DNA of 49,900 nt, from positions 1-49,900 of IMG/VR virus record IMGVR_UViG_3300042360_000665; one strand, given 5' to 3'. Both the position numbers and the translations under genes were made by a program. Source of the stretch: a virus (taxonomy: Duplodnaviria; Caudoviricetes). Position 1 is the stretch's first letter, and every line of letters starts with the position of its first letter. A model generated the notes under the pieces. It had not been told where the DNA came from. It was given only the letters and a program-made list of their open reading frames with translations, and did not search any database. Of this stretch, positions 1 to 49,900 are shown piece after piece.

Positions 1-99
1 CCAACGGTTCTCCAACCCGAAGCCTCCTCATACGAGGGGGGCGGCCTGCTGTTGCCTGAGCTGGACCCCTGGGGCGACGGCGGCCTGCTTCACCTGCCG
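1..99. repeat. Terminal 99-bp direct repeat (copy 1), assembly circularisation overlap
   Basis: Bases 1-99 are identical to 49802-49900, and the terL reading frame runs through the junction. Confidence 0.95.
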
Positions 100-1617
100 G
101 CCAGCATCACTCCAATCCAGGCGGAACCGCTGACCCTGCGCAGCTTCATCGCCGAGGCCTACCGCCGCTACGGATTCCACCGCTGGGCAGACGTCCTGAT
201 CGAGCTGCTCCAGCAGGTGGCCGATGGCCAGCTGAGCCGCTTGATCGTCACCTGTCCGCCCCGGCTCGGAAAAAGCCTCCTGGTGTCCAAGCTGTTCCCG
301 GCCTACTTCCTGCAGCGCTACCCGCACCTGTTCGCGGCGATTGCTTCCTATTCTGCGGAGCTGGCCTATGCCCACTCCCGAGAAGCCCGCCACTTCTACC
401 GGGTGACCGGCCATCTGCTGGCGCGCGATTCGGCGGCTGTGGGCAACTGGCTGACCCGCCAGCGGGGCGGGTGTATCGCTGCCGGTGTGGATGGCCCGTT
501 CACGGGCAAGGGCTACAGCCTGGGAATCATCGACGACCCCTACAAGGGCCCCGGTGATGCCGCCAGCCCGGCGCTGCGGCAGAAGCTGATCGATTGGCTG
601 CGCTCGGTGTGGCTTACCCGGGCTGAACCGGCCTCGGTGTTGGGGCCGGACGGGAGGGAGCAACCGAACCTTTCGGCCCAGGTGGTTGTGCTGACCCGCT
701 GGGACCACCAGGACGTGATCGGCTGGTTGTACGAGCAGGAGCTGGGGGAAGCGCCCCAGCACTGGACCGTTCTGGATCTGCCTGCCATCGCCGAGGACCC
801 AGCCGAGCGGCCCAAGCTGCCGCCCACCTGCACCCTGATCCCCGACTGGCGCCAACCAGGAGAAGCCCTGTGCCCGGAGCGCTTCCCCTTGCCGGAACTG
901 CTCAAGATCAGGGCCCGACTTGGCGCCTACTGGTGGGCCGCGCTCTATCAGCAGCGGCCCAGCCCGGCGTCTGGGTCCATCTTCCTGAGGCAGTGGATCC
1001 GGCCGCCTTTCCCCCGCGAGGAAGGCAGCCAGCGCCACTACGCCCTGCTGGCGCTCTCCTGTGACCTGAGCTTCAAGGGGGAGGCGGAGAGCGACTACTG
1101 CGGCTTCTGCTTGGCGGGCCTGCTGGCACCACCGGCCCGCTCTGCCATCCCCCGATCGGGTGAATCTCAGGGGCCGATGGCCCCGGCGGCGCTGGAGATC
1201 GAGGTGCTCTGGGCAGCGCGGCACCGCTTTGGCCTGCCGGAGGTGATCCGCTTCCTGCTGGGCTGTCTAGAGGCGCTGGAGCAGCAGGGCCTGCGCCCCC
1301 ATGCCGTGCTGATCGAGGACGCCGCCAACGGCCCAGCCGTGCTGCAGACACTCAGGCGCCGCGTGCCGGGGATGTTGCCGATCACCGCCCGCGGCAGCAA
1401 GGAGACCCGGGCCCATGCCGTGGCGCCGCTGGTGGAGGCCGGCCAGGTCCGCTTCCACCACCGCGCCCAGCCGCTGGTGGAGGAGGCGATCCGCTTCCCG
1501 AAAGGCAGCAAGGATTTGGTGGATGCCTTCTGCCATGGCGCCCTCTGGCTGGAAGGGCGCTATTGGAAGGCCCAGGGCATCCAGCCGGTGGTGACGCCAC
1601 TGCTGGTGAGCCGGTGA
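1..1617 (+). CDS. terL: Terminase large subunit (true start at 49772, across the circular junction)
   Basis: Walker A PPRLGKS, Walker B GIIDDP, RNase H-like C-terminus (SCDLSFKG..SDY, IEDAANG, FPKGSKDLVDA); frame open from base 1. Confidence 0.93.
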   Translation, partial: PTVLQPEASSYEGGGLLLPELDPWGDGGLLHLPASITPIQAEPLTLRSFIAEAYRRYGFHRWADVLIELLQQVADGQLSRLIVTCPPRLGKSLLVSKLFPAYFLQRYPHLFAAIASYSAELAYAHSREARHFYRVTGHLLARDSAAVGNWLTRQRGGCIAAGVDGPFTGKGYSLGIIDDPYKGPGDAASPALRQKLIDWLRSVWLTRAEPASVLGPDGREQPNLSAQVVVLTRWDHQDVIGWLYEQELGEAPQHWTVLDLPAIAEDPAERPKLPPTCTLIPDWRQPGEALCPERFPLPELLKIRARLGAYWWAALYQQRPSPASGSIFLRQWIRPPFPREEGSQRHYALLALSCDLSFKGEAESDYCGFCLAGLLAPPARSAIPRSGESQGPMAPAALEIEVLWAARHRFGLPEVIRFLLGCLEALEQQGLRPHAVLIEDAANGPAVLQTLRRRVPGMLPITARGSKETRAHAVAPLVEAGQVRFHHRAQPLVEEAIRFPKGSKDLVDAFCHGALWLEGRYWKAQGIQPVVTPLLVSR

Positions 1618-2315
1618 GCGTGCCGATGGTGTCCGCAGTGCGGGAACATCCCAGGCCATCACTTGTGGCGAGCCCAGGGGCTGCTGTGCTGGCGCCGGCC
1701 ATGGTGCAGCTGGTGCTGCCGATCACGGTGGTGCTCATCGGCGATGCCACTGGGGCAGAGCGGATGTTGCGGCAACGGCGCTGCTGCCGGCCGGCGTGCC
1801 ATGCCCGGGCAGAGCAGCTGGAGATCAACCTGCAGACACCGGCACGTCACCCGCCCACAGCCCAGGGTCAGCGGCCTCCGCGCTGCAGACCCCGTCGCCA
1901 GCGCCCGGTGCGGCCCCATGCCGCTGCCGATGCCCTGGCGCTGCAGCACCGGGACCTGGCGGAGAAGATCGCCGGCAACTTCGCCCGCCGCACCGTCCAC
2001 CCCAAGGAAGATCTGCTGCAGCTAGCGATGATCGGCTTGATCAAGGCGGCTCGACGGTATGACTCTTCACGGGGTCCGTTTCGGCCCTATGGCCGCACCT
2101 ACGCCAATGGAGAAATCACCCACTTTCTGCGGGACAACGGGTTCCTGCTGAAGGTGCCACCCACCTGGCGGGAGATTCATGCGCGGGGGCAGCGGTTACT
2201 CACCTCAGGAGTTGGTGTCGGCGAGATGCTGGAGCAAATTGGGCTTAGTCGCGAGCAGTGGGTTCAGATTGCTGAGGCCTGCTCAGTGCGGGTGGTGGCT
2301 TTTCCTGTGGAGTGA
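1614..2315 (+). CDS. Sigma-70 family factor, SigF/SigB-like, regions 2-3, apparently lacking region 4
   Basis: EDLLQLAMIGLIKAARRYD..F..Y..GEITHFLRD...LKVP; GTG start overlaps the terL stop (GTGA); start uncertain. Confidence 0.8.
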   Translation: MSVPMVSAVREHPRPSLVASPGAAVLAPAMVQLVLPITVVLIGDATGAERMLRQRRCCRPACHARAEQLEINLQTPARHPPTAQGQRPPRCRPRRQRPVRPHAAADALALQHRDLAEKIAGNFARRTVHPKEDLLQLAMIGLIKAARRYDSSRGPFRPYGRTYANGEITHFLRDNGFLLKVPPTWREIHARGQRLLTSGVGVGEMLEQIGLSREQWVQIAEACSVRVVAFPVE

Positions 2316-2401
2316 GTAACGCAGCCCACGCGTCGCGGCTTTCCTATGGAGAGCTTCGCAAGGAAACAGTTTTAGAGGGTTCCCGGCCGCCATGAATCTC
2401 T

Positions 2402-3157
2402 CTACTTTGGAAAGTAAGCCTTTTGGAGATACTCTTTCGCCATAGATGAAACGAAAGCATGGCCTTCTTCGATCGACATAGACTCGGTGTTGTTTTGCTT
2501 GGCCAACTCTTTGAACCCATGGCGAGAGTCGAATCCCGATAGCGAAAAATTATTGGCTGTATTCGTGAACGACCTGCGCGTTTTCTTCGAGGTTCCTAGC
2601 TCAATATTCTTTTCATTGGCAAAGGTTTCGATAGCCTCCATCAATTTATAATACGTAGTCCAACTTGCTTCCATGTCAAGATACTTGAGAATGAAGTAAG
2701 CATCCCTGTTCTCTGTGGCCAAATGCATCAATGGAAACTTAATGCTGGATCTGGATCCGTTTTCATACTCTCTGCGGATTCGGTCCTGGCCTATAAGAGG
2801 CTTTCCAAGTAGGCCAGTCGTGCCTCGGTTTGCTGTAAAGCTTACTGGAGTCCCCTTGTACAATAGCTTATAGATCGACGCCTTCCTGTACTCCTTCCTG
2901 AAGAGTATCGAGGCTCCGTTGAATAAGCTAATCAGCTCATAGCCTACCTGCCAAGCAACGTCCGGATCGGTTTCATTCTCGCAATAAAGCGTCGTCATCC
3001 TGAAGTCGTCGTTTGGGCAGTCCAGCCAGTCATCAACGCCGCCGCAGATATTGAAGTAGTCGCTCCCTGTTTCCGATGCTCTCTGTCTAAATTCTTGAGT
3101 GTTGCCGTCAAGCATAAACTCCCAATCTGAAAACGTGCTCAAGAGTTCCTCGCGCAT
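2402..3157 (-). CDS. AT-rich accessory (moron) protein, possible HEPN/ApeA-MauJ-like RNase
   Basis: Low-GC antisense ORF between terL/sigma and portal; C-terminal FTNTANNFSLSGFDSRHG motif; ATG at 3157 (MREELL). Confidence 0.55.
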   Translation of the reverse strand: MREELLSTFSDWEFMLDGNTQEFRQRASETGSDYFNICGGVDDWLDCPNDDFRMTTLYCENETDPDVAWQVGYELISLFNGASILFRKEYRKASIYKLLYKGTPVSFTANRGTTGLLGKPLIGQDRIRREYENGSRSSIKFPLMHLATENRDAYFILKYLDMEASWTTYYKLMEAIETFANEKNIELGTSKKTRRSFTNTANNFSLSGFDSRHGFKELAKQNNTESMSIEEGHAFVSSMAKEYLQKAYFPK

Positions 3158-3371
3158 GTAAGGGCCAATGTTCGCAGAGAGATGACTGGGTTCTTCGTGA
3201 TCTGCGCAGGAACGCTGAGTTCCTAAGTGAATAATTTTAGGCCGGCTGTGCGGAAGTGAATAGCAGGTGGGGAACTCATCACGCCTGGGTGCGGTCCGGA
3301 ACCGCATGAGAACTGATACCCAGCAGTCCAGGGTTGCTCTCTGGCAAGGGCAATGACCCAGCAAGCAGCCC

Positions 3372-4946
3372 ATGCCCACCGCCCGCCGCCGCAGAACCGC
3401 CGCCCCCAGCAGCCCCTTCTCCCCCTCAGCGCCGCAGCCTCAAGCGCCTGCTGAGCCCCCCTGGCTGGAGCACCCCGCCCTCAGCGGCCTCAGGGATCGC
3501 CTCCAGCTGGTCTACGACTGTTGGACCCTGCTGGAGCTCCCCGACGGCACCAGCCGCCGGCCGGTGTATCTCCCCCGCGGCATTGAGGAGCCCGAAACCT
3601 GCTACCTCAAGCGCCTGGAAGCCGCCCGGCCCACCGGCTTCTACCGCGATGCGCTGCGCACCTACGCCGGGATGCTGTCGCGGCTGGCCTGGCAGCAGCT
3701 ACCCGATTCCCTCAGCCGGGTGGCCACCGATGTGGATGGTCAGGGCACTGACCTGGGGGTGTTTCTGTTCCTGGCGGACCTGCTCACCCTGCGGGATGGC
3801 GGTTGTCTGATCCTGCAGCTGCCGCCCCAGCACCGCTGGCCTTCAGAAGGCGACCGGCTGGAGGCCCTCGCCATGGGCGACCGGCTCTCGCTTCCCCGCC
3901 TGCAGCTGGTGCCCCGGGGCGACCTACTCAACTGGCGCCTTCCCACCGACGGAACTACAGGAGCTCCGGCGTCGGGGCCAGTGGAGATTTTCTGGAGGGA
4001 ACCCCGCCGCCAGGCCCTGCCACCCCGCTACGCAAGTGGCAACGCCGCTGTGCCCACGGTGGTGATCGATGCCCATGGCGGCCTGGTGCCTGACCCGCAG
4101 GCCTGGCTCTACCGCAGCCTGTCGGTCACCGATGACGGCCTCGTGCTGCGCAGCTGGCAGGCCAATCCCAACCCCGGCGCTGTCGACGGCTACGACGTGG
4201 TGCCGGTGGGCGAGCCGGAGCTGATGCCCCAGCGCTTTGACCTGCCGGCCCTTTGGTACTCGGTGGATGGCACTGCCTTTGGCGAGGGCGATCTGCCCCA
4301 CCTGGGCTTGGCCCACCAGTACCTCAACCACTACCGCTGCCGCAGCGAGTACGAAGACCTCCTCTCCCGCACTGCCCTGCCAGTGGGTGTCCGCACCGGC
4401 CTGGTGGATGCCTACGGATTCCGCCGCAGCGATGGCGCCCTGGGATCTTCTGCGGGAACCGGTACAGAAGGCCAGCGCCCCCAGCGGCTGGTGCTCTCCA
4501 CCTCCTCCTTCATGGATCTGCCTGAGGGGGCCAAGTTCGAGTGGGTCGAAATAGAAGCCCGCTCGCTGGCGGAGCACCGGGCCTACCTGCAGCAGCTGGA
4601 AGAGGCGATGCGGCGCGACGCCCTGATTCCTGCCGGCGGCCACGGCCCGGCCCGCACCGAGCTGGAGGTTTCGCTCACCGCCGGCCAGAGCTTTGCGGTG
4701 CTGCAGTCGTTGGCGGGCCAGAAACGCTCGATGCTCAGCACCTTGCTGCTGCAGTGGACCCGGCTCACCGGCGAGAAGCTCTCCGATGAACCGGCCTGCA
4801 CGGTGGAGATCTGCCCGCTGGTCCCCCCGCAGCCGGCGCGCAAACCCGAGCCTTCGGTGCAGGAGTGGCTGGTGCTGCACGAGCGCGGGGTGATCGATGC
4901 GGCGGAGCTGAGGCAGCAGTTGGGGTTGGCGATCCCTGGTGAGTGA
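3372..4946 (+). CDS. Portal protein (DUF4055-like)
   Basis: 524 aa after terL; YLPR..EE...Y..RL, DVDGQGTDL, LAHQYLNHYR..SEY are portal-type motifs. Confidence 0.8.
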   Translation: MPTARRRRTAAPSSPFSPSAPQPQAPAEPPWLEHPALSGLRDRLQLVYDCWTLLELPDGTSRRPVYLPRGIEEPETCYLKRLEAARPTGFYRDALRTYAGMLSRLAWQQLPDSLSRVATDVDGQGTDLGVFLFLADLLTLRDGGCLILQLPPQHRWPSEGDRLEALAMGDRLSLPRLQLVPRGDLLNWRLPTDGTTGAPASGPVEIFWREPRRQALPPRYASGNAAVPTVVIDAHGGLVPDPQAWLYRSLSVTDDGLVLRSWQANPNPGAVDGYDVVPVGEPELMPQRFDLPALWYSVDGTAFGEGDLPHLGLAHQYLNHYRCRSEYEDLLSRTALPVGVRTGLVDAYGFRRSDGALGSSAGTGTEGQRPQRLVLSTSSFMDLPEGAKFEWVEIEARSLAEHRAYLQQLEEAMRRDALIPAGGHGPARTELEVSLTAGQSFAVLQSLAGQKRSMLSTLLLQWTRLTGEKLSDEPACTVEICPLVPPQPARKPEPSVQEWLVLHERGVIDAAELRQQLGLAIPGE

Positions 4947-5461
4947 GCCTGGCAAGAGAGGGCATGACCCAGGCCTCCCCACCCACCTGCAGCTGGCGGC
5001 CCGGCGACAGCGAGGCCCTGCGCATCGCCCTGTCCATCCCTGTCACCAGCGCTGCCCTGGCGGCGCTGAACCGGGAGATGGCCCAGCTGCAAACCCACTA
5101 CCCCACCGGCGTCTGCACCGCCCAACGGCACCTCGACGCTCTGGCTGAACTGGACCAGCAGCTGGCGGCCCTGACACCTGCTGATCTCAACGCTCCAGTG
5201 CGCAGCCGCCGCAAGGGTGTGGCCGGGGGCGTGGTGCCCAACCCACTGCCGCTGAGCAAGTTGGCGGTGGTGGAGTACGCCACCGAGCTGCTGCTGGAGG
5301 AAACCGAAAGCGAGTGGAACCCCTCGGGACCATCACCGGCGATGGTGCTGAACCGGCAGCGCAGCCAGCACATCGGCCAGTTGGCGCTGCTCCTGCCCCG
5401 GCTGCAGAACTGGCGCCAGTGCAACCCGGACCCGTTCCGGGGATCGCTGGTGCGGGGCTGA
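4943..5461 (+). CDS. Virion protein, putative head-tail adaptor-like
   Basis: GTGA-coupled to the portal (alternative ATG 4964); helical 165-172 aa; function inferred from position. Confidence 0.45.
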   Translation: MSLAREGMTQASPPTCSWRPGDSEALRIALSIPVTSAALAALNREMAQLQTHYPTGVCTAQRHLDALAELDQQLAALTPADLNAPVRSRRKGVAGGVVPNPLPLSKLAVVEYATELLLEETESEWNPSGPSPAMVLNRQRSQHIGQLALLLPRLQNWRQCNPDPFRGSLVRG

Positions 5462-5464
5462 GCG

Positions 5465-6634
5465 ATGGAGCAGCCCCTCTCGCCGCTGAACCAGGGCCTC
5501 AATCCCCTGCGGGGTGCGCCGCTGTGGGGCCAGCTGGTGTCTCTTCCTGCAGCCACCCCGGCAATTGACAGCCGGGTGGCCCAACCTGTTGCTCAGCCCC
5601 TGTGGCTGGCGTTGCAGCCCTACGCGAATGCCCGGCTCTGCCTCTTTGAGGTGGACCGGCCCGAGAGCCGCAACCCGATTCCGATCCGCCGGCACGTGAT
5701 CGACTGCTTCCTCGAGCAGAGCGGCATCGTCAGCGGCTACAACGACACCGCTCTCACCGACCCGGGCGATGTGCTGCTACGCGGCTACCTCTGCCGCTCA
5801 GCGATCCTGCCGGTGAGCACCAGCAACACCTTTGACTGGCTGGCGGCCGAGCTGGACTGGGCCACCCCCGGCTTCCGCGACGAGGCACCGCTGCCCTGGG
5901 ATCCAACGCTGCTGGGCACGGTGCAGGCCCCCTGTCAGGGGGTGATGTGGCTCGGGGACCTGGCCCAGCTCTCGCCCCAGGGCGGCCTGCCCAACGGCGG
6001 CCGGGCCCAGTTCGCTGGCTGCCTGGTGCAGCACTTCGGGGCGGACTACGGCCCCGGTGGCATCGGCCTGCTGGTGCAGCCACTACTGGGGGAAGCGATC
6101 CAGCTGGTGCTCCGGCCCCACAGCGTGCTGGTGCTCCGCTCTGGCGACACGTTGACCCTGATTGCGGAGCGCTACGGCACCACCGTGGCCACCTTGCGGC
6201 GGATCAACCCCCAGCTGGAGAGCACCCAGAACATCTCCACCGTTGAGGGCGATTCCCTGGCGGTGCTGGCGGGTCGGCACGGCACAACGGAAAGCAAGCT
6301 GCGCAGCCTGAACCCCGTGCTGCAGCAGAGCGAGCCCTATGTCACCACCGAGGGCGAAACTCTGAGCAGCGTGGCGGAGAGCCAGAACCTCTCCCTCTCG
6401 CTGCTGCGGCAGTTCAACCCGGAGTTGAGCAGCTGGCCGAGCAGCGAACCCCTGCCCACCGGCAGCACCCTGCTGCTGCCCGTCTACCGCTCCACGACGC
6501 CGATCCAGGCCGGGATGCAGCTGCTGGTGCCGGGCTATCTGCCCTCCACGCCGCTGCCGGCTGGGGAGTGGATCTATCTGCCAGCAAGGCGCTCTGCACC
6601 AGTGCTGGATGAGTTAAGTGAGCAGGGGTTCTGA
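5465..6634 (+). CDS. LysM-repeat virion protein (unknown, possibly head-closure-like N-terminus + 3 LysM domains)
   Basis: GDTLTLIAERYGTTVATLRRINP; GDSLAVLAGRHGTTESKLRSLNP; GETLSSVAESQNLSLSLLRQFNP. Confidence 0.8.
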   Translation: MEQPLSPLNQGLNPLRGAPLWGQLVSLPAATPAIDSRVAQPVAQPLWLALQPYANARLCLFEVDRPESRNPIPIRRHVIDCFLEQSGIVSGYNDTALTDPGDVLLRGYLCRSAILPVSTSNTFDWLAAELDWATPGFRDEAPLPWDPTLLGTVQAPCQGVMWLGDLAQLSPQGGLPNGGRAQFAGCLVQHFGADYGPGGIGLLVQPLLGEAIQLVLRPHSVLVLRSGDTLTLIAERYGTTVATLRRINPQLESTQNISTVEGDSLAVLAGRHGTTESKLRSLNPVLQQSEPYVTTEGETLSSVAESQNLSLSLLRQFNPELSSWPSSEPLPTGSTLLLPVYRSTTPIQAGMQLLVPGYLPSTPLPAGEWIYLPARRSAPVLDELSEQGF

Positions 6635-6703
6635 GGAGCTGGCAACAGGGAGTGCGAGCGCAGCCCGGACGGGGCGCCCGCAGCACCACAGCCGTGATGG
6701 GTG

Positions 6704-7651
6704 ATGCCCTCCTCCTTCTTCTCCTCTGATTCCAGCAGCGCCAACAGCGGCACTGCTCCAGCCCCCCTGGCCCCGGCTGCTCCATGGCGGAGCTACAGCC
6801 AGCACCAGCAACAGCCCAACCAGGGCTCTGCTGGCTCTGTCCAACCTGCCGCCGACCCCGACCTGCTCGACAGCGACGGCGCCGCTGATGCTGGTCTTGA
6901 TGCTGCCGACGGCGACGACACCCTCGACCTCTCCCTGCCACAGGACTCCAGCCCCAGCGACAACGACGACCCCCCTGCCGCTGCTGCCAGCACTGCTGAT
7001 CCCCTGCGCGCCGAACGGCGCCGCAGCAACCAGCTGGAAAAGGAGCTGCGCAAGGCCCGCGCCCAGCTGTCGCGCTTCTCGGAGATCAACCCGGACGAAT
7101 ACGCCCGCCTGCAGGACGCCGAGCGCAAGCGCGAGGAGTTCGAGCGCCAGGTGGGCGAGCGCGAGCGCCAGCTCAACGAGGCCAACCTGCGCCGGGTGCG
7201 CAGCGTCGAAAAGGAACGGGACGAGGCCCGCTCCCAGGTGCAGAACTTGCGTAAGGAGCGCTTGATGGAGCGCCTGTTCTCCGAGGCTGAGGGCCGCGTC
7301 GGTGGCGATGAGCGGGGCACCTTCTTTGACACCTTCGTGACGCTCTGCGGCGGTCACTTCCAGCTGGCGGAGGTGGATGGCCGCGAGCGGCTGGTGCCGG
7401 TGGACGGCAAGGGCCAGCCCCTCACCGCCGATGGTGTTGCCCTGAGCGATGGCGACTACATGGAGGAGCTGCGCCGCCACCCGGTGTACAGCTTCCTGTT
7501 CCAGCAGCGCAGCGGCCTCTATTCCGCTGCTGTGCCTGAAACGGGCCATGAGCACGGCGGCGCGGTGAATCTGCAGACGCTGAGCACCGCCGAGCTCTAC
7601 CTGGAGGCCGTCAAGGGCACAACGCCCAGGGCTGCTGCACCACGGCGCTGA
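6704..7651 (+). CDS. Capsid scaffolding protein
   Basis: Acidic disordered N-terminus, long coiled coil, position between portal and capsid genes. Confidence 0.65.
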   Translation: MPSSFFSSDSSSANSGTAPAPLAPAAPWRSYSQHQQQPNQGSAGSVQPAADPDLLDSDGAADAGLDAADGDDTLDLSLPQDSSPSDNDDPPAAAASTADPLRAERRRSNQLEKELRKARAQLSRFSEINPDEYARLQDAERKREEFERQVGERERQLNEANLRRVRSVEKERDEARSQVQNLRKERLMERLFSEAEGRVGGDERGTFFDTFVTLCGGHFQLAEVDGRERLVPVDGKGQPLTADGVALSDGDYMEELRRHPVYSFLFQQRSGLYSAAVPETGHEHGGAVNLQTLSTAELYLEAVKGTTPRAAAPRR

Positions 7652-7672
7652 TTTGCCAGCTGGGAGGGAGCT

Positions 7673-7948
7673 ATGGCCTGGTATCTGGTGTTCTGGCGCA
7701 ACCGCTCCACCGCCACGGTGGTGCCGGCCGCCAGCGCCAGCCAGGCCCGCTCCCGCGCCCAGCACAAGCAGAAGAAGGGCTATGGGGCGATCGTGGCCGC
7801 CCGGCGCGCCAATCCCCAGGACAGCCAGCTCATTCGCCGTGGCGTCTGGGTGCGGCGGCGGCGTGACGGATCCAGCCCCCAGTTCGGCAGTGCTCGCGCC
7901 AAGGCCCGGGCTCGGCGGCAGCGGAGTGCTTACCGCCATTGGCTGTAA
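7673..7948 (+). CDS. Small very basic hypothetical protein
   Basis: ATG with GGGAGGGAG RBS; 91 aa, Arg/Lys-rich. Confidence 0.6.
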   Translation: MAWYLVFWRNRSTATVVPAASASQARSRAQHKQKKGYGAIVAARRANPQDSQLIRRGVWVRRRRDGSSPQFGSARAKARARRQRSAYRHWL

Positions 7949-7989
7949 GGCCCGGCCACCAAGCGGCAGCCGGGCCTGAGCCCCCAGGC

Positions 7990-8208
7990 TCAGCAGACCG
8001 AAACGGTGCAGCCGGGGGTGCCCTGCAGCTTGCGGGCAAAGGCAAATGCCCTCTCAGCGGGGATCAGCCGCATCTTTTTGACGGGCTTACCGCGGCGGCC
8101 AAAGAACTCGACCTCACAGGGAGTGGAGCCGAGCTTCTGAACGCCGGGCTGATAGCGGTGAACCACAAGCAGGCGGACTTCACAGACGGGGCCTTGGGGA
8201 GTGGCCAT
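7990..8208 (-). CDS. 72-aa hypothetical protein (hairpin cassette A), probable paralogue of 31178-31390
   Basis: MATPQGPVCEVRLLVVH...VEFFGRRG...IPAERAFAFARKLQ; downstream of hairpin A. Confidence 0.65.
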   Translation of the reverse strand: MATPQGPVCEVRLLVVHRYQPGVQKLGSTPCEVEFFGRRGKPVKKMRLIPAERAFAFARKLQGTPGCTVSVC

Positions 8209-8240
8209 GGCTGGGGTGGAGCGGAGAACACCGACCAGAC

Positions 8241-8317
8241 GCCCCGCAGGTGAGCACTGGCCAGGGGCGAGCAAAGCGAGCCTTGCGTCAGCCCTGGCCA
8301 GCGCGAGCCGTAGGGGC
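8241..8317 (-). promoter_or_regulatory. Hairpin element A (putative ssDNA/cruciform promoter)
   Basis: CTGGCCAGGG 8257-8266 pairs with CCCTGGCCAG 8292-8301; outer GCCCC/GGGGC; shared core GCGTCAGCCCT at 8285-8295. Confidence 0.55.
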
Positions 8318-8696
8318 ATGCTGCGGAGGGGTTTCGCTCCGCCCAGCCAGCCAGCCTCCAGTGGCAACGGTGCAAGTGCCGTGCTGCCATCCCACCGCGC
8401 CCGGTGAACAGAGGTGCTGGCTCTCCTGGGATCGAGGGCTGTCCCAGCTGCTCCCGTCAGATCTGATGCGGCCCGCCGCACAGCGGCACCCTGCTAGCCG
8501 GCTCTGCAGCACCCCGGCCACCGTTTGTCTGTGGCCTGGGTCATTGGTCCCGGTCTGGCTGGTGGCCGGGCAATCCCTGGTGGCGATCACCCTCCTGCGG
8601 CTGCCACAGCGTCTGGCCAGAGCCGCGGAGCCCGAGCAGGCGCGAGAGGCGGAGCGGCGCAGGCCGAAAGGGGGCCCAGGCCCCCCGCAGCATCCA

Positions 8697-9035
8697 TCAG
8701 ACGACCGGCATGCACCTACTGCACTGCAGCCCACCCCGCCGCAACGCGGCTTCTGCCTCCACCTGCTGGCGGTAGCTCAGCTGGGCTTCTGCTTCTAGGG
8801 CGCTATCGATCTCATCCACCCGCGCCAGGCACAGCTGAATCGCTGGCAGCACCTCTTCCTCCAGCCGGGAGATCTCCTCTTCTCCATAGGGCCGATCAAT
8901 CCAGGTGCGCCGCAGCGGCCGGCCGGCATGACCCCGCAGGATTGATTCGATGGCTTTGCCGCAGGACTCCAGCAGCAGGAACGGATCCTCCTCAGGCCTG
9001 CAGAACGGAGAAGCGGCAGATGAGAGCGTGGCCAT
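8697..9035 (-). CDS. Hypothetical protein (112 aa)
   Basis: MATLSSAASPFCRPEEDPFLLLES...; protein-like composition; GC hairpin CGGGCCTC/GAGGCCCG upstream. Confidence 0.6.
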   Translation of the reverse strand: MATLSSAASPFCRPEEDPFLLLESCGKAIESILRGHAGRPLRRTWIDRPYGEEEISRLEEEVLPAIQLCLARVDEIDSALEAEAQLSYRQQVEAEAALRRGGLQCSRCMPVV

Positions 9036-9150
9036 GGTGATCGGCGCCAAGAGCGGCGCAGCGACGGGACCGATCCCAGCAGAGGCGCGGCCGCAGGACG
9101 GGCCTCAGACTGGAGAGGCCCGGAGCAAGCCCCCCGCTCGCTCCCAGTCG

Positions 9151-9417
9151 TTACCGGTCCATGCGCGTCAGCGCTGCTCCGCCCAGCAGCGCCAGCAGCA
9201 GCTTGAGGGTGGAATCAAAGCCGCCCTGCAGCTGCTCCAGCGTGCCGGGGCAGATCTGCCCGATCGATCGCCCCTCCAACGCCCGCTGCCCGCAGACCCC
9301 GGCAGCAAGGGAATAGATCAGCAGCTGGGTGCCGATCACCACCGCCAGGATCTTGAAGACGAACCGCTCGCGGTCGAACGGCGGCTTGGGCGGTCGGGCC
9401 AGTGGGCCTGAGTCCAT
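9151..9417 (-). CDS. Small membrane protein, holin candidate
   Basis: Two hydrophobic segments; directly downstream of the YkuD-like gene. Confidence 0.5.
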   Translation of the reverse strand: MDSGPLARPPKPPFDRERFVFKILAVVIGTQLLIYSLAAGVCGQRALEGRSIGQICPGTLEQLQGGFDSTLKLLLALLGGAALTRMDR

Positions 9418-9471
9418 CGCTGCTCTTCCCTCGCGATCAGGCCCCAGCCGTTGGCAGCACCAGCCCCGCCG

Positions 9472-10215
9472 TCACTTTTTTTCCTGGAACACCCCCAGAT
9501 ACACCGTGCCCTGGCGGTAGAGGGGCAGCACCTTGTCGCGCAGATCGGCGTTGTACAGGCGCACGCAACCGAGGGTGGGGTGCAGGGGCTGCTGAGCAGC
9601 CCAAGCGCCGGGCCAGCCGCAGGCCGATCCACCGCCGTGGAGCATGATCCCGGCCCGGCCAACGGCCACCTCTTGGCCCTCCAGCTCCTCCATGTCGAAG
9701 GAATACCAGCCGTAGGCCATGGCGGTGTCGCTGCAGGGCGGGTTGGGGTTCTGCTCGTAGTCCGCGTAGAGCTGGCCGAGCCGGTAGAGCCCAGGCGGCG
9801 TATCGGTGCTGGTCTGGGTCCAGTCGGTATCGGCGCCTTGGCCGCGGGCCAGGCAGGGGATCTTCCAGAGGAACTGGCCGCTGTGGTCGTAGGCCTCCAT
9901 GTCCTGGTCGCGGTCATTCACCAGCAGGTAGGTGTCGCCGGGCTGGACAGGGGCAGCCTTTTGGGGGCCGGCCATGCCGGCCTCTTCTGATCCGCGGGGA
10001 TCGAGGCCGCCGCTGGGGCCTGCTGGTGCCGGGGGCGCAGCGGGTTTCTGGCTAAAGGTGAGCGCCCAGGGGGCCTGCTCATCGAGGACGGCCTCGCTGC
10101 CGGGCAGGGCCTTGATCGCGGCATGGAGGGTCCAGACGCCGGAAACCTGCTGGGGTTCACCGCGAAAGGCTTCAAAGCGGTCCTGGAACCGCTCGGGGGT
10201 CATCGGGCTGGCCAT
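9472..10215 (-). CDS. L,D-transpeptidase (YkuD)-like peptidoglycan enzyme, endolysin candidate
   Basis: DTPPGLY, GIMLHGGGS...PTLGCVRL (His/Cys catalytic motif). Confidence 0.75.
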   Translation of the reverse strand: MASPMTPERFQDRFEAFRGEPQQVSGVWTLHAAIKALPGSEAVLDEQAPWALTFSQKPAAPPAPAGPSGGLDPRGSEEAGMAGPQKAAPVQPGDTYLLVNDRDQDMEAYDHSGQFLWKIPCLARGQGADTDWTQTSTDTPPGLYRLGQLYADYEQNPNPPCSDTAMAYGWYSFDMEELEGQEVAVGRAGIMLHGGGSACGWPGAWAAQQPLHPTLGCVRLYNADLRDKVLPLYRQGTVYLGVFQEKK

Positions 10216-10311
10216 GGGCGTTGTGCTGCTGAGCCCTGTTGCCAGTGCTGACTTGGGGCCGCCGGCTGCGGGCACAAAGAGAGCGCCCCAGCTGCAGCCG
10301 GGGCCGCCCCC

Positions 10312-10512
10312 TCAGAAGGGCAGCTCGCTCTCGGGGCACCAGACCGGCACCGAAGCTGGCGTGGCCACCTGGCGCTCAAAGAGCAGATCAGCGCAGAGCT
10401 GCTCCAGCCGCTCCAGAGGAGCCGGACGGTGGGCCGAGGCCTCTTCCCAGAGCAGCTCCAGGGTGCGGGAGCTCAGGAGCCGGAAGGCGCGGGTGCGGGA
10501 TGCGGAAGCCAT
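10312..10512 (-). CDS. 66-aa hypothetical protein (hairpin cassette B)
   Basis: MASASRTRAFRLL...WCPESELPF; downstream of hairpin B with the shared leader motif. Confidence 0.55.
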   Translation of the reverse strand: MASASRTRAFRLLSSRTLELLWEEASAHRPAPLERLEQLCADLLFERQVATPASVPVWCPESELPF

Positions 10513-10541
10513 GGCAGGCGTAGCGGAGACCCCGAAGCAGG

Positions 10542-10639
10542 CCGGGCGGGGTCAAGGGGCAGCCCCCTCTGCAATGCGGAGCGCAGCGCAGCCAACGCAC
10601 CAGTCCGGCTGACTCGCGTCAGCCCTTGAGGCCGCCCGG
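10542..10639 (-). promoter_or_regulatory. Hairpin element B (putative ssDNA/cruciform promoter)
   Basis: CCGGGCGG..TCAAGGG 10542-10558 pairs with CCCTTGA..CCGCCCGG 10623-10639; GACTCGCGTCAGCCCTTG at 10611-10628 is identical to 31469-31486. Confidence 0.6.
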
Positions 10640-10774
10640 ACCATGAGGAGGGCTGCGCGTAGCCGATCCACCAGGAGCTGGGCCACCACGGTTCTGTCTC
10701 CTCGGTGGTTTGGGGCGTGGGTCACCTGGCAACAGCTGCTGTTGTCACTGGGGCGAGGCCCCGGGAGCGTGCCC

Positions 10775-11683
10775 TTGGGCCTGACCTTGATCGAGGCGCA
10801 GAAATACGCCCGCCGCGCCGAACAGCTGGCGGTGCTTAAGACCTTCGCGGAGGGGGAGCTGCTGCGCCGCCTGCCCTTCCGCAACCTCGTGGGCGGCTCG
10901 CTGAGCTTCCCTGCCGAAACGAAACTCCCCCGCGTGGGTTTTCGGGCCGTCAATGAGGGCTACCGCCAGAGCTATGGGGTGATCAACTCCGATTCGGAGT
11001 TCGTGCACCTGTTCGGCGGTGACCTGGATGTGGACCGCTCGATCGTGGACCTGCAGGGCCCCGAGGCCCGTGCTGCCCAGACCGAGATGAAGGTGCGCTC
11101 CATGCGGCTCACGCTGGAGGCCGCGATCATCAACGGCGATGACACCTTCGATCCGCGGGCGTTCAACGGGCTGAGCAAGCGCCTTGTGCCGGGTGAGGAC
11201 CAGACGATCGACAACGGCGGCAGCACGCTCAACCTGCTGGCGCTGGAGGCGCTGACCGACAGCGTGATCGGCTACGGCGGCGACAAGGTGCTGATCGCCA
11301 GCAAGGCGGCCCGCCGCCAGATCAGCACCGCCTCCCGCCAGGCCGGCGGCGACCTCTACGAGGTGATCGACGGGCGGCACTATTTCGAGGGGATCGAGAT
11401 CCTGCTGGTGGAGGAGGACGCCGAGGGCAACGCGGTGCTCGGCTACGACGAACCGGGAGACACCACCTCGATCTACTGCTGCGTACTGGGCGATGCGGCG
11501 GTGTGCGGCCTGCAGGGGCCGTTCGAGGGGCGCTACGGGATCTCGGTGCGGGACTTCGGGGAGGTGCACGACGCTCCGGTGTTCCGCACGCGGGTGGATT
11601 GGTACGTGGGCTTTGCCGTGTGCAACCGCAAGGCCGCCGCACGCCTGTTCAACGTCGCCCCGATGCCGCTGGTGCTGCACTGA
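10775..11683 (+). CDS. Major capsid protein (HK97 fold)
   Basis: MGLTLIEAQK...LPF..., LPRVGFRAVNEGY, GGDLDVDRSIV, INGD...FNGL..R, RVDWYVGFAV...AAARL; TTG start 7 nt after GGAG. Confidence 0.85.
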   Translation: MGLTLIEAQKYARRAEQLAVLKTFAEGELLRRLPFRNLVGGSLSFPAETKLPRVGFRAVNEGYRQSYGVINSDSEFVHLFGGDLDVDRSIVDLQGPEARAAQTEMKVRSMRLTLEAAIINGDDTFDPRAFNGLSKRLVPGEDQTIDNGGSTLNLLALEALTDSVIGYGGDKVLIASKAARRQISTASRQAGGDLYEVIDGRHYFEGIEILLVEEDAEGNAVLGYDEPGDTTSIYCCVLGDAAVCGLQGPFEGRYGISVRDFGEVHDAPVFRTRVDWYVGFAVCNRKAAARLFNVAPMPLVLH

Positions 11684-11762
11684 GCGGCGTTTGATCGGCT
11701 CCGCAAGACCCTGGCGGCACAACAGATCTTTTCCCCCTGTTCTTTGTTCTGGAGACCCTTCC

Positions 11763-12197
11763 ATGACCTCTCAAGCCACCCGGCTGCTCGATGCACAAAC
11801 CGTGCTCGTCGGCTGGATCAACCACTCCGCCACTGACTGCTACGAGCACACCCGCAGCAGCGGTGATGTCGTCAACCTCGGCACCGATCTCGATGCCACC
11901 AGCTCCTTTGTGCTGGTGGCTTCCCACCCCGGCCATAGCGGGGCGGTGACGGTGACCCTGGAGCTGGCGCCGCTGCTGGCCGATGGCAACGCCGGCAGCT
12001 GGATCACCGCCGCGGCCGTCGCCATCCCCGCCGCAGGCGGCAAGGTCGAGGCGATCATCAGCGGCGCCGCCCTGCTGATCAACCCGGCTGACAGCGCACT
12101 GATCACGCCGCCCTGCCTGCGGCTGGCGCGGGCGACGGTTTCGCCTGGCACGCCTGCCGGGATGACCGTGGCGCTCACCGCCAACCAGGGGCTGTGA
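11763..12197 (+). CDS. Putative capsid decoration/cement protein
   Basis: 144-aa beta-rich protein immediately after the capsid gene. Confidence 0.5.
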   Translation: MTSQATRLLDAQTVLVGWINHSATDCYEHTRSSGDVVNLGTDLDATSSFVLVASHPGHSGAVTVTLELAPLLADGNAGSWITAAAVAIPAAGGKVEAIISGAALLINPADSALITPPCLRLARATVSPGTPAGMTVALTANQGL

Positions 12198-12207
12198 GGT
12201 GAGCGCC

Positions 12208-12915
12208 ATGGGCAACCCACTCGACACCCTCAACGTGGCGGCCGGAGCTGAGGCCCTGCCGCTGGAGCTGCTGCAGCCTCTCGACAGCAGCAACCCCGCC
12301 TCCACGCCTGTTCGCCTCTCGGGCCCGGAGCAGCGGCTCAACGTCACACCGGATCCAGGTGTAGGCGATGCAGCGCTGCTGCCGCCCAGCCAGCTGCTGA
12401 TCGGCAAGGACAGTGCGACCCGCTCGATCTGGCCGGTGCACCTGGCCGGCTGGCAGGCCCTGGGCTGGCAGTTGCTCAGCCCAGCCAGTGGCGGCGATGA
12501 GCCGGTCCCGGTGGACTCCGGGGACAACGCGCCGGAACCGGAGCTGGCGGATGCGCTGGACCTCGAGCCCGAGCAACCGGAAGCGCCGGAACCCGCCCCG
12601 GCAGCAGATGAGCCCGCCCCCACCGGTGAGCCGCTGGAGTCAGCGGCAACCACCACCAGCGACGGAGAAGCCCTGCTGGCCACTGAGCCAACCGACTTCC
12701 AGTCCATGACCAAGGCCCAGATAGTCGAGTTCTGCTCCAGCGTCTATGGCGTGGAGCTCGATAGCAGCCAGACCAAGGCCGAACTGGTGGAGCAGGCCAC
12801 GGCACTGGAGACCCAGGCCAGCGGCAGCAGTACAGCCACCAGCGAGGGCAATGCTGTTGCCAGCAGCGACCCTGCTGATCTCGCGGCCCTGGAGCTGGGT
12901 GATGCCCTGCTCTGA
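12208..12915 (+). CDS. Acidic protein with C-terminal HeH/LEM/Rho-N-like motif
   Basis: DFQSMTKAQIVEFCSSVYGVELDSSQTKAELVEQ; head-module position. Confidence 0.55.
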   Translation: MGNPLDTLNVAAGAEALPLELLQPLDSSNPASTPVRLSGPEQRLNVTPDPGVGDAALLPPSQLLIGKDSATRSIWPVHLAGWQALGWQLLSPASGGDEPVPVDSGDNAPEPELADALDLEPEQPEAPEPAPAADEPAPTGEPLESAATTTSDGEALLATEPTDFQSMTKAQIVEFCSSVYGVELDSSQTKAELVEQATALETQASGSSTATSEGNAVASSDPADLAALELGDALL

Positions 12916-12992
12916 TCACGGCCAACTGCAACCGAGCCAACGCATTCCTGGCTGGGGGCTGGCAACAGCTCAGCAGCACTGCCCTGGCGCCG

Positions 12993-13235
12993 ATGGCCAT
13001 TCCCGATCCGGCTGTGCTGGCCGAGCTGACAGCCCAGTGCCGCAGCAGCAGTCGGCCCCAGGGGGTGATCTTCCTTGGCCAGGCCCAGCTGCAGGACGGC
13101 GGCACCCCTGAACCGCCCCCCGCCGGGAGCGTCAGTTCGGTGGAAGCCCTGGCCCCGCTGGTGAGTGCTGCCGCCAGCAATGGAGTGGTGGTGCTCACGC
13201 TGGACTTGCGCCTGCTCAGCCCCCTACCGCCCTGA
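12993..13235 (+). CDS. Hypothetical protein (80 aa), probably virion-associated
   Basis: ATG ORF in the structural operon; its end (LDLRLLSPLP) resembles that of the next protein (LDLSTLPALP). Confidence 0.5.
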   Translation: MAIPDPAVLAELTAQCRSSSRPQGVIFLGQAQLQDGGTPEPPPAGSVSSVEALAPLVSAAASNGVVVLTLDLRLLSPLPP

Positions 13236-13278
13236 CGCCACCCCTGATCTCCCCAACCCCTTTTACTTGCTGATCGCT

Positions 13279-13956
13279 ATGGCCACCACCACCGAGAGCC
13301 CCACCACCAGCCGCTCCTTGCCCCAGCCCAGCGACCTGCTGCTGGTGCAGCGCGGCAGCACGCCCTACCGGGCCACGGCTGATGAGGTCAAGGCGTTCAT
13401 GCTCGCCCCCGCCACTGCGGTAGCGATCGGTGCGATCAAGCCCGGCACGAACCTCTCGGTCGATGCCGATGGCACCCTCCATGCCGCAATCTCCGGTGCC
13501 CTCACCTACCGAGGTGCGATCGACCCCACCACCAGCGAGGCTCCGGATGGCTCTGCAGTCGGGGATGTGTACTTGGCCAGTGCTGGCGGTCTTGCCCTGG
13601 CCAGCTGGCAAGGCCTTGCTGGTGAGCAGATCGCCCAGGGGGACCTGCTGCTGTTTGACGGGGAGGAATGGAGCGCCAACGCGGCCCTGGGCCCCGATGG
13701 CGCCGGAGTGATCCGCATCCAGGTGGCCGCACCGCTGGTCGTCGATGAAAGCGACCCGGCTCAACCGCTGCTGAGGGTCGAGCCTGCAACCACCGCCGCT
13801 GCCGGCGTGGTGCAGCTGGCCAACCCGTTGGCGCTGGCGGACGGCACACCCGGGCGGGTGGTGGACGCGGCCCAGCTACAGGCAGCGCTGGCCACCGCCC
13901 AGCCGGCTGGTGACTACATGCCGCTGGATCTCAGCACCCTGCCGGCCCTGCCCTGA
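13279..13956 (+). CDS. Fibre-like structural protein
   Basis: ATAVAIGAIKPGTNLSVDADGTL and ATTAAAGVVQLA fibre-type repeats. Confidence 0.6.
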   Translation: MATTTESPTTSRSLPQPSDLLLVQRGSTPYRATADEVKAFMLAPATAVAIGAIKPGTNLSVDADGTLHAAISGALTYRGAIDPTTSEAPDGSAVGDVYLASAGGLALASWQGLAGEQIAQGDLLLFDGEEWSANAALGPDGAGVIRIQVAAPLVVDESDPAQPLLRVEPATTAAAGVVQLANPLALADGTPGRVVDAAQLQAALATAQPAGDYMPLDLSTLPALP

Positions 13957-13967
13957 GCGCCGAACTG

Positions 13968-15017
13968 ATGACGCTTCAAGCAAGCGACCTGCTGGCGATT
14001 ACCCGCCCCGCTGGGCCCCAGGCCGGCACCTATCAGCTGCCGGCGGCAGCACTGGCGGAACTGCTGAACCCGCCGCCAGTGCTGGGTATCAGCGGGGTGC
14101 TCTGGTCAACCGTGCGCTCAGCGGCGGATAACAGCTGGCAGGCGATCTGCTGGTCGCCGGAGCTGCAGCTCTACGCCTGCGTTGCGGGCAGCGGCACGGG
14201 CAACCGGGTTATGACCTCAAGCGATGGCATCCGCTGGAGTGCCCAACCATCAGCAGCCGATCAGAACTGGGTGGCGCTCTGCTGGGCCAAAGAGCTGGGG
14301 CTGTTCGTGGCCGTCAGCGACAGCGGCATTGGGAATCGGGTGATGACCTCACCGGATGGCCGCAGCTGGACCCTGCGCCAGACGCCGGCCAACAACAACT
14401 GGACCGCGCTCTGCTGGGCATCCGAGCTGGGCCTACTGGTGGCGGTCGCCAGCAGTGGCACGGGCAACCGGGTGATGACCAGTTCCGATGGCTTCACCTG
14501 GACGGCCCGCCAGGCTGCTGCAGATCAGGAGTGGCGCTCCATCTGCTGGGCGCCGCAGCTGGGGCTGCTGGTGGCGGTGAGCAGCAACGGCGGCAACCAG
14601 CGGGTGATGACCTCAAGCGATGGCCGCAACTGGACGCTGCGGACGGCCGCCTCCAACAACAACTGGGGTGCGCTCTGCTGGGCAGCGGAGCTCGGCCTGC
14701 TGGTGGCCTTGAGCAGCAGCGGTCGGGGCAACCGGGTGATGACCTCTACTGACGGGATCAGCTGGAGCAGCCGCAGCTCGGCGGCCGACAACGCCTGGAC
14801 CTCCCTCTGCTGGTCGCCGCAGCGGGAGCTGTTGGTGGCGGTGAGTAGCAGCGGCACCGGCAACCGGATCATGACCAGCGCCGATGGCCTCAGCTGGATG
14901 GTGCGCAGCTCTCCAGCTGATCTGGGTTGGCGCTCGCTTTGCTGGTCGCCCCAGCGGCGTCAGTTTGTGGCTGTGAGCAACAGCGGCGCTGGCAACCGGG
15001 TGATGGTGAGCCCCTGA
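13968..15017 (+). CDS. Seven-repeat beta-propeller (BNR/Asp-box-like) protein, receptor-binding candidate
   Basis: Seven ~44-aa repeats W...AADxxWxALCWxxELGLLVAVSSSGxGNRVMTSxDG. Confidence 0.75.
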   Translation: MTLQASDLLAITRPAGPQAGTYQLPAAALAELLNPPPVLGISGVLWSTVRSAADNSWQAICWSPELQLYACVAGSGTGNRVMTSSDGIRWSAQPSAADQNWVALCWAKELGLFVAVSDSGIGNRVMTSPDGRSWTLRQTPANNNWTALCWASELGLLVAVASSGTGNRVMTSSDGFTWTARQAAADQEWRSICWAPQLGLLVAVSSNGGNQRVMTSSDGRNWTLRTAASNNNWGALCWAAELGLLVALSSSGRGNRVMTSTDGISWSSRSSAADNAWTSLCWSPQRELLVAVSSSGTGNRIMTSADGLSWMVRSSPADLGWRSLCWSPQRRQFVAVSNSGAGNRVMVSP

Positions 15018-15020
15018 ACC

Positions 15021-15215
15021 ATGACTGACACCAAGGCACCCCTCCAGGCGATTGGCTCGCGTTGCTGGCGCGACCTGATCAGCCCAGAGAGCGGCGCCAC
15101 CGTGCTCAACCTGGCGGGAGACAGCAGTGCCGCCGACCCGATGGTGGAGCTGGCTTACGACGAGGGGGGCAGCGGTTGGTGGCCGCTCTCCACGCTGGTG
15201 TTTGAGCAGCCATGA
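15021..15215 (+). CDS. Hypothetical protein (64 aa)
   Basis: ATG 3 nt after the previous stop; last gene of the operon. Confidence 0.55.
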   Translation: MTDTKAPLQAIGSRCWRDLISPESGATVLNLAGDSSAADPMVELAYDEGGSGWWPLSTLVFEQP

Positions 15216-15227
15216 GCCAAGGGGGCT

Positions 15228-15815
15228 TCACCCCCCTCCCACCAGCTGCTGGCGCAGAGCCTCAAGCGCTTTCTTCTGGGCCCGCTGCACCGACATGGCG
15301 CTGATTTGCAGCTGCTCCGCTGCAGCTCTCAGTGAGAGGCCCTCAAGGACGGTGAGCCTCAGGGCCGTGGCTTGAGCTGCAGGCAGCTGATCTACTAGCT
15401 GCTCCAGCGCCAAATCATCAGCGGGCCCGGCTGCTTCTGGCTCGGGGCTGGCCAGCTGATCGAGCAGGCACGGCTCGCCAGCGCCGTGGCCATCAAGGCT
15501 GATGTGACCCAAAGGGCACTGACCCTGCTCATGCAGCCGGCGTGGGATGCGCACCAGCCGCACCCGATCGCGCAGGTGATGCTGCAGGGCACCTGAGATG
15601 CAGCGACGCAGATAGGGCTCGGCCGGCTCACCTGCTTTGCAGCGCAGCACTGAACGGAGCAGGGCTTCTCTAGCTACCTGGATCAGATCCTCCCGCTCGA
15701 CCAAAGGGAAGAAGCGGCGGGCTACAGCTGAGGCAACGGCATCAGCTAGCGGCAGGTGCTGGAGCACCAGGGCATCGCGGGCACGGAGGGCAGAGCGGGA
15801 AAGCGGGGCAGCCAT
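15228..15815 (-). CDS. Sigma-70 family factor, SigF-like (regions 2 and 4, region 3 shortened)
   Basis: RDALVLQHLPLA..EDLIQVAREAL..HHLRDRVRLVRIPR; region 4 HTH LEGLSLRAAAEQLQISAMSVQRAQKKAL. Confidence 0.85.
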   Translation of the reverse strand: MAAPLSRSALRARDALVLQHLPLADAVASAVARRFFPLVEREDLIQVAREALLRSVLRCKAGEPAEPYLRRCISGALQHHLRDRVRLVRIPRRLHEQGQCPLGHISLDGHGAGEPCLLDQLASPEPEAAGPADDLALEQLVDQLPAAQATALRLTVLEGLSLRAAAEQLQISAMSVQRAQKKALEALRQQLVGGG

Positions 15816-15825
15816 CTGGGGATGG

Positions 15826-15940
15826 CAGAGAACCCCACCCCCAACGGCCAGCCGCAGGGATGTGACAAGGACGCCCTAACGGGGCGCATGGCTAGATCCT
15901 TGACGCAGCGCGAGGACTGGACGAGGGATTCAGGTGGGTG
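15826..15940 (-). promoter_or_regulatory. Hairpin element D (diverged) upstream of the sigma gene
   Basis: CAAGGA 15866-15871 / TCCTTG 15897-15902 enclosing CGCCC-TAAC-GGGGCG; leader GGGGTTCTCTGC resembles those of elements A and B. Confidence 0.4.
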
Positions 15941-16081
15941 TTTGACGGCCAAGTGGCAAGCCGTTCCCCCGTATGCCGCAACAAAAGGCCACGCCAGAGG
16001 TCTACCTGCCGAGGTCCGCGATGCAGTAGCTAGGCCACGCTTAAGAAGGCTGCGATCGGTGCCTGGAGAATCAGGAGTTGC

Positions 16082-17140
16082 TCAGAAATCAGCAAGTTCT
16101 AACAACTGATGGCTGAGTTCCTTATGCGACGCAGTCAAATCAACGGTGGCAAAACGCATCCGGTGGCCCTGAATCCGTACGGATTCATCCACAGGAGCGT
16201 TGATGGCGGGATGAAGCAGCAAACCATCGGCCTGATCGGCCGAGAGGTCACCCCGGCCCTCCTGGGAGCGGAGATACGCATAGAGCTGATACACATAACC
16301 GGCGCGTAGGGATTGATCGCGATACCAGCCCTTGGTGAACACGTTGGTGAACTTGGTATCAATCACTAGGCGCTGGGGTGCATGGATCCGATCAAGAACG
16401 ATGTCAGTGCGCATTGAGGGGAACACCTGGCTGACGCCCGATGTGGCTTCCTCAACTGGCCAGTTCATCGTCTTACCAGTGCTCACCAGCCACTGGCTGG
16501 GATCAAGTTTCAAGCGGTAGAAGCCACCGATGGCTTTTTCGAACAGTCGCCGTAACCAATGCTCGCAACGCTTGGGATCCAGCATTGCGTTCGGACCGGC
16601 TTCTTCTGTCGGCAGAGCAAGATCCATCGCCAGCCGCGCAGCCGCGAGCATCGGTTGATCGGCCTGGTCATGACGCCCGAAGCGCTCGCCGCTGATCTGG
16701 CTGCGGCTTGGGGCTTCTCCTACTACGCCCTGTCGGCGAAGACCATGGGCCACTCCCCGGCATCGGTGGGCCAGTGCCTGGTTGGTCACCAGCCGAGCCA
16801 CGCTTTCAAGTGCGGCACGCACGTAACGATTGCGAGGGCTATCAATCGAGAGCTCCTCGAAGCGGCAGGCCACCTGACCTTTCGCCAGCAGTTGACGCCG
16901 GCTGGTTATGAGGTGATCGATGCGACCACGGACGCGGCTGAGCACGGCCTCTCGCGGCAGAAAAGAAGTGGAGAGCTGGCGTCGCTGTCGCACTTCAACA
17001 GCACTCGCCAGGATCTCCGCCACCAGATCAGGGATCTCCTCAGGCAAATCCTCCACACCGAGCTTTGCGGGATTGGCGCTGGGGCCGAGGTCTGAGGCAT
17101 AGAGCATCAGCCACCAGATGTTGCGAACGGGGATGCTCAC
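16082..17140 (-). CDS. mcrC: McrC, PD-(D/E)XK nuclease subunit
   Basis: IPVRNIWWLMLYA, LFEKAI..FY, MRTDIVL...VIDTKF, YQLYAYL; overlaps the mcrB stop. Confidence 0.92.
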   Translation of the reverse strand: MSIPVRNIWWLMLYASDLGPSANPAKLGVEDLPEEIPDLVAEILASAVEVRQRRQLSTSFLPREAVLSRVRGRIDHLITSRRQLLAKGQVACRFEELSIDSPRNRYVRAALESVARLVTNQALAHRCRGVAHGLRRQGVVGEAPSRSQISGERFGRHDQADQPMLAAARLAMDLALPTEEAGPNAMLDPKRCEHWLRRLFEKAIGGFYRLKLDPSQWLVSTGKTMNWPVEEATSGVSQVFPSMRTDIVLDRIHAPQRLVIDTKFTNVFTKGWYRDQSLRAGYVYQLYAYLRSQEGRGDLSADQADGLLLHPAINAPVDESVRIQGHRMRFATVDLTASHKELSHQLLELADF

Positions 17141-19356
17141 CAGCCAGCCAACAGCTGAGCAACGGCGCGATCTACCTCTTCAGGTGCATCGAACCAGTAC
17201 TCCTCAAGTAACGGTTTGAGTTCGCTGTCTATCACTTCGTTGAACCAGTCACGCGTATCACGGCCCTCCATGCTCTGGGTGGGCGTGATGTAGCTGTGGC
17301 CGATTCGGAATGCCTTGCCCAGGCGGTTGTCTGCTGCGATCGTTTGGTTGAGCTGGATGAAACGCTGCTGAATCTTTGCTGCGGTAGCAGCATCCATCTG
17401 GCGCCGATTCACCACCCAATCGCTCCAGGCTTCACCTAGGGAGGGCTCGAGATTGATGAAGGCGAAGCGACGACGGAAGGCCAGGTCAACAAGCGCCAGG
17501 GATCGATCGGCGATGTTCATCGTGCCGATCACAAACAGGTTTTCCGGAACATAGACGGGTCTGTTGATGCCGTCTGGGTCGGGGTAGCAGAGCTGCATTG
17601 CATCGCGGGGGGTGCGCTTGCCGGCCTCCAGCAGAGTGAGCAGCTCACCGAAAATCTGGGCAGGGTTGCCGCGGTTGATCTCCTCGATCACCAGCACATA
17701 GCGCTCTGATGGTTCAGCCAGGGCAGCTTTGACCATCTGCATGAACACGCCTTCATGAAGGGTCAGACCACCATTTCCACTAGGGCGCCAGCCACGCACG
17801 AAGTCTTCGTAGGAGAGGTTGGGGTGGAACTGAACGACACGCAGCTGAGGCTCCTGCGCTTCATAGCCAATGAGGGCCATGCCGAGGCGTTTGGCCAGCC
17901 AGGTTTTGCCGGTGCCGGGAGGGCCCTGGAGGATCAGGTTCTTCTTCTCGCGGAAACGCCGCAGGATGCGTTCAAGTTCTTCTCGGGGCAAGAAGCTGCC
18001 TTCAGCCAGGACGTTGTCGATTCCGTAGGGAATGATCGGCTTGACGGTGTCCACGCTTGCGGGCTCGTCCGTGCCAGTGGTCTCCTCTTCTTCATCCGAA
18101 CTAGGCGGCAAGACCGTTTGGCCGGTGTAATGCCAAGCTTCAAGGCATAGCTCTGGGAACGAGTGCACACTGAAGTCCGGCTCCTCAAAGCGCTGGCGGA
18201 GACTGTCGAGCAGCTGAAGATAGTCGGAGGACGTGGTGCGTTTCTTGGGACTGTTGAGGCCAATCGGTAGCCGCAGTTTTTCGGTGATGTAGGAGCGAGA
18301 GCGCTCATCAAGGCTCAGAAAGCACCAAGGCCTGCTCCAGTAGAGGCCGAAGGTGAGGTTCCAAGCCACGCCATAGAGCTCCATGGCCGTATCAAAATCG
18401 CTTGAGAATTGCTGCTGGGTAGACTCATCTTCTGCATCAGCTACCTGCAGGCAGCTGCAGAACACACGCCAGAGCTTGTCGATGTGTTCGGCGGAGCGGT
18501 CTTTCGTATAGGGAAACAACCAGGATTTCCTGTTGTCGAGCACCGGGATTCCATCGAAGCATTCTGGAGCCGGCTCGCTGACATTCAGGAATTTGGCCAA
18601 CTCAGATGCAATGTCATTGCGGGTGCTGTCCTTGATTCCGCGGTTAAATAGACCGAAGAGCGTAAAGGGGTCTATGTCACGGATGAATCCCTTGCTGCCG
18701 TCGTCGAACTGATCGCCACTGAGCAGACCCAGCCCTTCTACGCGTTGCTGTAGCTGGTTCAAGAAATCGATTAAGGGCCTGCGATTGTCTGCAAAAGGGA
18801 CAAGCGCATCTGCGATGGCCTGATAGAAACGTATCCATCGGAAGCGCTTAAGCTCGGCAGGATCTGTGGCGAATCGATCACGCCAGAATGGGTCGTTCCG
18901 GAAGCGGTCCAGATCCTGAGGCTGATCACTAAACGCAAAGGCGATCAGTGCATCGGCAGCCCAGTCGCCGGGGCGTACTTTCCAGATCGTGCGCTGGTAA
19001 GTATAGAAGTACCACTCACTAGGCGGGCTGGTCTTTCTCCAATGCACGCGAATCCTGCGGCCATCGCCAGGGTTCTCAGCAATGGTCCCTGTGGCCTTGA
19101 TGGCCATGACCGAAACGGTCTGTCCGCGGTTGTCAAACGGAAGATTATTCTTGCGGGTAAAGGCAGCTTTTATGGCGATTCGTTCACCCACCCTCATGGA
19201 GCGAACGACATCCAAATATTTATCTTCGAAGCCATGTTCCCAGATACCTTCCTCAATGAAGCGATCCGTCTGATCGTTTTGGCCACCTAAACTCGCCCCT
19301 ACAAACCAGCAGGGGTTGGAGTCCTGATCTCGCGAAGGGGCTTGAGCACTCAACAT
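17137..19356 (-). CDS. mcrB: McrB-family AAA+ GTPase with long N-terminal region
   Basis: NLILQGPPGTGKT, VQFHPNLSYEDFV, IEEINRGN, GTMNIADRSLA..D.AFRRRF. Confidence 0.92.
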   Translation of the reverse strand: MLSAQAPSRDQDSNPCWFVGASLGGQNDQTDRFIEEGIWEHGFEDKYLDVVRSMRVGERIAIKAAFTRKNNLPFDNRGQTVSVMAIKATGTIAENPGDGRRIRVHWRKTSPPSEWYFYTYQRTIWKVRPGDWAADALIAFAFSDQPQDLDRFRNDPFWRDRFATDPAELKRFRWIRFYQAIADALVPFADNRRPLIDFLNQLQQRVEGLGLLSGDQFDDGSKGFIRDIDPFTLFGLFNRGIKDSTRNDIASELAKFLNVSEPAPECFDGIPVLDNRKSWLFPYTKDRSAEHIDKLWRVFCSCLQVADAEDESTQQQFSSDFDTAMELYGVAWNLTFGLYWSRPWCFLSLDERSRSYITEKLRLPIGLNSPKKRTTSSDYLQLLDSLRQRFEEPDFSVHSFPELCLEAWHYTGQTVLPPSSDEEEETTGTDEPASVDTVKPIIPYGIDNVLAEGSFLPREELERILRRFREKKNLILQGPPGTGKTWLAKRLGMALIGYEAQEPQLRVVQFHPNLSYEDFVRGWRPSGNGGLTLHEGVFMQMVKAALAEPSERYVLVIEEINRGNPAQIFGELLTLLEAGKRTPRDAMQLCYPDPDGINRPVYVPENLFVIGTMNIADRSLALVDLAFRRRFAFINLEPSLGEAWSDWVVNRRQMDAATAAKIQQRFIQLNQTIAADNRLGKAFRIGHSYITPTQSMEGRDTRDWFNEVIDSELKPLLEEYWFDAPEEVDRAVAQLLAGW

Positions 19357-19427
19357 CAATAGATAGCGACGGAATCCGAGGGCCTCGTACGAGACAGGCC
19401 ATATCAGGGGGCTAGAAACAATCCTGG

Positions 19428-22391
19428 TTAGTAGTACTGCTTCACGTAGCCATAGGCCTTCTCAAACAGCTCTTGATCTTGGTGCAGCTTGTACTTGAGC
19501 AGGCTCTTCCTCAACGCACTCCTCACTTCACGTTCCCCAGCACTGGTTTGCTGCCAGCCCGGGAAACGTACTAGGCGAACGATCTCATCGATGTCGGAGA
19601 CAACGCGCTCAACTATCACTGGGGTGCTCTCAGTACGCACCTGCTGGAACAGCTCGGTGAGCGCCGCTTTGCCGCGGTCCTCGTCTTCTTCGGGTGGGGT
19701 GTCGTTCTCGGCTGCTACCAGGTCTTGGGCAAGGCTAAGCAGCTCCTTGAGGAAGTCGATGCTCTGGATCAGGCCCTGCGCGTGGCGTTCCCGTAGGGCT
19801 TCCAGCCGCTCTGAAAGGGCCTTGTAGCGCGGGGTGCCCATGTGCTTTCGCAGCCGGGCGGTGAGTTTGAGGTCGATCTCCTTTGCTTTCTTCTTGGGAT
19901 CGGCCGTCATCACCGCTTCAAGCAAGTCGGCGTCGAGCACCAGGGTGTCGAGGTCATCGCGCACGGCCTCAACATGCACGTTCTGGTGGATGAGCTCGAT
20001 GGTCTTGGCCCCGAGCGCATGCCAGATGAGCTTGCCCGTGCCACTCGTGGGTTGAACGGAGACATAGACCTGGGTCAGCCAGCGGTAGTCGGCCTCAAAC
20101 GGCAACAGCACCGGATCGGGCGAGATCGCCTCCCAGAGCTTGCCGAGCACCGAATACTCAGCAGCGAAGGCATCGCGGACGTTGTTGTTGGGAAGGCAGT
20201 CTTGGGCAGCAATCAGCCCCTCGTAGCCGCCCACGCTGCGATCCACGCCGGGGAAGAAGGCAAGACACTTCTGCATGGCCACGGCGACCTGCGCCTTCTC
20301 CGCGGCCAGCGTGCCTGCAACGGCGCTCATACCCTCTTCATCGAACTCCAGCGACTTGGCCACGTCGTCGAAAACACCGAGGTAGTCGACGATCAACCCA
20401 TGGGTCTTCCTGTCGCCGTAGGTGCGGTTGGTGCGGCAAATGGCCTGGAGCAACGTGTGCGCCTTGAGTGGCTTGTCCAGGTACATCGCCTGGAGGACGG
20501 GGGCATCGAAGCCGGTGAGCAGCTTGGCGGTCACGATCAGGAGCTTGAGGGGATCGTTGGGGTCGCGGAAACGGTTGAGGAGCTTCTCTTCCTCGTCGCG
20601 GCTGCGGTCATAGGGCTTGAAGCGCTCGTCTTTACCGGTGGCAGAGATCACAACCTCGCTGGCCTCTGGTGGTAGCACCTGATCGAGGGCAGCCTTGTAA
20701 AGCAGGCAGCACTCTTGATCGAAGGTGACCACCATCCCCTTGAAGCCATTGGGGGCAACGGATTCCTGGTAGTGCTTGGCGATGTCCGCGCAGACGCGTT
20801 GAACACGCTCGGGAGCCTTTACCAGCACGGCCATGCGGCTGGCGTGCTTAGCGAGTTGGTCCCGGTCAAGGTCAGACAGTTCGCCGGTGAGGGCGGCATA
20901 GGCCTCGTCGATGGCGGCCTTGTCGATGTGCAGGTCCACCAGGCGGGGCTCGAAGTGGAGCTTGAGGGTGGCGCCATCGCGGATCGACTCCTCGAAGCCG
21001 TAGCGGCTCATGTAGCCGCGAGGGTCCTCCTCTGCACCGAAGGCGTAATAGGTGTTGCGATCGATCCGGTCAATGGGAGTGCCGGTGAGGCCAAACAGAA
21101 AGGCATTGGGAAGAGCGCCGCGCATCTTCATGCCGAGGCCGCCCTCCTGAGTGCGGTGCGCTTCGTCGACGAGCACGATGATGTTGTCGCGATCGTTGAG
21201 CACCCCTTCTGCTTCCCCGAAGCGGAAGATCGTGGTGATGATGATCTTGCGGGTGTCCTGCTGGAGCAGGCGCATCAGATCGGCGCGGGTTTCACCCTTC
21301 ACCAGGTTGGGCACATCGCTGGCGTGGAAGGTGCCACTGATCTGGGCATCGAGGTCGATGCGGTCGACCACGATTACAACGGTGGGGTTGCCGAGCACGG
21401 GATGTTGGCGGAGCTTCTGGGCCGCAAACACCATCAACAGCGACTTGCCTGATCCCTGGAAATGCCAGATCAGTCCTTTGCGGGGCTGGCCCGCCAGCAC
21501 CCGCTGCACAATCAGGTTGGCGGCTTCCACCTGCTGGTAGCGGGCCACCACCTTGATGCGGCGGCTCTTGTCGTCGGTGGCGAAGAGGGTGAAGTGGGCA
21601 AGGAGATCAAGGATCACCGCAGGCCGCAGCAGCCCGGAGATCGAAGCCTTGAGCTCCGCAAGGGAGCCTGGGGCCACTTCCCCATCACCACGCCATGGCC
21701 CCCAGAGCTTGAGCGGACAGCGGATCGAGCCATACATCAGCTCCTTGCCTTCGCTGGCCACAGAGAACACGTTGGCGACGAACAGCTCAGGCACATTGCG
21801 CTCGTAGTCGTCATGGATCTGGAGGGCGCCATCGAGCCAGCTCACGGCCTTGCGCACCGGCGTTTTGGCTTCGATCAAGACCAGTGGGAAGCCGTTGACC
21901 AACAGCACCAGATCGGCGCGGCGTTCGGCTGGGCCGGCGCGGACGGTGAATTGGTTGGTGACGACGTACTGGTTGTTTTCTGGGTCTTCCAAGTCGAGCA
22001 GGCGGACGGTGACGTGCTCGTTGTTCGGCCCAAAGGGCATCGATCGATCGCCCCGCAGCCAGGCCGTCATCTCCTCATTGGCCTTGATCAGACCGTCGGA
22101 GCGCACGGAGAGCACGATGGCCCGCAGCTTGTAGATCACCTCATCAGCGCGGTCGGGAACGGCAGCGATCTCGGGGTTGAGGTGGATCAGCGATTCCCGA
22201 ACCCAGGGCTCAACGAGAACCTCGTGGGGCATGCGGGGGACGCTGGCCGGCGGGAGGTGGTGCCAGCCAAGCCCTGTGATCATGCCGTTTTTGCGCGCGA
22301 AGCCAGGGCCGACGGCTGTGTAGTCACCAGTTCCGCCAGCAAGCAGGTCGCGGAAGAGGTTTTCGACGGTTGTGGATTCGTTGAAAGTCAT
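19428..22391 (-). CDS. hsdR: Type I restriction endonuclease R subunit
   Basis: RADLVLLVNGFPLVLIEAK, WHFQGSGKS, VDEAHRTQ, GLTGTP, LLTGFDAP, LLQAICRTNR. Confidence 0.95.
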   Translation of the reverse strand: MTFNESTTVENLFRDLLAGGTGDYTAVGPGFARKNGMITGLGWHHLPPASVPRMPHEVLVEPWVRESLIHLNPEIAAVPDRADEVIYKLRAIVLSVRSDGLIKANEEMTAWLRGDRSMPFGPNNEHVTVRLLDLEDPENNQYVVTNQFTVRAGPAERRADLVLLVNGFPLVLIEAKTPVRKAVSWLDGALQIHDDYERNVPELFVANVFSVASEGKELMYGSIRCPLKLWGPWRGDGEVAPGSLAELKASISGLLRPAVILDLLAHFTLFATDDKSRRIKVVARYQQVEAANLIVQRVLAGQPRKGLIWHFQGSGKSLLMVFAAQKLRQHPVLGNPTVVIVVDRIDLDAQISGTFHASDVPNLVKGETRADLMRLLQQDTRKIIITTIFRFGEAEGVLNDRDNIIVLVDEAHRTQEGGLGMKMRGALPNAFLFGLTGTPIDRIDRNTYYAFGAEEDPRGYMSRYGFEESIRDGATLKLHFEPRLVDLHIDKAAIDEAYAALTGELSDLDRDQLAKHASRMAVLVKAPERVQRVCADIAKHYQESVAPNGFKGMVVTFDQECCLLYKAALDQVLPPEASEVVISATGKDERFKPYDRSRDEEEKLLNRFRDPNDPLKLLIVTAKLLTGFDAPVLQAMYLDKPLKAHTLLQAICRTNRTYGDRKTHGLIVDYLGVFDDVAKSLEFDEEGMSAVAGTLAAEKAQVAVAMQKCLAFFPGVDRSVGGYEGLIAAQDCLPNNNVRDAFAAEYSVLGKLWEAISPDPVLLPFEADYRWLTQVYVSVQPTSGTGKLIWHALGAKTIELIHQNVHVEAVRDDLDTLVLDADLLEAVMTADPKKKAKEIDLKLTARLRKHMGTPRYKALSERLEALRERHAQGLIQSIDFLKELLSLAQDLVAAENDTPPEEDEDRGKAALTELFQQVRTESTPVIVERVVSDIDEIVRLVRFPGWQQTSAGEREVRSALRKSLLKYKLHQDQELFEKAYGYVKQYY

Positions 22392-23533
22392 GCCAACAAT
22401 AACGAGTGCATCGTACGTTTGTACAAATTCAACATGAAATCTCTACGGCGCTGCAACTCAAGTAACGCTTGCATGGAAGAGCGATAGTCGCCCACAATCT
22501 GTAGTTGCGACTCCAGGCTGATTATGGGAATCTTGATACGCCTGATCCCAGATTGAAAGAGATTTCCCTGGGCCGTCTGATTTGTAAGGCCACGGATTTG
22601 ACGCTGTGCCTGGATGGACTGAAGATAAATATGCAAAAACTCGTGATTTAGCTTTTCGGGGTCCGAGCGAATTAAAGCAACACTACGCACCATTGCTATA
22701 CGCTCATTCTTTGGCACACAACAAACTCTCCCTACTGATCCCGAGCAGGAGACAAGTACATCGCCCCATCGCGGGAGGACTCGTTTAGAAAGACGTTCGT
22801 AGGTCTCTTCGGAGATGTAGTCAACATTCGATAAGTCCAGGCCGGAATCCCGCACATTGCGGGCCGAGAGTAAGTAGATCCCTTCGGGAGTTCGGGGTGG
22901 CGTTGAGTGCTCACCATCAGTAACGAGCTCACACGCCTCACCAAGAAACTGGACGCTGCAGTTGGCAAAAGCACGCAAATTCATGGAATCTCGGGTACAG
23001 ATCAATGCTGCAGAAGCATTCTCGTACTCGACCAGCACATTGCGCACAAGCAAAAGCAATTCAGCAATCTGTTTCTGCTCCTCTAACGGCGGCATCGCGA
23101 ACTCATATTTCGCAAGACTCTTCCAGTTGGTGCGTGGTGATAGAGAGCCTGCCGAAGTACCAACCGCGTATTCAAAGAATGAGTCTGTCTGACAAATGTA
23201 GGGCAGGAGTTCCTGAAGTAACTGCGTTTGATCTGCAGTCTCAAAGACATAGATGTCACCTGAGCAGATCGCATCAAAAACGGCCACTGCCACCTTGCGC
23301 TGGTAAGCGCGCCGTTTGCCGAACAGCACCTGCCCAGGACGAACCCGATTGCTGAAAGTGGTGCCATCGGCCACATCCGCCCAGGAACGCACACGCAGAT
23401 CGCCCGGCTCGAGATGCTCCAGGCCGATCACCCGCTTGATCCCTGCGGCTTCCGGGTCTTTGCAGGTTTCTTTGTTGAGGCGCACCACCTCGCCAAACTT
23501 CACCCACTGCCAGCCTGGCTTCAGTTCACTCAT
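22388..23533 (-). CDS. hsdS: Type I R-M specificity subunit
   Basis: GWQWVKFGEV, PPLEEQKQIA, two TRDs, lower GC. Confidence 0.92.
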   Translation of the reverse strand: MSELKPGWQWVKFGEVVRLNKETCKDPEAAGIKRVIGLEHLEPGDLRVRSWADVADGTTFSNRVRPGQVLFGKRRAYQRKVAVAVFDAICSGDIYVFETADQTQLLQELLPYICQTDSFFEYAVGTSAGSLSPRTNWKSLAKYEFAMPPLEEQKQIAELLLLVRNVLVEYENASAALICTRDSMNLRAFANCSVQFLGEACELVTDGEHSTPPRTPEGIYLLSARNVRDSGLDLSNVDYISEETYERLSKRVLPRWGDVLVSCSGSVGRVCCVPKNERIAMVRSVALIRSDPEKLNHEFLHIYLQSIQAQRQIRGLTNQTAQGNLFQSGIRRIKIPIISLESQLQIVGDYRSSMQALLELQRRRDFMLNLYKRTMHSLLLA

Positions 23534-24638
23534 TGATCTTCTCCTCCGGCCAGCAGTAGCTCACCTTCAAGTGTTTGAAGTGGGTGTGAGGTAGCCAACC
23601 CTCATGCTGCATTCGGCCTACCACGATGCCTGGTGCAATGCCGAGGGCCTTGGCAGCCGCCTTCAACTCCTGTTCGGAGCGCAGCCCCTGCAGTTTCTGG
23701 GCTGCAGCAGACGGGATTAACTGATCAGCAGCGAAGCGATCGGCTTCGGCCTCATGCTCTTCATCCACACCATCGAGGCCATCCACAAAGGTGGCCTTCT
23801 TGCCGTGCTTGAGGATGTGGCCAGCCTCATGGAACAGCGTGAACCAGAGGTGATCGTTGGTTTTGTGCCGCAGGCTCAGGGCGATCAGGGCTCGATCCGG
23901 GCTCAGCCACTGGGTGGCCCCACTCACCCGGCAGCCCGGTGGGGCTGGCACGAACACCACCGCCACACCGGCAGCGCCGGTCAGGGCCTGCAGCTGCGGC
24001 ACAAACACCGTGGGATCCGCTTCGCAGCTGAGGGGGCGAATCTCTTGCAGCGCCGCTCGGAATGCCTTGGCTTCATAGGGTCTGCAGGTAATCGAGGCCG
24101 CTTGCGTTTCGGCGCGGCGCAGCCAACTGGCCAGGGCTCCTTGCTGCGTGGCATAGCTTTTGGAGGTGCGATACACGGCCAGGGGCTGGCCGTAGCGCTC
24201 CCGCCAGGCCTCGATCGACGCCACCGCGAAGAACTTCAGGCACGCCGAAACCTGTTGGCCGGCATGGCTGCACGTGACCACCCAGCCCTGGCCTTGCATC
24301 CAACGCAAGGGCAGTTCTTTCAGCCAGTCCTTTTGGCTGGCCAACTGATCGAGCTGTTGGAGGCGCACCAGATCCTGCTGGTAGTTGGCCTCCAGCCGCA
24401 GCCAGAAGCCGGCGTCATGGCCGAGCACCCGCTCCAGCCGTTCGGCCGTATCGGCCGTGATCGATGCTCGGCCCTTGAGCAGTTCATTCACATGCTTGGC
24501 GCTGAAATCCAGCCGCTGGGCCAGCTCGGCGCGGGTCCAGCCGTGCTCCTCAAGCACCTCCTCGATCAGATCCCCGGGGGGAGAGGCCCAGTCGGCGTTG
24601 AAGCTGGCGTTGGTGGTGGGGGTGGCGGTTTCAACCAT
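23526..24638 (-). CDS. higA: HigA-type XRE antitoxin fused to ImmA/IrrE (M78) metallopeptidase
   Basis: PPGDLIEEVL..GWTRAELAQRL..ITADTAERLE..FWLRLE; WFTLFHEAGH zincin motif. Confidence 0.85.
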   Translation of the reverse strand: MVETATPTTNASFNADWASPPGDLIEEVLEEHGWTRAELAQRLDFSAKHVNELLKGRASITADTAERLERVLGHDAGFWLRLEANYQQDLVRLQQLDQLASQKDWLKELPLRWMQGQGWVVTCSHAGQQVSACLKFFAVASIEAWRERYGQPLAVYRTSKSYATQQGALASWLRRAETQAASITCRPYEAKAFRAALQEIRPLSCEADPTVFVPQLQALTGAAGVAVVFVPAPPGCRVSGATQWLSPDRALIALSLRHKTNDHLWFTLFHEAGHILKHGKKATFVDGLDGVDEEHEAEADRFAADQLIPSAAAQKLQGLRSEQELKAAAKALGIAPGIVVGRMQHEGWLPHTHFKHLKVSYCWPEEKINE

Positions 24639-24960
24639 GGGTGTCTCCAATCTCCAGGAGGCGCACGCTGCTCACCTGCTGCCAGTCGATGCCGCCGGAG
24701 GGCAGGGTTGGCGGTGGCTGATCGGTGGGCTCGAACAGAAGGCGCATCGGGCCATCGAGGTCGACGGAGTATTGGCCGGAACGGTCTTCAGTGAGGGCGT
24801 GGGGACGACCAAGCTGAAGCTGGCTCAGGTTCTCCACGGCCCGCAGCTCGTTCAGGCGGGTCTTAAGACGTTTGGCGCGCTTTTCGCCGAGCTCTTTGCG
24901 CTGGTGCTTGTCCTGTTCGCAGAGGCGCTGGATTTTCTTGCTGGCGTAGGTGATCTGCAT
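24631..24960 (-). CDS. higB: HigB/RelE-like toxin
   Basis: RPHALTEDRSGQYSVDLDGPMRLLF...IGDTHG; toxin-first order, overlapping higA. Confidence 0.8.
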   Translation of the reverse strand: MQITYASKKIQRLCEQDKHQRKELGEKRAKRLKTRLNELRAVENLSQLQLGRPHALTEDRSGQYSVDLDGPMRLLFEPTDQPPPTLPSGGIDWQQVSSVRLLEIGDTHG

Positions 24961-24969
24961 CCTAAGCCA

Positions 24970-26508
24970 TCACTCTTGATTTTCCTTCACCGAATCAGTT
25001 AAGGAAACCTCAGCCACGAGCCCATCCAGCATGGCCACCACGCCGTCCATCTGTTGCCAGAACTCCTGCCCCGAGGCCTCCCAGGTCTCCCAAGCGTCCT
25101 GCAGGGTGGCTGGTTGTCCACCCCCTTCTCCTCCTGCAGCCGCCGCCGGCCGTTTCACGTAGAGCGGGATTGACAGGCTGAAGTCGTTCGCCGCAATCGC
25201 CTCCAGGCTGGCCACCGCCGCAAACCCCTCCTCATTGGCAAAGGCGCCGTAGGCCCCGGCAATGCGGGCTTGATGCTCAGGCCGCAGGAAGCTCATCGCC
25301 CGCTCCCGGGAAACCTCGTTCACGGCATCGATCAGCAGCACCTTGCCGCGGCGATCAACAGGCTTTCGGCTGCGGCAGAACACCACGCAGGCCTCCATCG
25401 GCGAGTTGTAAAACAGGCCTGCCCCCAACCCCAGCACGCAGTCCACCAGGTCGGCCTCCACGAGCTTGCGACGCAGCTCGGACTCCTCCTTGCGGAACAG
25501 CACCCCATGCGGAAACAGGACCGCGCAACGGCCTGTCGTTGGATCCATGCTGCGCAGGATGTGTTGAAAGAAGGCGTAGTCAGCCCTGCCCTGGGGCGGG
25601 GTGCCGAGGAAGTTGCGTCCCCAGGGATCGCTCTGCCAGGCCTCCCGGTTCCATTGCTTGATCGAATAGGGCGGGTTGGCAAGCACCACATCGAAGCTGC
25701 GAAGTGCATCGTGTTCGCTGAAACCGGGCGCCGCCAAGGTGTCGCCGCGGGCGATCTCGCTGTCCTCCACGCCGTGCAGCACCAGGTTCATGCGGGCGAT
25801 CGAGGCCGTCATGTGGTTCCGCTCCTGGCCGTAGAGCTGCAGGGTGCGGTGCTCGCCGCCCTTGCGCTTCACCTCAGCCAGGGCCGAGATGAGCATGCCG
25901 CCGGTGCCACAGGTGGGGTCGTAGATGCGATCACCGGGCTGCGGGTCCAGCATCTGCACCATCAGGTGCACCAAGGTGCGGTTGGTATAGAACTCCTGCG
26001 CCGTGTGGCCGCTGTCGTCGGCGAACTTCTTGATCAGAAACTCGTAGCCATTGCCAAGTTCGTCCTCCGGCACATGGAACAGAGATAGGGATTGGCTGGA
26101 GAAGTGCTCCAGCAGGTTCTTGAGGGTTTCATCGGGGAGGCGCTCCTTGTTGGTCCAGGGCGCATCGCCGAAAATGCCATCGAGCTTGCCCGGGTTGGCG
26201 GCCTCGATCGAACGCATGGCGTTCTGGAGGGCTCGACCTACGTCCTTCGCTACGGCCCGCACATCCGACCAGTGGGCCCCGGGCGGGATCACGAAGCGGT
26301 CGTTGGCGGTGGCCTGCGCGTAGGCGGTATCGCCCTCTGATTCATGCATCGCATCGGAATAGTCCTCGTCCCACACATCAGAGAGGCGCTTGTAGAACAG
26401 CAGCGGGAACACGAACTGCTTGTAGTCGCCGGCATCCACCAGGCCGCGCAGCTGTACAGCGGCTGCCCAGAGGTAGGACTCGAGGTCGGATTGAGTGAGT
26501 GTTGTCAT
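24970..26508 (-). CDS. hsdM: Type I MTase subunit M2, NPPY type (predicted m4C)
   Basis: LESYLWAAA, EFYT, YDPTCGTGGML, VLANPPYS. Confidence 0.92.
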   Translation of the reverse strand: MTTLTQSDLESYLWAAAVQLRGLVDAGDYKQFVFPLLFYKRLSDVWDEDYSDAMHESEGDTAYAQATANDRFVIPPGAHWSDVRAVAKDVGRALQNAMRSIEAANPGKLDGIFGDAPWTNKERLPDETLKNLLEHFSSQSLSLFHVPEDELGNGYEFLIKKFADDSGHTAQEFYTNRTLVHLMVQMLDPQPGDRIYDPTCGTGGMLISALAEVKRKGGEHRTLQLYGQERNHMTASIARMNLVLHGVEDSEIARGDTLAAPGFSEHDALRSFDVVLANPPYSIKQWNREAWQSDPWGRNFLGTPPQGRADYAFFQHILRSMDPTTGRCAVLFPHGVLFRKEESELRRKLVEADLVDCVLGLGAGLFYNSPMEACVVFCRSRKPVDRRGKVLLIDAVNEVSRERAMSFLRPEHQARIAGAYGAFANEEGFAAVASLEAIAANDFSLSIPLYVKRPAAAAGGEGGGQPATLQDAWETWEASGQEFWQQMDGVVAMLDGLVAEVSLTDSVKENQE

Positions 26509-26981
26509 TAGGATGGCTCTTCAGCGGGCTTTCTTCTGATCTTCATTCGAGCCATCAGATTGACCTCATATCTTGCGGCGAAGCTGGTTACTTCGGCCGT
26601 CGCATTGAGGATGACAGCGATTTCCTCTGTCGCACGTTCACGACTCAGAGTGGCGCGTTTTCCGTGGATGATCTCGTTACGCGTCTGAAATACCTTTTTG
26701 ACTGCATCCCAGTCACTAACAGCATCGCGCAAGCCTGGCTTGCCAGCAGCCCCCACCAAGGCTTTCCAGCCATCCTCATAAGCGCCAATTGACTTGTACT
26801 TCTTCTCAATCGTTTCTCGCGCTTCTTTTGTTGGCCCCGATGAAAGTGCAACAATTGCCCGTCGGATTGTGCGCTCAAGATCGGCCGCAGCAAGAATAAA
26901 TGCTATGGCGGGTTCTCCCTCGTCGATCGAGCGCTGAATCCTGGCTTGTCGGTTCTCAAGTGAATCGGAAACCCGAAACAT
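26508..26981 (-). CDS. HEPN-domain protein
   Basis: Rx4H motif RNEIIH in a helical 157-aa protein; TGATG/TAATG coupling to both hsdM genes; GGAGG RBS. Confidence 0.6.
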   Translation of the reverse strand: MFRVSDSLENRQARIQRSIDEGEPAIAFILAAADLERTIRRAIVALSSGPTKEARETIEKKYKSIGAYEDGWKALVGAAGKPGLRDAVSDWDAVKKVFQTRNEIIHGKRATLSRERATEEIAVILNATAEVTSFAARYEVNLMARMKIRRKPAEEPS

Positions 26982-28735
26982 CAGATCCATCCTCCTTCCA
27001 CCATCACCGTGCGGAGGTGATCTTCGGCTTCCCGGCACTTCGCTAGGGCGTCCTTGAACGCCGCCACCGCTTCCGGTAGGGGCGGGATGTCAGCCCCGAT
27101 TGGGGGCAGCACGTAGCGGGAGATGTTCAATGTCCAGCTCTCCTGCTCGATTTCTTCGAGGCCCACCACGCGAGCTCGATCTTCCACGTCTTCAAACGCC
27201 GAGACCCAGCCGTGAATCTGGGAGGCGTGCTCAGGCTCCAGGAAGTTCTGCGCCCGCCCGCGGCGAAACAGGCTGGAGGCATCGATCACGATCACCTTTC
27301 CCTGACGGGCAGTGGCTTTGTGGCGCCGAAGCACCAACACACAAGCCGCCAGCCCGGTGCCATAGAAGAGGTTGGGCGCGAGACCAATAACCGCCTCCAC
27401 CAGGTCTGCCTTGAGCAGGTGCTGGCGGATTTGACCCTCCACGCCACTGCGGAACAGGGCGCCCTGGGGCAGCACAACGGCCATCCTTCCGGTGCCCGGA
27501 GCCATCGAGGACACCATGTGCTGAACCCAGGCCATGTCGGCGTTGCTGTCCGTCGGAAGACCAGCGAAGGCCCTGCCCCAGGGATCGCTCTCCCAGAGCT
27601 CACGGCCCCAGGCCTCCAGCGAAAACGGCGGATTGGCGATCACCACATCAAAGGTGCCCAGGCCACCGGTGGAGGCGTCTGCAAACACGGGGTTTCGCAG
27701 GGTGTCGCCCCGCTCAATCACGAAGTCCTCCAGTCCATGGAGGAAGAGGTTCATCCGCGCCACGGAGGCAGTGGTGAGGTTTTTCTCCTGGCCAAAAATC
27801 TTGCCAAAGAAGGTGCGTGGATCCCCCCCACGGGCATGAACGTGCTCAACGGCAGCCAGCAACATGCCGCCGGTGCCACAGGCAGGGTCGTAGACCGTTT
27901 CCCCCTCCTGCGGATCCACGATGTCCACCATCAGGCGAACAACGCTGCGCGGGGTATAGAACTCACCGGCCTTCTTGTTCGTGGCATCGGCGAACTGCTT
28001 GATGAGGTACTCGTAGGCGTCACCCATCACGTCGGAGGCGACCGATGCGTTGCCGATCAACAGCGAAGAGAAGTGTTCGATCAGGTCCTTGAGCAGCTCA
28101 TCGGGCAGCCGATCCTTGTTGGTCCACTGGGCATCGCCAAAGACGCCATAGAGGTGCTTCTGGTTCGCCGCTTCCACGGCGCGCATGGCGTTCGAGAGGG
28201 CTGTGCCGACGTTTTTGGGTGTAGCCCGAACATCGTTCCAGTGGGCACCCTCGGGCAACTGGAATCGGTGTTGATCGGCAAAGTCCTCGCCGTACTCGGC
28301 GAGCATCGCCGCGTTCTCCTCGTCCCACTGATCGCAGATCCGCTTAAAGAACAGCAGCGGCAAGATGTACGACTTCCAATCGGTGCGATCGACTGGGCTG
28401 CCGCGGAGGATGTTGGCGGCTTCCCAGAGATGGGATTCCAGCTGGGGGAGCGTTAGCGGCCCGCCGGGGCTGCTTGCAGTCGCTGCCGCAGGCTTCGTCT
28501 GAACCTGATTGCTGCCAGCAGCTCTCAGACCTCCACCAGGCCCCTTAACTTTTTCAGCCAGACCCATAGCCACCACAGCGTCCTTAGCAGCGTTGAACTG
28601 CTCATCGCTTAGGGCAATTTCAAGCTCGCTATCGATGGCGGTCCGCAATTCGAGGTTGGCAAGGCGTGAGCCATCCTCTGGGATGAGAGCAATCATCGCG
28701 TCGGTGACGTCCCGGTTCAACGGCGGCGTCGTCAT
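26981..28735 (-). CDS. hsdM: Type I MTase subunit M1, NPPF type (predicted m6A), with N-terminal extension
   Basis: LESHLWEAANILRG, GEFYTPRSV, YDPACGTGGML, VIANPPFS. Confidence 0.93.
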   Translation of the reverse strand: MTTPPLNRDVTDAMIALIPEDGSRLANLELRTAIDSELEIALSDEQFNAAKDAVVAMGLAEKVKGPGGGLRAAGSNQVQTKPAAATASSPGGPLTLPQLESHLWEAANILRGSPVDRTDWKSYILPLLFFKRICDQWDEENAAMLAEYGEDFADQHRFQLPEGAHWNDVRATPKNVGTALSNAMRAVEAANQKHLYGVFGDAQWTNKDRLPDELLKDLIEHFSSLLIGNASVASDVMGDAYEYLIKQFADATNKKAGEFYTPRSVVRLMVDIVDPQEGETVYDPACGTGGMLLAAVEHVHARGGDPRTFFGKIFGQEKNLTTASVARMNLFLHGLEDFVIERGDTLRNPVFADASTGGLGTFDVVIANPPFSLEAWGRELWESDPWGRAFAGLPTDSNADMAWVQHMVSSMAPGTGRMAVVLPQGALFRSGVEGQIRQHLLKADLVEAVIGLAPNLFYGTGLAACVLVLRRHKATARQGKVIVIDASSLFRRGRAQNFLEPEHASQIHGWVSAFEDVEDRARVVGLEEIEQESWTLNISRYVLPPIGADIPPLPEAVAAFKDALAKCREAEDHLRTVMVEGGWI

Positions 28736-30582
28736 GAAGACACCTCCTCGCCGCTGTTGACCAACATTGGAGGTAAATCCTCCATCCAGCCTCGCCGCGA
28801 GAGCTGCTGGAGCCGGCGGCTGAGTTCTTCGACCTCACGGCTCAAGGCCACACTCTCCTGTTCCAGGCTCTCGGCTCGCTGGAGCTCGCTAGAGCTCGGA
28901 ATCACGACGGGCAAGCCCTTCACTTCGCCCATCGGCACGAAGGACACTGCCGCTCCCTGACCGGCCTTGTTCAACAGGGTCTGCCCCACGGCACTGCGGA
29001 GATACTGCACCAGAGCGGCTGGGGTGAGAGGGGCGTTCGGCCTGAGTCGGACCACGCAAAACGCCTGGCCAGGCACCGTGGGTTGCTCAAGGTCCTGAAC
29101 CACCGACACCTTGCCGAGACCACCTTTGATCGACAACAGCACATCTCCCCGCTCCAGCAAATGCTGGCGGCCCTTGGCCAAGGCGGCTTCCGGCAACCGG
29201 ATCAACTTGGAGCCTTGAAGGAGCTGGCCGGAGTCGTCGATGTCGCCCGGGGTAACCTCCCGCACCTCGATGCCTTCATCCTCTTGACGGCCAAGGGAGG
29301 CGACTGGTCGCCTGATCTCGGCCAGATCACCCAGTTGCACCGTTGACCTTGAGTCCAGGTAGCGCTGAAGCACCAAGTCGTCTTCTGAATGGAGGTAGCG
29401 GCTCACCTGGAAACTGAAGCCATTCGCCTCTAGTTCCTGGGCCGGGATCAGACGGGCATAAGAGCTATCTCTCCTGTGGTTCAGGAGTTGGGTGAGTTCT
29501 TTGACCCCGTTCGTATCCCAGAGCTGTTTTGAGCTTTTTCCCTTTTTCTGGATTAGCAGCTCCTGGGCGGCAACCATCTGAATGGGATCGCCAACAGCGC
29601 GATCCTTCTTCAGGACTAACAACAATCCCTCGAGGTTAGTTGCTGAATTTCCACCTGAAGGCAGGGCAATCACGGCATCTAGCCAATTTTTTTGCACCAG
29701 CTCCTCACGGAAGTACTCCAGATCTTTGGATGTCCGAGCAGCAATTCCTGGAGACATCAAGGCGTAGGTAGTGCCACTGCAGCGCTGATGGGCAGCAAAC
29801 ACCCTTCGTGCCTCGCTGTCTTTGATTGCGGAGGGGCAGTCGAGAGGGAATGGCGGGAGCCAGGGATCGTCGATCAGTAGTTCGCGGGTTCTCTCTCCCC
29901 AGGGTGGGGCCACGATGGCAACAGGCCATTGGGCCTGATCAGCAATGGACTTCGGTTTCACCTCTAGTGGATAGAGGCTGAGCAATCCCAGAACCCAGCG
30001 TGCCTGCGAAGGATTTGCCGAACTCAGCAGAAGTGGATGCTCCATTCCCAGGAAAGGGGCTGCTGCCACTCCCATTGGGAAGAGGCAGGCCACTTGATCC
30101 CCAGGGTGAAAGGCCAGCAGGGCTTCCCAGAAGCCGCCCATAGAGGCAGAGCATCCCAGCTCTCCACCACTTCGGTTGCTGGCTTTTAGCTCCGACATCG
30201 CTTCGATCACGGCCTTGCATTGCAAGGGATCGCCACTATTCACAGCTCTGCCGACTGGCAATAGGGAAGCCCTAAGGCGCTCGAGCAATTTGGGGTCAAG
30301 GTGCCTCATTGCTGCTGAGGAAGAAAGAGTCAGTCCAGAACGCTCAGCAATGGCTTCTTGGATGGCGCCCCATACGTCTTCGTTGGTGAGGCTGCGCATG
30401 GCATCGAAGTAGCCAACCGGAACTCCATCGGAGGTTGGAATCCAACGTGCCCAGAGGAGTACATCCAGTACGACTTCCAGTCCCTGATCAGCAGGAAGCG
30501 AGCCCCGTAGCTCATCGCAGGCGTTCCAAATCAGCTTTTCAACGTCAGTGCGGTTCATATCAATGGAAATCTTGGTAGCCAT
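28732..30582 (-). CDS. Degenerate HsdM-like MTase fused to a single HsdS-like TRD
   Basis: IWNACDELRG N-terminus, LDAVIALP, FQVSRY; motif IV is APPW and the SAM motif is degenerate; C-terminal LGDLAEI...GDVLLSIKG..GKV...LPVVIP. Confidence 0.75.
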   Translation of the reverse strand: MATKISIDMNRTDVEKLIWNACDELRGSLPADQGLEVVLDVLLWARWIPTSDGVPVGYFDAMRSLTNEDVWGAIQEAIAERSGLTLSSSAAMRHLDPKLLERLRASLLPVGRAVNSGDPLQCKAVIEAMSELKASNRSGGELGCSASMGGFWEALLAFHPGDQVACLFPMGVAAAPFLGMEHPLLLSSANPSQARWVLGLLSLYPLEVKPKSIADQAQWPVAIVAPPWGERTRELLIDDPWLPPFPLDCPSAIKDSEARRVFAAHQRCSGTTYALMSPGIAARTSKDLEYFREELVQKNWLDAVIALPSGGNSATNLEGLLLVLKKDRAVGDPIQMVAAQELLIQKKGKSSKQLWDTNGVKELTQLLNHRRDSSYARLIPAQELEANGFSFQVSRYLHSEDDLVLQRYLDSRSTVQLGDLAEIRRPVASLGRQEDEGIEVREVTPGDIDDSGQLLQGSKLIRLPEAALAKGRQHLLERGDVLLSIKGGLGKVSVVQDLEQPTVPGQAFCVVRLRPNAPLTPAALVQYLRSAVGQTLLNKAGQGAAVSFVPMGEVKGLPVVIPSSSELQRAESLEQESVALSREVEELSRRLQQLSRRGWMEDLPPMLVNSGEEVSS

Positions 30583-30842
30583 CAGTAGCGGTTGAAGCTG
30601 TCGAAGTCGTAGGCAGTGACCAAGGTGCCGCCGCACTCGACGACGATCACGCCCCCTTTGTCCATCGCCCTGATCAGCTCCTTCCGTTCGCGATCAAGGG
30701 CGTCAAGGACGGAGCGGATCTGCTTACGGCCCAGAACGAGCTTGTCTCCATGCGAGATGCCGTGCTGCTGCGCGAGCTCAACCGTGGCTTCGCGGATGCC
30801 TCGTTGAGATATCCGCGCTCCGTAGTGCTTGGTCTTGGCCAT
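30582..30842 (-). CDS. Small DUF4258-like (BECR/RelE-fold) protein
   Basis: TKHYGARISQRGI...VIVV..GTLVTAY; TGATG-coupled to the MTase-TRD gene. Confidence 0.6.
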   Translation of the reverse strand: MAKTKHYGARISQRGIREATVELAQQHGISHGDKLVLGRKQIRSVLDALDRERKELIRAMDKGGVIVVECGGTLVTAYDFDSFNRY

Positions 30843-31177
30843 GACCCTCCTGGGGTTGATGCGCAAAGCATGGCAGCATCCGAATGGCTTGTCAAGAGCA
30901 AAAGGTAATGTCAGAAACTGACAAGCCGCAGACTCTTTATTTAGGGCGCTCGGGCCGGCCCATGGAGGGCCTGGCGGTCTAGATGCCAAGCGGCAAGGTT
31001 TTTTCCACTAGCGCAGATGCCACTGGCACACCGTGCTGCATGGCGAGAAGCGTCAGCGCCGCTGGATGCAGTGGTTCCAGCCGGTGTACGTGGGGCTCAG
31101 CAGCGCAGATTGACCAGGGCGCGAACAACTCCCCGCCGGAGAAAGCCGGAGGCGGGGCCGCCCCCGGCCAGGGGAGC

Positions 31178-31390
31178 TCAGAGCACCCGCACCTCGGCCT
31201 GAGGCCCGAGCACCCGCTGCTGATTGGAGGCCAGGATCAGGGCCTCATCGCGGGGCACGTAGTGCGGCTCGGCCGAGATGTGCCCCTCGCGATCGAGGAA
31301 GAGCACCCGCAGGAGCTCACCGGCAGCCCCGAGGAGATGCACCGAGATGATGCGGATCGGGCATGTGCGGCTGAGAGGGGTGGCGGCCAT
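31178..31390 (-). CDS. 70-aa hypothetical protein (hairpin cassette C), probable paralogue of 7990-8208
   Basis: MAATPLSRTCPIRIISVH...VLFLDREG...VPRDEALILASNQQ. Confidence 0.65.
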   Translation of the reverse strand: MAATPLSRTCPIRIISVHLLGAAGELLRVLFLDREGHISAEPHYVPRDEALILASNQQRVLGPQAEVRVL

Positions 31391-31420
31391 GGCTGGGCTG
31401 GCGAACGACACCGCCGTCAA

Positions 31421-31506
31421 GCCCCGGCGCCGCCAGCGCCGCGCAAGGGGCGCGAAGCGCAGCGCAGCGACTCGCGTCAGCCCTTGCGCGGTGCGCAAGC
31501 CGGGGC
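31421..31506 (-). promoter_or_regulatory. Hairpin element C (putative ssDNA/cruciform promoter)
   Basis: CCGCGCAAGGG 31439-31449 / CCCTTGCGCGG 31481-31491; outer GCCCCGGC/GCCGGGGC; TTGACG on the minus strand at the stem base. Confidence 0.6.
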
Positions 31507-31865
31507 AGGCCGGGTGGCGTGATCGCCAGGCACCCAGCAGTGCCACCTTTCTGGCTCTCCCGCTCAAGTAGTCGGAGCAACAGGGTGCCAATGTCGGCTC
31601 TATCCCTGGATGCCACAAGCGGGCTCTTTTAGTCGCAGCCGATCACAACAGCTGCAGCGCGAATAGCCGAAGCCCAGCGATTGCCGCCCAAACAGAAGGG
31701 GTGCTCAAGGCGCCAAGCGGGCCCAAGGGCACACCACAGGAGAACCATGTCAGCATGTGCTGACATAAATCCTGAGACTCTAACTTCGCAAATCTCTTGC
31801 AGCGCAAGGGGTTCTTGATCTGGAAACCTAAAGAAATCTGGAAGACTGTTTGACGGGGTCGTAGC

Positions 31866-31919
31866 TTACTAGTCCCCTGTGCATCATGCGGCATCGCAGG
31901 AAGCACAGGGGACTAGTAA
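31866..31919. repeat. 54-bp near-perfect palindrome
   Basis: TTACTAGTCCCCTGTGC (31866-31882) / GCACAGGGGACTAGTAA (31903-31919), with further pairing towards a 4-nt loop. Confidence 0.85.
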
Positions 31920-32115
31920 AAATCAATGGCTTCCCGGGAATTCTTCACTGACCGTGCTGGTCACTTCGTGGCAGGGCAGTTAATTTGTTCCCATCGGCCG
32001 TAACGCCATCTGTGGTGTCTGCGTAGGGGGAGACCCCCAGATGCAGCGCACCCAGGGGTCAAATGGCCGACGTGCTGCGCCAACAGCACGCCACTGATAA
32101 CCGGAGGAGGTCATC

Positions 32116-33252
32116 TTGACCGAAGCTACCGCGCCACTGAGCGCGCAGCCAGATTGCGCGCGTCTTGTTTACGAGGCTGAACAGGCCCCGATTGCTGTCA
32201 ACCGCAGCTCCAAAAAGCCCAGGGGACTGGATCACCTCAAGGAAATTCAGCCCCCAGCTGAAGCCAACGCCTACGCGGCGCAGCTGCGAAAGGTCCGCTA
32301 CGGCCCTGCCACGCTGGACGCCTTCCTGATGCCGGATGGCAGCTTCCGCTTCTCGATGCGGAGCGCCGCGGCCTCGGTGCACATGCTCTCCAACTCCCAG
32401 GCTCAACGCACGATCGAGCGCGTTGTTCAGGGGAACATGCCTGAACCAGGGCCTGCCCAGATCCCTGTGATCGCAGGTGATCCAGCGGCCAGCACGCCCT
32501 GCCCAGGGCCTCTGCTGCTGGATGTGCCCTTTGCGGGGCCCGCTGGCTATGCGACGACCATGGACCACCAGACGCTGATCCGCTTCTGGGGGGAGCTCAG
32601 CCGGACGTCGCGGACCTATGGCCCGGCTGCAGTGCGCATGCTGGAGATCGGCGCTGAGGTTTCACTGATCGCGCTGTGCCAGCAGGCCTTTGGGATCGTG
32701 GACCACCGCTCGGTGGAAGAGCGGCTGCTGGAAGCCTGGATCGACCTCGGTACAGAGCGCCCTGAACCTCTGTTTGATGCCCAGTTCCGGCAGTTCTACG
32801 AATCGGTCGTTGGTCATCGCTGGGGGTCTCCCGCCACAGCGAGCTGCCTCGCTGATCTCGTGTATCACCGCATTCCGCCTCAGGTCTATCAGGCACTGAA
32901 GGAGATCAACCCGGTGACCAGGCCGGTTCTGATCAACAGCAAAGGCGAGCAGGTCGGCTTCCGGCAGCGGCCCATGCACACCCTGATCAGCGATCCTGCG
33001 TTTGCTCGGGCGATCAAGCCGATCGTGGAGGCGGCGAAGGTTCTGCTGGCGATCACGCCAAAGGGACAGTTCCGCGAAGTGTTGAGGGTCCTGGACTCGA
33101 CAAACCCGCGGTACAAATGCCGCGGCCGCAAGGCTCTCGGCGGCGCGAGCAATCAGCCCCGACTGGCGCCTGCCCCCGCGAAGTGGCCCCATCAGCTTGA
33201 TGGGAGCCGTGCCAAGCAAATGCCGTTGCTTGGTGATCAGTCATGTGCCTGA
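32116..33252 (+). CDS. P63C-domain phage regulatory/antirepressor-like protein
   Basis: GGAGGAGG RBS + TTG; F..QFY...LVYHRIPPQVYQALKEINP...R...H resembles P63C. Confidence 0.6.
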   Translation: MTEATAPLSAQPDCARLVYEAEQAPIAVNRSSKKPRGLDHLKEIQPPAEANAYAAQLRKVRYGPATLDAFLMPDGSFRFSMRSAAASVHMLSNSQAQRTIERVVQGNMPEPGPAQIPVIAGDPAASTPCPGPLLLDVPFAGPAGYATTMDHQTLIRFWGELSRTSRTYGPAAVRMLEIGAEVSLIALCQQAFGIVDHRSVEERLLEAWIDLGTERPEPLFDAQFRQFYESVVGHRWGSPATASCLADLVYHRIPPQVYQALKEINPVTRPVLINSKGEQVGFRQRPMHTLISDPAFARAIKPIVEAAKVLLAITPKGQFREVLRVLDSTNPRYKCRGRKALGGASNQPRLAPAPAKWPHQLDGSRAKQMPLLGDQSCA

Positions 33253-33839
33253 AAACCAGGCGTTCATCAACTGGGAAGCTGCATCTCCCTCGGTTCCGGC
33301 AGGGGTTCAAGACTCAGACCCTGTTGCCCTTTCGTGCTCAACGTCCACAGACCACGCCCACGTTCGTGATGACCGAATCCCAGCCCTCGACGGGCATCCT
33401 GCATCAGATCAACTGGTATGGAACATCCCCTTATGGGGTTCCATTCGCTGTCGTCAGCATCATCGATGCAGCCAATAACCTCCACCGGGCGCTGGCCTGC
33501 AGTCGGCGCTTCGGTGACCTGTCACGCCTCTCAGAGTTTGAGGGCTTGCGCGTGAATCTGGTGGCAACTCCCAATGGGCTCCAGCTCAAGCCGATTGCCG
33601 ACCAGATTCCGCCTGAGCAACAGCTTCAAGAGGATGCACATCTGGAGGCGATGGACGAACACGGTGTTGCACCGCTTGATGCTGCCAACTCGATCCATGT
33701 CATGGGAGCCTTGCTCGACGCAGCCGATCCGGCAGCGGAGACCATTCCCTTGAACAGGCTGCAGGAAGTGGCAGCGACCGTGGCCAAGCTGGCACGGGAT
33801 CTGCGGCTTCCCACCTGCATGTGGATCCACCTTCCATAG
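33243..33839 (+). CDS. Hypothetical protein (alternative start 33369)
   Basis: Follows the P63C gene and ends just before a terminator. Confidence 0.55.
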   Translation: MCLKTRRSSTGKLHLPRFRQGFKTQTLLPFRAQRPQTTPTFVMTESQPSTGILHQINWYGTSPYGVPFAVVSIIDAANNLHRALACSRRFGDLSRLSEFEGLRVNLVATPNGLQLKPIADQIPPEQQLQEDAHLEAMDEHGVAPLDAANSIHVMGALLDAADPAAETIPLNRLQEVAATVAKLARDLRLPTCMWIHLP

Positions 33840-33866
33840 ATCCCACTGAGCCGGCCCGTCGCATCT

Positions 33867-33893
33867 GCCCCCGCCAACTGACGGGGGCTTTCT
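33867..33893 (+). terminator. Rho-independent terminator
   Basis: GCCCCCG-loop-CGGGGGC followed by TTTCT, between convergent genes. Confidence 0.65.
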
Positions 33894-33928
33894 GATGTCT
33901 TGGTCCGGACTGACTCTCTCCAGCCGCC

Positions 33929-34768
33929 TCAACAGGGCACCAGCTGCTCCCTGCCGGGCTGGTGCTGCACCAGGAAGGCTTCGATCCAGTCGTGATGACA
34001 CTGCTGGCAGATCCGATCAGCAATCGAGGGGGCATCGGACGGCACCTGGAAGCGCTTGCGGAACGCCTTGGTGAAGCCCTCCAGGGCGGGCCGAGGCAAA
34101 GAGCGGATCGTGCTGTGGAGCTGGTGGATCGTGGCGGTATCCAGCGGTGCCAGGGCGGGATCGACCTGCTCAGCTTCAGGGGGTTGCACTGCCGCCCCCC
34201 GCTGGGGCGGGCTGGGCTGTTGAGATCCATGCCGCGTGGCTTGGCTGGGGACAGAAGCAGGATCCCGCTGCTCGGGGCGGCCCCGTTCCTCTCCACTGGC
34301 CGATGAGGTCACGCCGCGCTGAAGACGGTCATACAGGGCCAGGCCAAACGGGTTCCCGAAGGTCATCAGGGCCCGCTTCATGGCATCGGTCTCGGCTTCC
34401 TTGATGGCCGATTCGTGGGCCTGGCCCAGATCGATGTCGATGCCGTGGCCGGCCCCGCTGCCCTCACGGATCAGGGGGCTGCTTTCGCCAGCACCCACCG
34501 TGATGCGGACGCGGGCGGTGTAGGTGACGCCCCAGCCAGAGCGGCCATCACGGCCAATGGAGCGCTCGCTCTGGTTGACGCACTCCACGGCGATGGTTTC
34601 GCGTTGCCAGCCGTCAAAGCCAAAGATGCGGTTGGCTTCGGCGATGGCCTGCCAGCCCTCCAGGTAGCTGACCTTGGCGCGGCCCTGCTCGCGCTGCTTG
34701 ACCTTGGAGCGATCGAGCGGAGCCGAGAGAGCGGCGACCTGCTCAGGTGAGAAGACGGCGGTGGCCAT
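33929..34768 (-). CDS. Rad52/Rad22-family (Sak-like) single-strand annealing protein
   Basis: VSYLEGWQAIAEANRIFGFDGW, REGSGAG, AIKEAETDAMKRALMTFGNPFGLALY. Confidence 0.9.
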   Translation of the reverse strand: MATAVFSPEQVAALSAPLDRSKVKQREQGRAKVSYLEGWQAIAEANRIFGFDGWQRETIAVECVNQSERSIGRDGRSGWGVTYTARVRITVGAGESSPLIREGSGAGHGIDIDLGQAHESAIKEAETDAMKRALMTFGNPFGLALYDRLQRGVTSSASGEERGRPEQRDPASVPSQATRHGSQQPSPPQRGAAVQPPEAEQVDPALAPLDTATIHQLHSTIRSLPRPALEGFTKAFRKRFQVPSDAPSIADRICQQCHHDWIEAFLVQHQPGREQLVPC

Positions 34769-34874
34769 GGCTGTTTTCCGGGGGGTGAGGACGGTTGGAG
34801 ATCGGGATTGGAGGACAGGAGCCCACTCCAGGCGCGGGCCCATTGAGAAGGGGCGATGCCCCCTCTGGCTGCCG

Positions 34875-35498
34875 TCAGTGGATGCGCCAGGAACGGCGGG
34901 AAAGGAGCTGAGCGCCGCTGATCTGGCGGCCAGCCTTGAGGGCCTCTTTGATGGCGGCTCGATCCGGCTTGCTGGTGGTCGTGACCATGAGCCACTCGGA
35001 ATCGAGGGCCTCTTCGTCGTCGATCACGACGGCCGAGGACTTGCGGCTGCTGAGCTCGTGATTGGGGAACGAGAAGCGGGTGGCTGCTGGTTGCAGCTGG
35101 GTGAGGACGAAGACCAGCGACTCCTCCAGGGAATCGGCGCGGCCGGCATCGGAGCGGGCCAGATCGCTGAGGCGCTTGGCCTGCTGCTGCCGGTAGGCGG
35201 CCTGGCCGCGCAGGTGCTCGATCACCCAGCAGGTGGCATCGGCCTTGGCTGCCAGGGCTGCTTTGTTGCCCTCCTCTGCAAGGAGTGCCGCCTCCAGCTC
35301 GGCGAGGGCTGAGGCGCGCTGCCCGGGATCATCCGCCTCCAACTGCTCAGCCAGCTGGCCGATGGCACTGGTGAGCTCCTGGGCCTCGATGCCCAGCTGC
35401 CATAGGGAACCCGACCGCTGCAGGGAACAGGCAGGACCAGAGGCTTCCGGGGCCGAAGCAGTGGCGGCAGCGGTGGGGATGGTGGTGAGAACGGCCAT
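34875..35498 (-). CDS. Siphovirus Gp157-family protein
   Basis: Coiled coil then SSRKSSAVVIDDEEAL...KPDRAAIKEALKAGRQISGAQL. Confidence 0.8.
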   Translation of the reverse strand: MAVLTTIPTAAATASAPEASGPACSLQRSGSLWQLGIEAQELTSAIGQLAEQLEADDPGQRASALAELEAALLAEEGNKAALAAKADATCWVIEHLRGQAAYRQQQAKRLSDLARSDAGRADSLEESLVFVLTQLQPAATRFSFPNHELSSRKSSAVVIDDEEALDSEWLMVTTTSKPDRAAIKEALKAGRQISGAQLLSRRSWRIH

Positions 35499-35566
35499 GA
35501 CGATGAGAGGAGAGATGGGGAATGGGGCAGAAGGCGCCACAGAACGCCAAAGGCTTGTGGTGGGTG

Positions 35567-36064
35567 TCAGGGACGGGTAACCGCTGCAGGAACGGCCCAG
35601 AGCCCGGCGGACGGGCTGACCTCGACCACCGAGATCGGCACCGGAGAACGGGAAGCCATGCGGCGGGCCTGCTGCACGAGCGAGGCGGTACCAAGGCCCC
35701 CGGGGAACGCCACCACCAGCACCGAGGCGATCGAAACCGGGGAGGTGTGGGCCATGGCCCGGGCAATGGCCTGCTCGAGCAGCTCCCGATTGCGGATCGG
35801 ACCAGCCGCGCGGCCGTGCCGCTCCCACTGGGCTGGCATCACCACGGAGGACCAGCCCAGCTGATGGGCCGCGCGGCCAATGGCGACATCGGCGCCACGG
35901 GCCCCGCCATGGAGAACCAGATGCACCAGCCGGCCGCCTGCGCGAGCGAGCAGCTCAGCGGCAACGCGCTGATGGGGCCACGCCAGATCACGGCCGCCGC
36001 CGGCAGCGATCACCAGAGAGCGCGCTGGAACAATCTCCGGCCGCGATTGAATACATAAAGCCAT
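35567..36064 (-). CDS. SLOG-family protein (DUF2493/YspA-like)
   Basis: AGGGRD, LHGGARGAD, PAQWERHGRAAGPIRN, VVAFPGGLGT. Confidence 0.8.
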   Translation of the reverse strand: MALCIQSRPEIVPARSLVIAAGGGRDLAWPHQRVAAELLARAGGRLVHLVLHGGARGADVAIGRAAHQLGWSSVVMPAQWERHGRAAGPIRNRELLEQAIARAMAHTSPVSIASVLVVAFPGGLGTASLVQQARRMASRSPVPISVVEVSPSAGLWAVPAAVTRP

Positions 36065-36763
36065 GGATTCAGTTGCCAGAAGGACAACTGATCGGGGCAC
36101 CACCGCCGCTTAGACATACGCAGCTGTGATGGCGAGACCAGGGATTAGGTTGCCGCCGGCGATGGGCTCGGGGCCTTTGGCGCAGCCTTTATTCTACCAG
36201 TACAAACGCACTAAGCGGCGAGCAGAGTGGCTGCAGGGCAATGGATCTACGCAAAGCAAAGGCATGCGCTGATGGATCGGCGAGCTGATAAGCAAGGCCA
36301 CCAGATTCAGCACTGAATGCCCAGCTGGCCGCGCAGCCGCGCGAGGAAACCTGGGGCCTTCCCCTTCCCCATCAACGCGGGCGAAGGCCTGGCCACCGCA
36401 GCCGCGGGAGAGCAGCCATGCCCACCAACCCACACCGGCCTCGGAGCGGAGGGCGGCGGCGGCTGGCCGATGCACGCCACGGCGCAGCCGTGGCACGCTG
36501 AAGGACGGCCGCTGACGACCCGAGGCACTGCTGAAACCGCAGTGGATTCGACGATGGTTACCTCAGCCCGCCAATCTCTAGGGTGCTCGGGATTCATCTT
36601 TTAGATCTTGCTTCTACCTCCAGGTCTTTGCAAAGGAATGCACTCGACGAAGGATTGCTGGGTATGCGCAAAGAGAACGCCTTTCGCAGAGCCGCCCATG
36701 CCCCTCCGCCCTACCTCCGCCGGCTCCAAGATGCGCCTTCTAACAGCAAGAGAGAAGGCCAAA

Positions 36764-36787
36764 ACCTTCTCACAGACCTTCTCACAT
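36764..36787 (+). repeat. Integrase arm-type site (left), tandem ACCTTCTCACA(G/T)
   Basis: ACCTTCTCACAGACCTTCTCACAT, identical to 36997-37020; variant GCCTTCTAACAG at about 36735. Confidence 0.75.
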
Positions 36788-36847
36788 CCAAACCTGAAGG
36801 CACATGAGACTCACAGCAGCACAAGCGGTTCAGCCAATCAATCGAGG

Positions 36848-36892
36848 AGCTTCCCAAGCTGAACGTCGCCGGTTCGAGTCCGGTCACCCGCT
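36848..36892 (+). mobile_element. attP: attP core: 3' half of tRNA-Gly(CCC)
   Basis: AGC-TT-CCC-AA-GCTGA anticodon arm, T-arm GCCGG-TTCGAGT-CCGGT, acceptor CACCCGC + U discriminator; no D-arm or 5' acceptor upstream; adjacent to the integrase. Confidence 0.9.
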
Positions 36893-36920
36893 TCTAGTCC
36901 AGGATTGAGAAATCCCCCCA

Positions 36921-36943
36921 AAAGCCAGTCTGGCACTGGCTTT
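36921..36943 (+). terminator. Hairpin after the tRNA fragment (terminator for the restored tRNA, or a protein-binding site)
   Basis: AAAGCCAGT-CTGGC-ACTGGCTTT. Confidence 0.5.
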
Positions 36944-36996
36944 AAGGCTGCCAGCGGCTGACTGCTCCTGACAGGCCGTGCCAGGCTGTAGGGCCG

Positions 36997-37020
36997 ACCT
37001 TCTCACAGACCTTCTCACAT
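36997..37020 (+). repeat. Integrase arm-type site (right), overlapping the int start codon
   Basis: Second exact 24-bp copy; its last two bases are the AT of the int ATG. Confidence 0.75.
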
Positions 37021-38281
37021 GGCTGAGGCAGCCCCCTGGGAGATCGCCATCCGCGTCGAAACCGCTCACGCCTTGTCCCGCAAGGGATGTCCAAGGGGCT
37101 GGGCACTCACAGAGCACCGAGGCTTCGCCAGGCTCAACATCACCGCCAAAGCGGGCGGCGGCAAGCGGCGTCAGATACAACTTCCGATCCCCTGGCACTT
37201 CGACAACGCCAAGAAGATTGGGGCCGCTGTTTGCAAGATCTATGACGACTTCAGCAGCGGAATAGAGCCAGAACAGGCGGCAAAGACAATCACCTATACA
37301 TCAGGAAGCGAATCAGATGCCAGGACTGCTGACACCCAAAAGGCAAATCCTGAGCAACAAACAGACTGGAATGCGCTGATCGAACGGTACCGCGAGTACA
37401 AAATCCGCACTGGCGAGATCAAGGAGTCGACCTGGACCAGGGTGCATCGCCACCACATGAAGCATGTGCTGGATGCCTTCGTCAGTCGTCACCCGCCCCA
37501 AAGCGCCACCCAGCTGCTGGATCGGCTCACCCTGCACTGGGCCGACAAGCCCGGGGGCCGCACCCGGCAGATTCAGATGCAGGCCACCTCGGCCCTGCTC
37601 CGCTGGGCGGTGGCCCAGGGCGAACTCGGAGCAGCCAGGTGGGAGCCGCCAACCGACCTGAGCTCCTTCGTGGGGCGGTCACGCTCCGCGAAAGCAATTA
37701 CCACCCCCATCGAAGTGGGCCACATCCTGGCGTTGGTACGGGCGCTGCCCGACCCGCGTTGGCGACTCGCTTTCCAGCTGATGGCCGCCTATGGATTGCG
37801 CCCCGAGGAGCTTCAGCACCTGCAGCTGCGTGATGGGCGCCTGTGGTGCACCTATGAAAAGGTGGCATCCCGCGGCAAGACCAAGCCTCGAGCCCTGCGG
37901 TTACTGCCCTGTGATGACTGGGCAGCCGACTGGAAGCTCGCCGACCAGTTCTGCGCTGCAGATCTCCCTCCGATGCGTTCCGGCTTTTGCGGCAATGACA
38001 TTAGGCAGTACCTGCACCGGCGCCCTCTCTGGAACCAGCTGCGACAGGAGTACGAAGCCAAAGGCGAGAAGCTCGTGCCCTACTCCTGTCGGCACGGCTA
38101 TGCCCACCGGGCCCACGTGATTTGCGACCTACCACCCAAGGTGGTTGCTGCGGCCATGGGCCACAGCGTCCAAACCCACCTGGCGGCCTACAGCCGCTGG
38201 TGCGGGGATGACGTGGTGGATGATGCCTTTGCCAAGGCCGCAAGCCGCTTTAGCGTCGATGAGTCGAGCTCAGCGGCATAG
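37019..38281 (+). CDS. int: Tyrosine integrase
   Basis: YGLRPEE (R), YSCRHGY (xxRH), MGHS...HLAAY (H, Y); next to attP. Confidence 0.92.
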   Translation: MAEAAPWEIAIRVETAHALSRKGCPRGWALTEHRGFARLNITAKAGGGKRRQIQLPIPWHFDNAKKIGAAVCKIYDDFSSGIEPEQAAKTITYTSGSESDARTADTQKANPEQQTDWNALIERYREYKIRTGEIKESTWTRVHRHHMKHVLDAFVSRHPPQSATQLLDRLTLHWADKPGGRTRQIQMQATSALLRWAVAQGELGAARWEPPTDLSSFVGRSRSAKAITTPIEVGHILALVRALPDPRWRLAFQLMAAYGLRPEELQHLQLRDGRLWCTYEKVASRGKTKPRALRLLPCDDWAADWKLADQFCAADLPPMRSGFCGNDIRQYLHRRPLWNQLRQEYEAKGEKLVPYSCRHGYAHRAHVICDLPPKVVAAAMGHSVQTHLAAYSRWCGDDVVDDAFAKAASRFSVDESSSAA

Positions 38282-38297
38282 CTGCCCCACCCCAGCA

Positions 38298-39017
38298 CTA
38301 GAGACCAAGAGCCTTTTGCCTGAGACGATTATACTCGCTATCGTCAATCAGTCCTTTCTCTCTGAGCCTCTTCAACTCATTGAGCCTCTCTTCGATACTT
38401 AAGGCTGTAGGCACACCCGAATCCGGAGTGGCAAGCTCATCATTGCGGTTGAGCACGGCGCCAAGCAATCTCCTCGATTTATCGCCAACTCTGTACTCGC
38501 GATACTTGTCCCACGTCGTCTTGATGGTAACAGCTGTGGTTTCGCTTGACGAGATAGCCTGCCTTGCTGCCAACGGCAAGTAATATCTGTAGCGACTTTC
38601 ATCGACCATCAATATATCATACTCCTGGCTCCCGACACTAATTCTTATGCGAGAGTCAGGCTTGGGAAACGTGATGGTGTTGCAGCCCCCAGCCAGCGCA
38701 AAGCACGTACTTTCATACGGCTGCAGATCCAGGTAGTATCCGCTCCATCTTGACGTGTAGCCATCATAGAAGTGGCAGGAAATAAAGCAAAGCCTGCCAC
38801 GATAAGCCTGGTCGAAAAGAACTTTGTTGTTGCCATCCGCTGCCCCCGAAGCAAGGACCTTGGAAAAAGGCAGTGCTTTTGCCTTGTAGTCTCTAATATT
38901 CAGGTCAAAGTAGTCGACAACCTCGCCGCTCGTGACCGAAGGGTTGGCAGCCGCCGCGAACGGCAGCATCAGCTGAAAACAGGTCAGCACTACCAGAAAG
39001 GCTCTATTGGTCTTCAT
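38298..39017 (-). CDS. Exported protein with C-terminal SHOCT domain (moron)
   Basis: Signal peptide ending AAA; IEERLNELKRLREKGLIDDSEYNRLRQKAL; lower GC. Confidence 0.75.
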   Translation of the reverse strand: MKTNRAFLVVLTCFQLMLPFAAAANPSVTSGEVVDYFDLNIRDYKAKALPFSKVLASGAADGNNKVLFDQAYRGRLCFISCHFYDGYTSRWSGYYLDLQPYESTCFALAGGCNTITFPKPDSRIRISVGSQEYDILMVDESRYRYYLPLAARQAISSSETTAVTIKTTWDKYREYRVGDKSRRLLGAVLNRNDELATPDSGVPTALSIEERLNELKRLREKGLIDDSEYNRLRQKALGL

Positions 39018-39129
39018 GGACAGGCTCGACTCATTCCATTTCTAGCGCCAAGCCCTGTAGTGGCAGGACTATCGGAACGAAGGGTCCCCCGTGAAAACCC
39101 GTCGGAATCTGTAGAACATGTTGCTGGCC

Positions 39130-39369
39130 CTAAGACTTCAGGTTCCGCCGGCTCCAAGCGGTGATCGTGGCCTCAACGTTCTCCAGATGCCACTGCAGGG
39201 GCCCTCGACCCTGGGTGCAGCCCCAGCGTCGATAGTGCTTGCCGGCTTGTAACACCCCCCGCAGCCGCAGCTGGCGGAGGGTTTCACGGCTCATACCGAG
39301 TGCTTCACAGGCCTCTGCCGTTGTGACCCAGACCCGCTGGCGGGTTGGTGTGGTGATGGCGGTGTCCAT
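39130..39369 (-). CDS. xis: Excisionase-like HTH protein
   Basis: WVTTAEACEALGMSRETLRQLR...GKHYR; 79 aa, close to int. Confidence 0.7.
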   Translation of the reverse strand: MDTAITTPTRQRVWVTTAEACEALGMSRETLRQLRLRGVLQAGKHYRRWGCTQGRGPLQWHLENVEATITAWSRRNLKS

Positions 39370-40169
39370 CAGCCCCCTGCCAGCTGGGCGCGGAAGCGCT
39401 TGAGGGTGTCGATCAGCCAGGAGCGTCGGTAGCTCTTGACCTGACGCGGGGCCCCGTCAACGAACTGCTGGCGAAGTGGCGGCTCCTGGCCAAAGTCTGT
39501 TCGGTAGGCCTCGGCCACCAGCATCCCGGCCGAGCGGTACTTGGCACGCGGCAGGACTTCCTGGAACACTTCCAGCCAGGCATCGCTGAGGGTCAGTTCG
39601 TCGTCGGCGGGGGTGCCGGGCAGCAGTCCTGAACTGGCAGTGAGGACGTTGCTGCGGACGATGTCCTTGAACAGAAGCTGGTCGCGCTGATCCAGTCCGC
39701 CCAGCCGCTCGAACAAGCCAATGCTGCGTTCCACCAGGGCAATCACCTCGGCCTCCCTGAGCCGAGGTGCGGGTGTGTCTGCAGGAGCCGGCTGAGCCTG
39801 CTGGATGCTCTCCAGGAACCAGCCGTCCATCCACACTGCGAACGGTGCGCTGATCCAGCGGGCGAGGTCGACCGCGACCTGGGGATGGACCCAGGTGCCG
39901 CCGCCCTGGCCCTGGCGGGACTCGATCAGGTCAAACATCCGAATTTCGGAGGTTTCAGCCAGGGCATCGAGATAGGTCTGGCAGCGGTCGCTTTCCCGGT
40001 ACTTGGACCATTGCTTGCCGTTGGCCCTGCACATGGCTGTGGCATTGACGTAGCCATCGGTGGTCCGCCGAGAAATCGGCGTGCCGTTCCAGGAACGGGA
40101 GACCAGAGCGGGGTGATCCATCGAGGCGTGAGGACTGACAGGAAAGGAGCCGGTGGTTGTGGTGTTCAT
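39369..40169 (-). CDS. KilA-N domain DNA-binding protein
   Basis: DGYVNATAMCRANGK, GGGTWVHPQVAVDLARWISAPFAVW. Confidence 0.88.
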   Translation of the reverse strand: MNTTTTGSFPVSPHASMDHPALVSRSWNGTPISRRTTDGYVNATAMCRANGKQWSKYRESDRCQTYLDALAETSEIRMFDLIESRQGQGGGTWVHPQVAVDLARWISAPFAVWMDGWFLESIQQAQPAPADTPAPRLREAEVIALVERSIGLFERLGGLDQRDQLLFKDIVRSNVLTASSGLLPGTPADDELTLSDAWLEVFQEVLPRAKYRSAGMLVAEAYRTDFGQEPPLRQQFVDGAPRQVKSYRRSWLIDTLKRFRAQLAGG

Positions 40170-40441
40170 CGGTCTGAAAGCGGTGTGGCTGAACTCCCAC
40201 CGGTGACGGCGGAGCGAAAGGCGGTGTTGGTGCTGACCCCGGGCCGCGGCGGCACCGGCCCGGCGAGCACCAGCAACAGGGTGCTCAGCTGAAAAAGGAG
40301 CCCCAGCAGCACCAACAGGCGCAGCGCGGCGAGGCTGCTGGCCGTGACGGCCACGGTGGTGGGCCGGCGGGTGCGGCAGAAGGCCGGCAGCTGGGGGCGG
40401 CCCCCACCGCCCCGGCTGCTGGTGACGTACGGCGAGCCCAT
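40166..40441 (-). CDS. Small membrane protein
   Basis: Overlap-coupled to both neighbours; one long hydrophobic segment. Confidence 0.5.
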   Translation of the reverse strand: MGSPYVTSSRGGGGRPQLPAFCRTRRPTTVAVTASSLAALRLLVLLGLLFQLSTLLLVLAGPVPPRPGVSTNTAFRSAVTGGSSATPLSDR

Positions 40442-41034
40442 CAGAAGGGGGCCTCGTCGTCGTCATCGACGGCCCATCCGGTCGCGGTTCCGTCATCGGA
40501 GCCACGGCCCGTGGTGTAGCCATCCAGCTCGTCGAACCCATCGGTGGGATCGACCTGCTCGTAGGGCACGAACTCCACCACCTGGACGGCGCGGGGCTGG
40601 AAGGTCATGCCGCAGCCGTTCTCCCCGTCCCAGTCGTAGATGTCGAAGGCGACGATCACCTTGGAGCCGTTGCCGATGGCGGCCCCATCCCAGGATTGCT
40701 TCTTGGCATCGACGATGCGGGGCCCCTCGGACAGAGAGCCGTCGCGCCGCTGGAACTGCGGCACCTTGAAGCGCACCACGGTGATCTCGCTCGGCTTTTC
40801 CTTGTCGGGCTTCCAGGGGAAGCCCTTCTCGGCCCGGCGTTTGCGGCTGCCGTGCAGGGCGATGAATTGATCCTCCATCGCCAGCAGGAAGGACTGGGCC
40901 TTCTCGTCGCTGTTGGGCAGCAGCAGATCGGCGGTCCAGGCCTTGGGTTTGCTCTTGTCGAGCTGGTGCCGGGGGGTGATCAGGTGGGCCCAGCGCACTT
41001 CGGCGAGGGGCGTGCGGAAGATGTCTTTAGCCAT
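40441..41034 (-). CDS. ssb: ssDNA-binding protein, T7 gp2.5/DUF2815-like
   Basis: RTPLAEVRWAHL, IGNGSKV, PRAVQVVEFV, acidic tail DDDDEAPF. Confidence 0.8.
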   Translation of the reverse strand: MAKDIFRTPLAEVRWAHLITPRHQLDKSKPKAWTADLLLPNSDEKAQSFLLAMEDQFIALHGSRKRRAEKGFPWKPDKEKPSEITVVRFKVPQFQRRDGSLSEGPRIVDAKKQSWDGAAIGNGSKVIVAFDIYDWDGENGCGMTFQPRAVQVVEFVPYEQVDPTDGFDELDGYTTGRGSDDGTATGWAVDDDDEAPF

Positions 41035-41263
41035 GGGTTGAATCGGGGTGAACGGTGGAAAGGGGCTGTTGATCGAAGGGAGGGAGGGGCGGCAGACCAA
41101 ACCGCTCACGCAGCAGGTGATGCACCGCTCCACTGGCCGAGAGGTTGTGGCGCTCCATCACCTCGCGGACGCGCAAGTAGACGTCGGTCCGCACCTGGGT
41201 CTGGATGAAGTGGCGACCGGCCTGGGAGCGGGGCTGCTCGCCGTAGCGACGAAGTCCTTTCAT
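41027..41263 (-). CDS. Small ribbon-helix-helix-like protein
   Basis: FIQTQVRTDVYLRVREVMERHNLSASGAVHHLL; ATGA overlap. Confidence 0.55.
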   Translation of the reverse strand: MKGLRRYGEQPRSQAGRHFIQTQVRTDVYLRVREVMERHNLSASGAVHHLLRERFGLPPLPPFDQQPLSTVHPDSTHG

Positions 41264-41985
41264 GGCTCTGCCGGCGCCTCGGCGCCATCGAGGCCTTGTT
41301 GTTCGCACTCCTCAAGGAAGTGATCGATGAAGGCGGCGTGCTGGTGCTGGGTGATGCGATCGCCGATTGAGCGGGCATTGCGCGGCACCTGGAAGTGCTC
41401 GCGGAAGGCCTTGGTCAACTGCTGACGCGCCGCCTGAGGGAGGGCAAGGATCCGCTGGTGGGTGGCCTCGATCTCCTGGGGCGTGAGCGGCTCCAGGGCA
41501 ACATCAAGATCAGCTGCTGGAGCGGACTCCTCATCCGAGTCAGGCGAGGGCTGAGCCGCATCGGCGGCAACAGCCACATCTGCTAGCTCGGCCTGGAGCC
41601 GACCACGAGGCTCGCTAGGCCTAGCCTGACTGGCCAAAGGAATGCCCAGCAGCATGGCCAACATCCATCCGGCGGCCTGCGGCAAGTCGTCGACCTCGTC
41701 GGCCCACTCCTCGCTGGTGACCTCAGCGCCGCCAGCGTGCATCACGGTGACTCGGAGCTTGTTACGGCCGCGGATCTCGACCAGCTGCGCACTGAACGCG
41801 ATGCCGGAGGAGAAAGCTGGCCTGGCTGCATCGACCACGGCAGCCAGATCAAGGGACGGAACGGCCTGCACCTGTTCCTGGAAGGAGGCGAGGGCGGCGG
41901 TGAGCGCACGCTCAGCGCTGCCCTTTTCGCCGAGCAGCTCGAGAGCGTCGGGTGGCACGCCTGCGCGTGCGGGGGATTGCGTCAT
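41260..41985 (-). CDS. ERF-like (diverged) protein with a C-terminal domain shared with the Rad52-like protein
   Basis: LDLAAVVDAARPAF..GIAFSAQ...LRVTVMHAGG.EVTS; C-terminal TKAFREHFQVP..ARSIGDRI. Confidence 0.55.
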   Translation of the reverse strand: MTQSPARAGVPPDALELLGEKGSAERALTAALASFQEQVQAVPSLDLAAVVDAARPAFSSGIAFSAQLVEIRGRNKLRVTVMHAGGAEVTSEEWADEVDDLPQAAGWMLAMLLGIPLASQARPSEPRGRLQAELADVAVAADAAQPSPDSDEESAPAADLDVALEPLTPQEIEATHQRILALPQAARQQLTKAFREHFQVPRNARSIGDRITQHQHAAFIDHFLEECEQQGLDGAEAPAEP

Positions 41986-42115
41986 GGCAACTGAGAGCCG
42001 GGCTTGTGCCCGCTGGCCTGAGCTTAGAGGCTAGCTAACGCTAGGCGCAACCCCTGCCCTCCTCGCATTCGTCCGAGCTGCTCTGGCGCTCCCTTGTTCC
42101 GACGGAGCGGACCGA

Positions 42116-42817
42116 TCAGGCCTCCAGCGCCGTGTGCTCCCAGGTGCTGATCCACTGCTCGGGCAGGAAGTCCTCGCCATCCACCCAGAGCTGGGCCAGC
42201 TCCACGGAGCTGTAGTCGTCGATGGCCAGCACCTCCGAGAAGCGCTTCTGGTGCTCCTTCGGGGCGCCCTTGACCAGCTGCTCCAGGGCCCGGGTGACGT
42301 CGAGCCCCCCTTCTTTGATCACGCGCCGCACCTGCTGACGCCACTTCTGGCAAAGCTCCTCTGCCCGCTTGGAGGTGAGCGTGGGCGCCGGGGCGCTCTG
42401 ATAGGCCCTGGGCACGGGCACGTAGCCGATGTAGCAGCTCCAGAAGTCGATGGCATCCCAGAGCTTGCCGTCATCACCGCGCAGGGGCTCGGCGTCTCTC
42501 AACTGCTCCTTGAGGCGCTGGCTCTTCACCCCCGCGAGCTTGCTGGCCGCGTCATCGAGGCGGCGGTTGATCTCCTCCAGCTGGAAGAAGGCCTTCTGGC
42601 GCAGCTCGCCGGCTTTGCCCTGCTCGATCACCGAGAGGTTTCCGTAGGAGATCACCTCGAACTCGGCCTCAGCGCCCCACTCGCAGGCGGTGTACTGGGT
42701 CCAGCCGTTCCGGCGCCGCCAGTTGAGCAGCATCTTTCCGAACGCTCGGCGCGACTCCTCCTGCCAGTCCAGGACGGCCTGGTAGGAACGCTTGACGGGT
42801 TTTTTCGCTTGTGCCAT
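42116..42817 (-). CDS. XRE-type HTH regulator, repressor candidate
   Basis: FGKMLLNWRRRNGWTQ...ISYGNLSVIEQGK. Confidence 0.7.
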   Translation of the reverse strand: MAQAKKPVKRSYQAVLDWQEESRRAFGKMLLNWRRRNGWTQYTACEWGAEAEFEVISYGNLSVIEQGKAGELRQKAFFQLEEINRRLDDAASKLAGVKSQRLKEQLRDAEPLRGDDGKLWDAIDFWSCYIGYVPVPRAYQSAPAPTLTSKRAEELCQKWRQQVRRVIKEGGLDVTRALEQLVKGAPKEHQKRFSEVLAIDDYSSVELAQLWVDGEDFLPEQWISTWEHTALEA

Positions 42818-42860
42818 AGCCCAATCCTAGGCTCTGCTTGGCACAGCTAGCCAGAGCTTG

Positions 42861-43040
42861 TTACAGCTTGGCAGGCTTGTCCCTGGAGGCATCGGGCTCT
42901 GCCAGCAGCAGCTTCACCTGCTGGCCGCTGAGGATGCGCCCGGTCTGGGCCTGGAACTGCAGGGCCAGTGTGTAGGGATGGAGGCCTGGATGGCGGCGAG
43001 CCAGGGCCTGCAGCTGCCGCCGCAGTTCTGGCCGGTTCAT
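42861..43040 (-). CDS. 59-aa hypothetical protein (not in the supplied ORF track)
   Basis: MNRPELRRQLQALARRHPGLHPYTLALQFQAQTGRILSGQQVKLLL...; GGAGG RBS; ATGA overlap with the VRR-NUC stop. Confidence 0.6.
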   Translation of the reverse strand: MNRPELRRQLQALARRHPGLHPYTLALQFQAQTGRILSGQQVKLLLAEPDASRDKPAKL

Positions 43041-43417
43041 GCCTCCTCCCTGTCTTCTGCAACCAGGCCCAGGACCGCCTGGGCCTGCTGAATGGAGCGG
43101 CAGACGGCTGCCACGCCACCGAGCTCCTGCACCAAGCGCAAAAACGCCTGCTGTTCAGGGCTGGCCACACCTTGAGGGGCTTTGATTTCCAGGGCGACGA
43201 ACTGGGCGAGCCTCTTGCCGACCAGCTCCGGGGTGATCTCAAGGGAGCGCAGACCGATCAGGTCGCTGCTGCCCTTGCACAGCCCAAAGCGCACGAAGCG
43301 CCCCTGCTGGTCGACCAGGGCGCCGGTGTTGTTGCGCCAGAGCCGCACCGCTCCGCGGCCGCAGGCCAGACGGATGCGCTGCTGGATCTCGTGTTCGCTG
43401 GGGGAGGAGGAGACCAT
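43037..43417 (-). CDS. VRR-NUC nuclease
   Basis: SEHEIQQRI, LWRNNTG, GSSDLIG, FVALEIK...SPEQQAFL...GG. Confidence 0.88.
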   Translation of the reverse strand: MVSSSPSEHEIQQRIRLACGRGAVRLWRNNTGALVDQQGRFVRFGLCKGSSDLIGLRSLEITPELVGKRLAQFVALEIKAPQGVASPEQQAFLRLVQELGGVAAVCRSIQQAQAVLGLVAEDREEA

Positions 43418-43438
43418 GCTTCCTCTTGCCGGGCTGGC

Positions 43439-44851
43439 TCATCGCTGCTGCCGTGCCGCCCAGACGTGCCTGGCCCAGCCCGGCTTGTAGCCCCGCTCCT
43501 GCTCCCGCTCCAGCAGCTCTTCAAAGGTGCGGCAGCCCGCTGCCGGGTGCGTGCGCCGCGGCCGTTGCTGCTGCTTGGGCTTGGGCCGGTGCCGGGCTGC
43601 CCCCGTGACTTCCACCAGTTCACCCTCAACATGCTGCAGCCCTCGTCGCTGTTCATCGCGCTCGTCGGTCAGGAACAGATGGCCGCAGTCGGGGCAGAGC
43701 TGGGCTGCGCTGGGGCAGCTGCAGAAGCAGGACGGGCAGTCCTTGATCGGGATCGAGACGCCCTCACGCCGGCGTCGCCCGGCCAGGTTCCACTCGCGCT
43801 CATCGGTGGGCAGGCCATGGCGATGGGCATTGCCGACGTGATCGAGGATCACCGCCTCCTGTTTCCCTGGTGCGGGCCGCAGGGCCCGGCCGACCATCTG
43901 CAGGTAGAGGGGCAGGCTGGCGGTTGGGCGCATGAGGATCGCCCCGCCCACCGAGGGGATGTCGGTGCCCTCGGAAATGATCATGCAGCTGCTGAGCACC
44001 TCCACCTCGCCGGTGCCCAGCCCGGCGATCAGGCGCTTTCGCTCCTCCGCTGGGGTGCCGCCGCTTACTGACGCGGCCCGAATTCCCGCACTGCGGAAGG
44101 CCGCGACCATCTGCTCGGCATGCTCGATCGTGCAGCAAAAGCAGATCGCCGTGCCCGGGTGCAGCCGGCGGCGGTAGTGGGAGACGGCATCACCGATGGC
44201 GGCCCGGTCCCCGAAGGCCTGGGCTGCCTGTTCCAGATCGAAGTCGCCCATGCGACGGCGGAGCTTGCTGTTCCGGGCGCCTGGCCAGGAAAAGACCCGT
44301 GGCTTGGCCAGCCAGCCCTGCTCCACCAGCCAGGCCGCTGAAGGCCCCAGCACCAGGGCCTCGAAATAGCCGCCGGCCTCCACGCCCAGCCCCTTGCCGT
44401 CGAGACGTTCCGGGGTGGCGGTCTTGCCGATCAGGTGGGCCTCCGGCCAGGCGTTGATGACGCGGCCCCAGACGTTGCCGGCCACCAGGTGATGGGCCTC
44501 GTCCTGAATGATCAGATCCGGCGCCGCCAGCCGTTCGAGTCGCCGGACCACGGTCTGCACGGACCCCACTGCCACCTGGCGGCCCTGCAGCCGGTGGCCA
44601 GGGGCGATCACGTCGGGCTCCAGCCCCCAGGCCCGCACCGTGCCGGTGAGCTGGTCGATCAGCTCGGCCCGGTGGGCGAGCACCAGCACCCTCCGGCCCT
44701 TGCCGGCTGCCCCTTGAACGATGGCGCCGATGGTCTGGCCCTTGCCCGCACCGGTGGGCATGACGGCGCAAACCCGGCGGTGGACCTTGAGGGCGGCCCG
44801 GAGGTCAGCCAGCAGCTGCTGCTGGTAGTCGCGCAGGACGATCGGGGCCAT
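43439..44851 (-). CDS. Superfamily 2 DEAH helicase with C-terminal Zn ribbon
   Basis: LRDYQ, MPTGAGK, DEAHH, TATPER, SEGTDIP, QMVGRALR, CPSC..CPDC. Confidence 0.92.
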   Translation of the reverse strand: MAPIVLRDYQQQLLADLRAALKVHRRVCAVMPTGAGKGQTIGAIVQGAAGKGRRVLVLAHRAELIDQLTGTVRAWGLEPDVIAPGHRLQGRQVAVGSVQTVVRRLERLAAPDLIIQDEAHHLVAGNVWGRVINAWPEAHLIGKTATPERLDGKGLGVEAGGYFEALVLGPSAAWLVEQGWLAKPRVFSWPGARNSKLRRRMGDFDLEQAAQAFGDRAAIGDAVSHYRRRLHPGTAICFCCTIEHAEQMVAAFRSAGIRAASVSGGTPAEERKRLIAGLGTGEVEVLSSCMIISEGTDIPSVGGAILMRPTASLPLYLQMVGRALRPAPGKQEAVILDHVGNAHRHGLPTDEREWNLAGRRRREGVSIPIKDCPSCFCSCPSAAQLCPDCGHLFLTDERDEQRRGLQHVEGELVEVTGAARHRPKPKQQQRPRRTHPAAGCRTFEELLEREQERGYKPGWARHVWAARQQR

Positions 44852-44957
44852 CAGGATCACAGGCGATCAGGACAGGAGCTAGCCGCTGGCCTTCCTTAGC
44901 TCAGCCTAGCGAGAGCTGGCCCACGGTATTAGGCTGTAGTTCACGAGCAGAGTTCCC

Positions 44958-45161
44958 ATGTCCGACTACGCCCTGCCGGTGAGTGTCTCGATCACCCAGG
45001 AGCAGCTGGCCTGGCTGGACGCCCGCCGTCGCCATGGCTCCCTGAGCCGCTCAGCCGCCCTGCGCCAGGTGCTCGACGCGGTGATTCACCATGAGGCTCT
45101 GGTACCTGCACCTGATCGCGGCTCTACGGGCAACCAGGCGCCTGCCAGCCAGGGATGGTGA
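44958..45161 (+). CDS. CopG/RHH-type regulator
   Basis: VSVSITQEQLAWLDARR..GSLSRSAALRQVL; first gene of the divergent rightward operon. Confidence 0.7.
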   Translation: MSDYALPVSVSITQEQLAWLDARRRHGSLSRSAALRQVLDAVIHHEALVPAPDRGSTGNQAPASQGW

Positions 45162-45171
45162 GTGACACCCC

Positions 45172-47796
45172 ATGGCTGATGCCATTGCTGCGGCCCGGGG
45201 CCGCTGGCCGGAGATCCTTGCTGCCCTGGCAGGGCTGAGCGACGCGGAGCTGAGCGATCGCCATCAGCCCTGCCCGCTCTGCGGCGGAACCGATCGCTAC
45301 CGCTTTGACGACAAGGACGGCAGCGGCTCCTGGTTCTGCAACCAGTGCGGCGGCAAGGACCAGCGCGGGGGTGCTGGCTCCGGCATCGATCTGCTGATGC
45401 GCCGGCAGGGCTGGAGCTTTGTGGAGGCCGCCCGGCAGGTGGAGGCCTTTCTTGGCCTGGTGCCTGATCACCAGGACACCCGTGCCGGCAGTGCCACCAG
45501 CCGAAACGGCAAGCCCTGGCGCATGCCCGAGAAGCCGCCTGCCGATGCGCCGCCGCCGCCTTTGAACCGTGGTGCCACCGCCCAGTGGGCCTACCGCAAT
45601 GCCGCAGGGGAGGTGCTGTTCTGGATCCAGCGGATCAAGCTGCGCAGCGGCGCCAAAGCCTTCCTGCATCGGGTCTGGCTCGATGGGGACTGGCATCGCC
45701 CCAGCCGCCGCGATGCCTTCACCTGCGACTGGCCTGCCCCCAGGCCGCTTTATGGGCTGCCGAATCTGCACCGGCGCCGCGAGGCTCCGGTGCTGGTGGT
45801 GGAAGGGGAGGGCACTGCCAATGCGGCCGCTCGCCTTTTCCCCGAGCACGTGGTGCTGACCTGGCCCAACGGATCCAAGGCGATCGCCAAGGGGGACTGG
45901 ACGCCGCTCGCCGGCCGCTCGGTGACGCTCTGGCCTGATGCCGATGCCGCCGGACTGGAGGCTATGGAGAGCCTGGCCGCCTTGCTGCATCCACTGGACT
46001 GCCAGCTGCAACTGGTGGCCCTGCCGGCCGATCTGCCCCAGGGGTGGGACCTGGCCGATGCCGACTGGACGCCTCGGCAGGCTGCTCGCCAACTGGCGAA
46101 AGCAGCCCAGCCATGGACCCCGCCAGAAGCGGGTGGCGCTGGCAATGGCGATGGGCCTCCTCCCGCGCCGGCGGGTGCTGCAGCCCCCAGGCCGGCAGCG
46201 CCCTTCCTCTGCCTGGGCTACGACGTCGACGCGAACTTTTACCAACCTTCCAGCACCGGTCAGGTGATTCGGCTGCCCCGCGGCTGCCACACCGCCACCC
46301 ACCTCGTCGCCCTGGCACCACTGGAGTACTGGGAGAGCCTCTACCCCAGCCGCACCGGTGTGAACTGGCCGGCGGCGGCCAGTGATCTGCACAAGAGCTC
46401 CGCCGCGATGGGGATCTTTGCGGTGGAGCGCATTCGCGGCCGCGGGGCCTGGTGGGATGAGGGCCGCACTGTGCTGCACCTCGGTGATCGCCTGATCACC
46501 CCCGACGGGGAGCACCCGATCACCAAGCCATTCCGCTCGCGGCACATCTACCAGCGCCTCGAACGCCAGGAGGGGCCCTGCGGCGTCAAACCCCTGACCG
46601 TGGAGGAAGCGGCGGTGATCGTCAGCATCGCCAACCGCTTCCGCTGGGAGGTTCCCGCCTCCGGCACCCTGCTGCAGGGCTGGGTGGTGCTGGCTCCGAT
46701 CTGCGGAGCCCTGCGCTGGCGGCCCCACCTCTGGCTCACCGCCGGTGCCGGCTCGGGGAAGAGCCAGATCCTCGATCGCTTCGTGGTGCCGCTGCTCGGC
46801 GACCTGCGCCTGGCGGTGTCGGGCGCCACGACAGAGGCCGGACTGCGCCAGACCATCTGCTCGGACGCCGTGCCGGTGGTCTTCGATGAGGCGGAGAGCA
46901 ACGAGAAGGGCGACCAGCAGCGGATGCAGTCGATCCTCTCGCTGGCGCGGGTGGCCAGCAGCGAGAGCAGCGCCGAGATGCTCAAGGGTTCCCCAAGCGG
47001 TGATGTGAGCCGCTACCGGGTGCGCTCGATGTTCCTGATGTCATCGATCGCCACCGCTCTCAAGCAGGGAGCCGACAAGAGCCGCTTCGCGCAACTCACC
47101 CTGCGCAGCCCCACCGAGATGAACCAGGAGGAACGCGAAGCCCACTGGCAGAGCCTCGATCGGGACCTCGAGCGCTACATCACCCCGCAGCTGGCACGGC
47201 GCTTGATCGCTCGGACGGTGTCGCTGATCCCGGTGATTCGCCAATCCGTGGTTGTCTTCTCGGCGGCTGCCGCCCGCCACTTCGACTCCCAGCGCCTGGG
47301 GGATCAGTACGGCACCTTGATGGCCGGCGCCTGGTCGCTGCTCAGCGATGCGGTTCCCAGCCAGAAGGAGGCCGAGGAGTGCATTGAGGTCCACAACTGG
47401 GACAGCTACAGCCAGAGCACGGAAGTCCCCGACGAGGCCCGCTGCATCCAGACGATCCTGCAGCGGCAGGTGCGGGTGGAGACCGACGACAAGCCCGTCA
47501 CCCGCACTATCGGTGAACTGGTGGAGCTGGCCGCCTGCCACAGCAGCTGCATCGACGTGAGCCCTGGCATGGCGGCCCAGACCCTGGGCCGCCATGGCCT
47601 GCGGGTGGATCAGGACCGCCTGCTGGTGAGCAACACCGCCAAGGCGATCGAGCACTTCCTGGCTGATACCGCCTGGCAGAACAGCTGGTCGGTGGTGCTG
47701 CTGCGGCTGGCCGGTGCGCAACGGGCCGGACCTGTGCGTTTCTGTGGCGCCGGCATGGTCAGCCGTGCCGTCGCCATTCCCCTGAGCGTGCTGTAA
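45172..47796 (+). CDS. Primase-helicase (P4-alpha-type Zn ribbon + TOPRIM + P-loop helicase)
   Basis: HQPCPLCGGTDRYRFDD..G.GSWFCNQCG; VVEGE; WPDADAAG; AGAGSGKS; VFDEAE. Confidence 0.9.
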   Translation: MADAIAAARGRWPEILAALAGLSDAELSDRHQPCPLCGGTDRYRFDDKDGSGSWFCNQCGGKDQRGGAGSGIDLLMRRQGWSFVEAARQVEAFLGLVPDHQDTRAGSATSRNGKPWRMPEKPPADAPPPPLNRGATAQWAYRNAAGEVLFWIQRIKLRSGAKAFLHRVWLDGDWHRPSRRDAFTCDWPAPRPLYGLPNLHRRREAPVLVVEGEGTANAAARLFPEHVVLTWPNGSKAIAKGDWTPLAGRSVTLWPDADAAGLEAMESLAALLHPLDCQLQLVALPADLPQGWDLADADWTPRQAARQLAKAAQPWTPPEAGGAGNGDGPPPAPAGAAAPRPAAPFLCLGYDVDANFYQPSSTGQVIRLPRGCHTATHLVALAPLEYWESLYPSRTGVNWPAAASDLHKSSAAMGIFAVERIRGRGAWWDEGRTVLHLGDRLITPDGEHPITKPFRSRHIYQRLERQEGPCGVKPLTVEEAAVIVSIANRFRWEVPASGTLLQGWVVLAPICGALRWRPHLWLTAGAGSGKSQILDRFVVPLLGDLRLAVSGATTEAGLRQTICSDAVPVVFDEAESNEKGDQQRMQSILSLARVASSESSAEMLKGSPSGDVSRYRVRSMFLMSSIATALKQGADKSRFAQLTLRSPTEMNQEEREAHWQSLDRDLERYITPQLARRLIARTVSLIPVIRQSVVVFSAAAARHFDSQRLGDQYGTLMAGAWSLLSDAVPSQKEAEECIEVHNWDSYSQSTEVPDEARCIQTILQRQVRVETDDKPVTRTIGELVELAACHSSCIDVSPGMAAQTLGRHGLRVDQDRLLVSNTAKAIEHFLADTAWQNSWSVVLLRLAGAQRAGPVRFCGAGMVSRAVAIPLSVL

Positions 47797-48075
47797 CCAG
47801 CAGCCGTTACAAAACGGCCAGATATAACAGCACCAGTAACGCCCAGATCGCCTGCCCCGCAAAGGATCTGGGCCTCTGTAACGATGTAACGCTCCGGGGA
47901 GCACATAGAGCCCCCTATGAATTCAAAGACCAATGCACACCTGCTCAACCAGACACTGCTGCTTGCTAATGCCTCTATATCTGAAAAAGGGTTACATCGT
48001 TACAGGCACCGCCAGAAGCCTCTACCAGCAGACGATCTCGGATGTGACGCCCACCGTCACACCGCGTCACAACTG
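47790..48075. other. Putative replication origin with TGTAAC/GTTACA iterons
   Basis: Non-coding gap after the primase gene; 15-bp inverted repeat CTGTAACGATGTAAC (47876-47890) / GTTACATCGTTACAG (47991-48005), further G(T/A)AAC and GTCACA variants, more AT-rich centre. Confidence 0.65.
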
Positions 48076-48083
48076 AAACGGCC

Positions 48084-48776
48084 ATGCACAGCACCACATC
48101 CACCTGGCTTGAGCCCATCCCCGGCCTTTGGCGGGATGAGGCAGCGCATCGGTACTGGCTGGGCGATCACCTGTTCCCGGTGTCGATCACCGGCGTGCTG
48201 GCCCATGGCCTGAGCGAGACCGCCAAACGCTCGATCGAGGCCAAGCGCCCGATCTGGGAGCCCCGCGGCACCACGGTGCATGCGGCGCTGGAGCGCTACA
48301 CCCTGGCCCGCTTCCTGGTGGGCAAGAGCGCGGCCGATGCCCTGCTGGAAGCCGAGACCCTGCCGGGTCATCACCCGTACCGGGACTGGATCCTGCCGCT
48401 GCTGCAGCTGCCGCTCTGGGATGAGGTGCAGGTGATCGCCAGCGAGCGGCTCACCTGCTGCCTGGTCCGCAACGCCGCCGGGGCCTTCGATGGGGCCTAC
48501 ATCTCACCGGCCCTGTGCGAGCGCCGGGGGCGGGAGGTGCGGGTGCTCTACGACCTCAAGACCCTCTCGGCCCACGGCCGGCCCTATTCCACCGCCGCGC
48601 AGCTGGGTGGCTACATGGTGCTGGAAGCCGCCCAGGGGAACCACTACGAGCTGGGCCAGACGATCTGGAGCAAGCCCGGCGAGGCGTTCACCAGCACCTT
48701 CTACAGCCGCGAGCAGTGCCTGGCGGCCTGGGCCGCCGCCTGGAGCTGCTATTGCTCCGCCCGCAGGCTCTTCTGA
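48084..48776 (+). CDS. PD-(D/E)XK exonuclease-like protein
   Basis: SITGVL, RGTTVHAALE, AGAFDG, VLYDLKT, AQLGGY. Confidence 0.75.
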   Translation: MHSTTSTWLEPIPGLWRDEAAHRYWLGDHLFPVSITGVLAHGLSETAKRSIEAKRPIWEPRGTTVHAALERYTLARFLVGKSAADALLEAETLPGHHPYRDWILPLLQLPLWDEVQVIASERLTCCLVRNAAGAFDGAYISPALCERRGREVRVLYDLKTLSAHGRPYSTAAQLGGYMVLEAAQGNHYELGQTIWSKPGEAFTSTFYSREQCLAAWAAAWSCYCSARRLF

Positions 48777-48880
48777 GCGCCAGGGCAGCCGCGAGCTGAA
48801 TCGATGGGCTGGCTAGCAGATGCTGGCCGCTAGATTGAGCAGGCTCGGGAACGTCCGAGCAACTGTTCTGGTGCTCTTCG

Positions 48881-49249
48881 ATGGCGGACCTCCTGCTTGC
48901 TGCTCCCCCAGCGCCGGCCGCTGACGCTGATCTCGACGCCCTGCTGGACGCGGTCACCGCGCTCAAGGCGCAGCAGAAGGAGCTGGAGCAGCAGCTCGAG
49001 CCGCTGTTGGAGGCCCTCAACACGGCGATGGCCAGCGGCCAGCTGGATCCCTCCTTCTCCCACAACGACTGGGCTTTCTCCCACAGCCCCGGCCGGCTGA
49101 CCTACGACTTCCCAGCGGCGGTGCAGCAGATCGAGAAACAGCTCAAGGCCGCCAAGGAAGCAGCGATTCAGCAGGGCAGTGCCAAGGAGAAGCGCGGCAA
49201 CGCCTTCTGGACCATTCGCCCCCCGAAGACCCAGCCCCTGCCGTTCTGA
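48881..49249 (+). CDS. Hypothetical coiled-coil phage protein
   Basis: 122-aa ATG ORF in the rightward operon. Confidence 0.65.
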   Translation: MADLLLAAPPAPAADADLDALLDAVTALKAQQKELEQQLEPLLEALNTAMASGQLDPSFSHNDWAFSHSPGRLTYDFPAAVQQIEKQLKAAKEAAIQQGSAKEKRGNAFWTIRPPKTQPLPF

Positions 49250-49253
49250 GCTG

Positions 49254-49775
49254 ATGCAATTGCGCGCTGCCAACCAGGCCGCTGCTGATCCGGTGGAGGA
49301 GCTGCGATCAGCGCCCGATCAGCAGGATGCCGATGGTGAGGCGCTGTGGGCGCCGGTGGCGGTGGATCCAAGCCGGCCGATCAGCCAGACCAACCCGCCG
49401 CGGCGGGCACCCCATCACGCCCAGACCCCCAGGGCCACCGCTGGTGAGGTGGAACGGCGGATTGCAGAAGCTCAGCTGTGGATTGCTCAGCGGTTGCCGC
49501 TGCTGGAGATCAGGGCAAAAGCGGGCGAAAGCTGGGGGGTGAACAACATCAAAACGATCAATCGCTACCTCGACCTTGCCCGCGAGCGGATGGTGGAGGA
49601 GCTGATCACCGACCGGCGGCGGCATCAGGCTGAGCAGATTTTTGCGCTGAACGAGTGCGCCAGGCGGGCGATGGATGCCGAGCAGTTCAGCGCTGCGGTG
49701 GGTGCCTTCCGGGTGATTGCTGAGATCGGTGGCCTGCTGCGGGCACCGATCAAGCCGCCGGAGCCCCGGGCATGA
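49254..49775 (+). CDS. terS: Terminase small subunit candidate
   Basis: HTH-like segment then helical region; its stop overlaps the terL ATG (ATGA). Confidence 0.6.
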   Translation: MQLRAANQAAADPVEELRSAPDQQDADGEALWAPVAVDPSRPISQTNPPRRAPHHAQTPRATAGEVERRIAEAQLWIAQRLPLLEIRAKAGESWGVNNIKTINRYLDLARERMVEELITDRRRHQAEQIFALNECARRAMDAEQFSAAVGAFRVIAEIGGLLRAPIKPPEPRA

Positions 49776-49900
49776 GAACGGTGACGACCACAGCGGCGGT
49801 GCCAACGGTTCTCCAACCCGAAGCCTCCTCATACGAGGGGGGCGGCCTGCTGTTGCCTGAGCTGGACCCCTGGGGCGACGGCGGCCTGCTTCACCTGCCG
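49772..49900 (+). CDS. terL: N-terminus of the terminase large subunit (continues at base 100)
   Basis: ATG AGA ACG... MRTVTTTAAVPTVLQPE, in frame with the ORF ending at 1617. Confidence 0.85.
   Translation, partial: MRTVTTTAAVPTVLQPEASSYEGGGLLLPELDPWGDGGLLHLP
49802..49900. repeat. Terminal 99-bp direct repeat (copy 2)
   Basis: Identical to 1-99. Confidence 0.95.

Follow-up and report, generated by a model that had tools for sequence, protein, structure and literature searches.

Covarying hairpins ahead of small genes in a capsid-encoding picocyanobacterial element are candidate single-stranded DNA promoters

The window, which is the whole stretch of 49,900 nucleotides analysed here, holds a circular integrative element of 49.8 kb from relatives of Cyanobium/Synechococcus (freshwater picocyanobacteria). 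Its circular form is shown by a 99-nt terminal repeat. The element carries capsid, portal, terminase and integrase genes. The head module (52..15017, + strand) encodes TerL, a sigma-like protein, portal, a LysM protein, scaffold, major capsid and a repeat (propeller-like) protein, and an attP-like part of tRNA-Gly(CCC) followed by a tyrosine integrase lies at 36880..38281 (+). The element encodes its own primase, and no RNA polymerase gene was found in it. No tail genes were recognised in the window, with tail tube, tape measure and sheath absent among the recognised ORFs, and the head-tail connector or adaptor candidates (ORF 4943 and the N-terminal part of the LysM protein) had no family or PDB match. 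The same set of capsid, portal, terminase and integrase genes without tail genes was found in the complete provirus G002 and in the tandem copies on G003:C18. No relaxase or T4SS was matched among the main ORFs of the window or selected ORFs of relatives, and searches for TrwC, Relaxase and VirB4 domains gave nothing above the cut-off in any of five host genomes. The first-pass annotation had considered single-stranded DNA promoters unexpected in a dsDNA phage. The terminase is indeed of the dsDNA type, but the element is not an ordinary dsDNA phage because it has no recognisable tail genes.

Five hairpins (A, B, C, D and E) were found in the window, spread over 23 kb on the + strand, and four hairpin cassettes are placed in reverse orientation inside the head module. 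Hairpin A (8218..8344, + as template strand) has a predicted +1 template C at 8229, a -12 pair at 8241:8317 and a -35-like TGGCCA (8295-8300) separated by a 16-nt spacer from a -10-like CATGCT (8317-8322). Behind it lies gene A (72 aa; 7990..8208, - strand), which belongs to no known family and has 127 homologues at E<=0.001, the source-named ones being picocyanobacterial. Hairpin E, a short form (approximately 9056..9126, +), has its +1 template C at 9070, its -12 pair at 9082:9106 and a -10-like CAGACT (9106-9111) without a -35; tandem G.A pairs are possible in its downstream duplex. It heads gene E (112 aa; 8697..9035, -), also of no known family. Hairpin B (10518..10660, +) belongs to a short-spacer class, with its +1 template C at 10530, its -12 pair at 10542:10639 and a -10-like GACCAT (10639-10644); a TTG lies just 10 nt from the -10, so there is no properly spaced -35. 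Gene B (66 aa; 10312..10512, -; no known family, 102 homologues) is followed on the same strand by a YkuD transpeptidase gene and an 88-aa membrane ORF, with which it may form an operon. Hairpin D (15822..15945, or 15813-15945 in a wider delimitation, +), of a GGATC-junction class, precedes the gene for a sigma-70-family factor of 195 aa (15228..15815, -; regions 2 and 4, SigB/F/G-like). Its +1 template C is at 15833, its -12 pair at 15845:15923 and its -35 TTGACG at 15900-15905, followed after a 17-nt spacer by a -10-like GAGGGA with T at -6 instead of -7. Hairpin C (31398..31527, +) has its +1 template C at 31409, its -12 pair at 31421:31506, a -35-like TTGCGC (31484-31489), a 16-nt spacer and a -10-like CAGGCC that lacks T-7. 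Gene C (70 aa; 31178..31390, -) is a weak paralogue of gene A (26% identity).

Four of these elements had been named by the first-pass annotation. All four are real, including the weaker copy before the sigma gene (D), which is a true member with a different junction, but the total is five: hairpin E was missed by our model R1 and scored only 11.7 bits with model R2. The ends first given for A, B and C were the exact partners of the -12 pair, but the elements extend ~25 nt further on each side, into the bubble and the downstream duplex. The minus-strand ORFs of 66-72 aa reported about 30 nt away were found as described (72, 66 and 70 aa, starting 30-33 nt from those ends), and all the named motifs lie where they had been placed. 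Thus GCGTCAGCCCT, shared by three elements, is exact at 8285, 10616 and 31474, every copy on +, and the exact 18-mer common to B and C is at 10611 and 31469. Once the terminal repeat, the propeller repeat and the hsdM pair are set aside, the window has a single further exact repeat of at least 18 nt (36764/36997); order-3 Markov simulations produced an 18-mer repeat of any kind in just 2 of 30 runs. Allowing 2 mismatches, the 11-mer by itself is not above chance (32 seen, 36 expected). The pattern originally proposed matches mostly by chance in viral contigs, with homologues recognised by eye at 4 of 118 loci. The AGGGGC...GCGTCAGCCCT layout is present, but this top of the hairpin is not the core, as many relatives have lost it yet keep the fork and bubble.

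Read along the + strand, the elements share one order: the downstream duplex comes first, then AC at +2/+1 and, after 11 nt, the stem that closes at -12, with nAnnnT following on the far arm. A C:G or G:C pair closes the stem. Just past this pair, the far arm presents A at -11, in most cases T at -7, and a G-rich stretch resembling a discriminator; facing these bases the near arm does not pair, and its AC lies exactly 11 nt from the stem; beyond the AC come a second duplex and then the start codon of the minus-strand gene, which lies ~18-35 nt (up to about 41) beyond the element in the window copies and the inspected relatives. Folding z-scores of single copies as DNA are modest (A -0.4, B -0.75), and the case for the hairpins therefore rests on comparison. 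As the first-pass annotation had proposed, structure is conserved over sequence: of the 21 named pairs, 16 vary in both partners, a number reached in 0 of 500 shuffles, and registers slid along the helix pair at 36-56% compared to 82% in the true register. In the short-spacer alignment, 7 of 15 pairs covary. Alignment A3 (27 sequences) has A-11 in 25, never facing T, and an invariant template A+2 and C+1, with little information at template positions -3 to -11; in alignment A5, A-11 and T-7 are invariant (18/18). We also performed a register test in which position was fixed by pairing probability alone, retaining 76 of 107 non-redundant relatives from 8 gene families; the 31 regions left out (6 without AC, 25 with a weak helix) include A and B of the window. 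A-11 was present in 66 of the 76 and T-7 in 53, and A-11 faced T in 5; T-7 is thus missing in 23 of these relatives, as in C and D of the window. Binding to a fork junction depends chiefly on A-11 and T-7 (PMC3753650). At -12 the elements have C or G where T would be expected, a point against the promoter reading, as the change T-12A lowers fork binding 170-260-fold (PMC3753650). A -35 at proper spacing (15-18 nt) occurs in the A, C and D classes. In the B/ardC class the distance is 7-10 nt, for which reason a universal -35 box was rejected, and E and the short forms have none.

Action in double-stranded DNA would mean either weak promoters of the ordinary kind, directed outward from the small genes, or supercoil-extruded cruciforms of the N4 type. 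The far arm is promoter-like on + (TTGCCR-16/17-CAnnnT), that of B pointing into the capsid gene, and in N4 promoters the template strand forms GC-GGA-GC hairpins (PMC13037366). An outward promoter, however, would not need the covarying near arm, the ~12-nt arm mismatch would be expected to hinder extrusion, and with no RNA polymerase encoded by the element we regard this reading as highly improbable.

The strand on which the fold would be used was further indicated by mini-hairpins. GC-GNA-GC occurs 101 times on the template strand compared to 10 on the sense strand, and GC-GNNA-GC 40 times compared to 10, mostly as GTCA, which is not an RNA GNRA loop. Loops of the GNA/GNNA type have far greater stability in DNA, are poor binding sites for SSB and are found at G4, ssiA and N4 sites (PMC13037366). 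The + strand is also favoured by wobbles and G.A pairs (one pair is G-T in 16/27); free energy favours the template strand in only 65 of 101. At the junction, a GC-GTCA-GC loop and the long stem compete for one base.

The elements might instead be structured 5' leaders, acting as attenuators or translational switches, on minus-strand mRNAs from an upstream promoter. CUP/EGeR-type upstream repeats, which regulate plasmid establishment genes, offer a precedent, an inverted repeat can fold on either strand (z -3.05 for the minus strand of A), and the downstream duplex adjoins the start codon. This RNA-leader alternative is disfavoured, and to us quite unlikely, since the wobbles, the G.A pairs and a 10-fold skew of the mini-hairpins all favour +, and since neither A-11 and T-7 nor the +1 spacing would have a role in a leader. 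A consensus upstream promoter was not found, the consensus sigma-70 scan giving 0 sites. A fold in + strand RNA, within the late head transcript or cut from it, could also bind RNA polymerase as a 6S-like promoter mimic. 6S RNA likewise forms a long hairpin that opens into a bubble at its centre; transcription of the head operon, whose coding strand is +, passes through four elements; and + strand RNA folding is significant for C (z -3.8). We consider this very unlikely: the loops are of the DNA type (GNA/GTCA), not GNRA or UNCG, no + strand terminator was found, the Rfam 6S model was unmatched (Rfam overall gave nothing at gathering score and noise only by E-value), and the fixed link to start codons on the other strand would be left unexplained.

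The genes behind the elements were then compared among relatives. The anti-defence or establishment gene found there is the anti-restriction gene ardC (Pfam ArdcN plus MPTase), in relatives only; A, B, C and E of the window have no known family. The element heads 26 of 30 distinct ardC genes by a strict pattern and the other 4 by eye, a count biased by the gathering of ardC loci near hairpins. In loci with head genes, 376 of 376 cassette placements, which are redundant rather than independent, are opposite the head genes; two loci without head genes (L378 and L354) have cassettes on both strands, and L430 has one partial match on the opposite strand. Cassettes change position and content among relatives. 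Such swapping would suit recombination sites for mobile single-gene cassettes, attC sites being folded ssDNA. This is scarcely credible here, as the hairpin is upstream of the gene and not downstream, the RYYYAAC/GTTRRRY core is absent in the alignments, the integrase is of the tRNA-targeting type (tRNA-Gly att) and relic sites at cassette junctions were not seen.

Sequence homology to Frpo1/2 or the F class 2/3 promoters was not detected. Models R1 and R2 gave no significant match on the leading region of F (best 11.4 and 15.1 bits), and a blastn search of plasmids with element A returned just 3 short matches at E 0.4. Run with strict filters and 35 scored candidates per genome, model R2 matched nothing in the 100 other genomes of the phylum sample. 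A loose 'AC-N11-stem-AnnnT' scan had no power (43 and 45 matches compared to 44-57 in shuffles) and missed A-D. The layout is nevertheless like that of the class 2 ssDNA promoters before klcA/ardA of F and pESBL, in which a long template-strand hairpin ends near the start codon and, for pESBL, starts have been mapped (PMC12672017). The region upstream of F klcA, homologous to the pESBL class 2 promoters, folds with a far-arm TTGCAT-15-TAAGAT, a mismatched A-11 and a GC-GAA-GC loop adjoining the -35. Class 2 and the Frpo'/Frpo* candidates (Samuel et al. 2024, PMC11541004, supplement 7), compared by eye, share with our elements a -35 that directly follows CCC (CCCTTG) where the fold branches and carries a GNA mini-hairpin, a far-arm -10 with A-11 mismatched and an anti-restriction gene downstream. 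In contrast to these, the elements here are shorter (70-150 nt), their bubble is about 12 nt rather than 3, C or G replaces T at -12, the -35 is optional and no relaxase or T4SS was matched in the host element. Class 1 Frpo1/Frpo2 of F and ssi1-3 of ColIb-P9 follow the logic proposed here, being active only as ssDNA, off after second-strand synthesis and able to prime; they differ in their length (about 330 nt), in lying in conjugative leading regions, in giving no significant R1/R2 match and in having no GC-GNA-GC or GC-GNNA-GC on either strand. The same GNA/GNNA loops lie on the functional strand of phage N4 early promoters, the G4 origin and RSF1010 ssiA, but the enzyme acting at those sites is a phage RNA polymerase or a primase, whereas our elements fit host sigma-70-type recognition.

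Collectively, five comparative results, namely covariation, the -10-like fork, the mini-hairpin strand bias, ardC and the F klcA fold, support the ssDNA-promoter reading of the first-pass annotation, which would imply a single-stranded phase of the element. On this sequence evidence, it is likely that the five elements are promoters that exist only when the + strand is ssDNA, and they would also provide RNA-primer sites for the second strand. The single + strand would fold into a ready-made fork and bubble; host RNA polymerase with the main sigma factor would bind it, capture A-11 and T-7, initiate with G opposite the conserved C (8229, 9070, 10530, 15833 and 31409) and copy the small gene with an 18-35-nt leader, while the GNA mini-hairpins would keep the fold clear of SSB. 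Because the gene-facing strand of dsDNA would offer no -10 box, the promoter would go off once the second strand was made. The genes served (ardC in relatives, the sigma factor and the small proteins of no known family) would act at establishment. The weight could also fall on priming, with the elements mainly ssi/sso-type signals at which RNA polymerase would synthesise a short primer for the second strand and any gene expression would be a by-product. Both transcription and priming are known for Frpo (Masai and Arai 1997), the copies extend over 23 kb on one strand, and mini-hairpins mark phage priming sites. However, each window copy and each inspected relative, across 8 gene families, precedes a start codon at the short distance given above, and the element has its own primase; this is unlikely to be their main function.

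The source of the single strand is the least certain part of the explanation. Two sources appear equally plausible and neither more than tentative: capsid-delivered DNA entering through the host ComEC channel, as for RcGTA, and a + strand left displaced or lagging for a long time while the element itself replicates or is induced. Some other source is less probable, and mobilisation in trans by a conjugative element less so again. For RcGTA/BaGTA, capsid-delivered DNA crosses the inner membrane via ComEC/ComF, with DprA (PMC12378983), and ComEC imports one strand (PMC8579336). This is a precedent for the entry that the element itself may use; GTAs differ in that their cargo is short, random host DNA and in being unable to spread on their own. 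ComEC and DprA are present in 5/5 hosts, which is weak support because 10/14 controls carry both too. The element also resembles the cf-PICIs, which are described as integrative, with their own capsid and packaging motor and no tail genes (10.1101/2025.02.11.637232), but here the size is 50-56 kb and there are two sigma-like factors and LysM and YkuD proteins. The cf-PICIs inject DNA through borrowed tails, a route on which ssDNA promoters would have no role at entry. A terminase of the dsDNA type, and the dsDNA that a borrowed tail would inject, are points against an ssDNA stage. A broader scenario is possible but doubtful: a widespread tail-less, capsid-forming family of freshwater picocyanobacteria might enter via the natural-competence channel as one defined strand, with bubble promoters making ArdC, a sigma factor and primers before dsDNA exists, and so be a self-packaging virus-like element that infects by transformation.

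In the literature searched, ssDNA promoters have been demonstrated only for conjugative plasmids, and we found no description of the hairpin family, or of ssDNA promoters in a prophage-type element, in the open-licence literature. The conservation of such a family in elements that have a dsDNA packaging motor but no recognised tail or conjugation genes would imply an undescribed single-stranded stage, and would give a direct handle on how tail-less elements move. The candidate promoters are short, have many natural variants and exact predicted start sites and are reducible to a fork and two bases, so that the rules of ssDNA promoters should be testable with plain oligonucleotides. The small genes of no known family behind them are candidate new anti-defence or establishment proteins in cyanobacteria. 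A fairly strong atlas lead to PsiB for protein A found no support in a profile comparison (probability 0.8%). The structure model of protein A had no significant match among viral folds and is a confident small alpha/beta fold (pLDDT 86).

The hairpin elements of the window form a real, conserved family. The motifs, 18-mer repeat and ORFs named in the first-pass annotation were all found as described, and any 18-mer repeat arose in only 2 of 30 simulations. The hairpins it reported are also present, but as delimited there they comprised the upper stem only; the elements span 8218-8344 (A), 10518-10660 (B), 15822-15945 (D) and 31398-31527 (C). A fifth, E (9056-9126), was found heading the ORF at 8697-9035. 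Relatives of gene A were gathered from 182 loci, which yielded 136 distinct upstream regions, and 27 divergent members, C and D among them, were combined in an alignment, A3. On the + strand, the order in A3 is the start-codon complement, a downstream duplex (P1), an invariant AC, 11 nt and stem P2, then internal loops, stem P3 (CAAGGG/CCCTTG) and a branched top, and on the far side P3', P2', A-nnn-T, a G-rich stretch and P1'. Covariation among homologues, proposed earlier as the check on these structures, was seen as double-sided changes at 16 of the 21 named pairs, a count biased in favour of the structure, which came from the same sequences; none of the measures was reached in any of 500 shuffles. 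Pairing was 82% in the true register compared to 36-56% in slid registers. Many relatives have the top deleted and P2, the bubble and P1 kept, and hairpin D falls in a class marked by a GGATC junction.

The hairpin models R1 and R2 matched 26 and 35 of 121 family genomes, respectively, and R2 had no match among 100 other genomes of the phylum sample. Within the window, R1 detected A, C and D, all of which had helped to build it, and B weakly; R2 detected B and barely scored E. The copies had been said to point the same way, and all 119 R1 matches in 80 loci lie on the strand of hairpin A. One opposite-strand match, partial, was seen among 45. In loci with head genes, all 376 cassette placements (a redundant count, one mixed locus omitted) run opposite to the head genes, and in L378 and L354, loci without head genes, cassettes occur on both strands. 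At L378:10100-11060 and in L354, hairpin cassettes on opposite strands stand back to back next to Rad52/Gp157 genes, and a RecQ-like helicase adjoins a DprA-like gene in L378. At L194:7740-20200, a gene-A cassette lies within an integrative element of another kind, which has an integrase-like gene, an Xis-like gene and a DnaG-type primase.

No known family was found for the products of genes A, B, C and E. In relatives, ardC (Pfam) is headed by the same hairpin element at several positions; among loci chosen near hairpins, the element was recognised before 26 of 30 distinct ardC genes by pattern and before the other four by eye. ArdC is described as an anti-restriction protein of mobile elements that binds ssDNA (PMC6222260). 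More gene families without known function stand behind the same hairpin family at L207:10429, L216:261 and L395:1354-1503 (136, 174 and 50 aa).

With the last P2 pair numbered -12, the far arm in A3 carries A-11 in 25 of 27 members and T-7 in 18, with T opposite A-11 in none; on the near arm, positions -3 to -11 vary, but every member has C+1 and A+2. All 18 sequences of the short-spacer class, which includes B and ardC, carry both A-11 and T-7, and covariation was seen at 7 of its 15 pairs. To avoid circularity, a register test covered 107 non-redundant regions, drawn from 8 gene families, and set the register from pairing probability alone. Of these, 31 were left out, 6 because they had no AC and 25 because their helix was weak; hairpins A and B of the window were among those excluded. 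A-11 was present in 66 of the 76 regions tested, T-7 in 53 and G-6 in 56, with A-11 opposite T in 5. Exceptions in the window are hairpin C, which lacks T-7, and hairpin D, which has T at -6. A-11 and T-7 are reported as key bases in sigma-70 binding of fork junctions, where a T-12A change costs 170-260-fold (PMC3753650); position -12 of the hairpins is C or G, which counts against a sigma-70 fork reading. In the A, C and D classes, a TTGCCR/TTGACG hexamer is found 15-18 nt upstream; in the B class the distance is 7-10 nt, and E has no such hexamer. The -35 is thus properly spaced in some classes only and is therefore optional.

Across 101 elements, GC-GNA-GC occurred 101 times on the template (+) strand compared to 10 on the sense strand, and GC-GNNA-GC, mostly GTCA, 40 times compared to 10; the window background of these mini-hairpins is 56 and 34 per 49.9 kb. 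The RNA-type loops GNRA and UNCG showed no template bias in the same elements. According to PMC13037366, both motifs are known DNA mini-hairpins that SSB binds poorly and whose RNA versions are far less stable, and they occur at the G4 origin, ssiA and N4 promoters. Free energy gave a mild preference for the template strand (65 of 101 elements), and Rfam gave no match to the elements.

The first-pass annotation had likened the hairpins to Frpo promoters. Frpo1 and Frpo2 are described as ssDNA folds needed for early leading-gene expression (PMC9849209, PMC11541004), and class 2 promoters before klcA/ardA have starts mapped in pESBL and homologues in F (PMC12672017). When folded here, the region upstream of F klcA had the same layout as the window elements, its far arm reading CCC-TTGCAT, 15 nt, TAAGAT; A-11 faces a mismatch there, and the branch carries a GC-GAA-GC loop. 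Judged by eye, supplement 7 of PMC11541004 contains several candidates that resemble the window elements. However, R1 and R2 did not detect F's promoters; the hairpin elements therefore appear to work like class 2 promoters, with homology left unsupported by the models. Unlike Frpo and class 2 promoters, the window elements have no recognised conjugative context: searches for TrwC, Relaxase and VirB4 domains gave nothing above cut-off in any of the 5 host genomes, of which some are incomplete.

The fold, covariation, strand bias, conserved fork bases, fixed spacing, ardC link and orientation are direct observations; that the hairpins are promoters active only as ssDNA we consider fairly probable. 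Host RNA polymerase would bind the hairpin and initiate there, with starts at G predicted opposite 8229, 9070, 10530, 15833 and 31409. The promoter would stay silent in dsDNA, because the gene-facing strand has no conserved -10, a consensus scan having found none. The hairpins would also prime the second strand. No published description of the family was found in a search that mostly covered papers outside subscription. Such ssDNA-type promoters would be a variation on a known promoter type, here in an unexpected kind of host element.

If the DNA end packaged last is the first to emerge from the capsid, and if ComEC imports DNA from a 3' end, the + strand would enter with each hairpin preceding its gene, so that entry through ComEC would be consistent with the hairpin orientation. 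Alternatively, the ssDNA could be a long-lived displaced or lagging + strand during replication or induction, which would match the orientation equally well and account for ardC less well than ComEC entry. RcGTA DNA entry is reported to require ComEC/ComF and DprA (PMC12378983); ComEC and DprA were each found in all 5 hosts, but 10 of the 14 controls carried them as well. The cf-PICIs are described as using borrowed tails (10.1101/2025.02.11.637232), and delivery of that kind would bring in dsDNA, so that the hairpins would have a role only under the replication model. Entry of the element by transformation, as a single strand through the host competence channel, is in our view rather unlikely.

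The window contig is circular with a 99-nt terminal repeat. It encodes head and packaging proteins (TerL, portal, scaffold, major capsid), replication and recombination proteins (SSB, helicase, primase, a Rad52-like protein, Gp157), LysM, YkuD, two sigma-like factors, integrase, Xis and restriction cargo. The closest phage capsids are at most 42% identical to its capsid, and most named records among the small-gene homologues are Cyanobium, Synechococcus or Vulcanococcus. Among its 40 main ORFs, none was recognised as a tail tube, tape measure, relaxase or T4SS gene, with 22 proteins scanned again. The window's gene set recurs in the complete provirus G002 and in the tandem copies on G003:C18, for which selected ORFs without known family were also scanned. 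The element family (window 52-15017; G002:C1; G003:C18:85001-205000) has head and packaging genes without recognisable tail genes. A LysM protein (5465-6634, immediately following the portal-linked ORF), a YkuD transpeptidase (9472-10275) and a seven-repeat propeller-like protein (13968-15017) are conserved alongside the head genes; in the absence of a tail, they may bring about contact with the cell.

A tRNA-Gly(CCC) fragment lies 5' of the window integrase, between exact 24-nt direct repeats (36764-36787 and 36997-37020), and matches the tRNA adjoining the integrated copy in G003, where two near-identical copies stand in tandem at tRNA-Gly(CCC), 56 kb apart. Both sigma-like factors are SigB/F/G-like, one (1830-2315) between terL and portal with a Pfam region 2 match only, the other (15228-15815) behind hairpin D. 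TGTAAC/GTTACA motifs repeated at 47790-48090, directly 3' of the primase gene, are a likely replication origin. Exchangeable defence cargo occupies 16082-30636, with a McrBC-like pair, a HigBA-like pair and a type I RM system of two HsdM-like genes and a third methylase-like gene; in relatives, this position is taken by BREX, DUF499/DUF1156/SNF2 systems, GmrSD or KAP NTPases.
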